In this document: piece after piece, positions 1 through 64,000 of the stretch
Layout of the letters: the number at the start of each line of letters is the position of its first letter
Numbering within the stretch: position 1 is the first letter of the stretch
Assembly (NCBI GenBank): GCA_964492775.1
Contig: CAZBLH010000003.1
Coordinates: forward strand, 28,572-92,571
DNA length: 64,000 bases
Reading direction: 5' to 3'
Source: an uncultured Eubacteriales bacterium
Lineage (GTDB): Bacteria > Actinomycetota > Coriobacteriia > Anaerosomatales > PHET01
Notes under the pieces: model-generated
What the model was told of the DNA's origin: nothing
The model's input: the letters and a program-made list of their open reading frames with translations, nothing else
Database searches by the model: none
Made by a program: the position numbers and the translations under genes

Positions 1-161
1 AGCTTGTCCTCGTGCCCGGAGAGCAGACGCGCCGTGTATGAGGACTCGGGATCGGCACTCCGGCGCGACTCGATAGTCTCCCACAGGGCGTCGAGCACCA
101 CACCGATGCCTCCGCGCGCTGCCCCGGACTCGCGACCCGTAATGGCAGGTCCGTCACTCAT
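1..161 (-). CDS. hisE: Phosphoribosyl-ATP pyrophosphatase HisE, N-terminal part (gene runs off window start)
   Basis: Not in the ORF track. My reverse-strand translation from ATG at 161..159 gives [54 protein letters not shown], which resembles a HisE N-terminus. The ATG overlaps the hisI stop (ATGAGTGA). It is the last gene of the his operon. Confidence 0.8.
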
Positions 162-573
162 CGCAACCGCCCTTCGCCAGCGACTCCGGGTTCGGATAGA
201 GACGGCGGTAGAAGCAGGAGCGCTCGTTGGTGTGGCAGGCGCCCGGGCCATGCTGGGTAACCTTCACAAGCAGGCAATCGGCATCGCAGTCGTAGAGGAT
301 CTCGTGCACGTCCTGCGTGTGGCCGCTGCTTTCGCCCTTCATCCAGTACTTCTGGCGGCTGCGGCTCCAGAACCAGGTCTTTCCGGTCGCAATCGTCTCA
401 GCGAGCGACTCGCGGTTCATGTACGCAACCATCAGCACCTCGCCGGTCGCATTGTCCTGCACGACGGCGGGAATCAGCCCAGCCGAGTCGTACGTGAACG
501 CGTCAATGCCGAGAAGGTCGTGCTCGCGGTCTACCATGATCGCTCCTGTATCCTCGTCGCTGCGTGGGACCAT
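154..573 (-). CDS. hisI: Phosphoribosyl-AMP cyclohydrolase HisI
   Basis: 139 aa ORF with typical HisI motifs ([29 protein letters not shown], DCDxD, ACHT). An alternative start is the Met at 537. Confidence 0.93.
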
Positions 574-621
574 TGTCGGCCTACCGGCCGACCGGTCACC
601 ACGTCGTGCCTGCCTTCCCAG

Positions 622-1389
622 TCAGAGGCGAACCGGCACCCCGTGGGCTGCCATGTGCTCTTTGACCTGCCGAACAGTGAACGTGCCGAAATGAAACACC
701 GAGGCTGCAAGCACCGCATCAGCATCGGCCTCGACCACGATCTCAGGAAAGTGGTCGAGCTCCCCCGCCCCCCCGCTCGCAATCACCGGGATGTTCACGG
801 CGCCGGTGATCGCGCGCGTCAGGTCGATGTCATAACCCTCTTGGGTCCCGTCGCAGTCCATACTCGTGAGCAGGATCTCCCCCGCACCGCGCCGCTCGGC
901 CTCGCGTGCCCACTCCACGGCGTCGAGCCCGGTGTTGATGCGCCCGCCCGACACGAAGACCTCCCAGCGACCGGGCGTGGAACCCGGCACGCGCCGAGCG
1001 TCGATCGCGACCACGATGCACTGCGATCCGAACGCACGGCTGACCTCGGTGACAAGCTCCGGGCTCTTGACCGCCGAGGAGTTCATCGAGATCTTGTCGC
1101 ATCCGGCAAGGAGCATCGCCCGGATATCGGCCGCGGTGCGCATCCCGCCGCCGACCGTGTAGGGAATGAAGCACTCCTCGGCGGTGCGCCTCGCGAGGTC
1201 CAGCATGTAAGGCCGCTCCTCGTGTGTGGCGGTGATATCGAGGAACACGAGCTCGTCGGCGCCCTCGCGGTCGTAGACGGCCGCCATCTCCACCGGGTCT
1301 CCGGCATCGCGCAGGTTCACGAAGTTGATGCCCTTGACCACTCGGCCTTCGTGGACATCGAGGCAGGGTATGACGCGTTTCATCAGCAT
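622..1389 (-). CDS. hisF: Imidazole glycerol phosphate synthase cyclase subunit HisF
   Basis: 255 aa. N-terminus [20 protein letters not shown] and the motifs FLDITAT and ASGGAG are canonical HisF. Confidence 0.96.
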
Positions 1390-1453
1390 GCGCAGTGTGT
1401 CCTCACGACTCTCGTCAGCGTCTCGCGGCAGGCTCGCCGGCGGTCACCAGTCT

Positions 1454-2188
1454 TCAGTACTCGCCCCGGACCGCGCGGATAGCGTGCTTGAGCTTGAACG
1501 CGCCCTCGTATAACGCGCGCCCGGTTATGGCTCCTTCGATGACATCGGGACCGAGAGCGCCCAGTTCCCGGAGATCGTCGAGCGTCGAAACGCCCCCGGA
1601 CGCGATCACCGGGAAGCCGGCGGCCTCGGCAACGGCCTCGTAGGCCTCGACGTCCACCCCGGTCCGCATCCCGTCGCGACTGATGTCGGTATAGACGAGG
1701 TGCCGGATGCTCAGCTCGGCCAACTCACCGATAAGGTCCGCAGCCGGCGTCGCGGTCCCCTCGCGCCATCCTTCGACTGCGACAAGCCCATCGCGCGCAT
1801 CAACGCCGGCTACGATTGCCTCGGGCCCGAAGCGCTGGACCGCCTCGCGAACGAACCCGGGGTCCGTCGCGAGCTTGGTGCCGACCACCATCCGGGTTAC
1901 GCCGCTGTCAGCGAGCCTGGCCATCGTGTCGAGCGTACGGATGCCGCCACCGGTCTGAACCGGGAGGCCCACCTCGGCAGCAATACGCGCCACCACCTCG
2001 AGGTTCCCGGGCACGCCGTCCCGGGCGCCGTCGAGGTCGACGACGTGCAGCCACTCGGCTCCCGCATCGGCGAACTCCCGTGCCTTGGCGACGGGGTCCT
2101 CCGCGTACACGGTAACCCGCTCGTAATCCCCTTGAGCTAGCCGAACCGCTCGGCCATCGAGGAGGTCGATCGCAGGGAAGACGATCAT
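1454..2188 (-). CDS. hisA: ProFAR isomerase HisA
   Basis: 244 aa. MIVFPAIDLLDGRAVRL, VQTGGGIR and ASGGVS are HisA hallmarks. The ATG overlaps the hisH stop (ATGA). Confidence 0.95.
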   Translation of the reverse strand: MIVFPAIDLLDGRAVRLAQGDYERVTVYAEDPVAKAREFADAGAEWLHVVDLDGARDGVPGNLEVVARIAAEVGLPVQTGGGIRTLDTMARLADSGVTRMVVGTKLATDPGFVREAVQRFGPEAIVAGVDARDGLVAVEGWREGTATPAADLIGELAELSIRHLVYTDISRDGMRTGVDVEAYEAVAEAAGFPVIASGGVSTLDDLRELGALGPDVIEGAITGRALYEGAFKLKHAIRAVRGEY

Positions 2189-2805
2189 CCGCGCGCTCCT
2201 TCCACGATCTGTCCGAAGTTCGACAGCAGCTTGAGCCCTGCCGCCGACGACTTCTCCGGGTGGAACTGCACCGCGAAGATGTTGCCCACGGTAAGCGCGG
2301 AGGCGAACCGGACACCGTACTCGGTAGTGCCCGACACGACGCTCTCGTCCTTGGGCACTATTCGGTAGCTATGCACGAAGTAGAACGCGGTCGACTCGGG
2401 GATGCCGTCGAACAGCCGGCTCGAACGCGGGTACTCGACGGTGTTCCAGCCGATGTGGGGCACCTTGACGCCCCCGGGCAATCGCTCGCAGTCGCCGGGG
2501 ACAAGGCCGAGTCCCGCCCACTCGCCGTCTTCATGGCTGATGTCGGCCAGAAGCTGAAGGCCGAGGCAGATGCCGAGAAACGGCGTGCCGTGAGCGACGC
2601 GATGCCTGAGGGCCTCCTCAATTCCGCTCGCGCGCAGCGCTGCCGCAGCATCTCGAAACGCTCCCACGCCAGGGAGCACGATGCCGTCTGCGCGCTCCAC
2701 CACCGACGGGTCGTCGGTCACGAGGACATCGGCAATGCCGGCGTGCTCGAAGCCCTTCTGAACGCTGCGCAGGTTGCCCATCCGGTAGTCGATGATCGCG
2801 ATCAC
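2185..2805 (-). CDS. hisH: Imidazole glycerol phosphate synthase glutaminase subunit HisH
   Basis: The track ORF (2185..3111) is over-extended. The HisH homology starts at VIAIIDYRMGNLRSV. That GTG at 2805 overlaps the hisB stop (GTGA). The GICLGLQ catalytic Cys motif and the HSY/FHPEKS motif are present. Confidence 0.93.
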   Translation of the reverse strand: MIAIIDYRMGNLRSVQKGFEHAGIADVLVTDDPSVVERADGIVLPGVGAFRDAAAALRASGIEEALRHRVAHGTPFLGICLGLQLLADISHEDGEWAGLGLVPGDCERLPGGVKVPHIGWNTVEYPRSSRLFDGIPESTAFYFVHSYRIVPKDESVVSGTTEYGVRFASALTVGNIFAVQFHPEKSSAAGLKLLSNFGQIVEGARG

Positions 2806-3389
2806 AGAGCGCCCTTCGTCGACGGCACACCGGATACGCGCGGGTCGAGCGAGACGGCGTCTTTGAGTGCACGCGCGACGGACTTGAAGACCGCTTCGAT
2901 GATGTGATGGCTGTTGTCGCCGGCCAGAGACCGTACGTGAAGCGTCATCCCCGCGCTCGTGGCCAGCGCCACGAAGAACTCCTTGGCCAGCGTCGTGTCG
3001 AAGGTGCCGATGATCTCGATCGGCAGGTCGACCGAGTAGTGAAGCTGCCCTCTGCCGGAGAGGTCGATTGCGGCGAGCACGATCGCCTCGTCCATCGGCA
3101 CCGCCGACCACCCGAAGCGCGTGATTCCAACCTTGTCGCCGAGGGCAGAGGCGAGCGCCTGGCCGATCACTATGCCGACGTCCTCGACGGTGTGGTGTGC
3201 ATCCACCTCAAGGTCGCCGGTCGCCTCGACGGTTAGGTCGATGAGCGCGTGGCGTCCGAGTGCTGTGAGCATGTGGTCGAAGAAGGGCACACCCGTCTCG
3301 GCACGCGTCGTACCGGTGCCGTCAAGATCGAGCGTGACCGCGATGTCGGTCTCGGCGGTCTTGCGCTGTATCGTCGCGTCTCTTGCCAC
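2802..3389 (-). CDS. hisB: Imidazoleglycerol-phosphate dehydratase HisB
   Basis: 195 aa. RKTAETDI, FFDHML, DxHHxxED and NSHHIIEAxFK motifs are present. GTG start. Confidence 0.95.
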   Translation of the reverse strand: MARDATIQRKTAETDIAVTLDLDGTGTTRAETGVPFFDHMLTALGRHALIDLTVEATGDLEVDAHHTVEDVGIVIGQALASALGDKVGITRFGWSAVPMDEAIVLAAIDLSGRGQLHYSVDLPIEIIGTFDTTLAKEFFVALATSAGMTLHVRSLAGDNSHHIIEAVFKSVARALKDAVSLDPRVSGVPSTKGAL

Positions 3390-3403
3390 GCCAGGTCCCC
3401 CTT

Positions 3404-4528
3404 CTAGTCCCGCGCTTGGAGTTCGGCGGCCGCGCGCTCGCCGAAGTGCTCGGCGGCTCGGCGAAGCGAAAGCACCTCGTCGGTCGCCTCAAGGAAGCGG
3501 CGGTTCTCCTCGTGCGTGCCGACCGTGACGCGCAAGCAGTCATCGAGTCCCGGGGTGCGCGAGAAGTCACGCACCAGCACCGAGTAGTTGCGCAGCAGGT
3601 CGCGCCAGAGCGCAGAGGCATGCGACACACGGAAGAGCACGAAGTTCGCCTCGGACTCGAAGACCTCGACCCCGTGCATGATGCGCAGCCCATGGATGAG
3701 CTGGTCGCGGCCACGGAGCGTCTCGGACACGCCCTGCTCGAACGCGACGCGCTCCCGGTAGACCATGGCAGCAACCATCTGGGAGAAGGCATCCACCGAG
3801 TACGGCTGGCGCACTTTCATCACCTCGCGCACCACCTCCGGGTGCGCGAGCATATAGCCGATGCGCAGACCCGCGAGCGAGAACGCTTTGGAGAAGGTGC
3901 GCAGGATGACGAGGTTGGCGTGACGCGACATGTGCGGCCGCATCGTGTGCCGGCTGAACTCGAAGTACGCCTCGTCCACAAGCACGAGCGCGTCGGTCGA
4001 CTCGAGCAACTCGATCAGGAACGACTCGTTTGCGAGCCCTCCGGTCGGGTTGTTCGGGTTAGATATGGCGATGATGTCGATGTCGCCCTCACGCACCCGC
4101 GCAAGGACGGCCTCCTCATCGATGGAGAAGTCCGCGCGACGCGGGATGCTCACGGCCTCGGTGCCCGTCGCCTGCGCGTCGATGCCGTACATCGAGAAGG
4201 TCGGCGGCATGTCGAGCAGCTTGCGTCCGGGCCCGCCCCATGCGAGCGCCAGGTTGAAGATGATCTCGTCTCCTCCGTTGCCGACAAGGACGTTCGCCGC
4301 ATCCAGCCCATTCGCCTCGGCAATCAGCTCGCACAGCTCCGTCGCAACCGGATCCGGGTAACGGTTGTAGGCGAAGCTCTCCATCCGGCTGGCGATCTTG
4401 GAGAGCAGCTCTTGGGGCAGGTTTGCAGGATGCTCGTTGGAGGCAAGCATCACGTCGGCCCGGATGTCTTTGGCGCTATAAGGAACGAGCTGCTCGAGAT
4501 CCTGCCGAGGGGCCCTCAGACGCTTCAT
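3404..4528 (-). CDS. hisC: Histidinol-phosphate aminotransferase HisC
   Basis: The track ORF extends to 4681, but homology begins at MKRLRAPRQDLEQLVPY (ATG at 4528). This is 1 nt after the hisD stop, with AGGAG upstream. It shows class II aminotransferase features, including NPNNPTG and RTFSKAFSLAGLRIGY (PLP lysine). Confidence 0.92.
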   Translation of the reverse strand: MKRLRAPRQDLEQLVPYSAKDIRADVMLASNEHPANLPQELLSKIASRMESFAYNRYPDPVATELCELIAEANGLDAANVLVGNGGDEIIFNLALAWGGPGRKLLDMPPTFSMYGIDAQATGTEAVSIPRRADFSIDEEAVLARVREGDIDIIAISNPNNPTGGLANESFLIELLESTDALVLVDEAYFEFSRHTMRPHMSRHANLVILRTFSKAFSLAGLRIGYMLAHPEVVREVMKVRQPYSVDAFSQMVAAMVYRERVAFEQGVSETLRGRDQLIHGLRIMHGVEVFESEANFVLFRVSHASALWRDLLRNYSVLVRDFSRTPGLDDCLRVTVGTHEENRRFLEATDEVLSLRRAAEHFGERAAAELQARD

Positions 4529-4529
4529 G

Positions 4530-5882
4530 TCACTCCTGCTCTTCGTAGTCTTCGGATTCGCCCAGGTCCTCGTCGAACAGGCCGAGGCGCATGTTCTCCG
4601 CCAGGTCGAGCCTGAGCGAAACGGCCCGGCCGTGGGCCCACAAGCCCTCGCGCTCGGCCAGCTCCAGCACAGAAGGCCCATCGATCTCGAGCGCTTCGAG
4701 ACTGTAGCCGAGAACCGAGGACTTCTTCACGAAGTCATCGACGGACAGCGGCGACGAGAACCTGGCCGTGCCGCCCGTAGGAAGCACATGGTTGGGACCG
4801 GCGATGTAATCCCCCACGCTCTCGGGAGTCCAGTTGCCGAGGAAGATCGCGCCTGCGTTCTTGATCGCGCCGATGAGCTCGTACGGCTCCGACATCTGCA
4901 CCTCCAGGTGCTCGGGCGCGATAAGGTCGACAGCGTCGAGCGCGGCGACTATGTCAGGGCACACCACCACGAGCCCGTTATCGATGAGCGAGCGCGACGT
5001 GATCTCGCCGCGAGGAGACTCGGCAATCAGAATCTCGAGCGCCTCCTCAACTAGGTCGGGGAGCTCTGGGTCCACCGTCACGAGGTACGTGGCGGCGCGC
5101 GGGTCGTGTTCGGCCTGCGCCATCAAGTCAATGGCCACGAGCCCGGCAACTGCCGTCTCGTCGGCAAGCACGAGGACCTCAGACGGGCCGGCGAGCATGT
5201 CGATACCCACGTCGCCCATCACGAGCTTCTTAGCGGCCGTGACATACGCGTTGCCGGGTCCGGTGACCTTGTCGACCCGAGGGATCGTATCGGTGCCGTA
5301 CGCGAGTGCGGCAATCGCCTGCGCACCCCCCACCTTGTAGATCTCGGTCACACCAACGTGCGCGGCCGCGGCCAGCGTATGCGGGTCCACGCTACCATCC
5401 GCCGCCGGCGGGACGACCATGGCGATCTCTTCGACCCCAGCCACAAGCGCGGGGATTCCGTTCATAAGAACACTGGAGGGGTAGCGTGCGCGCCCGCCCG
5501 GCACGTAGATTCCGACGCGCGCGATGGGCGTGATCTTCTGGCCAAGGAAGATGCCCTCCTGCGCGGTCGTGAACCAGCTCTGCGGAACCTGCCGCTCGTG
5601 GAAGTCCTCGATGGCCGCGGCGGCTGTCGCGATCGCGTCGAGGAATGCCTCGTCAACCTGGGACGTTGCCGCCGCGATCTCCGCCTCGCTGACCCGAAGC
5701 GCGCTCAGCTCGGCCTTGTCGAACTGCTGAGTGTACTCAAGAAGCGCTTCGTCGCCGCGCCTGCGGACGTCATCGATGATGCGCGCGGCAACGCCGAGGA
5801 CCTCGACATCGACACCCCCACTACGCGAAAGGTCGGCCTCGGTGAGCCTTTGTCCCGGTTCGAGCACGATCCGGCGCATCAT
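4530..5882 (-). CDS. hisD: Histidinol dehydrogenase HisD
   Basis: 450 aa with typical HisD blocks (YVPGGRA.YPSSVLM, GPGNAYV, AGPSEV, QAEHD, NHVLPT). Confidence 0.95.
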   Translation of the reverse strand: MMRRIVLEPGQRLTEADLSRSGGVDVEVLGVAARIIDDVRRRGDEALLEYTQQFDKAELSALRVSEAEIAAATSQVDEAFLDAIATAAAAIEDFHERQVPQSWFTTAQEGIFLGQKITPIARVGIYVPGGRARYPSSVLMNGIPALVAGVEEIAMVVPPAADGSVDPHTLAAAAHVGVTEIYKVGGAQAIAALAYGTDTIPRVDKVTGPGNAYVTAAKKLVMGDVGIDMLAGPSEVLVLADETAVAGLVAIDLMAQAEHDPRAATYLVTVDPELPDLVEEALEILIAESPRGEITSRSLIDNGLVVVCPDIVAALDAVDLIAPEHLEVQMSEPYELIGAIKNAGAIFLGNWTPESVGDYIAGPNHVLPTGGTARFSSPLSVDDFVKKSSVLGYSLEALEIDGPSVLELAEREGLWAHGRAVSLRLDLAENMRLGLFDEDLGESEDYEEQE

Positions 5883-5967
5883 CTCGATGGTCTCCTATCT
5901 CCACTACCGTCCGCTTTCGTGGCGTACTCCATGTCTGCAGTCTCACCGTCCTGAGCGCATCCTGCGG

Positions 5968-6651
5968 TCAGGGGCGCCAGGCCTCTCCCGATTCTACCGA
6001 CAGCGCCGATAGCGCATCGGCGAGTTCGACCACGCGCTTGTCAATGCGCGTAGCCACCGGGTTGCCCACGAACCGAGCCGTCGACGACCAGACGTCCTCC
6101 ACGACCCTGAGCCCGTTCTCACGAAGCGTCGTGCCCGTCGCGGTGATGTCGACGATCACGTCCGCCATCCCCGTGAGCGGCGCAAGCTCTATGTTCCCGT
6201 AGAGCTTCACGATCTCAACCTGGATGCCGCGCTCGTCAAAATGCGCCTGCGCGATGTTGGGGTACTTCGTGGCGACGCGAAGCACACCGAGCTGGCCGTA
6301 CCGCTCGTAGATCTCGTCGCAGCCGACCGGCGCCGCGACCACGAACTTGCACCCGCCGAAGCCGAGATCGACGAGCCCGGATACCTCCAGTCCGGCCTCT
6401 ACGAGCACGTCACGCCCGGCTATGCCGCAGTCAGCGCCACCGTAGGCGACGTAGATCGGGACATCCGAGGGCTTGGCGATCACCACCTCGGCCTGTGGGA
6501 TGTCGATGATCAGCTGCCGTCCGGGATTCTCAAGCGCCGAGGTGTCCCACCCCGCGCCGGCAAGCATCGTCAGGCTGCCCTCGTACAGGGCGCCCTTGGG
6601 AACGGCGATCCGCAACTTCCTGTCGAACGCTCCACGCGCCGTCGCGATCAT
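5968..6651 (-). CDS. hisG: ATP phosphoribosyltransferase, short form HisG
   Basis: 227 aa short-form HisG (LRIAVPKG, DVPIYV, GIAG.D, TGTTLREN). The ATG overlaps the hisZ stop (ATGA). Pairing with hisZ is expected for short-form enzymes. Confidence 0.93.
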   Translation of the reverse strand: MIATARGAFDRKLRIAVPKGALYEGSLTMLAGAGWDTSALENPGRQLIIDIPQAEVVIAKPSDVPIYVAYGGADCGIAGRDVLVEAGLEVSGLVDLGFGGCKFVVAAPVGCDEIYERYGQLGVLRVATKYPNIAQAHFDERGIQVEIVKLYGNIELAPLTGMADVIVDITATGTTLRENGLRVVEDVWSSTARFVGNPVATRIDKRVVELADALSALSVESGEAWRP

Positions 6652-7919
6652 CGCGCATCGCCCCCCGCAGGCAGCTGCACGCGCCCGGTAGGCTCGCCCG
6701 CGCCATCGAGGCGCTCGACAACCAACTCGCCGGCTTCGCCGCCACCGCTCGCCCAGAGCGCCTCGATGGCGCCGCTGCGCTCGGCCTCACGCGCGAGTTC
6801 GATCCCGCTTCGGCCCGAGAGGCGCACGCATAGCCCGGCCGAGCGCAGCGCGGCGGCGGCCGCGAAGGCGGCCTCCGCCGGCGAGCCCCCGACGACGGCG
6901 TCGAGCTGCGGGGCGGGCGGCTCGGCGTCCTGCTCGGCGAGCGCGATCAGAACCCGCTCGACGCCGAGCGCGAAACCCGCCGCCGGCGACGGCTGCCCCA
7001 GCCGTCCCAGCACGCCGTCGTAGCGCCCCCCGCCGCCGAGCGGCACGCCCACCCCCGGTGCGTACGCCTCGATGACGATTCCGGTGTAGTAGTCGAAGGA
7101 GCGCATGACCGAGAAGTCGGCGATCACCTCGCCCGCAATCCCGCCCGCCTCGAGCAGCGCGAACGTCTCCGCGAGCGCATCGAGCGCGTCTTGGCACCCG
7201 AACCCGGCAGTCAGCTCGCCGCAGGCGTCAACTGCGTCGGCAGTGCCCCGGAGACGCGGCACCGCGCGCAGCGCCTCTCCAGCCGCTGGCGCCACGCCCT
7301 CGGCGCGGGAAAGCCGGTCGATCCCTACCAGGTCGCGGCCATGCGCCGCTGCGACGACCGCCTCGCCCCATGCTGCGTCCATCCCGGCGGCCGCCACGAC
7401 AGCCGATAGCACCTCAACCGAGCCGACGGCCACGGTGAACCTGGGCAGCCCGGCGCTTCGCAGCGCCTCCACGAGCGCCGAGATCACCTCGGCGTCGGCG
7501 GCTGGCCCAGCAGTGCCGATCAGCTCGATGCCTGCCTGAGTGAACTGCCGCGCCTGGCCACGAAGCGATTCGTGCTCCCGAAACACGGATGCGAGATAGC
7601 GGAGCCGGTGCGGGCCCGGCTTGTCGGCAAGGCGGGCAGCGGCCATCCGCGCGATCGGGACAGTGAGATCGGGCCTAAGCGCGAGCAGCCGCCCGTCAGT
7701 GTCAGAAAGGGTGAATGCGGTACCGGAGAGCGGGCCTGCACCCGCCTCGAGCATGTCGAGGCGCTCGACCACAGGAGTCTCGACAAGCGAGTATCCCCAC
7801 GCGGACAGCGCCGCGCCTATGCGTGCCATCACGACCTCGCGCGAGGCCGCCTCATCCGGCATCACGTCGCGGAAGCCTCTCGCAGTAACAGGACGCACGA
7901 AGACCACACCTTCAATCAT
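6648..7919 (-). CDS. hisZ: ATP phosphoribosyltransferase regulatory subunit HisZ (HisRS paralog)
   Basis: 423 aa with a class II aaRS-like core (RGFRD, RLRY...VFR, GGGRYD). It sits directly upstream of, and overlaps, short-form hisG. Confidence 0.85.
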   Translation of the reverse strand: MIEGVVFVRPVTARGFRDVMPDEAASREVVMARIGAALSAWGYSLVETPVVERLDMLEAGAGPLSGTAFTLSDTDGRLLALRPDLTVPIARMAAARLADKPGPHRLRYLASVFREHESLRGQARQFTQAGIELIGTAGPAADAEVISALVEALRSAGLPRFTVAVGSVEVLSAVVAAAGMDAAWGEAVVAAAHGRDLVGIDRLSRAEGVAPAAGEALRAVPRLRGTADAVDACGELTAGFGCQDALDALAETFALLEAGGIAGEVIADFSVMRSFDYYTGIVIEAYAPGVGVPLGGGGRYDGVLGRLGQPSPAAGFALGVERVLIALAEQDAEPPAPQLDAVVGGSPAEAAFAAAAALRSAGLCVRLSGRSGIELAREAERSGAIEALWASGGGEAGELVVERLDGAGEPTGRVQLPAGGDAR

Positions 7920-8026
7920 TCACGGGAACGTGTGTGGGTTCGCCGCGCTCGGCTCGCCCTCATTCTGCCACTCTATCACAGTAGAGTGCTAAAGCACAAC
8001 CAAGCCCGTCCGCAGCATCATGCGCC

Positions 8027-11000
8027 TCAGGCCTCGATGGCGGCCGCTCCGAACAGCTCCATCAACTCGGCATGCAGGCCACCGGCGTCAGCGTCCACGC
8101 GCTCCTGCATCCTGCACGTGATTGTCTTGCCCGCGGCGGCATCCCAGACCTTCAGCTCGACGATGTCGCTACCAGGGTAGTGTCCGAGCGCGCGCTTGAG
8201 CTTCTCGGCGCGCCCGTTCACAAGCGCATCGCCGTCGGCGTTGACCACCAGTCGCTTCGGGGGACGGCCGAACTTGCTGCCGTCGAACTCCTCCGCGGCG
8301 AGCACCATGAGCTTCTTGCCGCGATCGTTGTCCTCGAGCTTCGCCCGCACGCGCAAGACCCGGTCGACCTCGAGTATCGCGCTGTACTGTTCGTACGTCT
8401 TCGGGAAGAAGACCGCCTCGATCGAGCCGTCCAGGTCCTCGATCTCGACCGTCGCCATCATGGCGCCCTTCTTGGTGGGTCGCCGGTCTACCGAGGCCAC
8501 GATGCCCGCGAACCAGCCGCTGGAGCCGTCGGGGAGCTCCTCGATGTCGCCGAGCGAGTGATCGGCGGCCGCTCTGACCTGGTCGGCGATCTCGCGGAGA
8601 GGGTGATCCGAGACGTAGATGCCGAGCATCTCTTTCTCGAACGCAAGCTTCATCTTCTTGTCCCACTCGTCATCGGTGGGCTCAGGCACGTCGACCGAGA
8701 ACCCGTTGTCCTCGGCGGCGAGCATGTCAAACATCGACACTTGGCCAGTCGCGCGATCGCGCTGGCGCTTCACGGCGGCGTCAACGCAGTTGTCCATCAT
8801 CGACATCAGGTGCTTGCGGGTGTAGCCGGTGGAGTCGAACGCGCCGGCCTTGATGAGCGCCTCGATCGTCCTCTTGTTCATGCTCGAGAGTTCCACTCGA
8901 TCGCAGAAGTCCTGGAGCGATGCGAACGGGCCCGACTCACGGGCTGCAATGATGCCCTCGACCACAGACTCCCCCACTCCGCGGATTCCCGCGAGGCCGA
9001 AACGGATGGCCCCGTCGACCACGGTGAAGTACGCTCCCGAGCTGTTCACATCGGGCGGCAGCACCGAGATGCCCGCGCGGTTGCAGGCGCCCAGGTAGTG
9101 GACGATCTTCTCGGTCTTGCCGGTATAGCTGGTGAGCACCGCTGCCATGAACTCGAGCGGGTAGTGCGCCTTGAGGTACGCGGTCTGGTACGAGAGGACG
9201 CCATAGGCGGCTGCGTGACTCTTGTTGAAGGCGTACTTCGCGAACTCGGCGATATCGCGCCAGAGCTCCTCGACGACCCGCGCGTCGTACCCGCGCTCTA
9301 CCGAGCCCTCGACAAACTGCGGTTTGAGTTCGTCCATGATGGCCTGGATCTTCTTGCCCATGCCCTTGCGCAGCTTGTCGGCTTTGGCAGCGGTGAACCC
9401 CGCCATCTCCATCGAGATCTGCATGACCTGCTCCTGGTAGACCATCAACCCGTAGGTCTCCTCCAGGATCGGCTTCAGACGGTCGTCGTAGTACTTAATA
9501 GGCGCCTTGCCGTGCTTGCGCTTGATGAAGTTCGGGATCGAGTCCATCGGACCCGGGCGGTAGAGCGCGACGACGGCGACGATATCGGCGAACTGGTTCG
9601 GCTTGAGCTGCTTCAGCACGTTGCGCATGCCCGGCGACTCGACCTGGAACACACCGTCGGTGTCGCCGCGCTGGAGCAGCTTGAAGGTGGCATCGTCGTC
9701 GAAGGGGATCTCGTCGATGTTGATGTCGACGCCGCGGTTCTCTCGGATCTGCCTCAGTGCGGTGGCAATCACAGTGAGGGTGCGCAGGCCGAGAAAGTCC
9801 ATCTTGAGCAGGCCCAGATCGGCGACGGTGGGACCGTCGTACTGGGTGATGACAGCGCCACCCTTGGTGTCACGCTTCACCGGAACGTGCATGTCCAGCG
9901 GATCGGGGCAGATGACCACGCCGGCGGCGTGCACGCCCTCGTTGCGAGTGATGCCCTCGATTGCGCGGGCCGCGTCAATGATGCGCTTCGTGTCCGGGTT
10001 GCTCTTGTAGTCGGCTACAAGCTCGGGGCTCGGCGGAATCCCCTCTTTCTTGTCGCCGTTCAGCGCCTGGTCGATGGTGATGTCCAGGGGCATCGCCGGG
10101 ATCATCTTCGAGATGCGGTCCGGCACACCGTACGGGAACCCGAGGACCCGGCCGGCATCGCGGACAGCCGCGCGCGCCTTCATGGTGCCGAAGGTGATGA
10201 TCTGCGCCACCTTCTCGTCACCGTACTTGCGTCTTACGTAGTCGATGACCTCGCCGCGGCGCTCGTCGTCGAAGTCCATATCGATATCGGGCATCTCGGT
10301 CCGCTCGGGGTTCAGGAACCGCTCGAACAGCAGGCCGTTCTCGATGGGGTCGAGCGCGGTGATGCCGAGCGTGTAGCTGATGATCGAACCGGCCGCCGAG
10401 CCGCGGCCCGGGCCCACGCCGATGTCGTTGTCCTTCGCCCACTGGGTGAAGTCGGCGACGATCAGGAAGTAGGCGGCAAGCCCCTTCCCGTTCACGACCT
10501 CGAGCTCGTACTCGAGGCGCTCCATGACCGTGTCAGGCAGCGGGTCGCCGTACCGGGCCTTCGCGCCCTCGATGCAGCGCGAGCGCAACAGCGACTCGGA
10601 CGTGTGCTCCTCCGGCAGCGGGAACGCCGGGAGGATGATCTTGCCGAACTCCATCGACAGCGAGCACTTCTCGGCGACATCGAGGGTGTTCGTGATCGCC
10701 TCGGGGTACTCCGAGAGCGACTCTGCCATCTCCTCGGGCGTCTTCATGTAGAACTGGTCGCAGGAGAACTTCATTCGCCCCGGCTGGTCGAGCGTCGAGC
10801 CGGTGCCGATGCACAGCAGCAGGTCCTGGGTCTCGGAGTCGCGCTTCTCCAGGTAGTGGATATCGTTCGTTCCCACAAGCCCGAGTCCGAGCTCTGAGGC
10901 TATCGAACTCAGCTCCCGGTTGATCTGGGCCTGGCTGATGCCGTTGTCGGCAACGATGCCCTGATCCTGCAGCTCGATGTAGAAGTCGCCGGGCGCGAAG

Positions 11001-11482
11001 ATCGAGGCGTACTTCTCGGCCCAGCGCCGCGCCTCCTCTGGCGTGCCCCGCTCCACGGACTTGCTGACGATGCCGCTCATACACGCCGAGGTGCCGATAA
11101 GCCCCTCGCTGTACCGCTCGAGAAGCTCGAGGTCCACCTGAGGCTTGTAGTAGAAGCCGGAGACCGCCGCATCGGAAACGAGCGCCATGAGGTTGCGGTA
11201 GCCCTCGTTGTTCTTGGCCAGCAGTAGCAGATGGTACAGGTCAGGCTTGCCGCCGGAGAGCTGGCGCTTGGGAGTGAAGTAGACCTCGCAGCCGATGATC
11301 GGCTTGACCCCGGCCTTGGTGGCGGCGCGATAGAAGTCGACGGCACCGTACATGTAGCCGTGGTCGGTGAGCGCGAGCGCGGGCATCTCGATGTCTCGCG
11401 CACGCGACACGAGCTTCTCTACGCGAGCGGCTCCGTCCAGCATCGAGTACTCGCTGTGGGTGTGCAGATGCACGAACGACAC
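8027..11482 (-). CDS. dnaE: DNA polymerase III alpha subunit DnaE
   Basis: 1151 aa. PHP domain N-terminus (FVHLHTHSEYSMLDGA), polymerase core (PDIDMDF) and a C-terminal OB fold. GTG start. Confidence 0.97.
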   Translation of the reverse strand: MSFVHLHTHSEYSMLDGAARVEKLVSRARDIEMPALALTDHGYMYGAVDFYRAATKAGVKPIIGCEVYFTPKRQLSGGKPDLYHLLLLAKNNEGYRNLMALVSDAAVSGFYYKPQVDLELLERYSEGLIGTSACMSGIVSKSVERGTPEEARRWAEKYASIFAPGDFYIELQDQGIVADNGISQAQINRELSSIASELGLGLVGTNDIHYLEKRDSETQDLLLCIGTGSTLDQPGRMKFSCDQFYMKTPEEMAESLSEYPEAITNTLDVAEKCSLSMEFGKIILPAFPLPEEHTSESLLRSRCIEGAKARYGDPLPDTVMERLEYELEVVNGKGLAAYFLIVADFTQWAKDNDIGVGPGRGSAAGSIISYTLGITALDPIENGLLFERFLNPERTEMPDIDMDFDDERRGEVIDYVRRKYGDEKVAQIITFGTMKARAAVRDAGRVLGFPYGVPDRISKMIPAMPLDITIDQALNGDKKEGIPPSPELVADYKSNPDTKRIIDAARAIEGITRNEGVHAAGVVICPDPLDMHVPVKRDTKGGAVITQYDGPTVADLGLLKMDFLGLRTLTVIATALRQIRENRGVDINIDEIPFDDDATFKLLQRGDTDGVFQVESPGMRNVLKQLKPNQFADIVAVVALYRPGPMDSIPNFIKRKHGKAPIKYYDDRLKPILEETYGLMVYQEQVMQISMEMAGFTAAKADKLRKGMGKKIQAIMDELKPQFVEGSVERGYDARVVEELWRDIAEFAKYAFNKSHAAAYGVLSYQTAYLKAHYPLEFMAAVLTSYTGKTEKIVHYLGACNRAGISVLPPDVNSSGAYFTVVDGAIRFGLAGIRGVGESVVEGIIAARESGPFASLQDFCDRVELSSMNKRTIEALIKAGAFDSTGYTRKHLMSMMDNCVDAAVKRQRDRATGQVSMFDMLAAEDNGFSVDVPEPTDDEWDKKMKLAFEKEMLGIYVSDHPLREIADQVRAAADHSLGDIEELPDGSSGWFAGIVASVDRRPTKKGAMMATVEIEDLDGSIEAVFFPKTYEQYSAILEVDRVLRVRAKLEDNDRGKKLMVLAAEEFDGSKFGRPPKRLVVNADGDALVNGRAEKLKRALGHYPGSDIVELKVWDAAAGKTITCRMQERVDADAGGLHAELMELFGAAAIEA

Positions 11483-11516
11483 GCCGAAGCGCCCCTTTCT
11501 TCGGGCGGGATGCGGT

Positions 11517-11810
11517 TCACTCCTCGCCGAGCTTGCTGATTACGCCGCGGTATCCCTCGGCACCGTAGTTGAGCGCTTTGCTCACACGCGAGATCGTGGT
11601 TGCTGAGGCTCCCGTCGCCTTCTGGATCTCAGCGTAGTGGTCCCCCGCGGCGAGCATGCGCGCGACCTCAAGGCGCTGCGCCATCTCCTGGATCTCGCGA
11701 ACGGTGCACAGATCGAGCAGGAACGCGTACGCCTCGTCGGTGGATTCGAGAGTCAGCAACGCGCGCAGCAACTCCTCCACCTCAGCTGTCCTGAGGCGAT
11801 CCTCGGCCAT
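11517..11810 (-). CDS. YerC/YecD-family TrpR-related small DNA-binding protein
   Basis: 97 aa. The sequence LCTVREIQEMAQRLEVARML...Y.EI...TGASATTISRV is characteristic of the YerC/YecD (TrpR-like) family. Confidence 0.8.
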   Translation of the reverse strand: MAEDRLRTAEVEELLRALLTLESTDEAYAFLLDLCTVREIQEMAQRLEVARMLAAGDHYAEIQKATGASATTISRVSKALNYGAEGYRGVISKLGEE

Positions 11811-11934
11811 TCGTTGTCTACTCCCTCAAGGCTGGGCTACCACAAGATATCGCGGTCAGGATACCACTCGACGACGACATACTGGGTCCGAGCGTGCCGA
11901 GCGGCGCGCCTGTTGCGATAAGCGGCTTGCAGCC

Positions 11935-12669
11935 TCAGACGAGCCCGAGGCTGCGCCACACGCCTGCCGCGATACCGAATGACGGGAGGTACCAGGTCAG
12001 CGCACCGGCGAGGTAGATGATGACGTCCTTGCGCGCAAGGTCGTAGATGTTGAGACCCGGAATGAAGCTCAGCACGATGCCCGCGACCACAAGCACGAAG
12101 GCGACTGCGATTACGACGATCTGCACGACATCGGCGGCCTGCTTCGGCGCGCGAAGTCGGCGCACCAAGCTCACCGCGAGCGGCGCAGCCACGGCCACCA
12201 GGCCCGGCCAGAAGGCGACGGCAAGCCCTTGTCCGGCTATGCCGAGCAACTTGCTCAACGGCACCATGAAGAGCGAGGCGGTGAACATGATCGTCACCCC
12301 GCTCACGACGATGATGGGAGTGAGCACGGCGATTCGGACAAGTCGCTTGCGCAGACTCTCCTCGTGCGCGCTGTCGAGCAGGAACGTAGCGATCAGACCG
12401 AGCAAGAACGGCACCGTCACATAAGAGACGTAGGCGAACGTGTAGGTGGTGGAGCGGTCGTCTCCGAACGGCAGACGGCTCATCAACGCGACGCCCGGAA
12501 TGAGGAACATCAGGATGAACGCGTAGACGGCGGCGTAGGTGTCAAGCAGCCTGGGGACGTGATGGTCGTCGGACTCGTGGGCCTGAGGCACGTCACCGCG
12601 ATACTCGGTGGCGACGGGTGAACCGGCGATATGTGGCGTTGTAGCGGCCATCTGTGTACTCCTCGGCAA
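11935..12669 (-). CDS. Polytopic membrane protein, function unknown
   Basis: 244 aa with about 6 hydrophobic helices and good GC3 coding bias. I recognise no family. Confidence 0.6.
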   Translation of the reverse strand: MPRSTQMAATTPHIAGSPVATEYRGDVPQAHESDDHHVPRLLDTYAAVYAFILMFLIPGVALMSRLPFGDDRSTTYTFAYVSYVTVPFLLGLIATFLLDSAHEESLRKRLVRIAVLTPIIVVSGVTIMFTASLFMVPLSKLLGIAGQGLAVAFWPGLVAVAAPLAVSLVRRLRAPKQAADVVQIVVIAVAFVLVVAGIVLSFIPGLNIYDLARKDVIIYLAGALTWYLPSFGIAAGVWRSLGLV

Positions 12670-12719
12670 AGGGCGATCGAATGCCTGTCGATCAGATAAT
12701 GCCCGCCGGGAGCACGTAG

Positions 12720-13568
12720 CTATATGACTTCAGTCAAGTCTGCCGTCTGACATTGCTCCGGCCCTGCTTCGGCGACCGGGTTGATGAGCGAGCCGATGCC
12801 CGAGATACGCACCTCGACGACGTCGCCGGCCGACAGCGCACTGACCCCTGCCGGCGTGCCGGTAAGCACCACGTCACCAGCCACGAGCGTCATAACGTGG
12901 CTGACAAAGCTCACGAGCTCGAAGGGGTCGAACAGCATGTCGCTTGTGTGTACCGACTGGCGCTGCTCGCCGTTGACGTAGCACTCCAGCGTGAGGTCTC
13001 GCGGATCGGCGAGGTCGGTCTCAACCCAGGGCCCGAGCGGACAGAAGGTATCGAAGCCTTTCGCGCGCGCCCACTGCCCGTCCTTGCCCTGCAGCTCCCG
13101 CGCGGTCACGTCGTTGGCACACGTGAAGCCGAGCGTGTTGGCGCGTGCCTCCCCGGGCGAACAGCGGTGCGTCCGCCGGCCGATGACGACACCCAGCTCG
13201 GCCTCGTGGTCGACTCGGCCCACGCCAGGTGGCAGCAGTATCGGCTCTCCCGGCCCGATCACCGCGGTCGAGGGCTTGATGAAGATCAGGGGCTCGACCG
13301 GCGTGTCGTGGCCCATCTCGGCGATGTGCGCCTTGTAGTTCAATCCCACGCACACGACCTTGGTCGGCGTGACCGGAGCGAGGAACTTGGCTGCCGAGAG
13401 AGGCAGCGACTCCTCAGGCTCCCATGCGGCGAAGGGCTCGTCACTGATGAGCGTGATTGTGTCGTCATCGGCAAGACCGTATCGGCAGTCGTCGCCGTGC
13501 AGGACGCGAACCAGACGCAACCCCGGCACCTCCCCTGAACGCGTAATCGCAACCCTCAAGGAATGCAA
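12720..13568 (-). CDS. Fumarylacetoacetate hydrolase (FAH) family protein
   Basis: 282 aa. VVCVGLNYKAH, DHEAELGVVIG, GFD.FCP.GP and TGTPAGV are typical FAH/HpcE-family blocks. The start is uncertain. Confidence 0.85.
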   Translation of the reverse strand: MHSLRVAITRSGEVPGLRLVRVLHGDDCRYGLADDDTITLISDEPFAAWEPEESLPLSAAKFLAPVTPTKVVCVGLNYKAHIAEMGHDTPVEPLIFIKPSTAVIGPGEPILLPPGVGRVDHEAELGVVIGRRTHRCSPGEARANTLGFTCANDVTARELQGKDGQWARAKGFDTFCPLGPWVETDLADPRDLTLECYVNGEQRQSVHTSDMLFDPFELVSFVSHVMTLVAGDVVLTGTPAGVSALSAGDVVEVRISGIGSLINPVAEAGPEQCQTADLTEVI

Positions 13569-13652
13569 TACGGTGCGCGGCGGGCCATCCCTGCGAGAAC
13601 CGGCTGAGAGTTCGGTGAACGGACAGTCGAGCTGGCGAACGGCGTGCAGGCC

Positions 13653-15212
13653 CTAGGTGGAATCGCCTCGCGACAGCCCGTACTCGATGGAGTCGACGAG
13701 CGCCTCCCAAGATGCCTCGATGACGTTCTCGGAGACACCAACGGTGCCCCAGCTTGTCTCGTGGTCCGTCGTCTCGATGAGAACGCGTGTGACCGCGCCG
13801 GTGCCCTTCTTCTCGTCGAGGACGCGCACCTTGAAGTCGGCGAGCTCGATCTCGGCGAGTCTCGGGTAGAAGCTCGAGATCGCAAGCCTGAGCGCCTTGT
13901 CGAGCGCGTTGACGGGACCGTTGCCCTCGGCGGTGGCGATGAAGCGCTGTCCCTGGCAGTGCACCTTGAGCGTGGCCTCGGTCATCACGCGACCGTCCTC
14001 GCGCTTCTCGGCGATCACCCGGAAGCTCTCGAGCCGGAAGAACGGCACGAACGTCCCAAGCCGCTTCTTGAGCATGATCTCGAGCGAGCCGTCGGCAGCC
14101 TCGAAGCTGTAACCCTGGTACTCGAGCTCCTTGATCGAGTCGAGCACCTCCGTGGCCGTCTCTCCGGTGAGCTCGATCCCCATCTCCTGGGCCTTCATCA
14201 TCAGCGAGGTGCGTCCGGCGAGCTCACTGACGATCACGCGTGCCATGTTGCCCACCGCCGAGGCGTCAACGTGCTCGTACGCCTCGGGCAGCCGCGCTGC
14301 AGCAGACGCATGCACACCGCCCTTGTGCGCGAACGCGCTCGTGCCCACGTAGGGCTGGTGCGGGTTGGGCGCGATGTTGGCGATCTCTGCCACGAAGTGG
14401 CTGACCTCGGTGAGCAGCCGCAAGCGTTCGCGACCAATGGCGTGGCGTCCCATCTTGAGCTCGAGAGCGGGGATGATCGACATGAGATTGGCGTTGCCGG
14501 CCCGCTCACCATACCCGTTGGCTGTGCCTTGCACCTGGACGCAACCCGCCTCGACAGCCACGAGCGAGTTGGCGACCGCACACCCCGAGTCGTCGTGCGC
14601 ATGGATGCCGAGCCGGACACTCGGCAGGGCCGCCGCCGTCTCGGCCACGATGCGCATCACGTCCTGCGGAAGCGTGCCGCCGTTGGTGTCGCACAGCACG
14701 ACGGTGTCGGCGCCGGCCTCGGCAGCGGCGCGGCACACCGCGATGGCGTACTCGGGGTCCGCGACGTAGCCGTCAAAGTAATGCTCGGCATCGAAGAAGA
14801 CGGTGCGCCCAGCCGACACAAGGAAGGTCACCGAGTCACGCACCATCGCGATGTTGGTCTCAAGCGTGGTCCGAAGCGTCTCGGTGACATGCACCGTCCA
14901 CGCTTTACCGAAGATGCACAGCGCCTCGCAGCCTGTCTCGAGCAGGGCCGCCAGCCCCGGGTCCTCGTCGGCGGGAAGGTCCTTGTGTCGCGTTGAGCCG
15001 AAGGCCGAGATGATCGCGTTCTCCAGGCGCAGCTCACCCGCGCGCTCGAAGAACTCGGCGTCCTTGGGGTTCGAGCCGGGAAACCCGCCCTCAATGTAGC
15101 GCACGCCGAGAAGGTCGAGCTTGGCCGCGATCCGCAGCTTGTCGTCGACCGATAGTGACATTCCTTCGCGCTGCGTGCCGTCGCGCAGCGTGGTGTCGTA
15201 GATCGCGATCAT
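13653..15212 (-). CDS. cimA: (R)-citramalate synthase CimA (LeuA-family)
   Basis: 519 aa. IYDTTLRDGTQ and HAHDD.G.AVAN form the HMGL-like domain, followed by a C-terminal LeuA-dimer regulatory domain. The length and N-terminus fit the CimA subgroup better than LeuA. The subgroup assignment is from memory of family signatures. Confidence 0.8.
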   Translation of the reverse strand: MIAIYDTTLRDGTQREGMSLSVDDKLRIAAKLDLLGVRYIEGGFPGSNPKDAEFFERAGELRLENAIISAFGSTRHKDLPADEDPGLAALLETGCEALCIFGKAWTVHVTETLRTTLETNIAMVRDSVTFLVSAGRTVFFDAEHYFDGYVADPEYAIAVCRAAAEAGADTVVLCDTNGGTLPQDVMRIVAETAAALPSVRLGIHAHDDSGCAVANSLVAVEAGCVQVQGTANGYGERAGNANLMSIIPALELKMGRHAIGRERLRLLTEVSHFVAEIANIAPNPHQPYVGTSAFAHKGGVHASAAARLPEAYEHVDASAVGNMARVIVSELAGRTSLMMKAQEMGIELTGETATEVLDSIKELEYQGYSFEAADGSLEIMLKKRLGTFVPFFRLESFRVIAEKREDGRVMTEATLKVHCQGQRFIATAEGNGPVNALDKALRLAISSFYPRLAEIELADFKVRVLDEKKGTGAVTRVLIETTDHETSWGTVGVSENVIEASWEALVDSIEYGLSRGDST

Positions 15213-15248
15213 GCTGTCCGTCTCCCCCGTCGCCGGCAGGCCCGGCGG

Positions 15249-16163
15249 CTACAACCGGTCGAGCCACACCTCATACGCAGGATCCTCGCCGCGCACGGCC
15301 TTGAAGAACGTCTCCTGCAGCTCCTTGGTAACGGGGCCCGGCTCGCCAAGCACGTGCCCGTCCACCGAGCGCACCGGAACGACCTCTGCTGCCGAGCCGG
15401 TCATGAAGAACTCCTCGGCGGTGTAGAGGTCCGTGCGGATGAGCGACTCCTCGAGCACCACGTAGCCGAGGTCGTCGGCGATGAGCATGATCGAGTCGCG
15501 AGTGATGCCCTCGAGAATACCGTCGGAGACCGGCGGGGTCGAGATGACACTGTCGCGGACGATGAATAGGTTCTCGCCTGTGCCCTCGCAGACCTTGCCC
15601 TCCTCGTTGAGGAGGATCGCCTCGTTGTAGCCGTGGCGGTTTGCCTCAATCCGCGCGAACGACGAGTTCAGGTACTGGCCGGTCGCCTTGACCGCGGGCG
15701 GCATAGAGTTGATGCCGCGCTGGCGCCACGAGCTCACGCCGACGTCTACACCTGCGGAGAGCGACTCTTCGCCAAGATAGGAGTCCCAGGGCCATGCGGC
15801 GATCGAAACCACGACCGGAGCCGGCATCGGGTCCAGCCCCATGATGCCGTAGCCGCGGAATGCGAGCGGCCGGATGTAGCAGCTCTTGAGGCCGTTCGCA
15901 GCGATGGTGTCTTTGACGGCCTGCACCATCTCATCCACCGAGTAGGGCAGGTCCATGTAGAGCATCTTGGCCGAGCGCTCGAACCGCTCCATGTGCTCAC
16001 GCAGACGGAAGACGGCGGGACCGTCAGCGGTCTCGTAGCACCGGATGCCTTCGAATACCCCGGACCCGTAGTGCAGCGCATGCGTGAGTACGTGTACCTG
16101 AGCCTTGTCCCAGTCGACGAGCTCGCCATCCATCCAGATCTTGTCCACCGCTGGAAGCGACAT
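15249..16163 (-). CDS. ilvE: Branched-chain amino acid aminotransferase IlvE
   Basis: 304 aa. Class IV aminotransferase blocks are present (HYGSGVFEGIRCY, EGTGEN.F, TGSAAEV.PV). Confidence 0.93.
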   Translation of the reverse strand: MSLPAVDKIWMDGELVDWDKAQVHVLTHALHYGSGVFEGIRCYETADGPAVFRLREHMERFERSAKMLYMDLPYSVDEMVQAVKDTIAANGLKSCYIRPLAFRGYGIMGLDPMPAPVVVSIAAWPWDSYLGEESLSAGVDVGVSSWRQRGINSMPPAVKATGQYLNSSFARIEANRHGYNEAILLNEEGKVCEGTGENLFIVRDSVISTPPVSDGILEGITRDSIMLIADDLGYVVLEESLIRTDLYTAEEFFMTGSAAEVVPVRSVDGHVLGEPGPVTKELQETFFKAVRGEDPAYEVWLDRL

Positions 16164-16220
16164 TGCGAACGCACCTCTCTTCTCACGCTGCAGGGTAATC
16201 CGATTAGTTTACTGCAAGTC

Positions 16221-16246
16221 GCGCCGAGAAAGCAGAGACTCGGCGC
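16221..16246 (-). terminator. GC-rich hairpin downstream of the UPF0104 gene
   Basis: GCGCCGAG-N10-CTCGGCGC is an 8-bp perfect stem, about 20 nt after the stop at 16265. No U-tract follows. Confidence 0.3.
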
Positions 16247-16264
16247 ATAAAGCAGGCGTGGATG

Positions 16265-17227
16265 CTACTCAATCTTCGATGCGAACACCCGACGCAGGAC
16301 ACCCGGGCGTGACGCGAGCACGACCCAGCCGAGAGCTATTCCCAGCCAGAGCGTAGAGGTCCTGACGATCAGGGTCGCCGCCGAAGCACCGGCAGTACTC
16401 ATTCCCAAAGCCACCAAGATGCCGACCATCGAGGCCTCGGTGAGCCCGATGCCACCGGGGAGCATCGTCGCAGCCCCGATAATCGCTGATATCGCGTAGA
16501 TCGAGATGAGCACCAGCGCACTCACGGCATCGAAGCCGAGTTCCCTCACGAACAACACGAACGCGGCGCCCTCCAGCCCCCAAGCGACGAACGCGAGTCC
16601 GGACGACCAGACCAGCACTCGCCACCGGAGAGCCGAGTGAACGGTCTCGGCGATCGAAGAGATCGCCTCCTCGTGCTTTCGCGCCCACGACGTCCTGCAC
16701 GCGAGCTTGGAGGCCAGATCGAGGAACCAGCGGGAACTCAGGACGCGTGTGCCGATAACGAGCAGCGCCAGCCCAGCGGCGAGCCACCACCTACCCGCTC
16801 CGAGCACGGAGAGCCCGCCGAGCGAGAGCAGGCACACCGCAAGCAGATCGGCGACGCGCTCAGAGACGACAAGGGCAAGTCCACGACCCATCGGCATGCC
16901 CGCGAGTTCCCGAGCAAGCCAGGGCTTCAAGGCCTCGCCTACCCTGCCAGGAGTGACCCCCATCGAGTAGCCGGAGGTCTGCAGATACCAGGCATCACGA
17001 ATGCTCACTGGGTAACCGACCAAGCGCATGAGAAGACGCCACCTCACGCTGCGCAAGAAGAACCCCACGACGACCATGGCGATCACAGCAAGCACCGTCG
17101 TCAGCCGATAACTGGCGAGAGCTTTGGTGACCGCACGCCAGTCGCTTACCACGACGAGCACGGTGTAGACGAACGCCGCGAGGATCATCACCAGGATCAT
17201 CGCTCTGAGCGTCTTGCGCAGGGTCAC
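16265..17227 (-). CDS. UPF0104 / lysylphosphatidylglycerol-synthase-TM-like (flippase-like) membrane protein
   Basis: 320 aa, about 8 TM helices. Overall similarity to the LPG_synthase_TM/UPF0104 family (WR...R.LL, GGIG..E motif). Confidence 0.7.
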   Translation of the reverse strand: MTLRKTLRAMILVMILAAFVYTVLVVVSDWRAVTKALASYRLTTVLAVIAMVVVGFFLRSVRWRLLMRLVGYPVSIRDAWYLQTSGYSMGVTPGRVGEALKPWLARELAGMPMGRGLALVVSERVADLLAVCLLSLGGLSVLGAGRWWLAAGLALLVIGTRVLSSRWFLDLASKLACRTSWARKHEEAISSIAETVHSALRWRVLVWSSGLAFVAWGLEGAAFVLFVRELGFDAVSALVLISIYAISAIIGAATMLPGGIGLTEASMVGILVALGMSTAGASAATLIVRTSTLWLGIALGWVVLASRPGVLRRVFASKIE

Positions 17228-17260
17228 AGCTCGCCGCCTGTCAGTGTGTGGCGTTCAGGA

Positions 17261-18370
17261 TCAGAGTGCCCGGACTACGAGATCCCCCATGGCCTCGGTG
17301 CCCACGAGCTTCTCGGCAGGCGTTGAGGCGTCGGCGATGTCGCGCGTCCGCCATCCCTCGGCGAGCACGCACTCGATCGCCGCGGCGAGCCGGTCGGCCT
17401 CGGCGTTCATTTCGAAGCTGTGGCGCAGCATAAGCTCGACCGAGAGCAGCATCGCCAGCGGGTTCGCGACTCCCTGCCCGGCGATGTCGGGAGCGGAGCC
17501 GTGACTCGGTTCGTAGAGCGCGGTCCCGTCACCAAGCGAGGCGCTCGCGAGCATGCCGAGCGACCCGGTGAGCATCGACGCTTCGTCCGAAAGGATGTCG
17601 CCGAACATGTTCTCGGTGACCATCACGTCGAACTGGCCGGGAGCGCGCACGAGCTGCATCGCCGAGTTGTCGACGAGCTGGTCGGCGAGTTCGACGTCGG
17701 TGTACTCCGTCTCGTGCAGGCGGTGTACGACCTCACGCCAGAGCCTCGAGGTCTCCAGCACGTTCGCCTTATCCACGCTGGTGACATGGTTGCGCCGGTT
17801 GCGCGCCGCCTCGAAGGCGACCCGCGCGATGCGCTCGATCTCGAACTCTCGGTAGTCGAGCGTGTCGTACGCGCGCATGCCGGGCGCGCCATCGGTGCCC
17901 GCGCCTTCAACACCGAGCTCGCGAGCACGCGCGCCAAAGTACAGCCCGCCGGTGAGTTCGCGCACGATGAGCATGTCCACGCCCTCGAGGAACTCGGGCT
18001 TCAGGCTCGAGGCGTCACGTAGCGCGTCGAAGATCTTGACCGGCCGCAGGTTCGCGTAGAGCCCCAGCGCTTTCCGGATGCCGAGAAGCCCCTGCTCGGG
18101 CCGTGGCTTGTCCGGGTCGGTCGTGTCCCACTTCGGCCCGCCGATGGCGGCGAGCAGCACCGCATCGGCAGCGTGTGCTGCCGCGAGCGTCTCCTCAGGC
18201 AGCGGGTTACTGGTCGCGTCGATGGCGGCCCCGCCGAGCAAGGCCTCGGTGAACTCGAACTTCGCGTCGGCCATCTCGCCGATCGCGCCGAGGACCTTCA
18301 CCGCCTCGGCGGTGATCTCGGGACCGATCCCGTCGCCGGGAAGCAGGCAGATCGAGTACGTGCGGCTCAT
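17261..18370 (-). CDS. leuB: 3-isopropylmalate dehydrogenase LeuB
   Basis: 369 aa. [25 protein letters not shown] and NMFGDILSD are present. The ATG overlaps the leuD stop (ATGA). Confidence 0.95.
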
Positions 18371-18861
18371 CCGTTGACCTTCTCGCGCACGGAGGCAATC
18401 AGCCCGCCGCGCTCGATGATCTCGCGCACGAACGGCGGGAACGGCTGCGCTTGGAACGACTGACCCGTCGTCTCGTTCACGATCATACCGGTGTCGGCGT
18501 CCACGCTCACGCGGTCGCCGGCGGAGATGCCGTCAACTGCGTCGGGCGCCTCCATGATCGGCAGGCCGGTGTTGATGGCGTTGCGATAGAAGATGCGCGC
18601 GAAGCTCTTGGCGATCACAACCGAGACTCCAGCCGCCTTGATCGAGATCGGCGCGTGCTCGCGTGAAGATCCGCAGCCGAAGTTCTCGCCGGCAACGAGG
18701 ATGTCGCCGGACTCGACCTTGGCGACGAACCCCGCGTCGAGGTCCTCCATGCAGTGCTTCGCCAGCTCGGCGGGATCGCTCGTGTTCAGATAGCGGGCCG
18801 GGATGATGACGTCGGTGTCGATGTCACGACCGTACTTGTGCGCGGTACCGGTGAAATTCAC
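18367..18861 (-). CDS. leuD: 3-isopropylmalate/citramalate isomerase small subunit LeuD (short type)
   Basis: Homology starts at [28 protein letters not shown] at 18861 has GGAGCAGGAG 8-10 nt upstream. GCGSSREHA is present. The track ORF (to 19026) is over-extended. Confidence 0.88.
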
Positions 18862-18951
18862 GGTGGGCTCCTGCTCCGAAGGCGCGGTCGGGTTCGCAGG
18901 ATTGTAGCAGTTCAGAACACGCATAGCAGAAGGTCGCGTTAAGATACAGTC

Positions 18952-20115
18952 ATGAGCCCCTCTGCGCTGTTCGTCACGACCGTCCCCATAACGCTTGAAG
19001 CGTTCTTGCTGCCGTTCGCGGACCACTTCCGAACAGCCGGATGGCGCGTCGACGCGCTAGCGACCGCAGCCACCGAGAACCCGCATGTCGCCGGCCACTT
19101 TGACGAAGTATTCGACGCCACCTGGCGCCGCAACCCTCTGGCTCCCGGCAACTTCCTCGGCGCCGGGCCGCTCGTGCGACGAATCGTTCGTGACGGACAG
19201 TACGACATCGTCCACGTGCACACGCCGGTAGCAGCATTCGTCACCAGGCGTGCGTTGCGCAGCCTTCGGCGGGAGCGCTCGGCAAGCGACCGACCGGCGA
19301 TCATCTACACGGCTCACGGCTTCCACTTCTACGAGGGCCAGTCCGCGGCACCGCACGCGCTCTACCGGACGATGGAGCGAACGGCCGCACGCTGGACGGA
19401 CTTCCTCGTCACTATCAACGCCGAGGACTACGCGGCCGCACGCGCGTTCGGGACCATCGATCCCGCCAGGGTGCGTCTCATTCCGGGCATCGGGGTGGAT
19501 CCGGACGTCTACCACCCGGTGCCGCGCGAATCCACCGAGTCCGAGCGAATCCGACGCGAGCTTGGCTTGGCGCCCGAGGCGTTCATGCTCACGATGGTCG
19601 CCGAGATGGCGCCAGTGAAACGTCACGCTCACCTTTTCCGGGCTATCGCACAGGTGCGCGATCCCGGCGTTACGCTCGTCCTCGTCGGCGAGGGGCCGCT
19701 CGAGGTCGAGCTGAAGTCGCTCGCCGAGTCGCTCGGCATAGCTCCAAAGCTCAGATGGGCGGGCTATCGGAGGGACGTGCCGCTCGTGCTCGGCGCGAGC
19801 GATGCGGCGGTGCTCGTCAGCGAACGCGAAGGCCTGCCACGCTTTGTGCTGGAGGCCATGTCTTGCGCGAGGCCGGTCATCGGGACGGACACTCGGGGAA
19901 TTCGCGACGCGATCGGGTCCGATGCCGGATGGGTAGTCCCAAAGCATGACGTCCTGGCGCTAGCTCGAGCGATCGACGAGGCGGCAGGCGCACGCGAAGC
20001 GCGCCGGCGTCGGGGTGGACTCGCCCGCGAGCGGGTCCTCGCGGAGTTCTCCCTCGGCAGGGTGATCGGCGATTACGAGGAGCTATACGATGAAGCGCTC
20101 GCATCGCGCATTTGA
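18952..20115 (+). CDS. Glycosyltransferase family 4 (GT-B, group 1)
   Basis: 387 aa. C-terminal EGLPRFVLEAMSCARPVIGTD is the E-x7-E GT4 signature. This is the first gene of the island, divergent from leuD. Confidence 0.85.
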   Translation: MSPSALFVTTVPITLEAFLLPFADHFRTAGWRVDALATAATENPHVAGHFDEVFDATWRRNPLAPGNFLGAGPLVRRIVRDGQYDIVHVHTPVAAFVTRRALRSLRRERSASDRPAIIYTAHGFHFYEGQSAAPHALYRTMERTAARWTDFLVTINAEDYAAARAFGTIDPARVRLIPGIGVDPDVYHPVPRESTESERIRRELGLAPEAFMLTMVAEMAPVKRHAHLFRAIAQVRDPGVTLVLVGEGPLEVELKSLAESLGIAPKLRWAGYRRDVPLVLGASDAAVLVSEREGLPRFVLEAMSCARPVIGTDTRGIRDAIGSDAGWVVPKHDVLALARAIDEAAGAREARRRRGGLARERVLAEFSLGRVIGDYEELYDEALASRI

Positions 20116-20749
20116 TGTCGTCAAGCGCGTGGGTGACATCGTGGTCTCGGCGCTGGCTCTCGTGCTACTGAGTCCGCTGCTCGCCCTGATCGCCATCGGC
20201 GTCCTCATCACGATCGGAAGTCCTGTGCTCTTCCGGCAGGAGCGGCCCGGCAAGGGCGGACGCATCTTCACCATCTACAAGTTCCGGACGATGCGCGATG
20301 CGCAGGGCGCCACCGGTGCCGCAGCCGTCGACACCGACGCCGAGCGTCTCACGGCCTTCGGCAGACTCTTGCGCGCGAGCTCCCTCGACGAACTGCCGGA
20401 GCTGGTGAACGTGCTCAAGGGAGACATGAGCATCGTCGGCCCTCGGCCACTGCTGCCGGAGTACTTGCCGCGATACAATGAGAGGCAGGCCAGACGACAT
20501 GAGGTTCGGCCGGGAATCACCGGATGGGCGCAGGTCCATGGCAGGAACGCCCTGTCGTGGGAGGAGCGCTTCGAGATGGACGTCGAGTACGTGGACAACC
20601 GCTCGCTCGGGCTGGATCTGCGCATTCTCGCGATGACCGTCAGCACCGTGTTCTCCCGCAAGGGTGTCTCTGCCGAAGGACACGCGACGATGCCGCCGTT
20701 CGATCCCGAGGGCACCTCGACCGCCGATAAGGACGTGAACGCACGATGA
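20090..20749 (+). CDS. Small monotopic phosphoglycosyl transferase (PglC/WecP-like sugar transferase, initiating enzyme)
   Basis: 219 aa. KR..D, SP(L/V)LF.Q.R.G..G..F...KFRTM, DELP and GPRP motifs are typical of the bacterial sugar transferase family. Confidence 0.9.
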   Translation: MKRSHRAFDVVKRVGDIVVSALALVLLSPLLALIAIGVLITIGSPVLFRQERPGKGGRIFTIYKFRTMRDAQGATGAAAVDTDAERLTAFGRLLRASSLDELPELVNVLKGDMSIVGPRPLLPEYLPRYNERQARRHEVRPGITGWAQVHGRNALSWEERFEMDVEYVDNRSLGLDLRILAMTVSTVFSRKGVSAEGHATMPPFDPEGTSTADKDVNAR

Positions 20750-21363
20750 GACTGCTAGTAGTGGGAGCTGGCGGCCATGCGAAGGTCGTGATCGACGCCG
20801 CACGCCTCTGCGGATATGAGATCGCAGGTGTCATCGGCAGTGCAGATGGAACGCCTGAGGTCCTCGGAGCGCCGGTCACGACAGATCCGGCTGGCCTCAA
20901 CGCTTCTGGCTTCATCGTCGCCGTCGGCGACAACCACGAGCGCGCGCGCCTGTTCGCCGAGCACCAGAAGCTGGGACTAGAGCCTGCGAACGTGATTCAT
21001 CCGTCTGCGGTCATCGCTCAGGACGCCGAGCTCGGACCCGGCACGTTCGTGGCGGCCAACGTCACTGTGAACCCGGGAGCTCGCATCGGCAGCAATACGA
21101 TTCTCAACACCGGCTGCACCGTGGACCATGACTGCGAGATCGGCGTGCACGTGCACATCGGCCCCGGTGCCAACCTGTGCGGTGGCGTCGTCGTTGGTGA
21201 GGGAACCCTCCTTGGCGTGGGGTCGTGCGCGGTCCCACGGTCGCGTATCGGCGAGTGGGCCGTCGTCGGCGCAGGCGCCGCAGTGACGCAGAACATCCCC
21301 GACCGCGCCGTCGCGGTGGGCGTGCCCGCACGCGTGACGAGACTCGCGGGGGCGGACCAGTGA
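20746..21363 (+). CDS. NeuD/PglD-family sugar N-acetyltransferase (left-handed beta-helix)
   Basis: 205 aa. N-terminal Rossmann-like LLVVGAGGHAKVV is followed by hexapeptide repeats. The start overlaps the upstream stop. Confidence 0.88.
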   Translation: MRLLVVGAGGHAKVVIDAARLCGYEIAGVIGSADGTPEVLGAPVTTDPAGLNASGFIVAVGDNHERARLFAEHQKLGLEPANVIHPSAVIAQDAELGPGTFVAANVTVNPGARIGSNTILNTGCTVDHDCEIGVHVHIGPGANLCGGVVVGEGTLLGVGSCAVPRSRIGEWAVVGAGAAVTQNIPDRAVAVGVPARVTRLAGADQ

Positions 21364-22580
21364 CTACGGCACTCGCGATTGACGGTGGGGCGCCGGTCAG
21401 GACCACTCCCATGCCGAGGTGGCCGTCGCTCGGCGAGTCCGCTGCCGAGGCGGCTGCGGCGGTAGTCCGTTCGGGGCGCCTCAACTATTGGACCGGCGAT
21501 CGCGGCCGCGAGCTGGAGCGTGAGTACGCGAGCTCGCTCGGGCGGAAGCACGCGGTGGCCGTCGCCAACGGTACCGTGGCACTCGAGCTTGCGCTGCGCG
21601 CATTCGGGATCGGACCCGGTGACGAAGTCATCGTGCCAGCACGCACCTTCATCGCGACAGCCGGCGCCGTCGTAGCAGTCGGCGCTGCTCCCGCGATCGC
21701 CGACATCGACACCACGAGCAACAACCTGACCGCCAACACGGTCTCAGCCGTACTCACCGACCGGACGCGCGCCGTCATCCCGGTCCACCTCGGCGGATGG
21801 CCGGTTGACATGGACCCCATCATCGCGCTCGCCGATGAGCGCGGCCTCATCGTGATCGAGGACTGCGCGCAGGCCCACGGTGGCACGTATCGAGGCCGCC
21901 CCATCGGTTCGCTCGGCAGCCATGCTGCCGCGTTCTCGTTCTGCCAGGACAAGATCCTGCCGGTCGGCGACGGTGGCCTGCTGGTGCTCGACGACGATCT
22001 CGCATTCGATCGCGCTTGGAGCTACAAGGATCAGGGCAAGTCGTTCGCGAAGGTGGAGGCGCTCGACTCGGCTCGGCCGGGTGCAAGCTTTCAGTGGCTT
22101 GTCGACAGCTTCGGCTCCAACCTGCGCTTGGACGAGATCTCGGCCGCGCTCGCGCTTGACAGCCTTGCGCACCTGGACGAATGGCACGCGGCTCGAACCC
22201 GGAACGCCACGCGTGTTGCCGAGGGGCTGCGAGGTGTAGCCGGCATCAGCGTGCCCCTGCCCGAGCCCGGCAGCGAGCACGCGTTCTACCGACTCTACGG
22301 CTCAATCGACCCCGAGGCGCTCGCGGACGGATGGGACCGCGACCGGGTGCTTCAGGCAATCATCGCCGAGGGCGTCCCGGTTCAGTACGGCGCCTGCGCC
22401 GAGATCTACCGCGAGGAGGCGTTCGCACGCGCCGGGCTCGCTCCCGCCGAGCGGCTGCCGGGCGCTGCACGCGCACACGAGACCTCGATCGCGTTCTTCG
22501 TGCATCCGACGCTCGGCGATTCGGACATTGACGACACGGTCGCGGCCGTACGCAAGGTCATGGAGGCTGCGACGCGATGA
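21360..22580 (+). CDS. DegT/DnrJ/EryC1 (PglE-like) sugar aminotransferase
   Basis: Homology starts at VTTALAIDGGAPV. GTG at 21360 overlaps the upstream TGA (GTGA). The track ORF from 21225 is over-extended. AHGG.Y.G...GS and SF...K (PLP Lys) are present. Confidence 0.9.
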   Translation: MTTALAIDGGAPVRTTPMPRWPSLGESAAEAAAAVVRSGRLNYWTGDRGRELEREYASSLGRKHAVAVANGTVALELALRAFGIGPGDEVIVPARTFIATAGAVVAVGAAPAIADIDTTSNNLTANTVSAVLTDRTRAVIPVHLGGWPVDMDPIIALADERGLIVIEDCAQAHGGTYRGRPIGSLGSHAAAFSFCQDKILPVGDGGLLVLDDDLAFDRAWSYKDQGKSFAKVEALDSARPGASFQWLVDSFGSNLRLDEISAALALDSLAHLDEWHAARTRNATRVAEGLRGVAGISVPLPEPGSEHAFYRLYGSIDPEALADGWDRDRVLQAIIAEGVPVQYGACAEIYREEAFARAGLAPAERLPGAARAHETSIAFFVHPTLGDSDIDDTVAAVRKVMEAATR

Positions 22581-24445
22581 GCGTACGGGGACTCTTCGAT
22601 CGCGTCCGCGCAACTGGCCGCCTCTGGAACTCGGCGTTGATCGCGCTCGACCTGGCGGTCGTGGCGCTGGCGACCACCATCGCCTACTACGCACGTTTCG
22701 AGGGCCAAGTACCCGCGGAGTACGCGCGCTTCACGACCGATCTCATCGTAATCTCGTGTGTCTTGTACGTGGCCCTGTTCGCCTTGGTCGGCCTGTACCG
22801 TCTCGTGCTGCGCTACGTCGGCGTCGACACCCTGCTCAAGCTTCTCGGCGCGGTCTTCTTGGGTGCCGTCACGATCCTTGCCGCCAATGTCACCGCCTCG
22901 GATGCCCAAGGACTGCGCCCCGTACCTATCGGCGTCATCTTCATACAGGCAGTGCTGGTCTTCCTCGGCGCTGCAGGCACCCGGCTGGCCGCACGCGTAC
23001 TGCGATACCTGCAGGCTACGCGAGCCGGGTTCGGGCATCGCGTGCTGATCATCGGCGCTGGCAGCGCGGGCTCGCTGCTGCTGCGCGAAATCCAGGAGCA
23101 CCCGTCGCTCGAGCTGTTCGTCGTAGGCTTCCTCGACGACGACCGACGACTCATCGGTCAGACGATCAATGGCGTCCCAGTGATTGGGACCACCAGCGAG
23201 CTCAGGGAGATCGCCGAGCGCTCGCGCATCGAGGAGATCCTCGTCGCGCTACCCTCTGCGCCGAAAGAGACTGTGCGCCGCATCCTCAACACAGCCGCAG
23301 ACATCGGCATACAGACGCGCGTCATGCCGCAAATCGTGATTGCTAAGGGCTCGGTGAGCCTGCGCGACCTGCGAAACGTCGACGTGGAGGACCTGCTCGG
23401 CAGGAAGCCGACGCCCATTGATGTGGACCAGGTGCGCAACACGATCGCCGGCCGCGTGGTTGCCGTGACTGGCGCGGCGGGCTCAATCGGCTCAGAGTTG
23501 TGTCGGCAGATCGTGCGGCTCGACCCCGCCAAGCTCCTGCTTCTGGAGATCGATGAGACGCGCCTCTACGAGCTGTGGCTCGAACTCGAGGGCATGGCCC
23601 CCGGGACGAGCGAGATGCGCGTGTGCGACATCAGAGACACCCGGGCGCTTGACGTCGTATTCGCTGATGACGCGCCCTCGGTCGTTCTGCATGCGGCGGC
23701 ATACAAGCACGTCCCCGTCATGGAGCTCGCGCCCGCCGAGGCGATCAAGACCAACGTCGGCGGCACCCGCAACGTAATCGAGGCCTGCGAGCGGTTTGGG
23801 ACCGAGCGCTTCGTGCTCATCTCCACCGACAAGGCGGTTGCGCCCGTCAACATCATGGGGCTGACCAAGTCCCTTGCCGAGCGGATCATGCTGGATGCGA
23901 CGCGGCGCGGTGGACTGAACGCCGTCGCGGTGCGGTTCGGCAACGTGTTGGCCAGCCGTGGCTCGGTCGTGCCGATCTTTGAGGAGCAGCTGCGCCGCGG
24001 GGGGCCGCTCACCGTCACGCATCCTGAGGTCACGCGGTACTTCATGACGATCCCCGAGGCCGCGCGTCTCGTGCTACAAGCCCAGGCCATCGGCTCCAGC
24101 GGAGACATTTTCGTGCTCGAGATGGGCGAGCCGGTCAAGATCGTCGACCTCGCCAGGAAGATGATCGCGCTGTCAGGCGTGCCGGCCGACATCGCGTTCA
24201 TCGGACTGCGCCCGGGAGAGAAGCTGCACGAGGAGCTCGTCAACGAGTGCGAAGAGCTGCTCCCGACCGAGCGGGAGAAGATTCTGCGGGTCAGACACGT
24301 CGACGTTCTCGGCACCGACCTTGGCAGCCGCATCGATGCGCTCGTCGTGGCCGCCGAGCAAGGCAAGGCCATCGAACTGACACCGCTGATCGATCAGCTC
24401 GAACCAGGATTCTACGATCGGGAGGGCGCGGCGTGCCGAGTGTGA
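22577..24445 (+). CDS. Membrane-bound CapD/PglF-like UDP-GlcNAc 4,6-dehydratase
   Basis: 622 aa. N-terminal TM helices are followed by two Rossmann domains (GAGSAG and VTGAAGSIGSEL). YKH..ME and STDKAV are typical of the Polysacc_synt_2 family. Confidence 0.9.
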   Translation: MSVRGLFDRVRATGRLWNSALIALDLAVVALATTIAYYARFEGQVPAEYARFTTDLIVISCVLYVALFALVGLYRLVLRYVGVDTLLKLLGAVFLGAVTILAANVTASDAQGLRPVPIGVIFIQAVLVFLGAAGTRLAARVLRYLQATRAGFGHRVLIIGAGSAGSLLLREIQEHPSLELFVVGFLDDDRRLIGQTINGVPVIGTTSELREIAERSRIEEILVALPSAPKETVRRILNTAADIGIQTRVMPQIVIAKGSVSLRDLRNVDVEDLLGRKPTPIDVDQVRNTIAGRVVAVTGAAGSIGSELCRQIVRLDPAKLLLLEIDETRLYELWLELEGMAPGTSEMRVCDIRDTRALDVVFADDAPSVVLHAAAYKHVPVMELAPAEAIKTNVGGTRNVIEACERFGTERFVLISTDKAVAPVNIMGLTKSLAERIMLDATRRGGLNAVAVRFGNVLASRGSVVPIFEEQLRRGGPLTVTHPEVTRYFMTIPEAARLVLQAQAIGSSGDIFVLEMGEPVKIVDLARKMIALSGVPADIAFIGLRPGEKLHEELVNECEELLPTEREKILRVRHVDVLGTDLGSRIDALVVAAEQGKAIELTPLIDQLEPGFYDREGAACRV

Positions 24446-26274
24446 CGGAGAGCCGGTCAGCCGCATGGGAACGGGCCTCGTGGCTCGCGTTCCTTGCACT
24501 GTTCGCGGTCACGACCTTGGCCGTCGCCAAGGTTCCCTTCCTGCCGGACACGAACCCGGTCGTCGAGCGCTTCACTGGCCCCGAGTTTTCGGCGCTCACC
24601 GTCTTCACGATCATCGCCGCTATGGCATGGTTCATCAGCTGGATTCTCGGCGAGAGAGCCGCGAGGGTCACCCGAGCGCACCTCGCACTTGCCGCCACGT
24701 GTGTGGTCGGCGTCGCCTCGACGGTCATCGCAGACGTACGACCCCTCGCGCTCGTCGGCGAGAGTGGTCGCTACATGGGCCTTGTGACGTGGTTATGCCT
24801 CGCGGTAACGCTCTTACTCGCCACTCAGCTCGTGCGAACGCCGTCGCGTCTTGGGACTCTCAGCCGAGTGGTCATCATCGTCGGCGTGATCCAGGCGGTC
24901 ATCGGCCTCTCGCAGGTTCTCGGCATCGATATCTTGCGCTTCGACTTCCCTGAGCAGTACCGCTGGATGCTCGCACAGGGCGTGGGCACCGTGGGAAACC
25001 CCAACCAGTACTCCACCACACTCATCGTCCCGTTCATCCTGGCTTGTGCCGAGGCACTGTCGGCAGAATCCCGCCGGTGGCGGTACTTGGCCGTGACGGC
25101 CATGGTCGTCACCGGCATCGCTATCGTCGCTTCGGCCACCCGCGGCACATGGATCGGTGCACTGGTCGGGGCAGTCATCGTCGCGATACTCGCAGTGCGA
25201 TGCCGTCTCGCCCGCGGCAGGGCCATCTGGATCGGGGCAGCCGTTCTGGTAGGCACCGTCGCGCTCGGCTCGCTCCTCGCCGACCCCGCCATCCTCGGCA
25301 CGCGCTTCGATCAGGGCGACGCCAACGGAGGCGCAGCCGTCGAGCAACTGTCGAGTGGCAGACTTGCCCTCTGGCGCCAGGGCGTGGATGTCTTCGGCAG
25401 CCATCCAGTGCTCGGAGTCGGACCCGACTCGATTCGCAACGCCTACAAGGCGGCCGGCCATTCCACTGGAATCAGAGGAGTCTTTACTGACGACCCTCAC
25501 AGCCTGCCGCTACTCGTCGCAGTGTCGTTCGGTGCGGTCGGACTTGGGGCTGCCGCTTGGCTCCTCTGGGCCCTCTTGAGCCAGCCGATGATGCGGGTGA
25601 TCCGCGACCCCAGATCCGCGAAGGGCGAGACTTTCGCGCGCATGAACGCGTGGTTTGCCGGCTCTCTCGCCCTGCTCGTCACGTCTCTCGTGTCCGTGAT
25701 CTCGATTCCGATGATGGTCGCGGTCGCGGTTGCCGTTGGCACCGCTTACGCACCGTTCCTGGCGCGCACCGCCGAGCGAAGGGCGCCCGCATGGAGCACT
25801 GTCGTCGCAGGTGTGCTGCTCATTGGCTTCGCGGGACTCTCCATCTGGGCCTCCCTCGTGCCGCTCTACCACAACGCTCGAATCACGGCCGTGCCGCTTG
25901 AAGTGCCTCTCTCGGAAAACGATCTCGCCGTCCTCCACGCAGCTGACAGCGCGCTGCCGTGGCGCTACGAGATGCTTTCGAGGCGCACGAACAAGATCAT
26001 CGAGCAGGCGTCGTTCGAGTACTCGCAAGGGAGTTCCTCGGCTGCCGAAGCGCGTCTCGCACAGCTGCGAGAGCAGTTGGACCAGCGTGTCCAAGTGTAC
26101 CCTGCCGAGTACTTCGCCTGGTACAACCGTGCGAAAGCATGGGCCGACTCGGCAGCAATCACAGGCGACAGGGAGCTCGGCGCGCAGGCCCGCGATATCA
26201 TCGCCGAAGCGCTAGAGCGCTTCCCTGACGACCTCGAGCTCATGGCCTTGTCGATCACCGCGCGCGGGCTATGA
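24433..26274 (+). CDS. Wzy_C (O-antigen ligase-like) polytopic membrane protein with C-terminal helical-repeat (TPR-like) domain
   Basis: In-frame GTG at 24433 (or 24442) overlaps the PglF-like stop. The Wzy_C core is SATRGTWIGALVG...GRLALWRQG...HPVLGVGPDS...DPHSLPLL. The last 150 aa or so are soluble and helical. Confidence 0.8.
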   Translation: MPSVTESRSAAWERASWLAFLALFAVTTLAVAKVPFLPDTNPVVERFTGPEFSALTVFTIIAAMAWFISWILGERAARVTRAHLALAATCVVGVASTVIADVRPLALVGESGRYMGLVTWLCLAVTLLLATQLVRTPSRLGTLSRVVIIVGVIQAVIGLSQVLGIDILRFDFPEQYRWMLAQGVGTVGNPNQYSTTLIVPFILACAEALSAESRRWRYLAVTAMVVTGIAIVASATRGTWIGALVGAVIVAILAVRCRLARGRAIWIGAAVLVGTVALGSLLADPAILGTRFDQGDANGGAAVEQLSSGRLALWRQGVDVFGSHPVLGVGPDSIRNAYKAAGHSTGIRGVFTDDPHSLPLLVAVSFGAVGLGAAAWLLWALLSQPMMRVIRDPRSAKGETFARMNAWFAGSLALLVTSLVSVISIPMMVAVAVAVGTAYAPFLARTAERRAPAWSTVVAGVLLIGFAGLSIWASLVPLYHNARITAVPLEVPLSENDLAVLHAADSALPWRYEMLSRRTNKIIEQASFEYSQGSSSAAEARLAQLREQLDQRVQVYPAEYFAWYNRAKAWADSAAITGDRELGAQARDIIAEALERFPDDLELMALSITARGL

Positions 26275-27382
26275 TCCTCGCAGTGTCTTCGCTGCGCGCG
26301 TACCAGCTGCACTCGGCTTCGGCATAGCGCCGACCGTTCGCCCCCAACTCGGCGGCGAGACCCGGAGAGCCTGCCAGCTGCGCGACCGCCCTGGCGAGCG
26401 CCTCAGGGTCACGCTGGGGCACGATCAGCCCTGCTCGGTTGTCGCGGACGACCTCGGTGAGTCCGGGCATCCCGTCTGTGGCGATCACGGGAGTACCCGA
26501 AGCCATCGATTCGTAGAGCTTGAGTGGCGAGATGCCCGCCTCGGAGAACTCATCGGCTTCTTTGTTCACGAGCGAGACGAGCGCGTGCGCGACAACGCCG
26601 GCGATCTGGTCATAGGGCAGCGTGCCGAGGTAGACGACGCGCGAATCGGTCCGAGCAGCCTCCTCGACCTCGGCCCGCTTCGTTCCCTGCCCCACGATCA
26701 AGAGTGAGACGTCCTGGGGCCACTCAGGCCTCCGAACAGCCTCCAAACTGGTGGATATTCCCTGCCACGGCGCGAACGAGCCAAAGAACACGGCGTAGCG
26801 CCCTGGAACGACGATTCCTTCCGGTATCTCCTCGTCGGGGTTGAAGATCTCCGTGTTCGCGCCGTTGGGGACGATGTCTGCGACGACTCCAGTCTCACGC
26901 AACAGCCACTCGGCAAGCCCGCTCGACCCGGCGATCACGGCGTCCGCTCGGCGGAACTGGGTATAGGTGAGCCACCTGATGAGCGGAGCGAACAGGCGCG
27001 CCGACGGCCACGCGATGAAGAAGTCGTCCACGATACCGTTGCACTCCTGGACGACCGTGACGCCTCTGCGACGAGCGCCCTCCGAAGCCCACCAGGCGAG
27101 CGCATGACCGCGCACGTAGAGCACATCGTACCGGTCCATCGCATCGAGTACCCTGCGCTGGACTCGGGCGAACTCGAGAACCCGCCCGATTGCCCCCGGC
27201 GCCTCCTTGCCCGCGTATGAAGGCTCGAAGAGATCGACTGCTGCGCCCTGTTTTCGAAGGCCGCTGATGATCTCGTGAACGTGTGCGTACGATGCCTGAC
27301 CCGGTGTGGTCGCCTGCAGGCAGAGGTAGGCGATCCTGATTCCTGCGACCGGGGAGGCGTCGATCGGCGCCGGACCAACCAT
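26255..27382 (-). CDS. Glycosyltransferase family 4
   Basis: Starts at MVGPAPIDA (ATG 27382, TGATG junction with the upstream gene). The track ORF is over-extended to 27664. The GT4 E-x7-E region is SPLKLYESMASGTPVIATD. It is a paralog of 44137..45261. Confidence 0.85.
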   Translation of the reverse strand: MVGPAPIDASPVAGIRIAYLCLQATTPGQASYAHVHEIISGLRKQGAAVDLFEPSYAGKEAPGAIGRVLEFARVQRRVLDAMDRYDVLYVRGHALAWWASEGARRRGVTVVQECNGIVDDFFIAWPSARLFAPLIRWLTYTQFRRADAVIAGSSGLAEWLLRETGVVADIVPNGANTEIFNPDEEIPEGIVVPGRYAVFFGSFAPWQGISTSLEAVRRPEWPQDVSLLIVGQGTKRAEVEEAARTDSRVVYLGTLPYDQIAGVVAHALVSLVNKEADEFSEAGISPLKLYESMASGTPVIATDGMPGLTEVVRDNRAGLIVPQRDPEALARAVAQLAGSPGLAAELGANGRRYAEAECSWYARSEDTARIIARAR

Positions 27383-28227
27383 CACACCCTCCCCGTCTGC
27401 GCCATGCGCCGCCTGATCGGGATGCCCCAGCGGTGCCAGCGAAGCGCGAGCTTCAGCCGATACCTGCGAATCGCCTTGCGGGCGAGATCGGTCTCCCGCT
27501 GGTCTAGCATACCCTCGGCGATCAGGTACTCGATGATCTCGATGTGTGAGCGCCAGACCGCTGCGACATCGTCGCTCACCCGGTTGGGCGCGTCTTGGTA
27601 GTAGAGAAAAACAGGCTCCGGCAGGTGATGGTGAGTCGCACCCATCGCCACAGCGCGCATCCACAGATCGATGTCTTCCGAGCGCGATTCCGGTCTTGGG
27701 CCTCCGGTCATCTCAAACACTCCGCGCGTCATCACCGCACTCGTACCGATGAGCAGCCCCGAGAGCATGTCGCCGATGGAGAGTGACGACTCCTCTTGGA
27801 ACACCGGCGCGGTGTAGTAGTAGACACGGCGCCCGTCAGCGAACACCTGGTAGCCGTTGGTGCTCACGATCTCGGCGTCAGGGTGCTTGCCGAAGAACGC
27901 CTCGACCTTCTCGAGGTACTCAGGCGTGAACGCATCATCAGCATCGAGCCGCGCGAAGAGCTCGCCTCGCGCCTGCTGCATCGCCTCGATGCGCGAAGCC
28001 GTCACCCCGCGGTGCGCACACGCGTACACCCGGATGCGTACATCCTGCTCGGCGTAGGAACGCGCCAGCGCGAGCGTGCCGTCGGTGGAGCCGTCGTCGA
28101 TGATGATGTGCTCCCAGTCGTCGAACGCCTGAGCAAGCACGGACTCGATGGCGCGCGAGAGGGTGCGCTCGGCGTTGTACGCCGGCGTGAGGACCGAGAA
28201 ACGTGGTGCCTTCTCCCGCTCGGCCAC
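27382..28227 (-). CDS. Glycosyltransferase family 2
   Basis: FSVLTPAYNAERTL...IIDDGSTDGT...DADD is a GT2 signature. GTG at 28227 is preferred (GGAGGAAGGAG 5 nt upstream, no overlap with the upstream gene). The ORF extends to 28377. Confidence 0.82.
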   Translation of the reverse strand: MAEREKAPRFSVLTPAYNAERTLSRAIESVLAQAFDDWEHIIIDDGSTDGTLALARSYAEQDVRIRVYACAHRGVTASRIEAMQQARGELFARLDADDAFTPEYLEKVEAFFGKHPDAEIVSTNGYQVFADGRRVYYYTAPVFQEESSLSIGDMLSGLLIGTSAVMTRGVFEMTGGPRPESRSEDIDLWMRAVAMGATHHHLPEPVFLYYQDAPNRVSDDVAAVWRSHIEIIEYLIAEGMLDQRETDLARKAIRRYRLKLALRWHRWGIPIRRRMAQTGRV

Positions 28228-28264
28228 CGATGCTCCTTCCTCCGGTTGCTGGCTACGCGCTTCC

Positions 28265-30235
28265 TCACCGGAAGACTCGGGCGAGACGCCGAGCCGCACT
28301 CGTGGCATATCGCCTGAGAACACGGGCAGCTGCGCGCACATCTCTCGCCTTAGGCACCAGGATGTCAGCATATCCAAAACCGCTTTCGCGTTTCATCAGG
28401 TACACGATGACCGCCGAATAGATGCAGTACGTCGTGCTCGACGCCAGTGCAGCACCCATGATGCCGAATCGCGGGATCACTATGAGGTTCGCTACGGCGT
28501 TCAGCACGACCATCACCGCCGAGGTGCGCCAGTAGATCACCTCACGCGAGAACAGGTAGGAGCTCGGCACCTCGGAGATGCTCATCGCGGCCACTCCGGG
28601 CAGGAGCGCCAGAAGGACCGGACCCGCCTCAGCGAACGTCGGTCCGAACACGACAGGCACGAGCATGGGCCCGAAAAGCGCAAAGACCGCGACGATGCCG
28701 AGCACGAGCAGCACCGTGAGTCTCGAGACGCCCGCCGACAGCGCCGAGCCCTCGTCGCGACCCACCTGCGATGCGCGCGCGAAGAGTGCCGAGCCCAGAA
28801 CGACAGGAATGTAGCGCGCCACCTCGGCAAGGCTCGTCGAGACCGAGTACACGCCCACGGCGGCCTGCCCGGCAAGCCACCCGAGGATCAGCATGTCCTG
28901 GCGAAGGTGCAGGTAGCCCACGAGCGACACGAAATACGACTTCGCTGAGTAGCCCACCATCGCGCGCATCGCGCCGAGGTCGAGCCGCCAGCCGGTCATC
29001 ATCCGACCGCGCTCAAGCAAGAGAAGGACGGCCGATGCAACCGCCTGCCCGAGCACGCCGAGCGAAACCATGAACAGCGCCGAAAGCAACCCGGCTTGCC
29101 ACAGGACGAACGCGCCCATGAGCACGAGAGTGACCGAGCTGATGCCCGCTATCGCCTGCGGACGCAGGCCCGAGAGTCCGATCGCAATGGCACCGAGCCA
29201 GGCGAAGAGCGTTGTCGTCACGAACAGCACCGCAGCCACGAGCGCCATGGCCAGCGAGTACGGCGGATCGGGCGCAAGAGGTCCGGTGATGACGAGCAGG
29301 CAGGCGATGGTTGCCGCGAGGCCCGTGACGCCGGTGAGCAGGACGCTGTTCGCCACAGCAGAGCCCGGGGTGACCTCTCTGCGCGCCACGAAGTAGACGT
29401 TCGATGTGGACAGCCCGAGCCCGAGCACGACGACGAGCACGCCCACGATCTGCTGAACGAGCGCGTACCCACCCTTGCCGACCGGCCCCAGCGCCCGTGC
29501 GAGAATGACGCCGATGAGGAAGTTCACGGCTACTGTGACGAACTTTGCGGCCAGGCCCCACGCAGTGGAAGCACCGAGTCGATGTCGACGAGGGCGCGCC
29601 GTCTGAGCGAGCGCCGCCACAGGAATCTCCGCCGGATCGAGCTCGTCCATGGTGACGAACGCCGCGCCTTGCGCAATGAGCTCGTCCAGGATTCCCGGCA
29701 GTGCCTCCGCTGTGACCTCAGGCCAACTGTGCAGCAGCACGATCAGGCTACCGCTGCCCGCGGCAGCGCGTTCGGAGTGCGCCGCGACCACGCGGCTGGC
29801 GAGCTGATCGGCCGTCGAACCCTGCTCCCAGTCGAGGCTGTCGAGGTGCCAGCCGATCTGCCGGTAGCCTGCTGCCTCGATGTGCGACAGTACCTGCGAA
29901 TCGAATGCTCCCGAGTTCTGCGGGCAGCGGAAGTACGGGCGCGGCGACTGGCCCGTTGCGCGCTCAATCGCCTCCTCGGCGCGTTTGACCTCGCTCCGAA
30001 GCTCCGCTTCTGTGATCTGGCCGGGAAGCGCGTGCGAGTAGGTGTGATTGCCGACGCGATGGCCATCGCGCGTCAGTCGCGCTGCAAGCTCGGGGTTCGC
30101 CTCGGCCCACTCGCCCTGGAGGAAGAAGGTGGCCACGACGCCACGCTCGGCGAGTACCTCGATGATCCGCTCCGCCACCGCAGGGTCATGCCCGTGCGGT
30201 GCAGGCTCGACATCGAAGGTGAGCGCTACCTTCAT
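28265..30235 (-). CDS. Fusion protein: N-terminal polysaccharide deacetylase (NodB/CE4) + C-terminal Wzx-type (MOP) flippase
   Basis: 656 aa. Residues 1 to about 200 are ALTFDVEP...GNHTYSH...LLHSW (CE4 motifs), with no signal peptide. Residues from about 215 to the end have about 12 TM helices with polysaccharide-biosynthesis-protein (Wzx) similarity. This part is clearly paralogous to 47962..49347. Confidence 0.85.
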   Translation of the reverse strand: MKVALTFDVEPAPHGHDPAVAERIIEVLAERGVVATFFLQGEWAEANPELAARLTRDGHRVGNHTYSHALPGQITEAELRSEVKRAEEAIERATGQSPRPYFRCPQNSGAFDSQVLSHIEAAGYRQIGWHLDSLDWEQGSTADQLASRVVAAHSERAAAGSGSLIVLLHSWPEVTAEALPGILDELIAQGAAFVTMDELDPAEIPVAALAQTARPRRHRLGASTAWGLAAKFVTVAVNFLIGVILARALGPVGKGGYALVQQIVGVLVVVLGLGLSTSNVYFVARREVTPGSAVANSVLLTGVTGLAATIACLLVITGPLAPDPPYSLAMALVAAVLFVTTTLFAWLGAIAIGLSGLRPQAIAGISSVTLVLMGAFVLWQAGLLSALFMVSLGVLGQAVASAVLLLLERGRMMTGWRLDLGAMRAMVGYSAKSYFVSLVGYLHLRQDMLILGWLAGQAAVGVYSVSTSLAEVARYIPVVLGSALFARASQVGRDEGSALSAGVSRLTVLLVLGIVAVFALFGPMLVPVVFGPTFAEAGPVLLALLPGVAAMSISEVPSSYLFSREVIYWRTSAVMVVLNAVANLIVIPRFGIMGAALASSTTYCIYSAVIVYLMKRESGFGYADILVPKARDVRAAARVLRRYATSAARRLARVFR

Positions 30236-31158
30236 GACCGGCCGCCTCTGCGCATGGTGAGCGACGCAACCCGAGCGGCGACCGGCCGCAAGGCATTTGA
30301 GCTCACATGCATGGCTTCAGAAACCCACTCGCCGGCTCGCTCGCCAAGTACCCGGGCCACGGCGTTCTTGACCGCGGTGCGCCGCAGGTAGATCCACTCG
30401 TCCTGCCGAGCGCGCGCGATCGCCGCGCGCGCCGCCACTGCCTGTTCCGGCGAGAAGGTCCCGTCGTCGATCAGGCGCTGGTAGATGGCGAGCCGCGACT
30501 CGAACAGCTTCACGACATCGGCCGTCATCTGACACTCGCTCGCGTAGAACACCGCAAGCATCTGCGGCGTGTAGCGGTGCCGAGCGCCGGACGCGAGCGC
30601 CCGCAACCAGAAATCGACGTCCTCACAGTAGACGTCGGGCCGGATGCCGCCGACCCGCTCGAACAGCTCCCGCGAGAAGACGGCGATCGTGAAGATGTGC
30701 GTGGCCTGAAGCATCTCCTCGAGCGTGAACGAGCGCTCGACCTGGTAGAACGCGCCAGGCCTCGCGAGCCGGCGCGTGCCATCAGGGTTAACGTGCCATC
30801 CGTTGCAGCTGTAGATGTCGTAACCCGGCCTCGCCCGGATGAACTCGTCCATCCGGGCGAGGTATTCGGGCAGCAGTTCGTCGTCGGCGTCGAACCGGAC
30901 GACGTACTCGCCGCTGGACACGCGCACGGCGGTGTCCCGGGCGGCTCCGCACCCGGCGTTTTCCTGGCGCACGAGCCGGATGCGGCCGTCACGCTCGGCG
31001 TACGCCGACACAACCTCGGCGGTAGCGTCGACCGAGCCGTCGTCGGTGACGACGAGCTCCCAGTCCTCGAAGGTCTGCGCGAGGACGCTGTCGAGCGCAC
31101 GCGGGAGCGTCGCGGCCGCATTGAATGCGGGCATCGCTATCGAGAAGCGCGGGCTCAC
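30232..31158 (-). CDS. Glycosyltransferase family 2
   Basis: 308 aa. FSIAMPAFNAA...VVTDDGSVD...FDADD. 4-nt overlaps at both ends. Confidence 0.85.
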   Translation of the reverse strand: MSPRFSIAMPAFNAAATLPRALDSVLAQTFEDWELVVTDDGSVDATAEVVSAYAERDGRIRLVRQENAGCGAARDTAVRVSSGEYVVRFDADDELLPEYLARMDEFIRARPGYDIYSCNGWHVNPDGTRRLARPGAFYQVERSFTLEEMLQATHIFTIAVFSRELFERVGGIRPDVYCEDVDFWLRALASGARHRYTPQMLAVFYASECQMTADVVKLFESRLAIYQRLIDDGTFSPEQAVAARAAIARARQDEWIYLRRTAVKNAVARVLGERAGEWVSEAMHVSSNALRPVAARVASLTMRRGGRS

Positions 31159-32144
31159 GGGCGCCGCCCTTTGCGGCGAGCTCGCTCGGCAAGCGCGATC
31201 CTAAGCGGTTGCACGATGCCTTTGACCCGGTTCGCAGCCCGGATCACCGAATCCCCGGCGCGCCTGCCGAACACGCGGTAGACGCCGGCCTTGAAACGCC
31301 TGGCCTGGGCATCCGTGTACTCGGCGACGGTCGTGCCGTCCTCCTCGAGCTGACGAATGCGCTCACGGAACCGCTCGATCGACTTGGTGGCAAGCGCCTT
31401 CTCGCGCTCGCCGAACGTCCCGTCGGCAGAGAGTTCCTCGAGAATGTCGATGTAGGACAGGAACGACGGAATCGGGTCCTCATTCATCCGGCCGGACAGC
31501 TCCATCGTGTACAGGTAGATGTGCTCGGGCACGTAGCGGTGCCTCGCGCCAGCCGCGAGCGCGCGCAGCCACAGGTCGTAGTCCTCGCAGCGCACGTGAG
31601 GCCGAAAGCCACCCAGGCGCTCGAGAGTGCTACGACGGATCGTGGCCGCGCCACCAAAGATCCAGCAGTCCTCGATGAGATCGTCGACCGTGAGTGAGAG
31701 CGAGCGCAGATACTTCGGGTCGTTCAGAGCCTCTCGCCGGGTGCCGTCTGGGTAGACCTTGTAGCCCGTCGCCGAGTAGATGTCGTAGCCCGGCTCCGCA
31801 TCGATTGCGCTCGAGAGCACCGAGAGCGCGTCAGGAGTCAGGGCGTCGTCAGCGTCAATCTTCGTGACGAACTCCCCGCAGGCGACGGCCGCTCCCGCCT
31901 GGCGCGCTCCCGCACATCCGGCGTTTCGCTGCGTGAGCACGCTCACTCGCTGGTCGGTGCGCTCCCACCCGCGCGCGATCGACAACGTGTCGTCCGCCGA
32001 GCCGTCGTCGACCACGATGAGCTCGAAGTCCCGGCAGCTCTGCGACAACACGCTTTCGACTGCCCGCGCAAGCGTCCCTGCGGCGTTGTACGCGGGCATT
32101 ACCAGCGAGAAGCGCGGCGAGGAGCCGTGGTCGGATGCGGTCAC
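31155..32144 (-). CDS. Glycosyltransferase family 2
   Basis: 329 aa. FSLVMPAYNAAGTL...IVVDDGSADDT...IDADD. It is a paralog of the neighbouring GT2. Confidence 0.85.
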   Translation of the reverse strand: MTASDHGSSPRFSLVMPAYNAAGTLARAVESVLSQSCRDFELIVVDDGSADDTLSIARGWERTDQRVSVLTQRNAGCAGARQAGAAVACGEFVTKIDADDALTPDALSVLSSAIDAEPGYDIYSATGYKVYPDGTRREALNDPKYLRSLSLTVDDLIEDCWIFGGAATIRRSTLERLGGFRPHVRCEDYDLWLRALAAGARHRYVPEHIYLYTMELSGRMNEDPIPSFLSYIDILEELSADGTFGEREKALATKSIERFRERIRQLEEDGTTVAEYTDAQARRFKAGVYRVFGRRAGDSVIRAANRVKGIVQPLRIALAERARRKGRRP

Positions 32145-33991
32145 TGCGCCAGCATCTCCTCGGCACGCGTGATGTACGCCTCGGTGGCCGGATACGTGGC
32201 GCCAAGAGCCCGAGCACGAGCGATGCGCTCCGGCAGCGAGGCCGTATCACCCGTCACAATTGCGAGGTGCAGCTGCTCGGCGGCGAGGGAGGGCAAATCC
32301 GGGACAGCCTCCTCGGCGCGCTCGAGCAGGCCGCGCTCCCACGAGAAGTCGGTCTCGCCGAGCGACTCACCCTGACCCATGCCGAACGCCGCGAACTGCA
32401 CCAGGTTAGGCGCGAAGCCGGTGATGTATCCGGGAGCCGCATCCACGGAGGCACGCGCGGCGGCGAGTTCGTCCGAGGTCGCGGCGCCAATGAGCGCGAG
32501 ATCGATCCGGCGGCGCTCGTTCAGCGGCTCACCGGGGATGATACGAGCCGCACGCTCGACGCGCGCGACGTCGTCGGCAAGGCTTCCCTGGCCGGCGATC
32601 TGGCCGGCATCAAGCCCGAAGCCGCGCCACACGCCGTAGCCCCCGAGTGCGACCGCTAACACGAGCGCCACCCAGCGAAGCGCTCCAGATGCACCGAGCT
32701 CACGCTCACCCGCCGAAGAATGCGCTGGAGCAGCGATGGCAAACCCGCCGACGACGACGCCCAGCAGCCCTGAGGCAAAATGCACCGGTGTGACCATGAG
32801 CGAGAACAGGTACGCGGCGAAGCCGACCGCGAGACCGAGCCGCACGGTGTTCGCAGGTGAGTGAGGCGCCGGCGCAACCAACTCAGCCACTCGGCGAGTC
32901 CAGATCACGAGCAGTGCGACGAGAGCGGCCATGCCGAGCAACCCGAGGCGCGTGAGCGCCTCCCAGAGCAGCGAGTGCGGCGAGGGGGCGCTGAAGGCGG
33001 TCGGATCGCTACCGGCCCCCGCGATGTAGGCGAACACGCCGGGGTCGTACCGGTCGACCGCGAAGAACCGGTACCCTGCCGGGCCGAACCCGAGCACAGG
33101 CCGCTCGGCGACCATGCGCTGTGCGCCCTCCCAAAGGTACAGGCGCGTAGCCACTGTCTGCTCGGCGCCCGCGCCCTTCTCGGCATCGATGAGCCACGAC
33201 CCCAGGGCCGGGACCTGCACCAGCACGATCACCACGCACGCGAGTGCCAGGACCGCCGCCGCTGAGACGCGTAGCGCGCGGTGCCACGAAGTCGGCACGG
33301 GCAGCAGCTGCGGCCCCGCGACGCACGTGAGAAGCAACCCCATGCCGAGCATGAAGATCGCCGAGAGCCCCGCCGCCGCGTAGGCGAGGCCGAGCGCCAT
33401 GCCGAGTGCCAGGAGGTCGTAGGCGAGCGGGCGCTCCGAGGTCCTCGCCAGGCCGAGCGACACGAAGATGAGCGGCGCGAGGGCGGGTACCGAGTAGGCC
33501 GGGCTGCCGAAGGTGGTCACGAAGCCCTGGGTCCAGCGCCAGACGACCATCACCGCGATCAGCGCCGCGCCGGCGTACACGGTCCAGCGCATCGCTTCGC
33601 GCGTGTGCTCGCCCAGCGGGAAGCATGCAGCTACGAGAAAGACCGCCGGGTACGCGAGCCATAGCACGCCCGGCATCTCCCCGTAGAGATCGAACAGCGC
33701 CTGCTGCACAGGAAAGACGTTGCTCGCGAGCGAGAAGGCAGCCACCGCGAGCAGCCCTGCGATCCCAGCAAGCACGGAGCGCCTCGGCAGGCGCAGACGC
33801 GGTGCGAGCCACGCGGCAGCCGCGATCCACACCCCTGCTGTCACGAGATGCAGCGCCTGGGCGGCAGGCTGCGCCGGCAGGGTCACGACAAGCCATGCGC
33901 CAGGCGACAGGAACGCCGCGAGGACGAGCAGGGTGACGAGCCGGGGATCGAGACGCGGGCCGGAGTTGGACGGAGCTTTAGCCATGTTCAC
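32141..33991 (-). CDS. Wzy_C (O-antigen ligase-like) polytopic membrane protein with soluble C-terminal domain
   Basis: 616 aa. The Wzy_C core is RLYLWEGAQRMVAERPVLGFGPAGY...PSPHSLLWEALTRLGLLG. It has more than 10 TM helices. Confidence 0.78.
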   Translation of the reverse strand: MNMAKAPSNSGPRLDPRLVTLLVLAAFLSPGAWLVVTLPAQPAAQALHLVTAGVWIAAAAWLAPRLRLPRRSVLAGIAGLLAVAAFSLASNVFPVQQALFDLYGEMPGVLWLAYPAVFLVAACFPLGEHTREAMRWTVYAGAALIAVMVVWRWTQGFVTTFGSPAYSVPALAPLIFVSLGLARTSERPLAYDLLALGMALGLAYAAAGLSAIFMLGMGLLLTCVAGPQLLPVPTSWHRALRVSAAAVLALACVVIVLVQVPALGSWLIDAEKGAGAEQTVATRLYLWEGAQRMVAERPVLGFGPAGYRFFAVDRYDPGVFAYIAGAGSDPTAFSAPSPHSLLWEALTRLGLLGMAALVALLVIWTRRVAELVAPAPHSPANTVRLGLAVGFAAYLFSLMVTPVHFASGLLGVVVGGFAIAAPAHSSAGERELGASGALRWVALVLAVALGGYGVWRGFGLDAGQIAGQGSLADDVARVERAARIIPGEPLNERRRIDLALIGAATSDELAAARASVDAAPGYITGFAPNLVQFAAFGMGQGESLGETDFSWERGLLERAEEAVPDLPSLAAEQLHLAIVTGDTASLPERIARARALGATYPATEAYITRAEEMLAQ

Positions 33992-34069
33992 ATTCTACCG
34001 CACGAACAGGCGTTTTCGGGTATCGAGTGGTAACATGAGAAGGTTAGACTGGCCGGCTAGGAGTCGCCC

Positions 34070-35977
34070 GTGTCCGCTGCCCATAAGACGTCCTGGATCG
34101 CGCTCCTGTGTGTGATGGTCGCCGTCCCCACTGTCGTAGGCACTCTGCCGTTCGGGTACCAGTTCATGCTAAGCCCGTTCTCTTCCCCTGCAGTGCTTAT
34201 CCTCGGAGTTGGAGCCGCAGTATCCGTCATCGCCTGGGCCGTCGCGTGCCTTCGCGGAGAACTCGGATACCGACACCACTCGCTTATGCCCGTGGTGGGC
34301 ATCTTCGCCCTGATGGCGGGCCTCTCCACCCTCTTCTCGCTGGACCGCGACTACGCGTTCTTCGGCGACGGCGACGATCTGAACGGCCTCGCCGTGTACG
34401 TGCTCTGTGCTCTGCTTGTGCCCGTCACGGCCAGCCTCTGTTCGGGCTCACGGAGGATCCGGTCGCTCACGACCGCGGTGATCGCTTCGGGTGTAGTGGT
34501 GGGAGCTATCGCACTTCTCCAGCAGCTGTTCGGCGCTGACATCTTCCGCGAGATAGCCGCGGATCAAGTCGCCGAACTCGGCTGGCTGATATCGCAGGGC
34601 GCCTCGACTCTCGGCAACCCCGACTTCACCGGCACCTTCCTCGTGGCGCCGGCAGTGCTCGCGATCGCCCGCGCAATCGCATCCGATACGCGCGATCCGG
34701 CCGCCGCAGCCGTCGAGATCGCCCCTGCCGCCGTCATCTCGGGGGCGCTCGTCCTGACGCTGACCCGCGGGGCATGGCTCGGCCTCGCAGCGGGCGTTGG
34801 AGTGCTGCTCGCGATCACCATCGTCCGCAGCGGCAAGTCGGCTGCGCACCTGCGGCGCGTGGCCATCGCCGGCGCCATCACCCTTGCTGCGGTACTCGCC
34901 CTCGGGGGCTCCGAGATCCTCCGGCGCTTCCGAGAGCTCGCCGAGGGCGGTCTCGCAGGGCTCGCCGGACGCACGATCATCTGGTCCGAGACGCTGCGCA
35001 TGATCGCCGAGCGTCCCCTTTTGGGCACCGGCCCTGCTGCGTTCAGGCTCGGCTGGTACCAGGCACGCGAGGTTGCGGGCCTGATCGTCTCGGCTGACGC
35101 CTTCGCCACCGACGCGCACAACTACCCGCTCATGCTCGCGGCGACCATGGGCATCCCCGCCGCCGTCGCGCTCCTGTACGTGTGGATCCACGCGCTGGTG
35201 GACTCGAGGCGCCTCGTTTGGGGCGGCGAGGCCAAGGGGTCGATCGACTATCAGGGCTGGTGGGCCGCATCGCTCGCGCTTGCGGTCGCGCTTCTGACCG
35301 GCGTCGCCACCACGCCGGTGGTGCTACTGGTTTTCGTGGGGATTGGCGTGCTCCTGTCGCCTCTCGCGTCGCCTCCGGCCTCCTCCCCCGGCAGGCAAGC
35401 CGCGATTTCGTACCCGGCGGCCGCGATCGCGCTCGCGGCGCTTGTCGCGACCGGCGCGCAGGGGTGGGCGCATGTCGCCGCGCGCTCGGCGCTGAACGAG
35501 TCTCCGCAGGCGCTGTCCCAAGTGGCCGCATCGGTTCCGTGGAACGGCCACCTCGGGCTTCTCGCCGCGCAGCTGGAGGCCGCCGCGGCGCAGCAGGCCT
35601 TCGTCACCTCCGAAGACGGGCGCGACACCCTCGCGCGAGTCTTCGGACCACCCGCCGAGCGGCATCCGAACGATCCCGAGTTCGCGGCCTCATGGGCTGT
35701 CCAGCTTTTCATCGCCGGGGAAACGTTGGGCGATCGGGACTTGTTCACTGAGGGCCTCGAGGTCTCCGAGCGGGCGGTGAGGCTCTACCCGAACTCGCTC
35801 CGGCTGCGTACCGACCGCGCGCGGGCGTTGATCGCGTCTGGGCAGCCCGAGAAGGCGCTTGAGGAACTCCAGCGGTTCAGGGAGCTTGACGCTAGCGCGC
35901 CCGATGTCGGTGTGGTGCGCGGTTTGATCGACGATGCTGAGGCGGCCGCCTCCGGGGAGACGACCACGACGCCCTAG
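34070..35977 (+). CDS. Wzy_C (O-antigen ligase-like) polytopic membrane protein with C-terminal TPR-like domain
   Basis: 635 aa. LTRGAWLGL...GRTIIWSETLRMIAERPLLGTGPAAF...DAHNYPLML. The C-terminal 170 aa or so are helical repeats. It is divergent from 32141..33991 across a 78-bp spacer. Confidence 0.78.
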   Translation: MSAAHKTSWIALLCVMVAVPTVVGTLPFGYQFMLSPFSSPAVLILGVGAAVSVIAWAVACLRGELGYRHHSLMPVVGIFALMAGLSTLFSLDRDYAFFGDGDDLNGLAVYVLCALLVPVTASLCSGSRRIRSLTTAVIASGVVVGAIALLQQLFGADIFREIAADQVAELGWLISQGASTLGNPDFTGTFLVAPAVLAIARAIASDTRDPAAAAVEIAPAAVISGALVLTLTRGAWLGLAAGVGVLLAITIVRSGKSAAHLRRVAIAGAITLAAVLALGGSEILRRFRELAEGGLAGLAGRTIIWSETLRMIAERPLLGTGPAAFRLGWYQAREVAGLIVSADAFATDAHNYPLMLAATMGIPAAVALLYVWIHALVDSRRLVWGGEAKGSIDYQGWWAASLALAVALLTGVATTPVVLLVFVGIGVLLSPLASPPASSPGRQAAISYPAAAIALAALVATGAQGWAHVAARSALNESPQALSQVAASVPWNGHLGLLAAQLEAAAAQQAFVTSEDGRDTLARVFGPPAERHPNDPEFAASWAVQLFIAGETLGDRDLFTEGLEVSERAVRLYPNSLRLRTDRARALIASGQPEKALEELQRFRELDASAPDVGVVRGLIDDAEAAASGETTTTP

Positions 35978-35980
35978 CTG

Positions 35981-37252
35981 CTACCGCCTGTCAGGGTGGC
36001 ACATCGCGCAGGTGTTCGGGAACCACTTCTGCTTGTTGTGGCAGTCCTCGCAGCTGTTCACCGGCTGCCGCTGATGCTCTTCGCGCCAGCTACCGTCCTC
36101 GGAGTGCAGCGGCATGTCGAACTCGTGGCATCCGGCCCGGTAGCAGGAGCGTCGCTGCTCGGTGTGGCACTTGAAGCAGGTCTGTCCGCCGTTGTCCCAC
36201 AGGTCGACGGCAGCATCACGCATGTGACTGGTCACGTACTCGGCGGCATGTGGGAGCCTGACACCATGGCAGCTGTCACACGGGGCGGGATCATGGCAGC
36301 TGTAGCAGTCGGGGTTGAGCACGAGCTGGCGCGGCTCGGGATTCTGCTCGCTCCGGCGCCCCACGGCGGCCCGGCTCACATCGCCCGTATGGCACGTCTC
36401 GCAGCCTCCGGGAGCCTGATCGCCATCGTGGCAACGCAGACACGGGCCCATGCCCTCGATGACGCCGGTGACGTGCTGGTTGGAGTCGAGCAGGTGGCAG
36501 TCTTGGCAGGTCGCCCCCGCCTCAAGCGGCTCGCGATGCGACATCTGCAACGCGCGTTCCGGGTTCTCGGTGATACCCGTCAGGACCGCCGAATGGCACC
36601 GGGTGCAACCGCGCGACGTGCTCGCCCCGTAGCTGCCTGAGGGGTTCTCGGCGAACATCGCGCTCGTGATGTGGACCACACGGGGCGCCACCGAGATGGT
36701 GACGGCGGCCACGGGGTTGCCGGCTTCATGGCACCGGACGCAGGTCACGGAGGCGTGAGGGTCGGCGTCGGCCGCTGTCACGTGATCCGTGTCGTTGTGG
36801 CACGAGGTGCACACTGAGCGGCTCTGGGTGGTGACGCCGGTGGCGATGATGAGGAAGGCAGCCACGAACGCGGCCCACAGGAACCTCTTGTGGAAGCGCA
36901 GGGGGTCCTTCACCCGCTCGGCGGCGCGCACGGTCGACGGCGCGACCACGGCGCCCTCGCCCGCCCCCTGCAGCTCCTCGGATACCAGCACACGGGTGCC
37001 GTCTTCCCGAATGAGTACCTGGACCTCTTCTTCTTCCCTGACTCGCATCAGGAGCGCGACAACGCTCATGATCACCATCAGCAGGACCACGACGACGATC
37101 ACGGCCATGACGATAGCGGCCGGCTTGTTGCTGGCCGGGTCCCTCACGATTCCGAGGATTGTCGGCCAGAGGTTTTCGAAGAACTCCCGGTCAGGCACGC
37201 GGATCTCTGCAGTCGACAGAAGCTCAAACAGCTCCCTGAGACCGTCCATCAC
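35981..37252 (-). CDS. Membrane-anchored multiheme cytochrome c, 12 heme-binding motifs
   Basis: 423 aa with two hydrophobic helices (about aa 44-68 and 125-140). It has 11 CXXCH motifs plus one CX4CH (CYRAGCH). The start is GTG 37252 (GTGA overlap) or ATG 37249 (TGATG). Confidence 0.88.
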   Translation of the reverse strand: MMDGLRELFELLSTAEIRVPDREFFENLWPTILGIVRDPASNKPAAIVMAVIVVVVLLMVIMSVVALLMRVREEEEVQVLIREDGTRVLVSEELQGAGEGAVVAPSTVRAAERVKDPLRFHKRFLWAAFVAAFLIIATGVTTQSRSVCTSCHNDTDHVTAADADPHASVTCVRCHEAGNPVAAVTISVAPRVVHITSAMFAENPSGSYGASTSRGCTRCHSAVLTGITENPERALQMSHREPLEAGATCQDCHLLDSNQHVTGVIEGMGPCLRCHDGDQAPGGCETCHTGDVSRAAVGRRSEQNPEPRQLVLNPDCYSCHDPAPCDSCHGVRLPHAAEYVTSHMRDAAVDLWDNGGQTCFKCHTEQRRSCYRAGCHEFDMPLHSEDGSWREEHQRQPVNSCEDCHNKQKWFPNTCAMCHPDRR

Positions 37253-38205
37253 TGGGCATCACCCCCAAGCGAGACGGCGCCGCCCGGGTGCACGTGCTTC
37301 TCGTGGCAGGTAGTGCAGTCCTGCTCGGCATGGCAGCGCGAGCAAGACTCGTCGCCCTGTTCGCGCACGAGAGCGCTGTGTTCCTGGACGAACGCATTGG
37401 GGTGCGGCATCTCAAGGGTGTGACAGTCGTTGCAGAACTTCTGCTCGTGGCAGTCGCCACACTGGGCGCCGTTCGTCTGCGAGGTGGGGCCATGCAGTTC
37501 GAAGAACTTACTGTCGTGCGGTACCCCGGCACCGTGGCAGCGCGTGCAGTAGTCCTGCGGGTGACAGGCGCCGCACGTGGACATCGCGCCCATACCGTGA
37601 GTCGTTTCCCAGTTCGGGCCATGGGTGATCGCCCAGGGGCCGGTCGTGGGACGACGGCGGGAGTCGGCCGCCTGCGTATGGCAGGTCTCACACGAGGTAG
37701 AAACCTGCTTGACCTCGTGGCAGCGCAGGCACATGTCCATATGATAGGTGGTCGGCCACTTGATCGACTCGGCATGCGCGACGGTCGAGTGGCAGTCGGT
37801 GCACGCCGAGCCTTCTGCGCAAGACTCGTGCCGGATCCGAAGGCCGCGGGCATCGATAACGCCGGGCAGCTTCTCGTGACAGCTCCTGCAGGCAGCGTCG
37901 TCGACTCCGGCAACCGAGCTTCCCTGGGTATGGAGCACCGGAAGGGTCATGGCGTACGCCTGATAGAAGCCGAACTGCAGTCGCTCAGAGAGGCCCCTGC
38001 CGATGTGGCAGTCCTGGCAAGACGCCTCAGTGCCCGCGTGCGCGGCGACGTCAACCTCGGCGACCAGCCCCCTGCCTTCGTGGCATGAGACGCATCCCAC
38101 CGGAGCCGCGGCAAAGACGACGGGAAGCCCGGCGAACAGCACGAACGCGGCGACGAGCGCCCAAGGCGCCCACCGGACTATGCGTCGCGTAATCTCGGGA
38201 TTCAC
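37249..38205 (-). CDS. Membrane-anchored NapC/NirT/NrfH-like multiheme cytochrome c, 12 CXXCH motifs
   Basis: 318 aa. An N-terminal TM helix is immediately followed by CVSCHE, and there are 12 CXXCH in total (about one per 26 aa). GTG start with AGGAG 5 nt upstream. Confidence 0.88.
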   Translation of the reverse strand: MNPEITRRIVRWAPWALVAAFVLFAGLPVVFAAAPVGCVSCHEGRGLVAEVDVAAHAGTEASCQDCHIGRGLSERLQFGFYQAYAMTLPVLHTQGSSVAGVDDAACRSCHEKLPGVIDARGLRIRHESCAEGSACTDCHSTVAHAESIKWPTTYHMDMCLRCHEVKQVSTSCETCHTQAADSRRRPTTGPWAITHGPNWETTHGMGAMSTCGACHPQDYCTRCHGAGVPHDSKFFELHGPTSQTNGAQCGDCHEQKFCNDCHTLEMPHPNAFVQEHSALVREQGDESCSRCHAEQDCTTCHEKHVHPGGAVSLGGDAQ

Positions 38206-38314
38206 TCGTCTCCTAAGAAGACTGCTCAGACTTCGTAAGAATCAACAGAAGTATAGCAAACAACATGCCCTGAAAGAGCAGCTCGATATCTGCTGCCCGA
38301 CGACCCGGAACGCA

Positions 38315-38345
38315 GAACGGGCCGACCCGAAGGGCCGACCCGTTC
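38315..38345 (-). terminator. GC-rich hairpin after the 7-heme cytochrome gene
   Basis: GAACGGGCCGACCC-GAA-GGGCCGACCCGTTC is an imperfect 14-bp stem with 2 mismatches. It lies about 40 nt downstream of the stop at 38386. There is no U-tract. Confidence 0.45.
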
Positions 38346-38385
38346 TCACAGGCACCGATCGGTACCTGGGCCTTACTGGTTGACG

Positions 38386-39645
38386 CTACTTCGTGGCGAA
38401 GTTGAGCGCCGCGGACCCACCGTGCGATCCGGTATCCTGCAGGCCGTGCCTGGGCCAGTACTTGTAGCCGTGGCACTTCAGGCAGGTACCGTCGTTGATG
38501 TTGCCGGCGTGACCATCGTGGAAGCCAGCGGCGTCGTCGATGACCTTGCGGCTCGGGTTGGTGGTACCGGTGGCAGACGGAGCGCCAGCGGTGTCACGCA
38601 TGGTCGCGTCGCCCGCATACATCCAGAGGTTGCCGCTTTCAACGGTCCTCTCGCTCGGCGAGCCGTCGGCCTCGGTCTCCAGGACGACGATGTTGCGGTT
38701 GGCGTGCGGGAAAGCACTCGAGTTGGTGGCCTTGCCCTTCATGTCGTGGCACGCGGCGCACTTGTTGTCGTTGGTCACGTGGCACGGACCGCAGCCGGAA
38801 GGCATGTTGGTGATGTGGCCGGTCATGACCTGGTCGAGCGTGGTGCTCGCCGCAGGCTTCGAAGCGCGAAGCTCGCCGTAGCCATGCTTGTTGACCGCGA
38901 ACTGCGAGGAGCTGTGGCAGCCGGCGGCGCCACACGTGTAGCCGGTGGCCATGGCCTTGGCAGTCGCGATGTCCTGAGGGGCGGTGCCGAGACCGTTGAA
39001 GAAGGTCGTGCCGTTGATCGCGGCGTAGGTCGCGTGCTTGTTCGAACCACCAGCGCCCGCGCCGGTGCTCTCGCTGACGTTACCAGCGCCGAACGCCTCC
39101 AAGATCGCGAGGTCGTTGCGGTTGGTCAGGTTCAGGGCATTGATCGCGCCGAACAGGGACGTGGTTCCGCCGTGAACGCCAGCGTGGCAGGCGCCCAGGC
39201 ACTGGAAGCTCGAGTGCGGGCCACTACCGGTCGGCGCCCACTCGACGAGAGCGGTCGACACGGGGTTGGAGCCCGACGGGGTGTGGCATGCGACGCATGC
39301 CTGGGCACCCGGGGTGAGCTTCCAGTACGTACCGACACCAGCGGCGGTCAGGTCGGACTGCGCGCGGTGGGCCGAGTGACACACGGCACACTTGGTGGTG
39401 TTGACGGCGTAGCCGCCGTGCGGGGTGTCGCCGTTGACGCTCGTGCCGCCGTTGTAGTTGGCCGAAATCGCGTTGGCGCCCTGCCAGGACAGATAGCCCG
39501 GTGCCGCGTTAACGGTGGAGGTCGCCGGGTCGCCGGCGAGGACGGGGTTGTTGTAGGCGTATCCAGCGTACTTCGCGAACGCGACCGTGCTGAAGGAAAG
39601 GACGAAGACGGCAGCGAGGGCGAAGACGAAGAGAGTCTTCTTCAT
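38386..39645 (-). CDS. Secreted multiheme cytochrome c, 7 heme motifs (paralog 1)
   Basis: ATG 39645 has AAGGAG upstream. An alternative ATG at 39693 has AAAGGAGG upstream. Sec signal peptide MKKTLFVFALAAVFVLSFSTVAFA|KYAGY. Motifs are CAVCH, CVACH, CLGACH (CX3CH), CGAAGCH (CX4CH), CGPCH, CAACH and CLKCH. The first pair resembles the doubled-CXXCH domain. Confidence 0.88.
   Translation of the reverse strand: MKKTLFVFALAAVFVLSFSTVAFAKYAGYAYNNPVLAGDPATSTVNAAPGYLSWQGANAISANYNGGTSVNGDTPHGGYAVNTTKCAVCHSAHRAQSDLTAAGVGTYWKLTPGAQACVACHTPSGSNPVSTALVEWAPTGSGPHSSFQCLGACHAGVHGGTTSLFGAINALNLTNRNDLAILEAFGAGNVSESTGAGAGGSNKHATYAAINGTTFFNGLGTAPQDIATAKAMATGYTCGAAGCHSSSQFAVNKHGYGELRASKPAASTTLDQVMTGHITNMPSGCGPCHVTNDNKCAACHDMKGKATNSSAFPHANRNIVVLETEADGSPSERTVESGNLWMYAGDATMRDTAGAPSATGTTNPSRKVIDDAAGFHDGHAGNINDGTCLKCHGYKYWPRHGLQDTGSHGGSAALNFATK
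38471..38764 (-). repeat. Near-identical nucleotide block shared by cytochrome paralogs 1 and 2 (C-terminal coding part)
   Basis: 38471..38764 aligns without gaps to 40052..40345. By eye, roughly nine of ten positions are identical. Weaker similarity continues to about 38950/40530. Confidence 0.85.
39169..39439 (-). repeat. Second near-identical block shared by cytochrome paralogs 1 and 2 (doubled-CXXCH region)
   Basis: 39169..39439 aligns to 40789..41066 with one 6-nt indel. A more diverged copy lies at about 55400..55700 in paralog 3. Confidence 0.85.
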
Positions 39646-39755
39646 GCTTGTTACTCCTTGTAGAGTCGAAGTAGAGATAGAAGTCTTTTGCATTCTTGCA
39701 CCTCCTTTCCAGACATGAATTTCTGACGGAACACACACAATTTCCATCACGGTAG

Positions 39756-39784
39756 ATACTACAGGCTCAAACGGCCGGGTGCAA
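39756..39784 (-). promoter_or_regulatory. Candidate sigma70-type promoter for cytochrome paralog 1 inside an AT-richer 336-bp spacer
   Basis: The minus strand reads TTGCAC-17 nt-TAGTAT, about 100 nt upstream of the start codon. The spacer 39646..39981 is visibly less GC-rich than its surroundings. Confidence 0.3.
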
Positions 39785-39936
39785 TGCTTTCTTTAACTAA
39801 TCTTAGCTTCGTTCATGACGGTAGCCGATGCGTCCCGATTGGTGGCAAGTCATCCTTATCGCTTCTGAACCTGCGACACCGTACCGGTCGTTTCTTGCGG
39901 ATCCACACCGCTCCCCTGGGCAGGCTCGGAGAATGA

Positions 39937-39966
39937 GGCGGGGTCGACCCTCAGGCCGACCCCGCC
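39937..39966 (-). terminator. Perfect 10-bp GC hairpin after the 14-heme cytochrome gene
   Basis: GGCGGGGTCG-N10-CGACCCCGCC starts 16 nt after the stop at 39982. There is no U-tract. Confidence 0.5.
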
Positions 39967-39981
39967 AGAGACACCAGACCC

Positions 39982-41733
39982 CTACCTGCGGGTGAAGTCC
40001 GTGACCGAACCGGCCGAGTGGTAGGCGTTCGGGCCGAAGTAGCCCATGCCATGGCACTTCAGGCAGGTACCGTCGTTGATGTTGCCGGCGTTACCATCGT
40101 GGAAGCCAGCGGCGTCGTCGATGACCTTGCGGCTCGGGTTGGTGGTACCGGTTTCAGACGGAGCGCCAGCCGTGTCACGCATGGTCGCGTCGCCCGCGTA
40201 CATCCAGAGGTTGCCGCTTGCAACGGTCGTCTCGGTCGTCGAGCCGTCGGCCTCGGTCTCCAGGACGACGATGTTGCGGTTGGCGTGCGGGAAGGCGCTC
40301 GAGTTGGTGGCCTTGCCCTTCATGTCGTGGCACGCGGCGCACTTGCTGTCTCGGCTTGCGTGACACGGCTCGCACCCGCGGATCATATTGGTGCTGTGGC
40401 CGGTCATGGCCTGGTCGAGCGTGCTGCTCGCTGCGGGATTCGATGCGCGAAGCTCGGCGTAGCCGTTCTGATTGACCGCAAACTGCGAGGAGCTGTGGCA
40501 GCCGGCGGCGCCACACGTGTAGCCGGTCACCATAGCGCGCATCACCGCCAGCCCCTGGTTTCCGCCGTACGAGTCGTTGGGCCCGAAGTCGTTGTCGCGG
40601 AACTCGTCCTCGTCGAACGATGCATAGTAGTCGTCCCCGTGTGACCCGCCGTTAGAGGCCACCGAGTCGGAGTTGGGCTGATTGTCGATGCTCGGAGCGT
40701 TGCCTGCGGCGAAGGCCGCTGCGAGTGCCGCATCATTGCGGGAGGTGAGGTTCCAAGCACGCACCGCTCCGTACTCGGAGGCCATCCCACCGTGAACGCC
40801 AGCGTGGCAGGCGCCCAGGCACTGGAAGCTCGAGTGCGGGCCACCCTGGCTATAGGTCGACGACCACTCGACGAGAGCGGTCGACACGGGATTCGCACCC
40901 GACGGGGTGTGGCATGCGACGCATGCCTGGGCACCCGGCGTGAGCTTCCAGTACGAACCGACACCAGCGGCGGCCAGATCGGACTGCGCGCGGTGGGCCG
41001 AGTGACACACAGCACACTTGGTGGTGTTGACGGCGTAGCCACCGTGCGGGGTGCTGCCGTTGACGGCTCCCGCGATCATGTTTGCCTCGGCCCATGTCAG
41101 ATACGGGTCCAATGAAGCGCCAGCGTAGTGTGCTCCAGGGTGACAGCTGTCACACCGCAGGTCGTCGGCGGCAATCGCAGCGATCACCTTCGGGTCCGTA
41201 CTGCTATGGCAAGCCCAGCAGTCGCCACCGTGCTCCGACAGGACGTCGGTCGTGTGGCAGTCGCCGCATGCGGCGTCGGGCAGGGCTCCCGTGTGAGGAG
41301 GGAACTCCCCGTGAGCCGGAGGAACCGAAGGACGAGAAGGATTGTGGCAGTCCTGACACTCGTACGTGCGGCTGGTGGTGGTGACGCCATCGGCGTTAAC
41401 CGTGCCGGGGATGAATGGATCCGAGTAGTGCCCCATCTGACCGGCGACTTCGGGCTCGTGGCAGTCCAGACACTCGTCATCCGACTGGACTTGACGGTGA
41501 TCGTCATAGTACGACGGACGTCGATTGAGCGGTTCGGTGCCGTATGGGTGACACGTCACGCAGTCGTTCCCGGCAGGGTGCGCGACCACGGTGTGACACC
41601 CGGCGCACTCCAACGCGAGCGCCGGAGCCGCATCAGCGATCAGCATGGTCACCGCGACTAGGAACAGTACGGCTACCACGACCGCCGTTCGAACGAACGC
41701 CCCTCGTTTGAGAGCTAGTGGCATCGTCATCAC
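39982..41733 (-). CDS. Secreted/anchored multiheme cytochrome c, 14 heme motifs (paralog 2 = 7-heme N-terminal module fused to the paralog core)
   Basis: 583 aa with an N-terminal hydrophobic signal/anchor (AVVVAVLFLVAVTMLIADAAPALA). Seven CXXCH lie in aa 40-200. From aa 201 or so (HYAGASLDPY..PHGGYAVNTTKCAVCHSAH) it is collinear with paralogs 1 and 3, including CLGACH and CGAAGCH. Confidence 0.88.
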   Translation of the reverse strand: MMTMPLALKRGAFVRTAVVVAVLFLVAVTMLIADAAPALALECAGCHTVVAHPAGNDCVTCHPYGTEPLNRRPSYYDDHRQVQSDDECLDCHEPEVAGQMGHYSDPFIPGTVNADGVTTTSRTYECQDCHNPSRPSVPPAHGEFPPHTGALPDAACGDCHTTDVLSEHGGDCWACHSSTDPKVIAAIAADDLRCDSCHPGAHYAGASLDPYLTWAEANMIAGAVNGSTPHGGYAVNTTKCAVCHSAHRAQSDLAAAGVGSYWKLTPGAQACVACHTPSGANPVSTALVEWSSTYSQGGPHSSFQCLGACHAGVHGGMASEYGAVRAWNLTSRNDAALAAAFAAGNAPSIDNQPNSDSVASNGGSHGDDYYASFDEDEFRDNDFGPNDSYGGNQGLAVMRAMVTGYTCGAAGCHSSSQFAVNQNGYAELRASNPAASSTLDQAMTGHSTNMIRGCEPCHASRDSKCAACHDMKGKATNSSAFPHANRNIVVLETEADGSTTETTVASGNLWMYAGDATMRDTAGAPSETGTTNPSRKVIDDAAGFHDGNAGNINDGTCLKCHGMGYFGPNAYHSAGSVTDFTRR

Positions 41734-41801
41734 GCACCCCCCGCTTCGGTACAGTCACCGCTGACGTGCCTGTCTGGCGAGCAGCAACCGTCTGATTAAC
41801 C

Positions 41802-41831
41802 ATTATTGCACGCCTCTGTGATTGTTGTGAA
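41802..41831 (-). promoter_or_regulatory. Candidate promoter for the 14-heme cytochrome gene
   Basis: The minus strand reads TTCACA-18 nt-AATAAT, about 70 nt upstream of the start at 41733 and just downstream of the terminator hairpin. Confidence 0.25.
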
Positions 41832-41866
41832 GAAGTATTGCCGTTCGGCACGGTTTGCAGCACAAA

Positions 41867-41902
41867 GATGAAGGAGCGGCACTGAGGCGCCACTCCTTCA
41901 TC
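41867..41902 (-). terminator. Rho-independent-like terminator after the NHL gene
   Basis: GATGAAGGAG-N16-CTCCTTCATC is a 10-bp perfect stem. On the transcribed strand it is followed by TTTGTG. It lies about 37 nt after the stop at 41939. Confidence 0.55.
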
Positions 41903-41938
41903 TTGACTCACCGCATTTCCCGGGCTGCGAGCGGCCCG

Positions 41939-43210
41939 TTATGAATCCGACAGGCTGTCCGCGAATGCCTGATTCTCGGCGAGCTCGGCCTGCCGCTGTG
42001 CACTTCTCTTGCGCAGCGCGCGCACGACGGCGACGACAGCCAGCACGAGCAGCAGCAACAGCAGCGGGATCAAGCAGGCCTTCAGCGGGCCGGACAGCAG
42101 GCGCCTAGCAGCGGCCGCGGCGGAGTCGCCCGAGTCCGGAACTCGGATGATCTGCGCACGCTGGTTGCCCGAGTCCGAGACCACGAACCAGTCATGGACA
42201 GCATCGTAGTCGATGTCGGCGGGGTACATGAACTTGCCGTCCTCGCGCCCGAACGTGCCCCACTTGCCCAGCACCGAACCGTCTTCCGTGTCGAATGCGG
42301 CGATGGAGAAGTCGAGCAGGTCGACGACGACCAGGCGCCCTGCCCCATCAATCGTGGCGCCCATGGGGGCCTGCATCATGGCCGGATACTCCTCTGCGAG
42401 CTTCTCTGCGTCGCCGGGGTCCATGTTGGAGCCCGCTCGGTTCGCCGGACGCCCGGTCTCGACGATCCAGACCCGCTCTCCTTCAGCGTCGTACTTGCTG
42501 ATCCGGTTGTTGAACGTGTCGACGATGTAGGCGTTGTTCTCATCGTCGAGCGCCACGCCATTGACGGTGTCGAACTGGTCGTCTTCAATGCCGCGAACGC
42601 CGATGATGCCGATGAGCTGTCCCTCGCGGTCGTACGCGGCGAACCCTGACTGGGCGCCGATGACAACCATCTCATCATTGGCCGCGACCGACATCGGACT
42701 CGGGATGTTGAGTGTCTGACGCAGAGTGCCGTTCTCGTCGTACGCCTTCACGGTGTTGTACGTCGACTGCACGACGTAGAGCCAGCCGTCAGGCGCGAGC
42801 GCGATGCGCGACGGGTAGTCGAACTTGTCCCCGTTGGCGGTGTCGCCCTCGAACACGCCGAGGTAGCGACCGTTCGCGTCGTACTTCACGATGCGGAAGC
42901 GTCCCTGGTCGGCAACCCAGATGGTTCCGCCTTCCGAAGGAATCGCGGCCGAGGCAGGCTCGGTCATCTGACTGATATCAGGCCCGTACCCGTAGATCGA
43001 ACGGATCCATGTCACGCCGCCGATCTCGTCGGCCTCGGGACCGTCGTTGTTCCCGAGAAGCTGGGTCAGCAGTCCGAAGGCGACGAGCAGGATGATGATG
43101 AGCAACGCCAGCAGAGCCGTCAGGATACGGCGACCTCGGCGCGACACGTACGCCTTGTTGTCCTGCGGCGGCTCAAGCACTACCGCCTGTTCGGAGATAA
43201 CAGGATCCAT
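41939..43210 (-). CDS. NHL-repeat beta-propeller protein with N- and C-terminal TM helices
   Basis: 423 aa. TM helices are at about aa 28-50 and 385-407. The region between has about 6 NHL-like blades (F.YP..IA...DG.LYV.D...N.V..YD..G). The ATG abuts the upstream TAG (TAGATG). Confidence 0.82.
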   Translation of the reverse strand: MDPVISEQAVVLEPPQDNKAYVSRRGRRILTALLALLIIILLVAFGLLTQLLGNNDGPEADEIGGVTWIRSIYGYGPDISQMTEPASAAIPSEGGTIWVADQGRFRIVKYDANGRYLGVFEGDTANGDKFDYPSRIALAPDGWLYVVQSTYNTVKAYDENGTLRQTLNIPSPMSVAANDEMVVIGAQSGFAAYDREGQLIGIIGVRGIEDDQFDTVNGVALDDENNAYIVDTFNNRISKYDAEGERVWIVETGRPANRAGSNMDPGDAEKLAEEYPAMMQAPMGATIDGAGRLVVVDLLDFSIAAFDTEDGSVLGKWGTFGREDGKFMYPADIDYDAVHDWFVVSDSGNQRAQIIRVPDSGDSAAAAARRLLSGPLKACLIPLLLLLLVLAVVAVVRALRKRSAQRQAELAENQAFADSLSDS

Positions 43211-44101
43211 CTACTTCTCAACTCCGATCTTCTTCAGGCCAGCGAGCGCTTCCTCGTAGTCAGGGATGAACCGGAGGGCTTCTCGGAAGTCCTTCTCGGC
43301 ACCCTCGGTGTCACCGAGTTCGGCCTTGGCGTTACCGCGCTCAACCAGAACCCCCGCCTCGCGAGGATGGTTGGCCAGGTACGTGTCGAACATCTCTACC
43401 GCCTGCTCCCACTTGCCGGTCTCGGCGTAGATGCCTGCCCGGCTGAGCGCGCTGAGATAGTAGTTCTGATGCCGGCCGTAGGCGACGGCCCAGTTCTGGA
43501 ACTCGCCGCCCTCCTTGTACTCCTTCTCGTAGGCCTCGTCCGTCTTCTTCATGACCTGCTCGAAGATCTTCGCGGCCTCGTTTAGCTCGCCCTGGGCCTT
43601 CTTGAGTTCAGCCTCGACGAACAGCATCTGGGATCCCTGAGACTGGTCGATTTTGTCATTGGAGTTGACTTCGTCGATCACGTCCTGCGCGCGCGAGAAC
43701 TCCTCGGCGGTGATCAGGGCCAGAACGTACGACTGGTACTGGTCGGCGTTGGCGTCCTCCTGCTTGACGGAGGACTCCCACCCCGCGAGATCGCGCTCGG
43801 CCTGGGTGCGCGGCGCCTGGTCAGGTCCGATGAAGCCGAAGAACAGCGCGGCGGCGACGGTCATCAGCGCGCCGACGACGATGAGAGCCGCCGCCCACCC
43901 CATGACTCGAACGACCGGGTCCTCCCAGATTGAACGCCGTCGTCTGACCGTGACGATCTGGCCGGTACCGGTAGCGCGCTCCGGGGCGGCCTGCCCGGCC
44001 TGCCCAGCGTCCACCGGCCCGAGATCCTCAGACCTCTGTGCCTCGTCCACCATCGAATACCTCCGCCTTCGAGTCTCACCCGTGCTCGCCTGAGCGCGCA
44101 T
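43211..44101 (-). CDS. Membrane-anchored TPR-repeat protein
   Basis: 296 aa. One TM helix (VMGWAAALIVVGALMTVAAALFFGFI) is followed by TPR-like helical repeats (AYGRHQNYYLSALSRAGIYAETGKWEQAVEMFDTYL..). Confidence 0.75.
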   Translation of the reverse strand: MRAQASTGETRRRRYSMVDEAQRSEDLGPVDAGQAGQAAPERATGTGQIVTVRRRRSIWEDPVVRVMGWAAALIVVGALMTVAAALFFGFIGPDQAPRTQAERDLAGWESSVKQEDANADQYQSYVLALITAEEFSRAQDVIDEVNSNDKIDQSQGSQMLFVEAELKKAQGELNEAAKIFEQVMKKTDEAYEKEYKEGGEFQNWAVAYGRHQNYYLSALSRAGIYAETGKWEQAVEMFDTYLANHPREAGVLVERGNAKAELGDTEGAEKDFREALRFIPDYEEALAGLKKIGVEK

Positions 44102-44136
44102 GCATTGCCTCGTGTCCGCGCGTGTTCATGCGGGTG

Positions 44137-45261
44137 TCAGCTTCCTGCTCGGCCCGAAACCACATCGCGCAGCACGTCCGCTCTCGCCGCAGCGCGCGCC
44201 GTCCAGGAGCACTCCTCCAGTGCCGCCCGTCTGCCGCTGCGACCGGCCAAAACCAGTTCGTGCGCCGCAGCAGTGAGCTCGGTGACGCGGCGAGCGAGAT
44301 CGTCCGCATCGCCAACAGCGAAAGATGCGCCACATTCATATTGCTTCACGATTTCTTCAAGACCGCCGGTGTCAGCGACCACGACAGGCGTTGCGCAAGC
44401 CATCGACTCGTAGAGCTTCAGCGGCGAGAATCCCGTCTCCGCGCGCTCCGGGGCGTTGATAGGAATCACCGACACGACTGCGTTGGCGACGACGGATCCC
44501 AGCTTGGCGTAGGGGACGTGCCCGAGGTAGATGAGCGAATCGGGGTGGCGTTTGCTCGCCGCCTCGATCTCGGGTGTCAGGACCCCGTCGCCCGCCACCA
44601 CCAGAGGAAGATCGGCAGGCCACGTCTCACTCTCGAACGCGCGCACCAGCACCTCGATGCCCTGCCACGGTGCGAAGTTGCCGAAGAACACGGCGTAACG
44701 CTCGGGCAGCCCAGGGTAGCGTGGCGAGGTATCGCAGAAGACCTCCAGGTTCACGCCATTGGGGATCACCACCGTCGCCGCTCCGGGCGCCTGCGTGCGG
44801 ACCCATTCGGCAAGTCCCTGGGTCACGCAGACCACGCGCGCCGACATCGCGTACTGCGAGCGCTGCATGGCATCAAAGACCCAGCGCAGCGCCCGTGCCT
44901 GGGGCCAGGCAAGATAGAGATCGGCGTACGTCCCGTTGCACTCCTGCACGACGGGGATACCGCGACGGGAGGCTGCGCGCGAACACAGCCACGCGAGCGG
45001 ATGGCCGCGAACGTAGAGCGCGTCGTACTCGGCGAGATGCGCGATCAGCGTGCGCTGAAGCCGGAGCATCTCGGCGATTCGGCCAAGCGGCCCGGGAGCT
45101 CCGCCAGGGCCGTACTCGGGAAACCAGCGATCAACGACGATACCGGTCTCCTCGAGACCGGTGATGACCTCGTTGACCGCGGCCCAGCTGTCGAGGCCCT
45201 CCGCGACCTGCTGCAGGCTCAGGTATGCGATTCTGAGGGATTGACCCATTTCCTGCCCCAC
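44137..45261 (-). CDS. Glycosyltransferase family 4 (paralog of 26255..27382)
   Basis: 374 aa. LRIAYLSLQ...VVQECNG...SPLKLYESMACATPVVVAD is collinear with the module-A GT4. Confidence 0.85.
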   Translation of the reverse strand: MGQEMGQSLRIAYLSLQQVAEGLDSWAAVNEVITGLEETGIVVDRWFPEYGPGGAPGPLGRIAEMLRLQRTLIAHLAEYDALYVRGHPLAWLCSRAASRRGIPVVQECNGTYADLYLAWPQARALRWVFDAMQRSQYAMSARVVCVTQGLAEWVRTQAPGAATVVIPNGVNLEVFCDTSPRYPGLPERYAVFFGNFAPWQGIEVLVRAFESETWPADLPLVVAGDGVLTPEIEAASKRHPDSLIYLGHVPYAKLGSVVANAVVSVIPINAPERAETGFSPLKLYESMACATPVVVADTGGLEEIVKQYECGASFAVGDADDLARRVTELTAAAHELVLAGRSGRRAALEECSWTARAAARADVLRDVVSGRAGS

Positions 45262-45310
45262 GCGTCAGGGATTTCGGCCTGCACGATGGTATCACCCCTC
45301 GTGGGCTCGC

Positions 45311-46651
45311 TCACGCCGAGTCCGGCATCGCGCGGCGGCGGATGCCCTCGTCCGCGCCGGCTGCAAGGCCCAGGGTGAACAGGGTCGTGCAAGCGAACGC
45401 CGGCATGCTCGAAGCCGGCAGGGCCATCCCCGTCACCAGCCAGGCTACGGCGGTGAGCGGGCCGAGTAGAGGCGCGGAAGCGTACCTGCGCAAGCCAGTC
45501 CAGGCCAGTGCGAGCACGGCGACTCCAAGCAACAGAGGCCCGCCCCAGACAAGGCGCTCGAGAAAGTCGTTGTGGAGGGAGACGCCTGCGGCCCACTCCG
45601 GAGGCTGGAGCAAGCCGAACGGGTGCTCCCGCCACAGAGCAATGCCGATGCGCCACCGCGCGAGTCTGCCGGCGGTCAGTTCGTCTGCGGCAGTGATTCC
45701 CTGCTCGGCCGTCCCCGCCTGGACGACTGCCTCCACCGACCGATGCAGGGTCTCAATGCGCGGCATCACGACCACCGTGCCGAGAATGACGGTCACCAGG
45801 AGGAGGACCAGGAACGCCAGACGGTACCAGCTCCGTCCCTTGCCCCTCGCGAAGCTGCGGCGCCGGATCCAGTGCACCCCCGCGATCATGACGCAGACAA
45901 CCGACGCGATCAGCGCCGTCCTTGAGGCCGACAGCAGCACGATGCCGAGGCCGGTGAGCACAGCGGTCCCGCGGGTTCTCGGCTGTCTGCCGCGCCAGGT
46001 CACGCCCCAAATCAGCAGTACGACGCCGAGCGCACCGGTGAAGTTCGGATCGATGTCGAGCGCGGCCGTCCTGAAGGACTCGGTGGGGTCTCGTGTCCAT
46101 ACCTGAATCGCCGAGGGCAGGGCACCGTTCCATGCGGCGAGTCCCGAAGCGAGCGGATTGCCCAATCCGAGGAAGTCCAGACCCTCGGCCCCAGCGACGA
46201 TGAGCGTGACGATGCCCACGACCGCATACATCGGCCCCGGGTACCGGGGATTCGTGACACCTGCCGAGAAGCCGATGTAGATGCTCGCCGCAAGCGCCAC
46301 TGGGAGCAGGCCCGACTCCACGGAGTAGAGCAATGCACCAGCCGGACTGGACGCGTGTATCGCGCCCGTGAGCGCGCGGACTCCCACGTCTAACGCGACC
46401 AGAACCACCCACGGCCACAGAGCACGCGTTGACGCGAACGCGTGGGCGGCGCCTCCCGGAGCGAGCGATAGCAGGAACGCGGCGGCGATCACCAGCAGGG
46501 TCGTGACCCTGACGCTTCCATCGAGAAGCCACAGCCGGTTGGCAAAGAGTGCGTTCAGTCCTATGGCGGCGATACCGCCCACCTGCAGCACGTCCACCAT
46601 GCTCGGGCGTTGCGAACCGTTCATCCACGGCCTCGCGGGATTGGTTGACAT
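45311..46651 (-). CDS. Wzy_C-family membrane protein (O-antigen polymerase/ligase-like)
   Basis: 446 aa, about 11 TM helices. SASRTALIA...GRLARWRIGIALWREHPFG...SLHNDFLERLVWGG. It has no C-terminal soluble domain. Confidence 0.78.
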   Translation of the reverse strand: MSTNPARPWMNGSQRPSMVDVLQVGGIAAIGLNALFANRLWLLDGSVRVTTLLVIAAAFLLSLAPGGAAHAFASTRALWPWVVLVALDVGVRALTGAIHASSPAGALLYSVESGLLPVALAASIYIGFSAGVTNPRYPGPMYAVVGIVTLIVAGAEGLDFLGLGNPLASGLAAWNGALPSAIQVWTRDPTESFRTAALDIDPNFTGALGVVLLIWGVTWRGRQPRTRGTAVLTGLGIVLLSASRTALIASVVCVMIAGVHWIRRRSFARGKGRSWYRLAFLVLLLVTVILGTVVVMPRIETLHRSVEAVVQAGTAEQGITAADELTAGRLARWRIGIALWREHPFGLLQPPEWAAGVSLHNDFLERLVWGGPLLLGVAVLALAWTGLRRYASAPLLGPLTAVAWLVTGMALPASSMPAFACTTLFTLGLAAGADEGIRRRAMPDSA

Positions 46652-46795
46652 CGATTGTGAGTCCTTCGTTGCGAGTTTGCGGCCTCAGGCTGCGCCGCCT
46701 CAGGGACTGTTGTCAAGGTCACCCGCGGAGCAGGCCGGCCACGGAGCACGCGGGTGATACGATGCACGGCAGACTATGAGCGACCGAACGGGACC

Positions 46796-47920
46796 ATGAG
46801 CCGACTCCACATCACCCTGTGCACGCACCTTTTTCCCTCCGAGGTGACGGAGCTGTCCGGGCCGTGGCTCGCAGAGCAGGCGGACGCTCTCGCAGCTCGC
46901 GCCGATGTCTCCGTGCTCGCATGTCTTCGCCGCTGCCGAAACCGGGACGAGACGCGCGCCAGCGGCGTACGCGTGTTGTATCGGCAGACAGCCCTGGTGC
47001 CGGGTACTGGCCGGATTGCGCTGCTGGCTGCCGCGGTCCGGTACCGGGCGATCGCAGGTCGGCTCCTGGAGCGGCTCGATCCGCCGCCCCATGTGCTCCA
47101 TGCGCACTTCGGGTTCCCCGACGCCGTCGTGGTGGCAAGCGTCGCCCGACGGCTGGGGCGGCCCTGGGTCGCCACTCTGCACGGCGATGACGCGTTCTTC
47201 CTGTTACGGCGCCGTGATCCGCTCGGAGCGCTGATCCGACGGGCGCTCCATCAGGCTTCGGCGGTCGTATGTGTGAGCCCTGCGATGGGCGAAGCAGTAC
47301 GTGAGGTCCTCGGCGCGAACACCCAAGTGGAGATCATCGAGAACGGCTTCGACGACGCGCTGTTCGCACCCGGCGAGGGACCGGTCTCGGCGCGCCCGGG
47401 CGGCGTGCTGTTCGCCGGCACGCTCACGCCGGTCAAGAACGTCGACGTGCTCCTCCATGCCTACGCGTCCCTCGTGGACCCTCCCCCGCTCACGATCGTG
47501 GGAGACGGGCCTCTTCGCACGGCTCTCGAGCACCTTGCAGCTCAACTAGAGGTTGATGCTCGAGTCCTCTTTCTCGGAGTGCAGGGGCGCGAAGAGGTGG
47601 CGCGCCTGATGAGGGAGGCACGCGTACTCGTCATCCCGAGCGCCAGCGAGGGCTATGGGATGGTGGCGGCCGAGGCGCTTGCGTGCGGAACGCCCGTCGT
47701 AGCGAGCGATGTGGGCGGCCTGCCACGTATCGTGACCTCCGCTGAGGCGGGGGCACTGGTAGCGCCGGGCGACAGCGAGGCGCTTCGGGACGCGATCGAG
47801 TGCGTTCTCACGGCCGAGTGGGAGCCGAAGGCCGTCGCTGCGGCCTCGGGCGCGCGGCCCTGGCGCGAGCCTGCGCGGGAGCTGCAGGCGCTCTACGAGG
47901 ATGTTCTCAACGGGAGATGA
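46796..47920 (+). CDS. Glycosyltransferase family 4
   Basis: ATG 46796 (MSRLHITLCTHLFP). E-x7-E region is SEGYGMVAAEALACGTPVVASD. The track ORF begins at an upstream GTG (46754). Confidence 0.85.
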   Translation: MSRLHITLCTHLFPSEVTELSGPWLAEQADALAARADVSVLACLRRCRNRDETRASGVRVLYRQTALVPGTGRIALLAAAVRYRAIAGRLLERLDPPPHVLHAHFGFPDAVVVASVARRLGRPWVATLHGDDAFFLLRRRDPLGALIRRALHQASAVVCVSPAMGEAVREVLGANTQVEIIENGFDDALFAPGEGPVSARPGGVLFAGTLTPVKNVDVLLHAYASLVDPPPLTIVGDGPLRTALEHLAAQLEVDARVLFLGVQGREEVARLMREARVLVIPSASEGYGMVAAEALACGTPVVASDVGGLPRIVTSAEAGALVAPGDSEALRDAIECVLTAEWEPKAVAAASGARPWREPARELQALYEDVLNGR

Positions 47921-47961
47921 GCCGCCGGTGACGAGCAGCGCGGCATGCGCTCTCGCTGCCT

Positions 47962-49347
47962 CTACGACGCTTCGCGCTTGAAGTATCCGGAAGCCACACG
48001 AGCGAGTAGCCGCACGTCGTCGGGGGTCGGCACGAGGAGCCTGCGCAACGGCACCCCGGTGTCTCTGACCATCGTGTACAGGATGGCAACGAAGTACGTG
48101 GCGTACGAGACTGACGAGGCTACGGCTGCGCCCGCCGCCCCCACTCTCGGCACAAGCACGAAGTTTCCGAGTGCGTTCAGCACCGCGACCGCGACCGATA
48201 CCTTCCAATACACGATGCCACGCGCGACCTGATAGTAGAGGATCAGCGAGGTCAGGCCGTACAGCATCGTCCCGGGCAGGAGCAGGTAGAAGATCCTGAC
48301 GGACGGTGCGAACGTGCTTCCGAAGATGAGCGGGAGCGCGACTGGGACCACGACCACCAGGGCTGCCGCCACGACGACCGTGATCAGTATCGAAAGCCGG
48401 AGGCTACGTGCGCTGAAGTCAAGCGCGCTTTCGTGACTCACCCGCGCCGCTTGAGCCTGAATCGCCTGCCCCACGGCGTTGGGGATGTACCAGGCCAGCT
48501 CGGCGAAGCTCACGCCCACCGAGTAGAAGCCGACTGCAGCGGACCCGGAGAGCCAGCCGAGCAACAGTATGTCCTGCCGCATGTGCGTGAAGTCCGCCAA
48601 CCCGGACAGATGTGCCCTGATCGAGTGGCCCGCGCCCCTTCGCATCGCCCGGAGATCAACCCGGATCCGGCCGATACGCCCACGCCCCCAGTACGTCATG
48701 CTGGCGAGCCCGGCGAGTGATCCCGCAATCGTCGCGATGAGTACGCCGGCAACTGACAGACGCCCCGCCCACGCCAGAATCAGCGACAGCATTAGCGTCA
48801 CTGCGGTGCTGACGATCCCGGTAGCCGCCTGAGGCCCGAGTCCGCGCAACCCCACCACTACGGAACCGAACCAGGCAAGGATCAGCCCCACCGCGAATGT
48901 GGCGACCGCGAGGAGCGCGATGCGCAGTGGCATGTCGGGCACCACGGCAAGCGGCCCGAACAGCAGGAAGATGATGGGCACCGCCGTGATGGCGGTCATA
49001 ACCGATGCAAGCGCAAGGGTGTTGCCCGTCGCCACTCCTGGCGTGATCTCCTTACGCGACAGGTAGTAGAGATTCGACGTGGAGATGCCGAGATTGCCGA
49101 AGACCAGAGCGATCGCGACCGTCTGTTGCACGACCGAGAGCGCTCCTTTGCCGGCTGGGCCGAGGGACCGGGCGATGAGCGCACTCACGACGACGCTCGA
49201 CACGAGCGCGACAGCCTGTGAGATCAGCGCGACGGCAGTCCCCGACCCAAGGCGGATCTCATCCGCCTTTTCGTCTGGGCCGACATGGGGCTCCGAGGAG
49301 GTCGAAGCCGGCGGACGCGGCACATCCGAATCCTGCACCGCCGCCAT
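47962..49347 (-). CDS. Wzx-type (MOP superfamily) oligosaccharide flippase
   Basis: 461 aa, about 12-14 TM helices. It is collinear with the C-terminal part of 28265..30235 (GKGALSVVQQTVAI...STSNLYYLSRKEITPG). Confidence 0.82.
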   Translation of the reverse strand: MAAVQDSDVPRPPASTSSEPHVGPDEKADEIRLGSGTAVALISQAVALVSSVVVSALIARSLGPAGKGALSVVQQTVAIALVFGNLGISTSNLYYLSRKEITPGVATGNTLALASVMTAITAVPIIFLLFGPLAVVPDMPLRIALLAVATFAVGLILAWFGSVVVGLRGLGPQAATGIVSTAVTLMLSLILAWAGRLSVAGVLIATIAGSLAGLASMTYWGRGRIGRIRVDLRAMRRGAGHSIRAHLSGLADFTHMRQDILLLGWLSGSAAVGFYSVGVSFAELAWYIPNAVGQAIQAQAARVSHESALDFSARSLRLSILITVVVAAALVVVVPVALPLIFGSTFAPSVRIFYLLLPGTMLYGLTSLILYYQVARGIVYWKVSVAVAVLNALGNFVLVPRVGAAGAAVASSVSYATYFVAILYTMVRDTGVPLRRLLVPTPDDVRLLARVASGYFKREAS

Positions 49348-50246
49348 CAGACCATGCCTTCGGCTGTGCCGTCGTCAGAAGCGGGGGGTGTCGAGGAAGG
49401 GCCGGCATTGACCCATTCCTCAAGCGACCGCGAAGACCTCCCCCAGGGGACGAACGACAGCCTGCCTGAGTCACAATGTGCGCACCAAGGCACCGGTCGA
49501 AGCAGGAAGTCCATGATCTTCCAGCCGTCAGACGCAGACATGATGTCGCTCGAGCTCTGACCCTCATCACGCAGTCCCTGGAGGCCGAAGCGTTCCTCCA
49601 GCACATCGGAGAACGCGACGTACGCACATGGGTACAGCCGACCGTTTCTGACGATGGGACAGTTGTTGTAGCCCTGGCAGTGCCAGAAGGACTCAACCGG
49701 GTCGTGGCGTAGATCGAGATCGACCGGCAAGCGGAAGAACTCCTCCCGGAACACGGTCCACTCGACTACCGCTCCGTGCTTCCTGCCAAGCTCGTTGATC
49801 TCATCGACCGGCAGGCCGATCGGATAGTTGTCGCACAGCAGGACGATTCCCGTCTCGGCGAGGGCTCGCCACGCGAGCTCGCTCATGCGAGTGACCAGGA
49901 CGCCATTGGTCATGAGATACATCTTGAGATCGGGGAACGCGTCCTTGGGAAACGCCTTCCTTGCTGAGTACAGGAATCTCGGGAGATCAGGATGCAGGAG
50001 CGGCTCCCCTCCCAGCAGGTAGATCTGGTCAACCGCTCGGAACAACCGGGCCACGGCCCGCATCTCTGATTCGAACACGTCAGGGTCGGCGAACCACGGC
50101 CGGGCGATATTGCTGAAGTGGGCACAACCCCTGCAGTTGAGGTTGCAGTGATCGGTGATGTGGATCTCGAAGTGATGCAGGCGCGGTTTGCGTCTCAGGA
50201 TGTAGCGATCCACCCAGCGTCGAACGCGCGACTCCGTGGAGCTCAT
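49347..50246 (-). CDS. Radical SAM enzyme with C-terminal Cys-rich (SPASM/twitch-like) region
   Basis: CNLNCRGC is a CX3CX2C cluster motif, and GGEPLL is present. C-terminal cysteines are CQGYNNCP...YPC and CAHC. I prefer ATG 50246 (33 aa before the cluster) because it leaves a divergent promoter gap. The ORF is open to 50474. TGATG junction with the flippase gene. Confidence 0.75.
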   Translation of the reverse strand: MSSTESRVRRWVDRYILRRKPRLHHFEIHITDHCNLNCRGCAHFSNIARPWFADPDVFESEMRAVARLFRAVDQIYLLGGEPLLHPDLPRFLYSARKAFPKDAFPDLKMYLMTNGVLVTRMSELAWRALAETGIVLLCDNYPIGLPVDEINELGRKHGAVVEWTVFREEFFRLPVDLDLRHDPVESFWHCQGYNNCPIVRNGRLYPCAYVAFSDVLEERFGLQGLRDEGQSSSDIMSASDGWKIMDFLLRPVPWCAHCDSGRLSFVPWGRSSRSLEEWVNAGPSSTPPASDDGTAEGMV

Positions 50247-50397
50247 CACGGACTTCGGGAACGCGCGGATGTAGGCGCGACGGGCAACCGCGAACCAACG
50301 CTCGGGCACTGCCTTCCTGATCAGACCCTGAACTCGAACAAGCACGTCCGCGATCCGCTCCCGAGACTCAACGAACCGCAGGCTGCGGCCCTTCAGC

Positions 50398-51750
50398 ATG
50401 CTAGACTTCAAGGCCATGGACAGCAACGCTCGGACCACACCCGCGCGGTTGACCGACATTCTGCAGGTCAACACCTCCGATCTCAGCGGAGGCGCCGAGA
50501 AGGTATCGCTCGGCTTGCACCGCTACTACCTCCAGCGAGGCCTTCGCTCGACCCTCGCCGTGGGCTGGAAGCGCACGCTCGAGCCCGGTGTCGTGGAGAT
50601 TCCGCAGCTACCGTTCCGCAGTGCCTGGGCACGAATGTTCGGCGAGAATCGCCGAGCTGGCCTGCTGGGAACGGCAGGCCGCGCGGCCGCAGAACCACTG
50701 CGCTACCTTTCGCGGCTGGCGGGACACGAGGATTTCGGCTTTCCCGGGACGCTGCATGTCGATGAGCTCGCTCCCCGGGCTCCTCAAGTACTGCATCTGC
50801 ACAACCTGCACGGTGGCTACTTCGACATCCGGGCCTTGCCAGAACTCACAGCACGCTACCCAACCATCTACTCGCCCCACGACCCCTGGGCGCTCAGCGG
50901 GCACTGCGCGCATCCGATGGATTGCCCGAGATGGCGCACGGGATGCGATACCTGCCCGGACCTGCAGCGCTATGTTCCCATCGCGCGCGACTCGAGTGGA
51001 GCGAACTGGGCCACCAAGCGCGAGGCGTTGGAACGCAGCCGCTTCTACCTGGCATCACCGTCCAGGTGGATGCTGGACATGTTCCTCGATGCCAGGCTGG
51101 AGTCCTCCATCATCGATGCTCGGGTGATCCGCAACGGCATCGACTCGGCGGTCTTCTCGCCCGGCGACAGGGGTTCGGAGCGAAGGACGCTCGGCATCGC
51201 GGAGGACGCGACGGTCATCGTCACCTCGGCCCGAGCCGGCGTCGCCGGCGACTTCAAAGGCGCCGACATCCTCGAGGACGCATTCGAGATCGCCTCCCAA
51301 AGCGGCATCGATCGTCAGGGCATCATCGTGCTTACCCTGGGCGACACGGCGCCACCGAGAAGGGTCGGCTGCTTCCGCATCGAGTCGGTGCCGTACACGG
51401 CCGACCCGACTCGCGTGGCCAGCTACCTGCGTTCGGCCGACCTTTACGTCCACCCCTCAAGAGCCGAGAACTACTCGCTCTCGATCCTCGAGGCGCTCGC
51501 GTGTGGCACGCCGGTGGTGGCAAGCGACACTGGCGGCACCCCCGAGGTCGTAGAGGATCGCAGGGCTGCCCTGCTGTTCCCGAGTGAGGACAGCGCCGCG
51601 CTCGCCCAGGTGCTCGTCTGGCTTCTGCAGGCGGATCACCGGCTCGACGATCTTGCCGAGAAGGCTCGTGATGACGCCGCCCGCTGCTACACTCTCGAAC
51701 AGCAGGCAGAAGCGTATCTGGACTGGTACGGCCAGATAATCGGCGCGTGA
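50398..51750 (+). CDS. Glycosyltransferase family 4
   Basis: 450 aa (alternative ATG at 50416). HLHNLHGGYF, C..W..GC..CP, and PSRAENYSLSILEALACGTPVVASD (E-x7-E). Confidence 0.85.
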   Translation: MLDFKAMDSNARTTPARLTDILQVNTSDLSGGAEKVSLGLHRYYLQRGLRSTLAVGWKRTLEPGVVEIPQLPFRSAWARMFGENRRAGLLGTAGRAAAEPLRYLSRLAGHEDFGFPGTLHVDELAPRAPQVLHLHNLHGGYFDIRALPELTARYPTIYSPHDPWALSGHCAHPMDCPRWRTGCDTCPDLQRYVPIARDSSGANWATKREALERSRFYLASPSRWMLDMFLDARLESSIIDARVIRNGIDSAVFSPGDRGSERRTLGIAEDATVIVTSARAGVAGDFKGADILEDAFEIASQSGIDRQGIIVLTLGDTAPPRRVGCFRIESVPYTADPTRVASYLRSADLYVHPSRAENYSLSILEALACGTPVVASDTGGTPEVVEDRRAALLFPSEDSAALAQVLVWLLQADHRLDDLAEKARDDAARCYTLEQQAEAYLDWYGQIIGA

Positions 51751-51811
51751 CTCCGCTGCGCGCATATCGGCACGTGTCTGCCGCGCGGACGCGAAGGAGG
51801 ACAGGGCGGTC

Positions 51812-52573
51812 TTGAGGCAGGGTCGCTTCGGGATACTGATGGGCCTCGGCCCGCGGGGACTGCTTCGGGCCCTCAGGCGCAGGCTGCTCAATCCACGCTC
51901 CGGTGAGGTCGACTTCGGTGACCTGCGCTCGCTGGAGCCGGTGAGCCGGCTGTTCGGCATGGACCGAGGCACACCCATCGACCGCCACTACATCGCCGTG
52001 TTCATCGAGTCCAACAAGGACGCTGTCCGGGGCCGATGTCTCGAAGTCGCAGACCGCGCATACACGATCGAGTACGGTGGCGACTCCGTCACTCAGAGCG
52101 ATGTCCTGTACGCGGAAGGCTTCGACGACGCTCATTCTGAGCAGGCCACGGTCGTGGGAGACCTGACCGACCTGGCCTGCGTCGGCGACGGGACCTACGA
52201 CTGTGTGATCGTCACCCAGACTCTCCAGTTCATCTACGACTTCCGACAGGCGGTTCGGGAAATCGAGCGCGTCCTGAAGCCGGGCGGAACCTGCCTCTGC
52301 ACGATCTCGGCGATCAGCCAGATCAGCCGCTACGACATGGATCGTTGGGGCGAGTACTGGCGAATGACGTCGCTGGCTGCCGATCGTGTCTTCTCTGATG
52401 CCTTCGCTGGAGGCACAGTCGACGTCCGCTCCTTCGGCAACGCCCTGAGCGCCGTCGCGGGGTTGCAAGGTCTCTCGGCCGAGGAGCTGTCCGCAAGAGA
52501 GCTCGAATACCACGATCCCGACTACGAGATGCTCGTGTGCATCCGCGCGACCAAGGGTTCCCCACTGTGCTGA
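51812..52573 (+). CDS. Class I SAM-dependent methyltransferase
   Basis: 253 aa. CLEVAD...YDCVIVTQTLQFIYD...LKPGGT is typical of Methyltransf_11/23-type enzymes in glycan loci. Confidence 0.78.
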   Translation: MRQGRFGILMGLGPRGLLRALRRRLLNPRSGEVDFGDLRSLEPVSRLFGMDRGTPIDRHYIAVFIESNKDAVRGRCLEVADRAYTIEYGGDSVTQSDVLYAEGFDDAHSEQATVVGDLTDLACVGDGTYDCVIVTQTLQFIYDFRQAVREIERVLKPGGTCLCTISAISQISRYDMDRWGEYWRMTSLAADRVFSDAFAGGTVDVRSFGNALSAVAGLQGLSAEELSARELEYHDPDYEMLVCIRATKGSPLC

Positions 52574-53604
52574 GCCCAACCGCCCTCCGCGTATTGTCAC
52601 GCACGCGCAGACGCGTGCTCGGCCTGCTCGGCGGATCTGCGGTAGTGCTGATCTACCACCGGGTGGCCACCCTTGAGCGGGACCCACAGGGGCTCTCCGT
52701 CCCGCCCGCCGTCTTTCGGGAACAGATCGCGACGATCACGGAGCGGTACCCGGTCGTACCTCTGGGACACCTGGTGCGGCTGCTGGCGAGAGGTCAGCGC
52801 ATGCCCCGACGGTGCGTCTACATAACCTTCGACGACGGCTACGCCGACAACCTCATTCACGCGAAGCCTGTGCTCGAAGCTGCGGGGGCATCGGCCACGT
52901 TCTTCGTGACGACCGACCGCTTGAGCGATCCCGCGGAGCAGTGGTGGGACGAGCTCGATCGGCTGCTTCTGTCCCCTTGCAGCCTTCCCGAGAAGCTCAT
53001 TCTTCCCATCGGAGACGCGCTCGACTGCTCATCCTGCCGAGATTGGGACGCCAGCCCGGCGCGCGCCTCGGCAGGATGGACGGTGCGCGATAGCACCCGT
53101 ACGCCGAGACAAGCGCTGTACGCCGAGCTCTGCGACCGGGTGAGCCAGCAAACCCCGGCCGAGCGAAGCAGAACGCTCGAGTGCCTACGCGAGCAGATCG
53201 GCGCGACCGATGGCCCTCGAGCCGAGAACCGGCACCTCACCGCAGGCGAGATCGGCGAACTCGACACCGGCGTGACCTCTGTCGGTGTCCACACCGCGTC
53301 GCACCCGAGGTTGGCGACACTCAGCGCTTCCCAGCAGCTCGGACAGATCGCTGACAGCAAGCGGCTGCTCGAAGAGATCTGCGGAAGGACGATGGATCTG
53401 TTCTCGTACCCGTACGGCGACCCTGATTCGTACACGCCTGAGACGGTGCAGATGGTGAGACGTCTCGGTTTCGCCGGCGCGGTGGCGACCCATCATGGCA
53501 TCACCCACCGCCTCACTGACCCCTATCTCATTCCGCGGTACCCGGCTGCGGGGCTGAGCGCCCCGGAGCTGGCGGACTCGCTCGCCACGTGGTTCGGCGC
53601 GTAG
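52567..53604 (+). CDS. Polysaccharide deacetylase (NodB/CE4 family)
   Basis: GTG 52567 overlaps the upstream stop. ITFDDGYADN, HTASHPRL and FSYPYG are CE4 motifs. Confidence 0.82.
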   Translation: MLSPTALRVLSRTRRRVLGLLGGSAVVLIYHRVATLERDPQGLSVPPAVFREQIATITERYPVVPLGHLVRLLARGQRMPRRCVYITFDDGYADNLIHAKPVLEAAGASATFFVTTDRLSDPAEQWWDELDRLLLSPCSLPEKLILPIGDALDCSSCRDWDASPARASAGWTVRDSTRTPRQALYAELCDRVSQQTPAERSRTLECLREQIGATDGPRAENRHLTAGEIGELDTGVTSVGVHTASHPRLATLSASQQLGQIADSKRLLEEICGRTMDLFSYPYGDPDSYTPETVQMVRRLGFAGAVATHHGITHRLTDPYLIPRYPAAGLSAPELADSLATWFGA

Positions 53605-53610
53605 GCCCGC

Positions 53611-54417
53611 CTAAGTCCGATTGCGGTGAACGACGCCGTAAGCCCAGATGTTCAGGCGATGCCGCAGATAGCGTAACCGCTCCCAAACCGGGTTCGCCCC
53701 GTACGCTACCCTGATGCGCTCCCTCTCCCGGTTCGCGGCCGCGGTGTCGGTATTGCACACCCCGCCGAGCCGGAACTGCGCTATGACAGCCGCCACCCGG
53801 ATCGCGCGCACACCCGCCGAAAGAGCGCGCAGCACGAAATCGTAGTCGGCGAGGATCCGGTACCGCAGGTCGTAGCCGCCAAGCTCACGGTACACGCTCG
53901 CCCGGACAAGAAGCGACTGGTGGCACATGGGCAACCAGTCCGGACGGCCGCCAGGCTCCACCTCGGCAGCTCGGTCGATGCGGAGGGGCTCCCCCTCCTC
54001 CGAGATGATCTCGACATCCCCGTAGACCAGGCCCGCGTCCGGATGCGTGGTCGCCGCCTCGACGATGAGCTCGATCGCTCGGGGCATGTACCGGTCGTCG
54101 CTGTTGAGCAGCCCGATCAGCTCGCCGGAGCACAGCGCGATGCCCTTGTTCATGGCGTCGTAGATGCCCGTGTCGGGCTCGGAGATCCAACGCAGACGAC
54201 CGGCAAATCGTGGCTCGAAGGAGCGGATGACGTCCAGCGTACCGTCGGTCGAGCCACCGTCGACGATGATGTACTCGATCTCGGGATAGGTCTGGCCGAG
54301 CACCGATTCCATGGCCTCAGCCAGATACCGATCGGAGTTGAAGCAGACGGTCACCACCGAAACAAGCGGCTTCTTGACGGTGTGCTCAGTTCCGTTGTCA
54401 CGTGTCGAGCTTCTCAT
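53611..54417 (-). CDS. Glycosyltransferase family 2
   Basis: ATG 54417 (MRSSTRDNG..). VSVVTVCFNSDRYL...IIVDGGSTDGT...SDD. The track ORF extends to 54495. Confidence 0.85.
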   Translation of the reverse strand: MRSSTRDNGTEHTVKKPLVSVVTVCFNSDRYLAEAMESVLGQTYPEIEYIIVDGGSTDGTLDVIRSFEPRFAGRLRWISEPDTGIYDAMNKGIALCSGELIGLLNSDDRYMPRAIELIVEAATTHPDAGLVYGDVEIISEEGEPLRIDRAAEVEPGGRPDWLPMCHQSLLVRASVYRELGGYDLRYRILADYDFVLRALSAGVRAIRVAAVIAQFRLGGVCNTDTAAANRERERIRVAYGANPVWERLRYLRHRLNIWAYGVVHRNRT

Positions 54418-54528
54418 AGCACCTGGCAGGTCGCCTGTCTTCGCGAGCATCAACCATGATTCTACTCGCGCGCGCGCCCGTTGCCGAACTATCAACCCAG
54501 ACAGCCCATTCTAAGGGACCGAATGCGT

Positions 54529-54559
54529 CGGAGGCCGGCCCCGACGGAACCGGCCTCCG
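54529..54559 (-). terminator. Perfect 10-bp GC hairpin after cytochrome paralog 3
   Basis: CGGAGGCCGG-N11-CCGGCCTCCG lies about 30 nt after the stop at 54590. There is no U-tract. Confidence 0.5.
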
Positions 54560-54589
54560 ATGCGCTATTCGAACTTGGTCCGATCGAGA

Positions 54590-55885
54590 CTAGTAGTTCG
54601 CAAAGGATCTGTCGTCGTCATGGGTGGTGTCCCACAGCGGCCAGTATCCGAACCCGTGGCACTTGAGGCACACACCGTCATTGATGTTGCCGGCGTGACC
54701 ATCGTGGAAGCCAGCGGCGTCCTCGATCACTGTTCGGGTGTTGATGCGGTTGGGCGCGAGGCCTCCAACCGCCGTCCCATGAGTGATTCCGAGCCCGGTC
54801 TGCCCGTTCCACATCTCGGTCGGCGTGGGCTTGCCAGCAGCGTCACGGTACGTCACGTCACCGCCGTACATCCAGAGGTTGCCGGACTCGACATCTTTCT
54901 CGGTCTGCACGAGCGTACCGGCCGGGCGTGTCCACTCCCAGACGGTAATGCCGCGGTTGGCATGCGGAAACGCACTCGAGTTGGTTGCCTTACCCACCAT
55001 GTCGTGGCATGACGCGCACTTGCTGTCGCTGGTGTCACCGATTGCCTGGTGGCACCCTCCTGTGCTGCAGTGAGTCGAAGAGCCCGACGTACTGTGACCA
55101 GTCATGACCTGGTCCAGGCTGGTGGATTGAGCGGGGTCAGATGCGCGAAGCTCACCGTAGCCGTCGGCATTGACCGCGAACTGCGAGGAGCTGTGGCACC
55201 CAGAAGCGCCGCAGGTGTAACCAGTGACCATCGCTCGGTTAGAGGCCTTCTGCGACGCGGTCAGCAGACTGAAGTCGCCCCCGAGTGTCGTGGCATCGAC
55301 GATCGCGGGCCTGACGTTGCCTGCGGCAACCGCGGCTGAGATCGCAGCGTCATTGCCGGACGTCAGGTTGAACGCGGAAACAGCCCCGTACCCGGAGCTC
55401 ACTCCGCCGTGGACACCCGCATGGCAGGCGCCCAGACAGTTGAAGCTCCTGTGCGGGCCGCCTTCCGTGTAAGTCGAGGGCCACTCGACCAAAGCCGTCG
55501 AAACGGGATTGGCTCCATTCGGCGTGTGGCAGGCGACGCACGCCTGAGCGCCCGGCGTGAGCTTCCAGTAACTGCCGACACCGGCTGTGGTCCGATCTGA
55601 TTGTGCGCGGTGTGCGGAGTGGCAGACGGCGCACTTGGTAGTGTTGACCGCATAGCCGCCATGGGCCGTGCTCCCATTCGTGCTCGTACCGCCGTTGTAG
55701 TTGGCCGAGATCGCATTGGCGCCCTGCCATGACAAGTAGCCTGGCGCAGTATTCGTCTGAGTTGTTTCGGCACTCACGCGCACTGGGTTGTTGTACGCAT
55801 AACCCGCGTATTTGGCCGACGCCACCCCGCTGAATGCAAGCACGAGGGCGATGGCGATGGCCATTGTGAACAGGATCTTTTTCAT
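54590..55885 (-). CDS. Secreted multiheme cytochrome c, 7 heme motifs (paralog 3)
   Basis: 431 aa. Signal peptide MKKILFTMAIAIALVLAFSGVASA|KYAGYAYNNPV, with GGAGGAGG before the ATG. Motifs are CAVCH, CVACH, CLGACH, CGASGCH, CSTGGCH, CASCH and CLKCH. It is collinear with paralogs 1 and 2. Confidence 0.88.
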   Translation of the reverse strand: MKKILFTMAIAIALVLAFSGVASAKYAGYAYNNPVRVSAETTQTNTAPGYLSWQGANAISANYNGGTSTNGSTAHGGYAVNTTKCAVCHSAHRAQSDRTTAGVGSYWKLTPGAQACVACHTPNGANPVSTALVEWPSTYTEGGPHRSFNCLGACHAGVHGGVSSGYGAVSAFNLTSGNDAAISAAVAAGNVRPAIVDATTLGGDFSLLTASQKASNRAMVTGYTCGASGCHSSSQFAVNADGYGELRASDPAQSTSLDQVMTGHSTSGSSTHCSTGGCHQAIGDTSDSKCASCHDMVGKATNSSAFPHANRGITVWEWTRPAGTLVQTEKDVESGNLWMYGGDVTYRDAAGKPTPTEMWNGQTGLGITHGTAVGGLAPNRINTRTVIEDAAGFHDGHAGNINDGVCLKCHGFGYWPLWDTTHDDDRSFANY

Positions 55886-55948
55886 ACCTCCTCCAAATGC
55901 CGGAAGGTGTTCAGCCGTGAGACTCCCGTCTCACATTCGCCGATATCG

Positions 55949-56902
55949 CTACTTGTGGCATACCCAGCAGTTCTCCTTGCCGACCACAGTCGTGGCACCG
56001 GTGCCGCCATTGTGGCATCCCGCAGTGGCACAATCCGCCCTAGCTGTGGAGAGTGCCGGCGTTGCATAGCCTTCCGTGCCGTTGAACTGCTTGTCGAGGA
56101 CCTTGATCAGTATGTAGGCGAGGTCCGCGCACAGGCGCGCGCATCCGTCTGATCGGGTGTAACCAGGAATGTCCTTGACGGCCTTCGTGAACTTCTCCAG
56201 CGAGTTGTGGCACTGGAGGCTCCCCAGTTTGCTCGGGGGTACCACCACATTCGGCTTCGGCATGTTGGCAGCCACGCGCTCCCGCAGCCACTCCGAGTTG
56301 CCGACCTCGGGCATGGGGTGGGGAATCTGACCGTACGCCGAAAAGACATCGTCAATCTGGGCGCGCTTGTTGACCATCTGGCAGACACCAGCGACCGCAA
56401 GCGCGACGCCACATGTCTGACCCCAAGAATTCATGCCCGCAGCGCCGTAGGAAACGGGCGTGACGCCCACGGCTACGTAGTTGCGATCGGCGCCATTCTG
56501 CGTAAACGGCCCGTACTCGCCACCGATGTAGTCCCACTTGTAGAACTTGGTATCGTCCTGGGCGTGCAGTGCTTCTTGTAGGACCGAAACTGGTCCCATC
56601 CAAGTACCGCAGCCTCAACCGCCGCCGGCCTTGTACCGCTCGTAGGAGCGTGTCGCAGCCTCGCGAGCAGCCTCCTCCAAAGAGCCGAACGCAGCGACCC
56701 AGCCAGCAGTCGTCGGCCACTCGCAGGCACCGTCCACCTGCGACGGCACAAGTGCAGCATCTGCCCCGGGAGCGCCGAATACCACGCTGGATCCGTGGGC
56801 CAGCTGCCCCACGGTGTAGCCGGCCGCGATGCTGCCGACGCCCAGCAACCACTGCCTTCTGGAAAGGCCTCGCTCATCAACCTCGGACTTGCTCATTGAC
56901 AT
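55949..56902 (-). CDS. TAT-signal C_GCAxxG_C_C / split-Soret-cytochrome-like redox heme protein, single reading frame interrupted by one in-frame TGA (56617..56615): selenocysteine candidate or pseudogene
   Basis: Track ORFs 56615..56902 and 55949..56599 are in the same frame (303 nt apart), separated only by TGA plus 5 sense codons. The upstream part carries a twin-arginine signal (SRRQWLLGVGSIAAG). The downstream part has the family block GMNSWGQTCGVALAVAGVC and the C-terminal heme motifs CATAGCH and CWVCH. Confidence 0.6.
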
Positions 56903-57007
56903 ACCTCCTTCTTGTGTCTCAGTTAATAACAGCGCGAGGCGTCGTCACCTCCCTCTCCTCCGCTCTCCCCGTTCTTGCTTGAGCTCTGTTTCGGTCCATC
57001 CCGAACA

Positions 57008-57718
57008 TCACTCCTGCGGTGTTAATTCCTTCTCGAAGTCGATCCCTTGTGGACCCAAATCGGGGTCAAGCTGTCGTGCGGTCCTAAAGTCCGCGGATGC
57101 GCTGATGTCCGCACCCCGTTCCAGATAGGCGCGACCCCGGTTGAAGTAGGCCATCGCAAAGCCTGGGTGCAGCTTTATTGCTTTCGAGAAGTCCTGGATG
57201 GATTGATCCTTAATCCTGTCTGCCTTGAGCCGCCAAGCATATCCACGGTTGTTGTAGGCGACGGGATCGTCGGGATTGAGCGCGATGGCGGCGGTGTAGT
57301 CCTCAATGGCTCTGTCGAGCTCGCCCTTCTCCTGCCAAGCGAGGCCTCGGTTGTTAAGGGCGATCGAGTCCAAAGGGTCGAGTTCGGCGGCGCGTGTGTG
57401 GTCCTCGATCGCTCGGTCGAAATCCCCCTCGTGCTGCCTTATGACTCCGCGGTTGTTGAGCGCTCTGGCATTCGCAGGGTCAAGTTCGATGGCCTTCGTG
57501 TAGTCATCCACCGCCGGGCCCAAGGCACCGCTCTCCTGATGTGCGACACCGCGCTTGTACCAGTACTCCGCATTCTCCGAATCCAGTTCGATCGCTCGGG
57601 AGTACTCCGACACTGCACGTTCCGGGTTGTCCTTCTCCATCCAGTCGAGCCCACGCTGAAAGAAGGTTGCGGCATCGTTCAGATCTACTGCGCTATCTCC
57701 CGGCACTCTCAGTCCCAT
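57008..57718 (-). CDS. Cytoplasmic TPR-repeat protein
   Basis: 236 aa with about six 34-aa TPR units (A(I/V)ExY(S/T)xAIELDP.N..A.NNRG). No signal peptide. Confidence 0.85.
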   Translation of the reverse strand: MGLRVPGDSAVDLNDAATFFQRGLDWMEKDNPERAVSEYSRAIELDSENAEYWYKRGVAHQESGALGPAVDDYTKAIELDPANARALNNRGVIRQHEGDFDRAIEDHTRAAELDPLDSIALNNRGLAWQEKGELDRAIEDYTAAIALNPDDPVAYNNRGYAWRLKADRIKDQSIQDFSKAIKLHPGFAMAYFNRGRAYLERGADISASADFRTARQLDPDLGPQGIDFEKELTPQE

Positions 57719-57780
57719 CCCTATCCGTCCTCACGTGAGCCCTTCCGGGCAACCTTGCATCGAAGAAATGTGGCGTTTCG

Positions 57781-60411
57781 CTACTCGACCAGTCCCTTGA
57801 GCGCCTGCGCGACCGGTTCCGAGACGGCACCTGTACCGCCGACGATCCTGATTGCGGAAACGGAGCTCTTTCGCGTGGACAAGAAGCCCGCCACGGGACC
57901 CGGAATCGTGTTGGGAGAAACCAGAAGCAGAACGTGTCTGGACGAGGCCGTCGCTGAACCTACCGCCAGGGCGTCGGGGTAGTTCATGCCCGTGGAAACG
58001 TAGACGCCCGAGTCGCTGAGGATGTGCTCCCGTATCGCGTACTCGGCTACACGCACGCCCGTCGAGTACCTGTCGGTTCCGGCGATTCGGTCCGGGCTCG
58101 GCAGTTGCCTCTCCACAACGCCCGACACTGCGGACGACCCGCCCAGCACGACAGTTCGGCTCACCGATAGAGACGAAAGCGCGTTCTTGGTGATGGGCGG
58201 AAGGGAGGCGCCCCTGACAAGCAGGATCGGCGAACCTTCTGCGGCCGCGACTCCGGCTGCAGACAGCGCGTCCGAGAAGCCCTCGCCGGTTGCCACGTAC
58301 GCCTTCTCGAATCCGCTCACGCCTCGAACGATCTTGAGCTCGTTCGCGATGGCGACGGCGGTGCCGTAACGATCGCTGCCGGCTACTCGCTTGACCGACA
58401 ACCCCATCGTCCGCAGACCATTCTCGACCGACACCGAGACAGCCGGCGGGCCTCCGATGATGAGCGCCTGCTTAGCTCCCACCCTGGTTATCTCAGCGCT
58501 GACCGCGGCAGGGACCCCGCCGGATGGTACGAGCAGTATGGGTGCCTGAAGCGCGTGAGCGAGCGGTGCTGCAGCCAGCGCGTCAGGGTAGTTCATTGCG
58601 GTCGCCACAATAACCGTGTTCGCTTCGGCGAATGTGTCTTTGGAGATCTCGACGGCGGTCTTGATCCTGTCAGCGCCGGCGATCCTTCGCGCCAGGACCC
58701 CGGTCGTGAAGCTGACACTCGTCCCTGCGAACTGGTTGCCGCGCGCGTCCTGTAGGGCGTTCGCAGGAATAGCCAGCGTGTAGGAGTCCCGAAGCTGCAG
58801 GGGCTTCTCGGGCATCACGTGCAGGGTCCGATCGCCAGAACTGCCGATGACAACGGAGCAGGGGACCTGAGCACCCTGCCCATCGACCAGCCCGATGCTC
58901 CCGAAGGCCGATCCCGCCTTGAGCGCTTCATCGAATGTGACGAACAACGCCTGATCAACCGACACGCCCCGCGCGTCGTTCGGCGGGTTCGCCGAGACGA
59001 CGACCGGTGGAAGCGTGTCAGGGGTGGACAACTCGAATTGGACGGCTCTGGAGGCGTTCCCCCACGCGTCTTTCACCGCTGAAGCGGGAACGAGGACCGT
59101 GTAACGCCTATTGTTGCTGAGCGGGCCTCTCGACCTGATCTCGAGCAGGGGCCCGACTATAGACGTGTCGATGGCAACCTGTTTACCTGCGGAGTCCTTG
59201 ACGGTGATCTGATCGTAGGTCGATCCGGCCTGCACGGGTGCACTGTGGCTGATCGTGAGCGTGAGGTTGACAGGGATCTCCGTGGACCAAGGCGCAGGAT
59301 TCACGGAGGTGATTCCGAGCGTCTGACCTGTCGCATTGTTGCCCCAGCCAGCGAATGAGCCGTCCGGAAGCACGGCAAGGGAGTGCTGTCCTCCCGCACT
59401 GATCGCGGTCGCGTCAGTCAAGGCAGCGGGGACCACAACGGACGGGTCGGTGAAGAGCTCAAGGACGCCGCCCCAGGCGACTACGCTGCCGTCGGACTTG
59501 AGCGCCAAGGAGTGCCGAAGCCCCGCTGCGACCTGGATTACGTCCGCCAGCGTGGCTGGAACGCTGCACTGCTCCTCGGCGTCCCTGCCCCAAGCGACGA
59601 CGGTGCCGTCGGACTTGAGAGCGAGCGAGTGCAGTCCCCCCGCTGCGATCGCCACTACATTCTCGAGTCCGCTCGGCACGGCGCACTGACCCGAGGCATT
59701 GCTGCCCCAAGCGACGACGGTGCCGTCGGACTTGAGAGCGAGCGAGTGGTCAAAACCGGCCGACACCGCGATGACGTCACTCAGGCCCGGCGGTACCTCG
59801 CACTTCGCAGCGTTGTTGCTCCCTGCCGCAGTGACAGTCCCTCCCGCGTTGAGGACCAGCGTGTGGTCGTAGCCCGCTGCTATGGCGATGGCCTCATCGG
59901 TATCTGGCGGGACATACGACAACTCGCCCTCGCCGCCCCATGCCACTAGCGTCCCGTCGGAGCGCAGGGCCACCGAGTGGGTGTAACCGGCCGCAACAGC
60001 CACGACATCATCGAGTCCAACAGGGACGTCACATTGGCCGTAGAAGTCGTCCCCCCACGCCACGACACCGCCGTCCGGCCCTATTGCCAGGGAGTGCATG
60101 TCTCCCGCCGAGACCCTCTCACCGGCTGACCGGGCATCCTGAACCGTCAACGCGTGGACTCGCGCGGGTACTGCAAAGACGCTCATCGACAGCAGCGCTG
60201 CGCTCAGAGTCACCGAAACCATCCGGCTCCACGCGCGACCGCTACGCTTCGCCGAAGAGCCCTCTCTCAGTCGAGGCATCAACCTCGCGCCAGCCCTCTG
60301 CATCTTCTGGAGCTCCTGTCCCGTTCCTCGGTCACCCGGCACAAGCGCGCGCCGAGCAAATCGCCTCAGCAGCATCAGGGGTTTGCCGAATCGGCCGGGG
60401 ACCGAGGGCAC
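57781..60411 (-). CDS. Surface protein: signal peptide + 7-bladed RCC1-like propeller + 2 SbsA-type Ig-like domains + 3 CWB2 cell-wall-binding repeats
   Basis: 876 aa ORF. The likely true start is Met at 60303 or 60222 (signal MVSVTLSAALLSMSVFAVPARVHA). RCC1 blades are G..HSLALKSDGTVVAWG.N..GQC.VP. The Ig-like part is PPVVVSANP.... Three R(I/V)AG.DRY.TAV modules are typical of CWB2 (PF04122-like). Confidence 0.85.
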   Translation of the reverse strand: MPSVPGRFGKPLMLLRRFARRALVPGDRGTGQELQKMQRAGARLMPRLREGSSAKRSGRAWSRMVSVTLSAALLSMSVFAVPARVHALTVQDARSAGERVSAGDMHSLAIGPDGGVVAWGDDFYGQCDVPVGLDDVVAVAAGYTHSVALRSDGTLVAWGGEGELSYVPPDTDEAIAIAAGYDHTLVLNAGGTVTAAGSNNAAKCEVPPGLSDVIAVSAGFDHSLALKSDGTVVAWGSNASGQCAVPSGLENVVAIAAGGLHSLALKSDGTVVAWGRDAEEQCSVPATLADVIQVAAGLRHSLALKSDGSVVAWGGVLELFTDPSVVVPAALTDATAISAGGQHSLAVLPDGSFAGWGNNATGQTLGITSVNPAPWSTEIPVNLTLTISHSAPVQAGSTYDQITVKDSAGKQVAIDTSIVGPLLEIRSRGPLSNNRRYTVLVPASAVKDAWGNASRAVQFELSTPDTLPPVVVSANPPNDARGVSVDQALFVTFDEALKAGSAFGSIGLVDGQGAQVPCSVVIGSSGDRTLHVMPEKPLQLRDSYTLAIPANALQDARGNQFAGTSVSFTTGVLARRIAGADRIKTAVEISKDTFAEANTVIVATAMNYPDALAAAPLAHALQAPILLVPSGGVPAAVSAEITRVGAKQALIIGGPPAVSVSVENGLRTMGLSVKRVAGSDRYGTAVAIANELKIVRGVSGFEKAYVATGEGFSDALSAAGVAAAEGSPILLVRGASLPPITKNALSSLSVSRTVVLGGSSAVSGVVERQLPSPDRIAGTDRYSTGVRVAEYAIREHILSDSGVYVSTGMNYPDALAVGSATASSRHVLLLVSPNTIPGPVAGFLSTRKSSVSAIRIVGGTGAVSEPVAQALKGLVE
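59286..60126 (-). repeat. Tandem 117-nt (39-aa) coding repeats = RCC1 blades
   Basis: The string CCCCAAGCGACGACGGTGCCGTCGGACTTGAGAGCGAGCGAGTG occurs at about 59588 and 59705, with a diverged copy at about 59471. The period is 117 nt. Confidence 0.8.
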
Positions 60412-60824
60412 TTGCTATCCGTGTCACTCGCGGGATGCCACGGTGGCTTGGCCATCGAGCCGCCGGTGCCGCTACCATCAGCCGTCGATCCGCCTGCGGG
60501 TGTGTCTGCTTCCGGATCGCCACCGCCGGATCCGGAGAGCTCGCGAACGGGTGAATGGGCGGAGTCGTCAGTCATCCCGGTCAGTCCCGTTGGAGCCTGT
60601 TGCCCCTGTGCGTAGCAGTCAGAGCTGTCCAGGACAGCTGTGCCCGAATCCCCAACACTGGAGTGAACGGGGTGAGACACGAGCGACGGATCCGCTTCAC
60701 GCGGGGGAACGCCTGCATCCCCCTGGCCACCTATGAGGGCCGCAATGCCGAATCCCGCGAGAAAGAGCACGGGAATCGCAAGCAGCCGGAGTCTCCTGTC
60801 CACCACACTCCCCCGTTCGGCCAC
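60375..60824 (-). CDS. Hypothetical small membrane-anchored protein with G/S/T/D-rich tail
   Basis: 149 aa. One TM helix (LRLLAIPVLFLAGFGIAALIGG) is followed by low-complexity sequence. Coding status rests only on ORF length, orientation and GC3 bias. Confidence 0.4.
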   Translation of the reverse strand: MAERGSVVDRRLRLLAIPVLFLAGFGIAALIGGQGDAGVPPREADPSLVSHPVHSSVGDSGTAVLDSSDCYAQGQQAPTGLTGMTDDSAHSPVRELSGSGGGDPEADTPAGGSTADGSGTGGSMAKPPWHPASDTDSKCPRSPADSANP

Positions 60825-60949
60825 CGAAGGGAATCATGTCCGCTTATTCCGGGCTGAGCGTTCATTAAGCCATCTGAACTGCCATTCCCCAGCGCCAGGC
60901 ATCGAACAGGGGACGGATTGCGGCCCCAGGAGGATGAAATGCGGATGGT

Positions 60950-60983
60950 GAGCAAGCGCAGTCGATATCGGCTGCGCTTGCTC
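60950..60983 (-). terminator. Perfect 12-bp hairpin after the response-regulator gene
   Basis: GAGCAAGCGCAG-N10-CTGCGCTTGCTC lies about 22 nt after the stop at 61005. Confidence 0.5.
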
Positions 60984-61004
60984 AGAAGGTGACCGCGCGT
61001 GCAG

Positions 61005-61760
61005 CTAGGGCTTCAGCCCCAGCTCTCTCTGAATCTCGGGTATCATCGCCCGACTGACAGGAATCTCAGTGTCCGCCGCATCAGCTAGTCGCAGTCTGTA
61101 CGAGGACTTGCCTGCCCAGCCACACCCTCTGACATGATTCATGTTCACGATGTAGGAGCGATGGACGCGGCGGAACTCAGCGATCCCCTTCTGCTCAAGT
61201 GCTCCGAGTGTGAGTCTGCTCAGGAAACGGCTATCGGCAGTGTGGACGTAGCTGTAGTTGCGAATCCCTTCCACGTAGAAGATGTCGCGCGCCCTCAACA
61301 GTCCGATACCCGAGCCTTGGACAACGGGGACCGTGTCTGACTGCTCGAACGGTTCAGAACTCGCCCTGCGAAGCACGGCTGCAATGCGACATCTTAGCTC
61401 ACGGACACTGAACGGCTTGGTGAGGTAGTCGTCCGCACCCAACTCGAAACCCCGGATCTTCGACGTGCTCGAGTCATCGGCAGTGAGCATGATGACCGGC
61501 ACGCTGCTACCAGAATCCTGGGACCGCAGACGTTCGAGTACTTGCCACCCGTCGACGGCAGGCATCATGACATCGAGTACGACAAGATCGGGTTGGAACA
61601 CGGTGTGCGAAGCAAGCCCCTGCTCCCCATCAGAGCACGTCATCACCGTGTAGCCCTGGTTTCTGAGGGCGTGCTCGAGACCCGACAGCAGACTCGTGTC
61701 ATCGTCGATGATCAGAATTCGTCGCGCACCCGCCAGGTTCCTGATCTTCGATTCACTCAC
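61005..61760 (-). CDS. Two-component response regulator, REC + LytTR DNA-binding domain
   Basis: GTG 61760 overlaps the kinase stop (GTGAGTGA). The track ORF to 62012 is over-extended. REC: ILIIDDD...DLVVLDVMMP..DG...LTA...K. LytTR: FYVEGIRNYSYVHT...F.RVHRSYIVN. Confidence 0.88.
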   Translation of the reverse strand: MSESKIRNLAGARRILIIDDDTSLLSGLEHALRNQGYTVMTCSDGEQGLASHTVFQPDLVVLDVMMPAVDGWQVLERLRSQDSGSSVPVIMLTADDSSTSKIRGFELGADDYLTKPFSVRELRCRIAAVLRRASSEPFEQSDTVPVVQGSGIGLLRARDIFYVEGIRNYSYVHTADSRFLSRLTLGALEQKGIAEFRRVHRSYIVNMNHVRGCGWAGKSSYRLRLADAADTEIPVSRAMIPEIQRELGLKP

Positions 61761-63291
61761 GTCGGGTCTCACCCCCAGAAACCCTGATTGTCGTGTTCTC
61801 TCGGTCCGCCTCGTCACCACAGGGAAGCTCGATGCGGAACACGCTTCCGACACCGTTCTCGTTGGCGCGATGTGTAAGGCGGCCACCGTGCGCTTCGACG
61901 ATGCGAGCGCTGATCGCAAGACCGAGTCCCAGCCCAGCCGTATCGCGACTATCACCAACATCAACACGGCCGAAGAGCGTGAACAGGACTCCCTGGTCTT
62001 CTGAGGCGACACCGCGTCCCCAGTCTGCTACCTCAACAGCGACCGTGTCGCTGTCAGCGGTGACAGAGACCACCACCCTGCCCCCTGGCGGAGAATACTT
62101 GAACGCGTTGGACAGTATGTTGTCCAGAACCTGCCTCAGGCGACCGCCGTCCCCTTTGATGGAGAGATCAGGAATCGGGCCCTGCAGTCCGATGGAGACC
62201 TCGTGCTGTCGTGCCAGAGGTTGCGCATCGCGCACCGCACCCTCCACGAGAGATGCCACCTGCACATCACCGAACGTGATCGGCAGAAGTCCTCTTTCGA
62301 GCAGGGCGGAGTCCATCAAGTCCGAAACGATAGACTTGAGCCTCCAGGCAGCAGACGAGATCGCCCCGAGCGCTTCCTGGGCCGCAGGATCCAGCTCCCC
62401 AAGCTCGCCAGCCTCAAGGAGCTCTGCGTACAGGCTTATGGTGGACAATGGCCCGCGAATCTCGTGAGCAGCGACCGCCACGAAGTTCGACTTCACTGAA
62501 GACAGCTGCTCGATCTCAGCATTCCGTCTCTCAAGCTCACGATAGGCCTCCTCAAGTTCCCCGTAGAAATCCCGAAGTCGTTCGTCACGGTCTCGCAGCT
62601 GCTGCGCCATTTCACGCAGACCTTGGTGGAACTCGGCGATCTCCGCACTCATGCCAGCAGGCGCCGGGATGTCGACCTCTCCGTCTGATGCCAGCCGTTC
62701 CGCATAGCGCCCGAGATCGTCCAGGGGTTCTACGACATCCACCATCAGCCGCCACGCGGCCCACGGGATGGATACGACCATGATTATCGCGAGAACGATC
62801 AGCGATGCCAGCATCGGGGCACCGAGTGGAGAGAACCCCGGTGGGGCGAAGCGCACCGCGATCGATGCCACCTCGAGGCCATCGACGATAACGGGTTCCA
62901 CGACGACCTGCTCCTCTGTCAGCACTGACCACGGTGCTCGGTTCTCGGGTTGTTCGCGCACCGCCACCCCGAACATGCTCTGGCAGGCGATCTCGTTACC
63001 CGCCGAGTCCCTGATGCAGACTCCGATCACATCGTGAATCTCGGCGGTATCGAGAACGCTGGCCAGCTGGGCCTCTACGTGCGTCAACTGCTGATCCGCA
63101 ATCATCGGCATGAGGCCCGCGGCCAGCGAGGAGCTGATCTGCCGAATGGATTCCTGTCGTTGCCGCACGTCGGACAGCAGGCCGAAGACGCCGATCGTCA
63201 CGCCCATTACGGCGGCAAATGCCACCTCGGCAGCGACTATCGCAACGAACACGCGCCGGCCCACAGAGCCCTTTCTCAACAGCTGTCTCAT
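61753..63291 (-). CDS. Sensor histidine kinase (2 TM, extracytoplasmic loop, HisKA + HATPase_c)
   Basis: 512 aa. H-box is FVAVAAHEIRGPL. N/G boxes are NILSNAFKY, DWGRG and GLGLGLAI. Confidence 0.9.
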   Translation of the reverse strand: MRQLLRKGSVGRRVFVAIVAAEVAFAAVMGVTIGVFGLLSDVRQRQESIRQISSSLAAGLMPMIADQQLTHVEAQLASVLDTAEIHDVIGVCIRDSAGNEIACQSMFGVAVREQPENRAPWSVLTEEQVVVEPVIVDGLEVASIAVRFAPPGFSPLGAPMLASLIVLAIIMVVSIPWAAWRLMVDVVEPLDDLGRYAERLASDGEVDIPAPAGMSAEIAEFHQGLREMAQQLRDRDERLRDFYGELEEAYRELERRNAEIEQLSSVKSNFVAVAAHEIRGPLSTISLYAELLEAGELGELDPAAQEALGAISSAAWRLKSIVSDLMDSALLERGLLPITFGDVQVASLVEGAVRDAQPLARQHEVSIGLQGPIPDLSIKGDGGRLRQVLDNILSNAFKYSPPGGRVVVSVTADSDTVAVEVADWGRGVASEDQGVLFTLFGRVDVGDSRDTAGLGLGLAISARIVEAHGGRLTHRANENGVGSVFRIELPCGDEADRENTTIRVSGGETRRE

Positions 63292-64000
63292 TGATGAGCA
63301 CTCCCAAACGCCTCGATTTCGAGGTGACGCTGGATGCCGTCAAGCTCTCGCGCAAAATCGTAGTCAGTGTCGGCGGGGGACCGAAAACCGGTGATGACGC
63401 TGTTTGCGGGAAGGATCCTGTCTTCCTGAGCGTCCAGCAAGCTGCGCCTCACCAACTCTATCGTCTCATCGTCCAGGGATGTGCTCACGACGATCGGAGG
63501 CATGCCGAGGTCGGGCGACCGCTCGATGATCCTGAACGTGCGCTCGGGCCAGTGAGACAGTGCCGAGGCTCTGACGCTCGTGGCATCCGCTCGGCCGTTC
63601 TCTACTCTTGTGAGATTCTCGTCCTGGACTCCGCTCATCGTCTCCGAGAAGAACCCCCTCGGGTCCTCACCCGCTTGCTCAAGCAACCAGTAGGCATACG
63701 CAGAACCGGCAAGGTCCGGAGATACGGCGAAGCGGCCCCCTCGAAGATCCAGGATGTCTTCGGCGGCGCTGTCGTACGGGACGACAACAACGGCGGCGTC
63801 CAGGGGTTGGTCTCCGATGATCGCCGTGGCGACGGCCTCGATCTCGCCGGTGTTCTCCATGTCGAGATAGGCGAGTGTGGACATGAGCGCGACGTCGAGT
63901 TCGCCGCGTCGCAGCATTGTGATCTGGTCCTCACTGGACAGGCCGTAGTTGACAACAATCCTCCGGTCGAGATTCCGCTGCATTTGCGCAAAGACCTTCG
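63288..64000 (-). CDS. PhnD-like (phosphonate/phosphate ABC-type) periplasmic binding-domain protein, 5' end outside window
   Basis: The frame stays open upstream of the track Met (…KVFAQMQRNLDRRIVVNYG) to the window edge. GELDVALMS and GSAYAYWLL are typical of the PhnD/SBP_bac_3-like fold. The stop overlaps the kinase start by 4 nt. Confidence 0.7.
   Translation of the reverse strand, partial: KVFAQMQRNLDRRIVVNYGLSSEDQITMLRRGELDVALMSTLAYLDMENTGEIEAVATAIIGDQPLDAAVVVVPYDSAAEDILDLRGGRFAVSPDLAGSAYAYWLLEQAGEDPRGFFSETMSGVQDENLTRVENGRADATSVRASALSHWPERTFRIIERSPDLGMPPIVVSTSLDDETIELVRRSLLDAQEDRILPANSVITGFRSPADTDYDFARELDGIQRHLEIEAFGSAHQ

Follow-up and report, generated by a model that had tools for sequence, protein, structure and literature searches.

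The Wzy_C domain, present in O-oligosaccharyltransferases (O-OTases) and ligases, is also found in some polymerases. Among the described enzymes, PglL comprises 550-620 aa, and both PglL and PglS carry a C-terminal extracytoplasmic domain, which in PglS is the proposed reader of internal sequons, whereas WaaL, TacL, TfpO and TfpM form a class of about 400-470 aa. The Gram-positive S-layer O-OTase WsfB combines Wzy_C with a C-terminal TPR domain, as does PglL, and WsaB has an adjacent TPR protein (PMC2943079). Genes for O-OTases usually adjoin the gene of their target (PMC3643930). The pneumococcal TacL is a Gram-positive Wzy_C ligase, which transfers a polymer with a reducing end of AATGal, a trideoxy-amino-hexose produced by PglF/E-like enzymes (PMC5727136). 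In Geobacter, the filaments of OmcE and OmcS carry glycans, with GT2/GT4/GT39 and TPR glycosylation genes downstream in the OmcE clusters, and cytochrome anchoring requires extracellular polysaccharide, at least in the words with which PMC5585712 cites Rollefson 2011.

Here, we analysed a window of 64 kb, that is, the whole stretch of DNA under study, which encodes four Wzy_C proteins (W1-W4). The new element is the genomic context: Wzy_C-TPR genes are tied to a multihaem cytochrome operon. We tentatively read the locus, with somewhat less than even confidence, as a combined glycan and extracellular-electron-transfer island, in which W1-W3 would be transferases of the PglL/WsfB kind that move glycans en bloc, the cytochrome module being their probable target, and W4 a polymerase or short ligase. 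The genes are as follows.

18952..20115, plus strand: GT4a, a GT4 glycosyltransferase (Pfam Glycos_transf_1, Glyco_transf_4) that opens the plus-strand sugar operon
20090..20749, plus strand: PglC-like polyprenyl-phosphate sugar-phosphate transferase, small and single-domain (219 aa; Bac_transf, 221 bits)
20746..21363, plus strand: PglD-like sugar N-acetyltransferase (Pfam PglD_N, Hexapep)
21225..22580, plus strand: DegT/PglE-like sugar aminotransferase (DegT_DnrJ_EryC1, 288 bits, match from residue 69)
22577..24445, plus strand: membrane-anchored PglF/CapD-like UDP-HexNAc 4,6-dehydratase (Polysacc_synt_2, 353 bits; CoA_binding_3)
24433..26274, plus strand: W1, long-form Wzy_C (613 aa, 13 predicted TM segments, helical C-terminal domain of about 130 aa)
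26255..27664, minus strand: GT4b, a GT4 glycosyltransferase (Pfam), final gene of the W2 operon
27382..28377, minus strand: GT2a, a GT2 glycosyltransferase (Pfam Glycos_transf_2)
28265..30235, minus strand: NodB-type polysaccharide deacetylase (N-terminal) fused to a Wzx/MOP flippase (Polysacc_deac_1; Polysacc_synt/Polysacc_synt_3)
30232..32144, minus strand: GT2b (30232-31158) and GT2c (31155-32144), GT2 glycosyltransferases (Pfam)
32141..33991, minus strand: W2, long-form Wzy_C (614-616 aa), with the weakest Wzy_C score of the four
34070..35977, plus strand: W3, long-form Wzy_C-TPR (635 aa)
35981-37252, minus strand: cyt1, membrane-anchored multihaem cytochrome (11 CxxCH, N-terminal TM anchor)
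37249-38205, minus strand: cyt2, membrane-anchored multihaem cytochrome (12 CxxCH, NapC/NirT-like N-terminus)
38386-39645/39750, minus strand: cytS, secreted cytochrome of about 6 haems (signal peptide, haem motifs)
39982-41733, minus strand: cyt3, its C-terminal half a cytS paralogue
41939-43210, minus strand: TM-anchored NHL beta-propeller protein (Pfam NHL)
43211-44101, minus strand: TM-anchored stand-alone TPR protein (Pfam TPR)
44137..45261, minus strand: GT4c, a GT4 glycosyltransferase (Pfam), between W4 and the TPR gene
45311..46651, minus strand: W4, short-form Wzy_C (446 aa), without a C-terminal domain
46754-47920, plus strand: GT4d (Pfam/NCBIfam)
47962-49347, minus strand: Wzx-type flippase (Pfam/NCBIfam)
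49347-50474, minus strand: radical SAM protein (Pfam/NCBIfam)

The four Wzy_C ORFs and their coordinates, proposed in an earlier sequence-only reading, are correct: in a Pfam profile search, W1, W2, W3 and W4 scored 66.1, 34.0, 61.4 and 43.5 bits, respectively, against PF04932 (E-values of 4e-18 to 3e-8), all above the gathering score of 31.7 bits, the W4 match being partial (profile positions 2-102 of 149). Public assemblies already hold identical predicted proteins for W1 (P0036), W2 (P0051) and W3 (P0001). Given that P0051 (614 aa) begins at ATG 33985, the likely start of W2, the gap between the divergent W2 and W3 genes, earlier put at 78 bp, becomes 84 bp, the divergent arrangement itself being sound. 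W3 and cyt1 converge, their stops lying 3 bp apart, and the start of W1 is overlapped by 13 bp by the stop of the upstream PglF/CapD-like gene. In the tree, W1 is a derived branch inside the W3-type clade, its family being confined to a close clade, and W2 belongs to a separate, deeply branching W2-type clade. Over the full length, W1 and W3 are 27-28% identical (E = 1.6e-29), and the W3 family comprises 1,992 cluster representatives at E<=1e-30.

The motifs are TR237G, GR310, HPVLGVGP and DPH356 in W1, whereas R233, R301, P316, G319, G321 and H350 are invariant in W3 and R281, H337 and PxxGxG in W2, where the first triad arginine is kept in 17/21 sequences; W4 has R227 or R244, R329 and H360, with the PxxGxG motif absent. 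Of the comparisons with known enzymes advocated in the sequence-only reading, those with PglL and WaaL gave the following. The only solved structure matched by the W1+W3 profile was 9rmk_A, "Oligosaccharyltransferase" (E = 6e-11), of which R224, R298, P313, G316, G318 and H349 align to the invariant residues of the W1+W3 family and whose numbering (together with Q178 and N180) is that of the Neisseria meningitidis PglL residues given in PMC3643930; the same profile yielded no sequence match to WaaL. By fold, WaaL (7tpg) was the top and only significant Foldseek match of both the W3 (E = 4e-6) and W2 (E = 2.5e-5) models, and the W2 family profile matched neither PglL nor WaaL by sequence. This last result, the variable first triad arginine of the W2 family and the failure of Pfam to detect the PglL-specific PglL_A motif (PF15864) in any of W1-W4 count against an O-OTase assignment. 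The W2 results also bear on a division of labour within one protein-glycosylation pathway, which we judge improbable, whereby W2-type enzymes would be repeat-unit polymerases and only the W3/W1-type enzymes oligosaccharyltransferases: W2 has the weakest Wzy_C match, a first triad arginine that is not invariant and a place at the opening of a GT/flippase operon, but it keeps the catalytic histidine, the GR..W arginine and PxxGxG, and shares with W1 and W3 the features considered next.

W1, W2 and W3 are built alike: the core resembles WaaL and is followed by a 13th TM helix and, outside the cytoplasm, a C-terminal domain of helical repeats. The C-terminal extensions claimed earlier for three of the four proteins are real, albeit of about 130-170 rather than 150-200 residues; the description of those of W1 and W3 as clearly TPR-like holds for W3, the only one with significant Pfam matches (TPR_9, 42.1 bits against a cutoff of 35; TPR_14, 25.8 bits against 23.5), but was overstated for W1, where TPR_14 is below threshold (E = 0.013) and the case for a TPR-like domain depends on homology to W3 along the full length. 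W2 has no TPR match in Pfam; its AF2 model (pLDDT 86.6) predicts nine C-terminal helices resembling those of Tom70, OGT and other TPR proteins, and that of W3 (pLDDT 83) predicts 13 TM helices and helical repeats at 479-627. The positive-inside pattern and the 13 helices place the TPR domain and the catalytic loop on one side of the membrane. Judged by conservation (C-terminal domain versus core, 0.47 vs 0.53 in the W3 family and 0.61 vs 0.58 in the W2 family), the C-terminal domain is under constraint equal to that on the core. In size (613-635 aa) and external C-terminal domain, W1-W3 resemble PglL and PglS, unlike WaaL, TacL, TfpO and TfpM, and, going by the published description, they share the Wzy_C and C-terminal TPR layout of WsfB. 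TPR domains double as scaffolds in polysaccharide export, which counts against an O-OTase role.

In relatives, long-form Wzy_C-TPR genes at only 26-57% identity adjoin an operon encoding TPR, NHL, a small secreted cytochrome and two 11-12-haem cytochromes, and usually PglF/E/D/C-like sugar genes too. A long-form Wzy_C gene lies beside TPR-NHL-cytS-cyt2-cyt1 in loci L003/L045, L004, L006, L007, L008, L041-L044, L046, L047, L049-L051 and L105, the linkage occurs in at least six gene orders and orientations, and cyt1 and cyt2, recognised by Pfam Cytochrome_C7, Cytochrom_c3_2 and Cytochrom_NNT, have homologues adjoining Wzy_C-TPR genes in at least 15 related loci. The NHL and TPR genes, which open the cytochrome operon, are conserved there, with homologues at 33-47% in L004, L006, L007, L008, L044, L046, L047 and L049-L051. 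On a Chloroflexota contig (L017), Wzy_C-TPR, TPR, NHL and 6-haem and 7-haem cytochrome genes share one strand with no glycan genes beside them; L010, labelled Eubacteriales, is arranged similarly. Orthologues of cytS occur in all related clusters, Chloroflexota included. Cytochromes are never found near the short homologues of low GC content (21-28% identity), which speaks for a specific link. One family member (P0218, L106) belongs to a cluster made up purely of glycan genes, together with a class A PBP, and no cytochrome gene lies within 10 kb of it. In L044, L046, L047 and L104, the cluster occupies a conserved chromosomal position beside leu/aconitase genes; much of the synteny is within one class at this site and thus partly reflects vertical inheritance. 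Both this and L106 weigh against an O-OTase role.

In simpler relatives, the W2 orthologue is the final gene of the cytochrome operon, starting 9 bp past the cyt1 stop in L046, where it is the sole Wzy_C gene in 22 kb, and overlapping that stop in L047, where the same contig has a W3-type gene about 15 kb upstream. Relatives keep W2 at 54-57% with its synteny fully intact, whereas repeat-unit polymerases are usually strain-variable, so that these arrangements, too, argue against W2 as a mere polymerase for W1 and W3. In favour of that division, the W2-type and W3-type proteins, two deep clades, co-occur on many contigs, as would also be expected of a polymerase and ligase pair, which in turn counts against O-OTases.

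Of the acceptors suggested earlier, the RCC1-CWB2 protein finds no support, having no homologue in any related locus, whereas the secreted cytochromes gain strong support from the conserved gene neighbourhood, that is, from synteny. The cytS/cyt3 paralogues are 70-72% identical, with two variable loops; these loops, which had been called S/T-rich, are only moderately so, and the cytochromes, at 12-19% Ser/Thr, are not strikingly rich in these residues, a further point against O-glycosylation.

GT4a is kept at 56-64% beside PglC/D/E/F homologues in L006, L007, L009, L044 and L047, and PglF-like homologues in related loci reach 64-72%. In NCBIfam, the PglC-like protein matches the C-terminal catalytic part of EPS_sugtrans/WcaJ and the PglD-like protein matches TIGR03570 (NeuD/PglB/VioB family; 212.5 bits, cutoff 160.8), whereas the PglE-like protein falls under every equivalog cutoff; its ORF as listed overlaps that of PglD, and translation probably begins some 140-200 bp further downstream. 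GT4b probably also has an internal start, its relatives being about 385-393 aa. In L002, L041 and L042, GT4b (57-62%), GT2a (62-71%) and GT2b/GT2c (59-67%) recur, as does the deacetylase-flippase fusion in L041 and L042 (642 aa); GT4c is found in L006 and L044 (44-48%), and radical SAM homologues accompany the cluster in L005, L006, L047 and L049. The window encodes two Wzx flippases, nine GTs, two deacetylases and one phosphoglycosyl transferase, and no LCP ligase, Wzz/PCP or BY-kinase was found in its 64 kb, an absence that we count for O-OTases.

Such a GT- and flippase-rich island, the presence of Wzy_C in polymerases and the synteny in one class could suggest that all four proteins are ordinary Wzy polymerases for four surface polysaccharides, the cytochrome neighbourhood being a lineage-specific accident. 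We regard this as highly improbable: two flippases and one phosphoglycosyl transferase would have to serve four polymerases with no co-polymerase in the window, the linkage persists through at least six rearrangements and in Chloroflexota, and the solved structure nearest in sequence, 9rmk_A, is that of an O-OTase. Moreover, we know of no role for an external TPR domain, conserved here, in known Wzy enzymes.

These genes have their closest relatives in uncultured Coriobacteriia/Actinomycetota MAGs, Gram-positive walls are described for cultured representatives of Anaerosomatales, a related order (PMC9686372), and a protein with three CWB2 domains is encoded in the window. The host is thus probably Gram-positive (Coriobacteriia), and the earlier premise of an organism without LPS is plausible, albeit on indirect grounds. 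Contrary to what had been implied, Wzy_C is no anomaly in monoderms, for which TacL, WsaB/WsfB and Wzy are precedents.

A serious rival, although in our judgement a rather unlikely one, is that the product is a cell-envelope glycopolymer (secondary wall polysaccharide, teichoic-acid-like polymer or lipoglycan) rather than glycoproteins. W4 or a W2-type enzyme would polymerise Und-PP-linked repeats and the long forms would, like TacL, attach the polymer to a glycolipid of the membrane or another envelope acceptor, yielding a matrix that holds multihaem cytochromes and CWB2 proteins in the thick Gram-positive wall, which would account for the linkage to the cytochrome operon. TacL with its AATGal reducing-end polymer (PMC5727136) and the Geobacter dependence on polysaccharide, as PMC5585712 words it in citing Rollefson 2011, are precedents; the flippases, GTs and deacetylases exceed the needs of a short protein-linked glycan, the joint occurrence of W2-type and W3-type proteins resembles that of a polymerase/ligase pair, a gene for a CWB2 wall-binding protein lies nearby, and the L106 member adjoins a PBP. 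However, TacL, WaaL and typical Wzy proteins have about 400-450 aa and no external TPR domain, whereas W1-W3 have both the extra length and a TPR-like domain; the W1+W3 profile matches PglL, not WaaL; LCP, Wzz/PCP and BY-kinase are missing from the 64 kb; the L017 gene sits inside a cytochrome operon without glycan genes; and conservation near the cluster does not extend to the RCC1-CWB2 gene.

Transfer to proteins, as proposed in the sequence-only reading, is therefore the best-supported assignment for W1-W3, given the PglL profile match, the architecture and the WsfB layout, although still by inference; it does not extend to W4, which is most likely a strain-specific repeat-unit polymerase or short ligase because it is short, lacks a TPR domain and has no homologue in any related locus. 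Going by domain content, the PglF-, PglE- and PglD-like enzymes would produce a UDP-2,4-diamino-2,4,6-trideoxyhexose-type, diNAcBac-like sugar, which the small PglC-like transferase would load onto undecaprenyl phosphate, the GT4 and GT2 enzymes would extend and the Wzx-type flippases would bring to the membrane's outer face. W1-W3 bear ligase-type marks (a WaaL-like fold in the W2 and W3 models, an outer-face Arg/Arg/His site, the 13th TM helix and the external TPR-like domain) and would transfer the completed glycan en bloc from its undecaprenyl diphosphate carrier to acceptors. If PglL, PglS and WsfB are a guide, protein acceptors may be recruited by the external TPR domain, in which case W1-W3 would act as protein O-oligosaccharyltransferases, the three paralogues possibly serving different glycans or different acceptors. 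Synteny points to the secreted, approximately six-haem cytochromes and the membrane-anchored 11-12-haem cytochromes of the co-inherited operon as the likeliest acceptors, and to the NHL and TPR partners as possible further ones. The position of Wzy_C-TPR genes beside a secreted multihaem cytochrome operon suggests that, in these bacteria, electron-transfer proteins may be glycosylated.

W1, W2, and W3 are ligase-type Wzy_C enzymes that carry an outward-facing, conserved TPR-like domain. Together with W4, they lie exactly where the sequence-only reading had placed four Wzy_C genes, and all four exceed the Pfam gathering threshold for Wzy_C (PF04932; 31.7 bits), with scores of 66.1, 34.0, 61.4, and 43.5 bits for W1 to W4, respectively.

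24433-26274, plus strand: W1, long-form Wzy_C protein, 613 aa
32141-33991, minus strand: W2, long-form Wzy_C protein, 614-616 aa
34070-35977, plus strand: W3, long-form Wzy_C protein, 635 aa
45311-46651, minus strand: W4, short Wzy_C protein, 446 aa

A public contig of 105.7 kb (NCBI/Logan) already has identical predicted proteins for W1, W2, and W3. Given that the public W2 call starts at the ATG at 33985, the gap between W2 and W3, which are indeed divergent, is 84 bp rather than the 78 bp first read; a scan for promoters and terminators around W2, W3, and cyt1, the gene of a membrane-anchored multihaem cytochrome, yielded nothing exceeding shuffles. W1 and W3 are paralogues (27-28% identity over the full length), W2 is alignable to W3 over the C-terminal half of W2, and W4 is unrelated to the others outside the Wzy_C core. 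A search of NCBIfam with W1-W4 returned no specific family, only sub-threshold matches to IctB and HpsL.

In each of the long forms, a 13th transmembrane (TM) helix is followed by an external helical domain of 130-170 aa, so that the three soluble C-terminal extensions recognized earlier stand, but not the length of 150-200 residues assigned to them. AF2 models of W3 (pLDDT 83) and W2 (pLDDT 87) contain 13 TM helices and then a repeat domain of 8-9 helices. Foldseek returns one significant PDB match for these models, the WaaL ligase 7tpg (7tpg_B; E = 4e-6 for W3 and 2.5e-5 for W2), with a TM-score of ~0.5 on the target for the TM core, and the C-terminal parts of both models resemble TPR proteins. 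The distribution of charge among the loops places the N-terminus inside and the catalytic loop and C-terminal domain outside. TPR repeats had been called clear in W1 and W3; this applies to W3, the only one of the four with Pfam-significant TPR matches (TPR_9 and TPR_14), but not to W1, where the match is sub-threshold, and W2 has no Pfam TPR match. In both long-form Wzy_C-TPR clades, W2-type and W3-type, conservation of the external domain equals that of the catalytic core.

Residues R233, R301, P316, G319, G321, and H350 of W3 are invariant in 20 homologues and stay invariant after the homologues of W1 are added. In the alignment, R233/R301/H350 of W3 correspond to R237/R310/H356 of W1 and R224/R298/H349 of PglL, and the invariant residues of the combined W1 and W3 family align with R224, R298, P313, G316, G318, and H349 of the PDB entry 9rmk_A. 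These numbers are those published for Neisseria meningitidis PglL, the triad of which corresponds to R215/R288/H338 of WaaL (PMC3643930). The W2 family retains the His, the second Arg, and the PxxGxG motif (the triad residues of W2 itself include R283 and H339 in ORF numbering), along with the first Arg in 17 of 21 members. A candidate triad in W4 consists of R227 or R244, R329, and H360, and PxxGxG is missing; the positions equivalent to P313/G316/G318, conserved in PglLs, are thus present in W1-W3 and absent from W4.

Searched against all PDB sequences, the core profile of W1 and W3 has a single match, 9rmk_A, annotated as "Oligosaccharyltransferase" (E = 6.2e-11, 45 bits), which the full W3 profile of 20 sequences also finds (E = 1.5e-5); the match spans only ~200 core residues, and overall identity is very low. 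A core-only profile of 11 sequences (A2) matched nothing in the PDB, which, given that the two other profiles do match, reflects sensitivity. By sequence, WaaL 7tpg was matched by none of the profiles searched against the PDB, the W2 family profile matched neither PglL nor WaaL, and single-sequence searches with W1-W4 returned nothing meaningful among PDB sequences. In the comparison of structures and HMMs that the sequence-only reading had proposed, the fold leads to WaaL 7tpg (W2 and W3), and the sequence profile leads to PglL for W1 and W3 and to neither PglL nor WaaL for W2.

W1-W3 share with PglL and PglS the Wzy_C core, the Arg/Arg/His triad, the P-x-x-G-x-G motif, the size class of 550-635 aa, and an added C-terminal periplasmic or extracytoplasmic domain. 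The PglL/PglS class measures ~520-620 aa, and its C-terminal periplasmic domain has been proposed to read internal sequons (PMC9829042), whereas WaaL, TacL, TfpO, and TfpM form a class of ~400-470 aa (PMC9829042; TacL, PMC5727136). In size and architecture, W1-W3 match the former class and not the latter; W4 is not a long form. As in the pgl systems of Neisseria and Campylobacter, PglF/E/D/C-type genes for a diNAcBac-like sugar occur together with a glycosyltransferase (GT) of the GT4 type. Unlike PglL, however, W1-W4 have no PglL_A region (PF15864; H400/E404/P406) detectable in Pfam at E<=0.01, and an invariant N-P-[DN] motif of the W1 and W3 family aligns with, and replaces, the PglL_B positions Q178/N180. 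Furthermore, the host appears to be a monoderm, which would have no periplasm, the long form is present in three paralogues where PglL is single, and the neighbours are multihaem cytochromes, not pilins.

Gram-positive enzymes for comparison are the S-layer O-oligosaccharyltransferases (O-OTases) WsfB of Paenibacillus alvei and WsaB of Geobacillus stearothermophilus; WsfB combines Wzy_C with a C-terminal TPR, and WsaB has a separate adjacent TPR protein, WsaA (PMC2943079). As judged from the published description, they share with W1-W3 the Gram-positive host, the pairing of Wzy_C with TPR, and a locus for glycan synthesis, and WsaA has counterparts in the stand-alone TPR genes at 43211-44101 and 57008-57718. 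The difference is that no S-layer gene is adjacent here, the conserved neighbours being cytochromes. WaaL resembles W2 and W3 in the TM core fold and in the Und-PP-binding Arg and catalytic His on the outer face, but differs from W1-W3 in having 12 TM helices, ~400-420 aa, and no external domain, W4 alone being WaaL-sized; lipid A-core, onto which WaaL transfers, is not to be expected in this organism, an apparent monoderm relative of Coriobacteriia.

The nearest relatives of W1-W3 are all from uncultured Coriobacteriia/Actinomycetota MAGs, the best species-representative match being 46% identical. Isolates from the related order Anaerosomatales are iron reducers with Gram-positive walls and 17-18 multihaem cytochromes (PMC9686372). 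Given these relatives, the earlier assumption that the organism should lack LPS is reasonable, but Wzy_C proteins are not the anomaly in such a cell that they were taken to be. Capsule polymerases are Wzy_C proteins of monoderms. TacL (PMC5727136) and WsaB/WsfB (PMC2943079) are others.

W1-W3 are, moreover, genomically coupled to a cytochrome module for extracellular electron transfer and to diNAcBac-type sugar genes. In the window, of ~65% G+C, the segment from 18.9 to 60.4 kb is a glycan-synthesis island enclosing a multihaem-cytochrome operon. The plus-strand order is GT4, a small PglC-like phosphoglycosyl transferase, a PglD-like acetyltransferase (TIGR03570 above the NCBIfam cutoff), a DegT aminotransferase, a PglF-like dehydratase, and W1, whose start overlaps the stop of the PglF-like gene. 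From 46651 down to 26255, the minus strand carries W4, GT4, TPR (a TM-anchored stand-alone TPR protein), NHL (a TM-anchored beta-propeller protein), cyt3, cytS (a secreted ~6-haem cytochrome, paralogous to the C-terminal half of cyt3), the membrane-anchored multihaem cytochromes cyt2 and cyt1, W2, two GT2 genes, a deacetylase-Wzx fusion, GT2, and GT4, with W3 on the opposite strand between cyt1 and W2. Other features of the island, some of them already named, are as follows.

28265-30235, minus strand: NodB-type polysaccharide deacetylase fused N-terminally to a Wzx/MOP flippase, 656 aa
38386-39645, 39982-41139, and 54590-55885, minus strand: three copies of the secreted ~6-haem cytochrome family, 70-72% identical
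49347-50474, minus strand: radical SAM protein, best NCBIfam match a weak radical SAM/SPASM "metalloenzyme maturase"
55949-56599, minus strand: C_GCAxxG_C_C-like redox protein with a terminal CxxCH haem motif
57008-57718, minus strand: second stand-alone TPR protein, at least three clear TPR repeats
57781-60411: RCC1-Big5-3xCWB2 wall-binding protein

The gene of the second TPR protein lies beside the third cytS copy, upstream of the wall-binding protein gene. The deacetylase-Wzx fusion is conserved (63-64%) in three loci of close relatives (L002, L041, and L042); we know of no described example of a deacetylase-Wzx/MOP flippase fusion. The radical SAM protein accompanies the cluster in L005, L006, L047, and L049 at 41-55% identity.

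The main alternative to protein glycosylation is that the product of the island is a glycopolymer, either of the wall or lipid-anchored, by which the cytochromes are held in place; a polymerase and TacL-like ligases would then be among the Wzy_C proteins. The number of GTs favours it, as do the two flippases; as in a Wzy pathway, Wzx genes are present at 28265-30235 (the fusion) and 47962-49347. TacL itself is a monoderm Wzy_C enzyme acting on an Und-PP-linked glycan with 2-acetamido-4-amino-2,4,6-trideoxyhexose as the first sugar, and the pneumococcal teichoic-acid pathway, with TacL and a repeat-unit polymerase, likewise has more than one Wzy_C-type enzyme (PMC5727136). PglF/E-like genes for a trideoxy-amino-hexose are present in the window (Pfam, NCBIfam). 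Unlike W1-W3, however, TacL has 397 aa, a size that W4 could fit, no TPR, and no link to cytochromes, and wall attachment in its pathway is performed by LCP enzymes (PMC5727136), of which the window encodes none. The chain-length regulator of a Wzy pathway (Wzz/PCP or a CpsC/D-type kinase) is absent as well: neither LCP nor Wzz/PCP nor BY-kinase was found among the scanned ORFs of the 64-kb window. The lack of LCP and PCP genes thus argues against a glycopolymer, and so do the TPR architecture of the long forms and the PglL profile match.

The coupling extends to relatives. In the close relatives L002, L041, and L042 (46-57% identity), the order is kept as W1, then GT4, GT2, deacetylase-Wzx, GT2, GT2, and W2, then W3; past W3, L041 and L042 run into cyt1, and L002 ends directly after W3. 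In distant Coriobacteriia (L004, L006, L007, L008, L043, L044, L046, L047, and L049-L051; 30-34% identity for W3-type and 38-39% for W2-type proteins), TPR-NHL-cytS-cyt2-cyt1 has one or two long-form Wzy_C genes alongside, in most cases accompanied by PglF/E/D/C and GT4, in at least 6 differing gene orders or orientations. The island adjoins leuB/leuD (aconitase-family) and LPG_synthase_TM genes (17261-19026, 16265-17227). This leu/aconitase site holds it in several Coriobacteriia, so that part of the synteny is inherited, and the same neighbours flank the cluster in the distant Coriobacteriia loci L044, L046, L047, and L104, so that the chromosomal position is ancient within the lineage. A remoter family member, P0150, has a NapC/c7-type cytochrome gene 75 bp downstream. 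In the Chloroflexota locus L017, a Wzy_C-TPR protein (707 aa), TPR, NHL, and 6-haem and 7-haem cytochromes are encoded on a single strand without any glycan genes, an operon that speaks against the glycopolymer; L010 is arranged similarly. Conversely, the glycopolymer finds support in L106, whose family member belongs to a purely glycan-related cluster that includes a PBP, and in the frequent occurrence of W2-type and W3-type genes on one contig. These types form two deep clades in the tree, with W1 as a branch within the W3-type.

Since W2 heads a GT operon, it might simply be "the polymerase", an assignment weakened by L046 and L047, where the W2-type gene closes the cytochrome operon; its start overlaps the stop of cyt1 in L047, and no other Wzy_C gene is seen in 22 kb of L046. 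At E<=1e-30, the W3-type family numbers 1,992 cluster representatives, the best 150 of which are mostly full-length matches of 610-750 aa. Short low-GC homologues are orphan genes, never with cytochromes nearby; those of Firmicutes (Caloramator, Sedimentibacter), lying among housekeeping genes, were rejected as a clue to function.

Unlike polymerases, W1-W3 are conserved at 46-57% identity with synteny. By contrast, no W4 homologue was found in ~25 related loci, and W4, short and without a TPR, has the profile of a polymerase specific to the strain or of a short ligase. Three related loci contain additional short or mid-length Wzy_C genes.

L041, 7803-9062: 419 aa
L042, 3349-5064: 571 aa
L045, 12024-13559: 511 aa

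These are unrelated to W4 and occupy variable slots beside the conserved long forms, as strain-specific polymerases would be expected to do. In L043 (8324-9982) and L044 (8440-9975), a protein of 511-552 aa with a spermine/spermidine-synthase domain (PF01564) is encoded between cyt1 and the Wzy_C-TPR gene; no counterpart of this protein was seen in the window.

O-OTase genes usually adjoin the gene of their target (PMC3643930), and the cytochromes are the conserved neighbours here. The RCC1-CWB2 protein, the sole wall-binding protein and 12-22 kb away, had been put forward as an acceptor, but no RCC1-Big5-CWB2 homologue is present in any related locus, and we reject it as the weaker candidate. 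The cytS family (orthologue set A6, from L004, L006-L008, L010, L017, L046, L047, and L049-L051) has a signal peptide (MKKTL...), invariant haem motifs, five invariant additional histidines, and, in most orthologues, a conserved C-terminal G-[LV]-G-x-x-[YF] tail. The single cytS sequence has no match in the PDB; the family profile has weak, haem-motif-driven ones to a reaction-centre cytochrome (8.7e-6), 6i5b_A (6.9e-5), which we take to be the Thermincola surface reductase OcwA, and OmcE 7tfs (7.1e-5). The family may represent a terminal reductase or a filament subunit.

The module resembles the Geobacter OmcE cluster. There, the genes of two large multihaem cytochromes, one small secreted cytochrome, and beta-propeller protein(s) precede GT2/GT4 genes and those of sugar-modifying enzymes, methyltransferases, exporters, and TPR proteins; cytochromes of this kind are known to be accompanied by NHL proteins. 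OmcE and OmcS filaments bear surface glycans, as seen by cryo-EM, and GT39 genes have been reported downstream of OmcE clusters; the sources consulted on OmcE and OmcS do not name the glycosylating enzyme or mention a Wzy_C-TPR enzyme. Unlike the host here, Geobacter is a diderm with a beta-barrel component, and cytS, with ~6 haems and 350-430 aa, is only marginally similar in sequence to OmcE, with 4 haems and 232 aa. PMT_2/GT39-like (GT-C) genes occur in the same islands as the Wzy_C-TPR genes in L045 (15114-16523) and L046 (20405-21848) and are an alternative candidate for the enzyme glycosylating the cytochromes.

We infer that W1-W3 are en bloc transferases of an Und-PP-linked glycan, with proteins as acceptors and the module's cytochromes as the likeliest of these. 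More specifically, and tentatively, as a possibility that we consider rather unlikely, the long-form Wzy_C-TPR enzymes could be dedicated OTases of a conserved extracellular multihaem cytochrome machinery in monoderms (Coriobacteriia and some Chloroflexota), coating the secreted cytochrome with a diNAcBac-like-primed glycan. This machinery would consist of the TPR protein, the NHL propeller, two membrane-anchored cytochromes, and the secreted ~6-haem cytochrome, which, with its G-x-G-x-x-Y/F tail and a slight resemblance to OmcE and OcwA, could be a polymerizing "nanowire" or wall-spanning subunit. The enzyme type is known, but its triplication and conserved coupling to an electron-transfer module in monoderms appear to be new; in the literature searched, no paper connects clusters of multihaem cytochromes with O-antigen-ligase-like genes.

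Little is understood of how Gram-positive bacteria with thick walls position and stabilize the multihaem cytochromes that serve extracellular electron transfer. If the island makes a glycopolymer, it would specify the wall polymer by which electron conduits are anchored in these subsurface bacteria. If, instead, W1-W3 glycosylate the cytochromes, an enzyme class would be named for the glycosylation of cytochrome filaments seen on Geobacter OmcE/OmcS, and the Wzy_C-TPR enzymes and neighbouring cytochromes would form testable enzyme-substrate pairs. Some 2,000 sequence clusters of candidate monoderm O-OTases would be added, a set of possible interest to glycoengineering, since conjugate vaccines are made with PglL and PglS. 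PglL/WsfB-type en bloc O-glycosylation would be extended to Actinomycetota and tied to mineral respiration.

What the first reader, a model, noticed from the sequence alone, without database searches (positions are those of the whole stretch)
28265..30235. Deacetylase-flippase gene fusion (cytoplasmic CE4 domain fused to a Wzx transporter)
A NodB/CE4 domain with intact metal and catalytic motifs (TFDVEP, HTYSH) and no signal peptide is fused in one ORF to a 12-TM Wzx-type flippase. Module B encodes the same two functions as separate genes (52567..53604 and 47962..49347). A fusion implies that de-N-acetylation of the lipid-linked oligosaccharide is coupled to its translocation, possibly as a quality-control or gating step. 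I am not aware of a characterised example.
Basis: partly seen in the sequence, partly recalled or inferred. Interest (0 to 1): 0.55.

Follow-up and report, generated by a model that had tools for sequence, protein, structure and literature searches.

The report
Cytoplasmic deacetylase fused to Wzx flippase
One gene in an uncultured Coriobacteriia-type bacterium joins a sugar-deacetylating enzyme facing the cell interior to the membrane flippase that exports cell-surface sugar units, a real but rare and unstudied arrangement that links two steps normally done by separate proteins.

Summary
Window 28265..30235 (-) is one uninterrupted 656-aa ORF. It has an N-terminal CE4/NodB domain (aa 1-199), a disordered linker of about 23 residues, and a complete 12-TM Wzx-type flippase (aa 223-656). 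It is not an assembly artefact. The same architecture occurs in at least 18 protein clusters (39-67% identity) and in 3 of 185,579 species-representative genomes, all uncultured Coriobacteriia. The CE4 domain is cytoplasmic: it has no leader peptide, K+R counts are 28 inside against 2 outside, and the membrane domain has a WzxE-like fold. Fusion is not obligatory. Two lineages nested inside the fused clade encode the same modules as adjacent genes, one pair translationally coupled, in an otherwise syntenic locus. The "intact metal motif" claim needs a caveat. The canonical metal-binding Asp is replaced by Val/Thr, with an invariant Glu two residues after the catalytic Asp (D-x-E). The most likely function is deacetylation of the lipid-linked repeat unit at the inner membrane face just before flipping. 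That idea is already proposed for separate proteins (HfsH/HfsF, ArnD/ArnEF), and flippase gatekeeping is known for TacF. I found no paper describing such a fusion. Verdict: a new variant of a known kind, of moderate interest.

The parts
28265..30235 (-). Whole CE4-Wzx fusion gene (656 aa plus stop codon)
   Evidence: Single ORF. Pfam PF01522 + PF01943 + PF13440. AlphaFold2 mean pLDDT 89.3.
29639..30235 (-). CE4/NodB deacetylase domain, aa 1-199, leaderless, predicted cytoplasmic
   Evidence: Pfam 4.9e-28. PDB sequence hits 2j13, 5o6y, 4l1g and 2c1g. Foldseek 7fbw with target TM-score 0.89.
30203..30220 (-). CE4 motif 1, TFDVEP (aa 6-11): D8 is the catalytic Asp, V9 replaces the canonical metal Asp, E10 is invariant
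   Evidence: HMMER alignment to 5o6y puts D8 on the first Asp of TFDD. D8 and E10 are 29/29 conserved. D-x-D precedent in HP0310, Asp12/Asp14.
30032..30046 (-). CE4 motif 2, HTYSH (aa 64-68), the two metal-binding His
   Evidence: H64 and H68 are 29/29 conserved and align to the HxxxH of solved CE4 enzymes.
29909..29944 (-). CE4 motif 3 region, PRPYFRCPQNSG (aa 98-109). R103 and P105 are invariant. The QNS loop is specific to the flippase-linked clade.
   Evidence: pLDDT is below 50 at aa 106-110.
29828..29842 (-). CE4 motif 4, DSLDW (aa 132-136)
   Evidence: D135 is 29/29 conserved. Aligns to DxxDW of 5o6y.
29729..29737 (-). CE4 motif 5, LLH (aa 167-169), catalytic His
   Evidence: H169 is 29/29 conserved. 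Aligns to the LxH of solved CE4 enzymes.
29570..29638 (-). Interdomain linker, aa 200-222 (DPAEIPVAALAQTARPRRHRLGA), basic just before TM1
   Evidence: pLDDT below 50 at aa 208-219. Variable sequence but similar length in homologues. This is where the split relatives have their stop/start overlap.
28268..29569 (-). Wzx-type (PST/MOP) flippase domain, aa 223-656, 12 TM helices, N-in/C-in
   Evidence: Pfam. Hydropathy and positive-inside counts. Foldseek WzxE 9g9p with target TM-score 0.79, also MurJ. 38% identity to the unfused paralogue 47962..49347.
30232..30235 (-). ATGA overlap between the stop of the upstream GT2 gene and the fusion's start codon (translational coupling)
   Evidence: Sequence read.
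30232..31158 (-). GT2 glycosyltransferase immediately upstream (conserved neighbour)
   Evidence: Pfam PF00535 1.4e-33. Same position in L001, L084 and L003.
31155..32144 (-). Second GT2 glycosyltransferase (conserved neighbour)
   Evidence: Pfam PF00535. Synteny.
32141..33991 (-). Wzy_C-domain membrane protein (polymerase/ligase-like)
   Evidence: Pfam PF04932. Syntenic in L001 and L084.
27382..28377 (-). GT2 glycosyltransferase downstream. The true start is probably near 28227, which would give a protein of about 281 aa as in relatives.
   Evidence: Pfam PF00535 3.3e-32. The 278-aa homologue is in the same position in L001 and L084. The start position is my inference from the ORF translation.
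26255..27664 (-). GT4 glycosyltransferase downstream
   Evidence: Pfam PF00534/PF13439. Syntenic.
24247..26274 (+). Wzy_C-domain membrane protein
   Evidence: Pfam PF04932 2.5e-18.
18952..24445 (+). Precursor/initiation operon: GT4, small PglC-like phosphoglycosyltransferase (20090-20749), NeuD/PglB/VioB-family acetyltransferase (20746-21363), DegT aminotransferase (21225-22580), PglF/CapD-like 4,6-dehydratase (22577-24445)
   Evidence: The acetyltransferase scores 212.5 bits against a cut-off of 160.8.
47962..49347 (-). Unfused Wzx paralogue ('module B')
   Evidence: Pfam PF01943. 38% identity over 425 aa to the fusion.
52537..53604 (+). Module B CE4 protein, a different subfamily with canonical ITFDDG, not an orthologue of the fused CE4

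Best explanation
This is a genuine bifunctional membrane protein of a Wzx/Wzy-type cell-envelope glycan pathway in an uncultured Coriobacteriia-like actinobacterium. The N-terminal leaderless CE4 domain is held on the cytoplasmic side by a flexible tether of about 23 residues attached to TM1 of a complete 12-TM Wzx flippase. Most likely, the lipid-linked (undecaprenyl-diphosphate) repeat unit is built by the neighbouring glycosyltransferases. The CE4 domain then removes an acetyl group from one of its sugars at the inner face of the membrane, probably an N-acetyl group (inferred). The Wzx domain then flips the modified unit outward for polymerisation by the Wzy_C proteins. The tether raises the local enzyme concentration at the flippase entrance and fixes a 1:1 stoichiometry. 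This favours export of modified units. It does not create an obligatory mechanical coupling, because split versions persist in sister lineages. Shown here: the architecture, the topology, conservation of catalytic residues, synteny and the fused/split pattern. Inferred: the substrate, N- versus O-deacetylation, the order of steps and any kinetic channelling.
For: The ORF is continuous and its domains score above Pfam cut-offs. The AF2 model has two confident domains and a disordered linker. Folds match CE4 enzymes (target TM-score 0.89) and the solved Wzx flippase WzxE (0.79). There is no leader and the start overlaps the upstream stop as ATGA. K+R counts are 28 in predicted cytoplasmic loops against 2 outside, and 19-29 against 2-6 across 20 relatives. 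Wzx has an experimentally mapped N-in/C-in topology with 12 TMS (PMC2932511). The architecture is conserved in at least 18 clusters down to 39% identity and in 3 GTDB species representatives. D8, E10, H64, H68, R103, D135 and H169 are invariant in 29 sequences. The split forms have a 208-aa leaderless CE4 immediately upstream of the Wzx, with an ATGA overlap in L001/L002 and a 14-nt gap in L084/L085, in the same gene order, and they nest inside the fused clade. The conserved neighbours are GT2-GT2-[CE4-Wzx]-GT2-GT4 plus Wzy_C. The window also encodes a phosphoglycosyltransferase and a bacillosamine-type precursor set that would supply N-acetylated sugars. Published pathway models place HfsH before the flippase HfsF and ArnD before ArnE/F. 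Wzx and TacF discriminate between substrate decorations.
Against: There is no biochemical evidence for activity, substrate or order of steps. The canonical metal-binding Asp of CE4 motif 1 is absent (Val/Thr), and E10 as its substitute is only inferred from the D-x-D arrangement of HP0310. The best structural matches include acetylxylan esterases, so O-deacetylation is not excluded. The nearest stand-alone D-x-E CE4 relatives lie in sugar-catabolism-like contexts, not next to flippases, so this subfamily can act on soluble substrates. Split forms show the fusion is dispensable. The relative orientation of the two domains could not be examined because no coordinates or PAE were available.
Confidence: 0.6

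Rival explanations
1. The CE4 domain is an O-acetyl esterase rather than a de-N-acetylase. It would remove an O-acetyl group from the lipid-linked unit before flipping, or edit O-acetylation. The architecture and timing are the same but the chemistry differs.
For: The top Foldseek matches are acetylxylan esterases 7fbw and 2cc0. CE4 as a family contains both esterases and de-N-acetylases.
Against: By sequence the best family matches are de-N-acetylases: PdaB, PdaA, NodB and PgdA models and PDB entries 2j13, 5o6y, 4l1g and 2c1g. The only acetyltransferase found in the module is of the NeuD/PglB/VioB sugar N-acetyltransferase family. The locus supplies N-acetylated amino sugars.
Confidence: 0.15
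2. The CE4 domain acts on a soluble cytoplasmic substrate, such as a nucleotide sugar or a free oligosaccharide as NodB does. The fusion would then only secure co-expression, stoichiometry or membrane localisation, with no direct hand-over to the flippase.
For: Stand-alone leaderless relatives with the same D-x-E motif sit beside GH4/ROK/ABC-transporter or NagA-like/SIS genes. NodB is a weak NCBIfam match (95.7 bits).
Against: Across the whole clade the CE4 is always fused to, or immediately upstream of, the Wzx (overlapping it in L001/L002), never elsewhere in the locus. The flippase-linked clade has its own active-site loop, RCPQNSG instead of RCPYGDG. A short tether to TM1 places the enzyme at the membrane surface.
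Confidence: 0.12
3. The CE4 domain is a catalytically dead sugar-recognition or regulatory module (a pseudoenzyme). It would sense the acetylation state of the unit and gate the flippase.
For: The canonical metal-binding Asp is missing. CE4 pseudoenzymes exist, for example BA3943 (6hm9/7bkf) among the structural matches.
Against: The catalytic Asp, both His, the Arg, the motif 4 Asp and the catalytic His are all invariant, as is E10. A D-x-D arrangement binds the metal in HP0310. The same motif set is kept in free-standing relatives that have no flippase to regulate.
Confidence: 0.08
4. The fusion is an assembly or sequencing artefact: a lost stop or frameshift between two adjacent genes.
For: Naturally split two-gene versions exist in close relatives, so a single indel could interconvert the two states. 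Raw reads were not available.
Against: Fused ORFs of 642-668 aa occur in at least 18 independent clusters from different samples and in 3 reference MAGs. The window's linker aligns without indels to the fused homologues.
Confidence: 0.02
5. The CE4 domain is extracellular, making this an ordinary membrane-anchored secreted deacetylase.
For: Most characterised bacterial CE4 peptidoglycan and polysaccharide deacetylases act outside the cytoplasm.
Against: There is no signal peptide or TM helix before the domain. The positive-inside bias is strong, 28 against 2. There is an even number of TM helices, and the Wzx fold has experimentally cytoplasmic termini. The split-form CE4 is a 208-aa protein with no leader.
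Confidence: 0.02

Closest known systems
Caulobacter crescentus holdfast pathway: HfsH (CE4 deacetylase) and HfsF (Wzx-type flippase)
   Same: It is a Wzx/Wzy-type pathway. The published model has a CE4 deacetylase modify the lipid-linked repeat unit before the flippase moves it across the membrane (10.1101/523142). Both halves of the window protein give weak hits to the HfsH and HfsF models.
   Different: HfsH and HfsF are separate proteins. The window protein scores far below both equivalog cut-offs (25.5 against 400, and 19.3 against 700), so it is an analogue and not an orthologue. The organism is an actinobacterium, not an alphaproteobacterium.
ArnD (CE4-fold deformylase) followed by the ArnE/ArnF flippase in lipid A aminoarabinose modification
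   Same: A deacylase acts on an undecaprenyl-phosphate-linked sugar, and the product is then flipped (PMC12690121). The logic of 'unmask the amine, then flip' is the same.
   Different: The substrate is a monosaccharide on Und-P and the reaction is deformylation. The flippase is a small SMR-like heterodimer, not a MOP/Wzx protein. The proteins are separate. No ArnD model appears among the NCBIfam hits at E<=0.01.
WzxE (ECA lipid III flippase, PDB 9g9p etc.) and other Wzx/PST-family MOP flippases
   Same: The C-terminal 434 aa share the fold (target TM-score 0.79), the Pfam families, the 12-TM N-in/C-in layout, and a genomic context of GTs and Wzy-like proteins.
   Different: Characterised Wzx proteins are single-domain. 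This one carries a 200-aa enzyme on its N terminus. Sequence identity to WzxE in the structural alignment is only about 17%.
TacF, the pneumococcal teichoic-acid 'gatekeeper' MOP flippase
   Different: In TacF, selectivity lies in the transporter itself and the decorating enzymes are separate. Here the decorating enzyme is covalently attached, and no selectivity has been shown.
Classical CE4 de-N-acetylases (PdaA/PdaB, PgdA, Bc1960, NodB)
   Same: NodB fold. Motifs 2-5 and the catalytic Asp of motif 1 are conserved. NodB is likewise leaderless and cytoplasmic (my own knowledge).
   Different: Scores are below every equivalog cut-off. Motif 1 is D-x-E instead of D-D. The flippase-linked clade has its own motif 3 loop (RCPQNSG). 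Most of these enzymes are extracytoplasmic and act on polymers.

Membership tests
Carbohydrate esterase family 4 (NodB homology domain, Pfam PF01522) | Sequence match to the family profile above the curated threshold | tested here: met
   98 bits against a cut-off of 23.1, aa 2-126.
Carbohydrate esterase family 4 (NodB homology domain, Pfam PF01522) | Distorted (beta/alpha) barrel NodB fold | tested here: met
   The AF2 model is confident in this domain. Foldseek 7fbw gives target TM-score 0.89, with 2cc0, 4l1g and 2c1g also matching.
Carbohydrate esterase family 4 (NodB homology domain, Pfam PF01522) | Motif 1 catalytic-base Asp | tested here: met
   D8 aligns to the first Asp of TFDD in 5o6y and is 29/29 conserved.
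Carbohydrate esterase family 4 (NodB homology domain, Pfam PF01522) | Asp-His-His metal triad (second Asp of motif 1 plus HxxxH) | tested here: inconclusive
   H64 and H68 are present and invariant. The canonical Asp position holds V9 (T in most homologues). An invariant E10 gives a D-x-E spacing like the D12-x-D14 of HP0310, where Asp14 binds the metal. Geometry was not measured because no coordinates were available.
Carbohydrate esterase family 4 (NodB homology domain, Pfam PF01522) | Motifs 3 (Arg), 4 (DxxDW) and 5 (LxH, catalytic His) | tested here: met
   R103, D132-S-L-D135-W136 and L167-L168-H169 are present. R103, D135 and H169 are 29/29 conserved.
Carbohydrate esterase family 4 (NodB homology domain, Pfam PF01522) | Metal-dependent deacetylase/esterase activity | not testable with these tools
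   Needs an enzyme assay.
Wzx / polysaccharide transporter (PST) family of the MOP superfamily | Sequence match to PF01943 / PF13440 above threshold | tested here: met
   47.4 bits against 28.2, and 42.5 bits against 23.
Wzx / polysaccharide transporter (PST) family of the MOP superfamily | 12 TM helices with both termini cytoplasmic | tested here: met
   This is a prediction only. Twelve helices come from hydropathy plus AF2. K+R counts are 28 inside against 2 outside. It is consistent with the mapped topology of P. aeruginosa Wzx.
Wzx / polysaccharide transporter (PST) family of the MOP superfamily | MOP flippase fold | tested here: met
   Foldseek gives WzxE 9g9p a target TM-score of 0.79 and MurJ 7wax 0.68.
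Wzx / polysaccharide transporter (PST) family of the MOP superfamily | Context of a Wzx/Wzy-dependent pathway (initiating phosphoglycosyltransferase, GTs, Wzy-like polymerase) | tested here: met
   PglC-like PGT at 20090-20749, GT2 x3, GT4 x2 and Wzy_C x3 lie nearby.
Wzx / polysaccharide transporter (PST) family of the MOP superfamily | Translocation of Und-PP-linked oligosaccharide | not testable with these tools
   Needs genetic complementation or a flipping assay.
HfsH / HfsF equivalogs (Caulobacter holdfast) | Score above the NCBIfam equivalog cut-off | tested here: not met
   HfsH scores 25.5 against 400. HfsF scores 19.3 against 700.
PdaA / PdaB / NodB / PgdA equivalogs | Score above the NCBIfam equivalog cut-off | tested here: not met
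   PdaB 131.9 against 237.4. PdaA 103.4 against 298. NodB 95.7 against 240. PgdA 88.1 against 400.
ArnD deformylase | Sequence match to an ArnD family model | tested here: not met
   No ArnD model is among the NCBIfam hits at E<=0.01. This assumes NCBIfam holds an ArnD model, which I did not verify.

The most novel reading that the evidence does not exclude
The tethered CE4 domain docks onto the inward-open cytoplasmic mouth of the Wzx domain. The lipid-linked repeat unit would then be deacetylated while already engaged with the flippase, and only the deacetylated (cationic) product would trigger translocation. That would be a covalently built-in 'edit-then-flip' checkpoint and the first natural enzyme-flippase channelling device in the MOP superfamily. 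In split lineages the same complex would form non-covalently.
Probability: 0.2. Interest if true: 0.65.

Novelty: new variant of a known kind. Interest (0 to 1): 0.4.

Why it matters
How Wzx flippases recognise their substrates, and how cytoplasmic tailoring is coordinated with export, is still debated (Liu et al. 2018; TacF 2026). A natural enzyme-flippase fusion, with matched split versions in sister lineages, is 'Rosetta-stone' evidence that a cytoplasmic CE4 and a Wzx work together. It also gives a convenient object for testing whether tailoring enzymes dock physically on flippases, for example by cryo-EM of a single polypeptide or by fused-versus-split complementation. It points to a subfamily of leaderless D-x-E CE4 enzymes that probably act inside the cell. 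If the product carries free amino groups, the polymer would be cationic or zwitterionic, which matters for cell-surface properties. The impact is limited because both activities, and the concept of deacylation before flipping, are already known, the clade is small and uncultured, and fusion is evidently dispensable.

Tried and rejected
(1) Reverse-order or independent CE4-flippase fusions elsewhere. Multi-stretch hits of the exhaustive search with a C-terminal CE4 (P0051, P0052, P0057, P0060, P0179, P0182, P0047, P0113, P0037, P0038) turned out to be tandem-CE4 proteins without a flippase. A CE4-only search listed 120 hits, all single-domain apart from one with an extra GH57 match, and none with a flippase. 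Only the top 150 and top 120 hits are visible, so weaker independent fusions cannot be excluded.

(2) An internal translation start for a separate Wzx. There is an in-frame GGAG-N6-GTG in the window's linker, but it is not conserved in L005 or L006. Rejected.

(3) Module B CE4 as an unfused orthologue. There is no similarity beyond family level. Rejected.

(4) Stand-alone D-x-E CE4 relatives as flippase neighbours. The two long contigs examined show sugar-catabolism-like contexts instead.

(5) ArnD structure paper PMC10914315. It is not held in the library, so the ArnD active-site comparison rests on the HP0310 paper only.

(6) Substrate inference from the GT2/GT4 neighbours. NCBIfam gives only generic, sub-threshold hits such as TuaG, EpsE and PglI, so no sugar can be assigned. 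The Pgl-like precursor operon is not conserved beside the fusion in the relatives examined.

(7) Active-site geometry and domain docking in the AF2 model. The tools return neither coordinates nor PAE.

(8) Bootstrap values for the deepest nodes of the NJ tree were not returned after re-rooting. The inference that the fusion is ancestral rests on tree shape and on the 94% support for the window+P0001+P0015/16 group.
Full report
OBSERVATION. Window 28265..30235 on the minus strand is a single 656-aa ORF that starts with ATG and has no internal stop. Pfam places Polysacc_deac_1 (CE4/NodB) at aa 2-126 (98 bits, cut-off 23.1). It places the Wzx-type families Polysacc_synt and Polysacc_synt_3 at aa 221-537, both above cut-off. 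The ORF begins directly with the first beta-strand of the NodB fold (MKVALTFDVEP). Its ATG overlaps the TGA of the upstream GT2 gene as ATGA. So there is no room for a signal peptide, and the gene is translationally coupled to its neighbour.

NOT AN ARTEFACT. A search of 5.8 billion protein clusters found at least 18 clusters with the same PF01522+PF01943+PF13440 architecture. They are 642-666 aa long and 39-67% identical, and the named ones come from Coriobacteriia MAGs. An exhaustive HMMER search of 1.84 billion 50%-identity representatives returned two full-length fused representatives among the best 150 (P0010, P0036). A scan of 185,579 species-representative genomes found three full-length matches, all uncultured Coriobacteriaceae, Coriobacteriia or Coriobacteriales MAGs (L005-L007). 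The window's linker aligns without indels to those homologues. Raw reads could not be examined, but an artefact that recreates a conserved architecture and a homologous linker is implausible.

STRUCTURE AND TOPOLOGY. AlphaFold2 with the family alignment gives mean pLDDT 89.3. It shows two confident domains and a disordered stretch at aa 208-219. Foldseek matches the N-terminal domain to CE4 enzymes (7fbw with target TM-score 0.89; 2cc0, 4l1g, SpPgdA 2c1g). It matches the membrane domain to the solved Wzx flippase WzxE (9g9p, 0.79) and to MurJ. Hydropathy plus the model give 12 TM helices. The predicted cytoplasmic segments hold 28 Lys+Arg against 2 in the external loops. The same bias holds in all 20 relatives, at 19-29 against 2-6. 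The linker ends in RPRRHR just before TM1. P. aeruginosa Wzx has experimentally cytoplasmic N and C termini and 12 TMS (PMC2932511). The CE4 domain is therefore on the cytoplasmic side.

CATALYTIC MOTIFS. HMMER alignment to Bc1960 (5o6y) puts D8 on the catalytic Asp of the canonical TFDD. It aligns H64/H68 with HxxxH, R103 with the motif 3 Arg, D132-x-x-D135-W136 with DxxDW, and H169 with the catalytic His. D8, E10, H64, H68, R103, P105, D135 and H169 are invariant in 29 fused, split and stand-alone relatives. The canonical metal-binding Asp (second D of TFDD) is Val here and Thr in most homologues. It is followed by the invariant E10. A D-x-D spacing, in which the second Asp binds the metal, is documented structurally in HP0310 (Asp12/Asp14; PMC3084791). 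D8-x-E10 is therefore plausibly a functional variant, but I could not measure the geometry. 'Intact metal motif' should read 'variant motif 1, probably functional'. The flippase-linked clade also has its own motif 3 loop, RCPQNSG, where stand-alone relatives have RCPYGDG or RFPFGDG. That loop is the only low-confidence part of the CE4 model (aa 106-110).

FUSED AND SPLIT FORMS. Three close homologues of the flippase part are unfused: P0015 and P0016 at 67% identity, and P0020 at 59%. In their contigs a 208-aa leaderless CE4 gene lies immediately upstream of the Wzx gene. In L001/L002 the two called genes overlap by 31 nt and are in different frames. The CE4 stop codon also overlaps an in-frame ATG of the Wzx frame as ATGA. 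P0016 was read on 18 contigs. In L084/L085 the two genes are 14 nt apart. The rest of the locus is syntenic with the window: multiheme cytochromes, Wzy_C, GT2, GT2, CE4, Wzx, GT2, GT4. A neighbour-joining tree of the flippase part places P0015/P0016 with the window protein and P0001 (bootstrap 94). P0020 forms a separate branch inside the fused clade. The deepest branch (P0019, 39% identity) is fused. The simplest reading is an ancestral fusion with at least two later fissions that kept adjacency. This is classic Rosetta-stone evidence that the two modules work together. It also shows that covalent linkage is not required.

CONTEXT. In the window the fusion sits among three GT2s (27382-28377, 30232-31158, 31155-32144), a GT4 (26255-27664) and Wzy_C proteins (24247-26274, 32141-33991, 34070-35977). 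An upstream operon encodes a GT4 and a small PglC-like phosphoglycosyltransferase. It also encodes a NeuD/PglB/VioB-family acetyltransferase (212.5 bits against a cut-off of 160.8), a DegT aminotransferase and a PglF/CapD-like 4,6-dehydratase. That is a bacillosamine-type precursor set, which would supply N-acetylated amino sugars. This set is not conserved beside the fusion in the relatives examined, so it does not identify the substrate. The conserved core is GT2-GT2-[CE4-Wzx]. 'Module B' has a full-length unfused Wzx paralogue (47962-49347, 38% identity). It also has a CE4 protein (52537-53604) of a different subfamily with canonical ITFDDG.

RELATIVES OF THE CE4 DOMAIN. A CE4-only search found 375 proteins at E<=1e-8. 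The 120 listed are almost all 190-260 aa, and many of these are only about 195-215 aa long. None carries a flippase domain. The short leaderless ones examined share the D-x-E motif. Two on long contigs lie next to GH4/ROK/ABC-transporter genes or NagA-like/SIS genes. So there is a broader subfamily of probably cytoplasmic CE4 enzymes, from which the flippase-linked clade was recruited. Other Wzx proteins carry different cytoplasmic N-terminal enzymes, for example a GT4-Wzx fusion, P0069.

MECHANISM. Best-supported model (confidence 0.6): the Und-PP-linked repeat unit is assembled at the inner face of the membrane. The tethered CE4 domain removes an acetyl group, most likely from an N-acetyl-hexosamine-type residue. 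The Wzx domain then flips the modified unit, and Wzy_C proteins polymerise or ligate it. The tether gives proximity and 1:1 stoichiometry. Any selectivity of the flippase for the deacetylated product is plausible, given known Wzx substrate preference (PMC6436433) and TacF gatekeeping (PMC13385700), but it is untested. Rivals: O-deacetylation (0.15); action on a soluble substrate, with the fusion serving only localisation (0.12); a pseudoenzyme or sensor domain (0.08); an artefact (0.02); an external CE4 (0.02).

COMPARISON WITH KNOWN SYSTEMS. The concept has precedents with separate proteins. In the Caulobacter holdfast model, HfsH modifies the lipid-linked unit before the flippase HfsF acts. 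ArnD deformylates Und-P-L-Ara4FN before ArnE/F flips it. The window protein is not an orthologue of any of these. It scores below all equivalog cut-offs for HfsH, HfsF, PdaA, PdaB, NodB and PgdA. Full-text searches found no paper describing a deacetylase-flippase fusion. Public annotation calls the homologues 'polysaccharide deacetylase family protein', or lists both COG names.

VERDICT. This is a new variant of a known kind: a rare, clade-restricted, uncharacterised covalent union of two known activities whose sequential action is already postulated elsewhere. Interest is 0.4. It is a useful natural handle on enzyme-flippase coordination, but it is neither conceptually unprecedented nor mechanistically obligatory.

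Noticed in passing
window 35981-37252(-), 37249-38205(-), 39982-41733(-); also L001 1-1659 and L084 275-1564, 10501-11856: Multiheme c7/c3-type cytochrome genes lie directly beside the glycan locus. The same adjacency is conserved in the related contigs. This neighbourhood is unusual for Coriobacteriia-like genomes and may point to extracellular electron transfer at the cell surface.
   Followed up: partly
window 24247-26274(+), 32141-33991(-), 34070-35977(+), 45311-46651(-): There are four Wzy_C (O-antigen polymerase/ligase-like) genes within 22 kb, and one has C-terminal TPR repeats. It is unclear which are polymerases and which are ligases.
   Followed up: no
window 57781-60411(-): An 876-aa protein has RCC1 repeats, Big_5 Ig-like domains and three CWB2 cell-wall-binding domains. 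It is a candidate surface protein that could be anchored to the polymer made by the neighbouring loci.
   Followed up: no
window 49347-50474(-): A radical SAM gene lies immediately upstream of the module B Wzx, with start and stop abutting. It suggests an unusual sugar modification in module B.
   Followed up: no
P0069 (842 aa; not in the window): This is a GT4 glycosyltransferase fused to the N terminus of a Wzx-type flippase. P0039 and P0064 are Wzx proteins with extensions of about 340 aa that have no Pfam match. Enzyme-Wzx fusions may be a broader, unsurveyed phenomenon.
   Followed up: partly
P0210 in L086 7001-7645; P0224 in L087 7001-7621: Stand-alone leaderless CE4 proteins share the same D-x-E motif 1 and sit beside GH4/ROK/ABC-transporter genes or NagA-like amidohydrolase/SIS genes. 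This is a probable cytoplasmic CE4 subfamily involved in amino-sugar catabolism.
   Followed up: partly
window 29591-29603 (-), linker of the fusion: An in-frame GGAG-N6-GTG lies at V206 and could act as an internal start for a stand-alone Wzx. It is not conserved in L005 or L006.
   Followed up: yes
window 22577-24445(+): The N-terminal 270 aa of the PglF/CapD-like dehydratase match the N-terminal membrane region of WbaP/WcaJ-type phosphoglycosyltransferases (TIGR03025 positions 2-239). The actual PGT of the locus is a small PglC-like protein.
   Followed up: no
window 54590-55885(-), 38386-39750(-) / 38380-39663(+), 51332-52687(-): These long ORFs have no Pfam match. For the overlapping pair at 38.4-39.7 kb it is unclear which strand is coding.
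   Followed up: no
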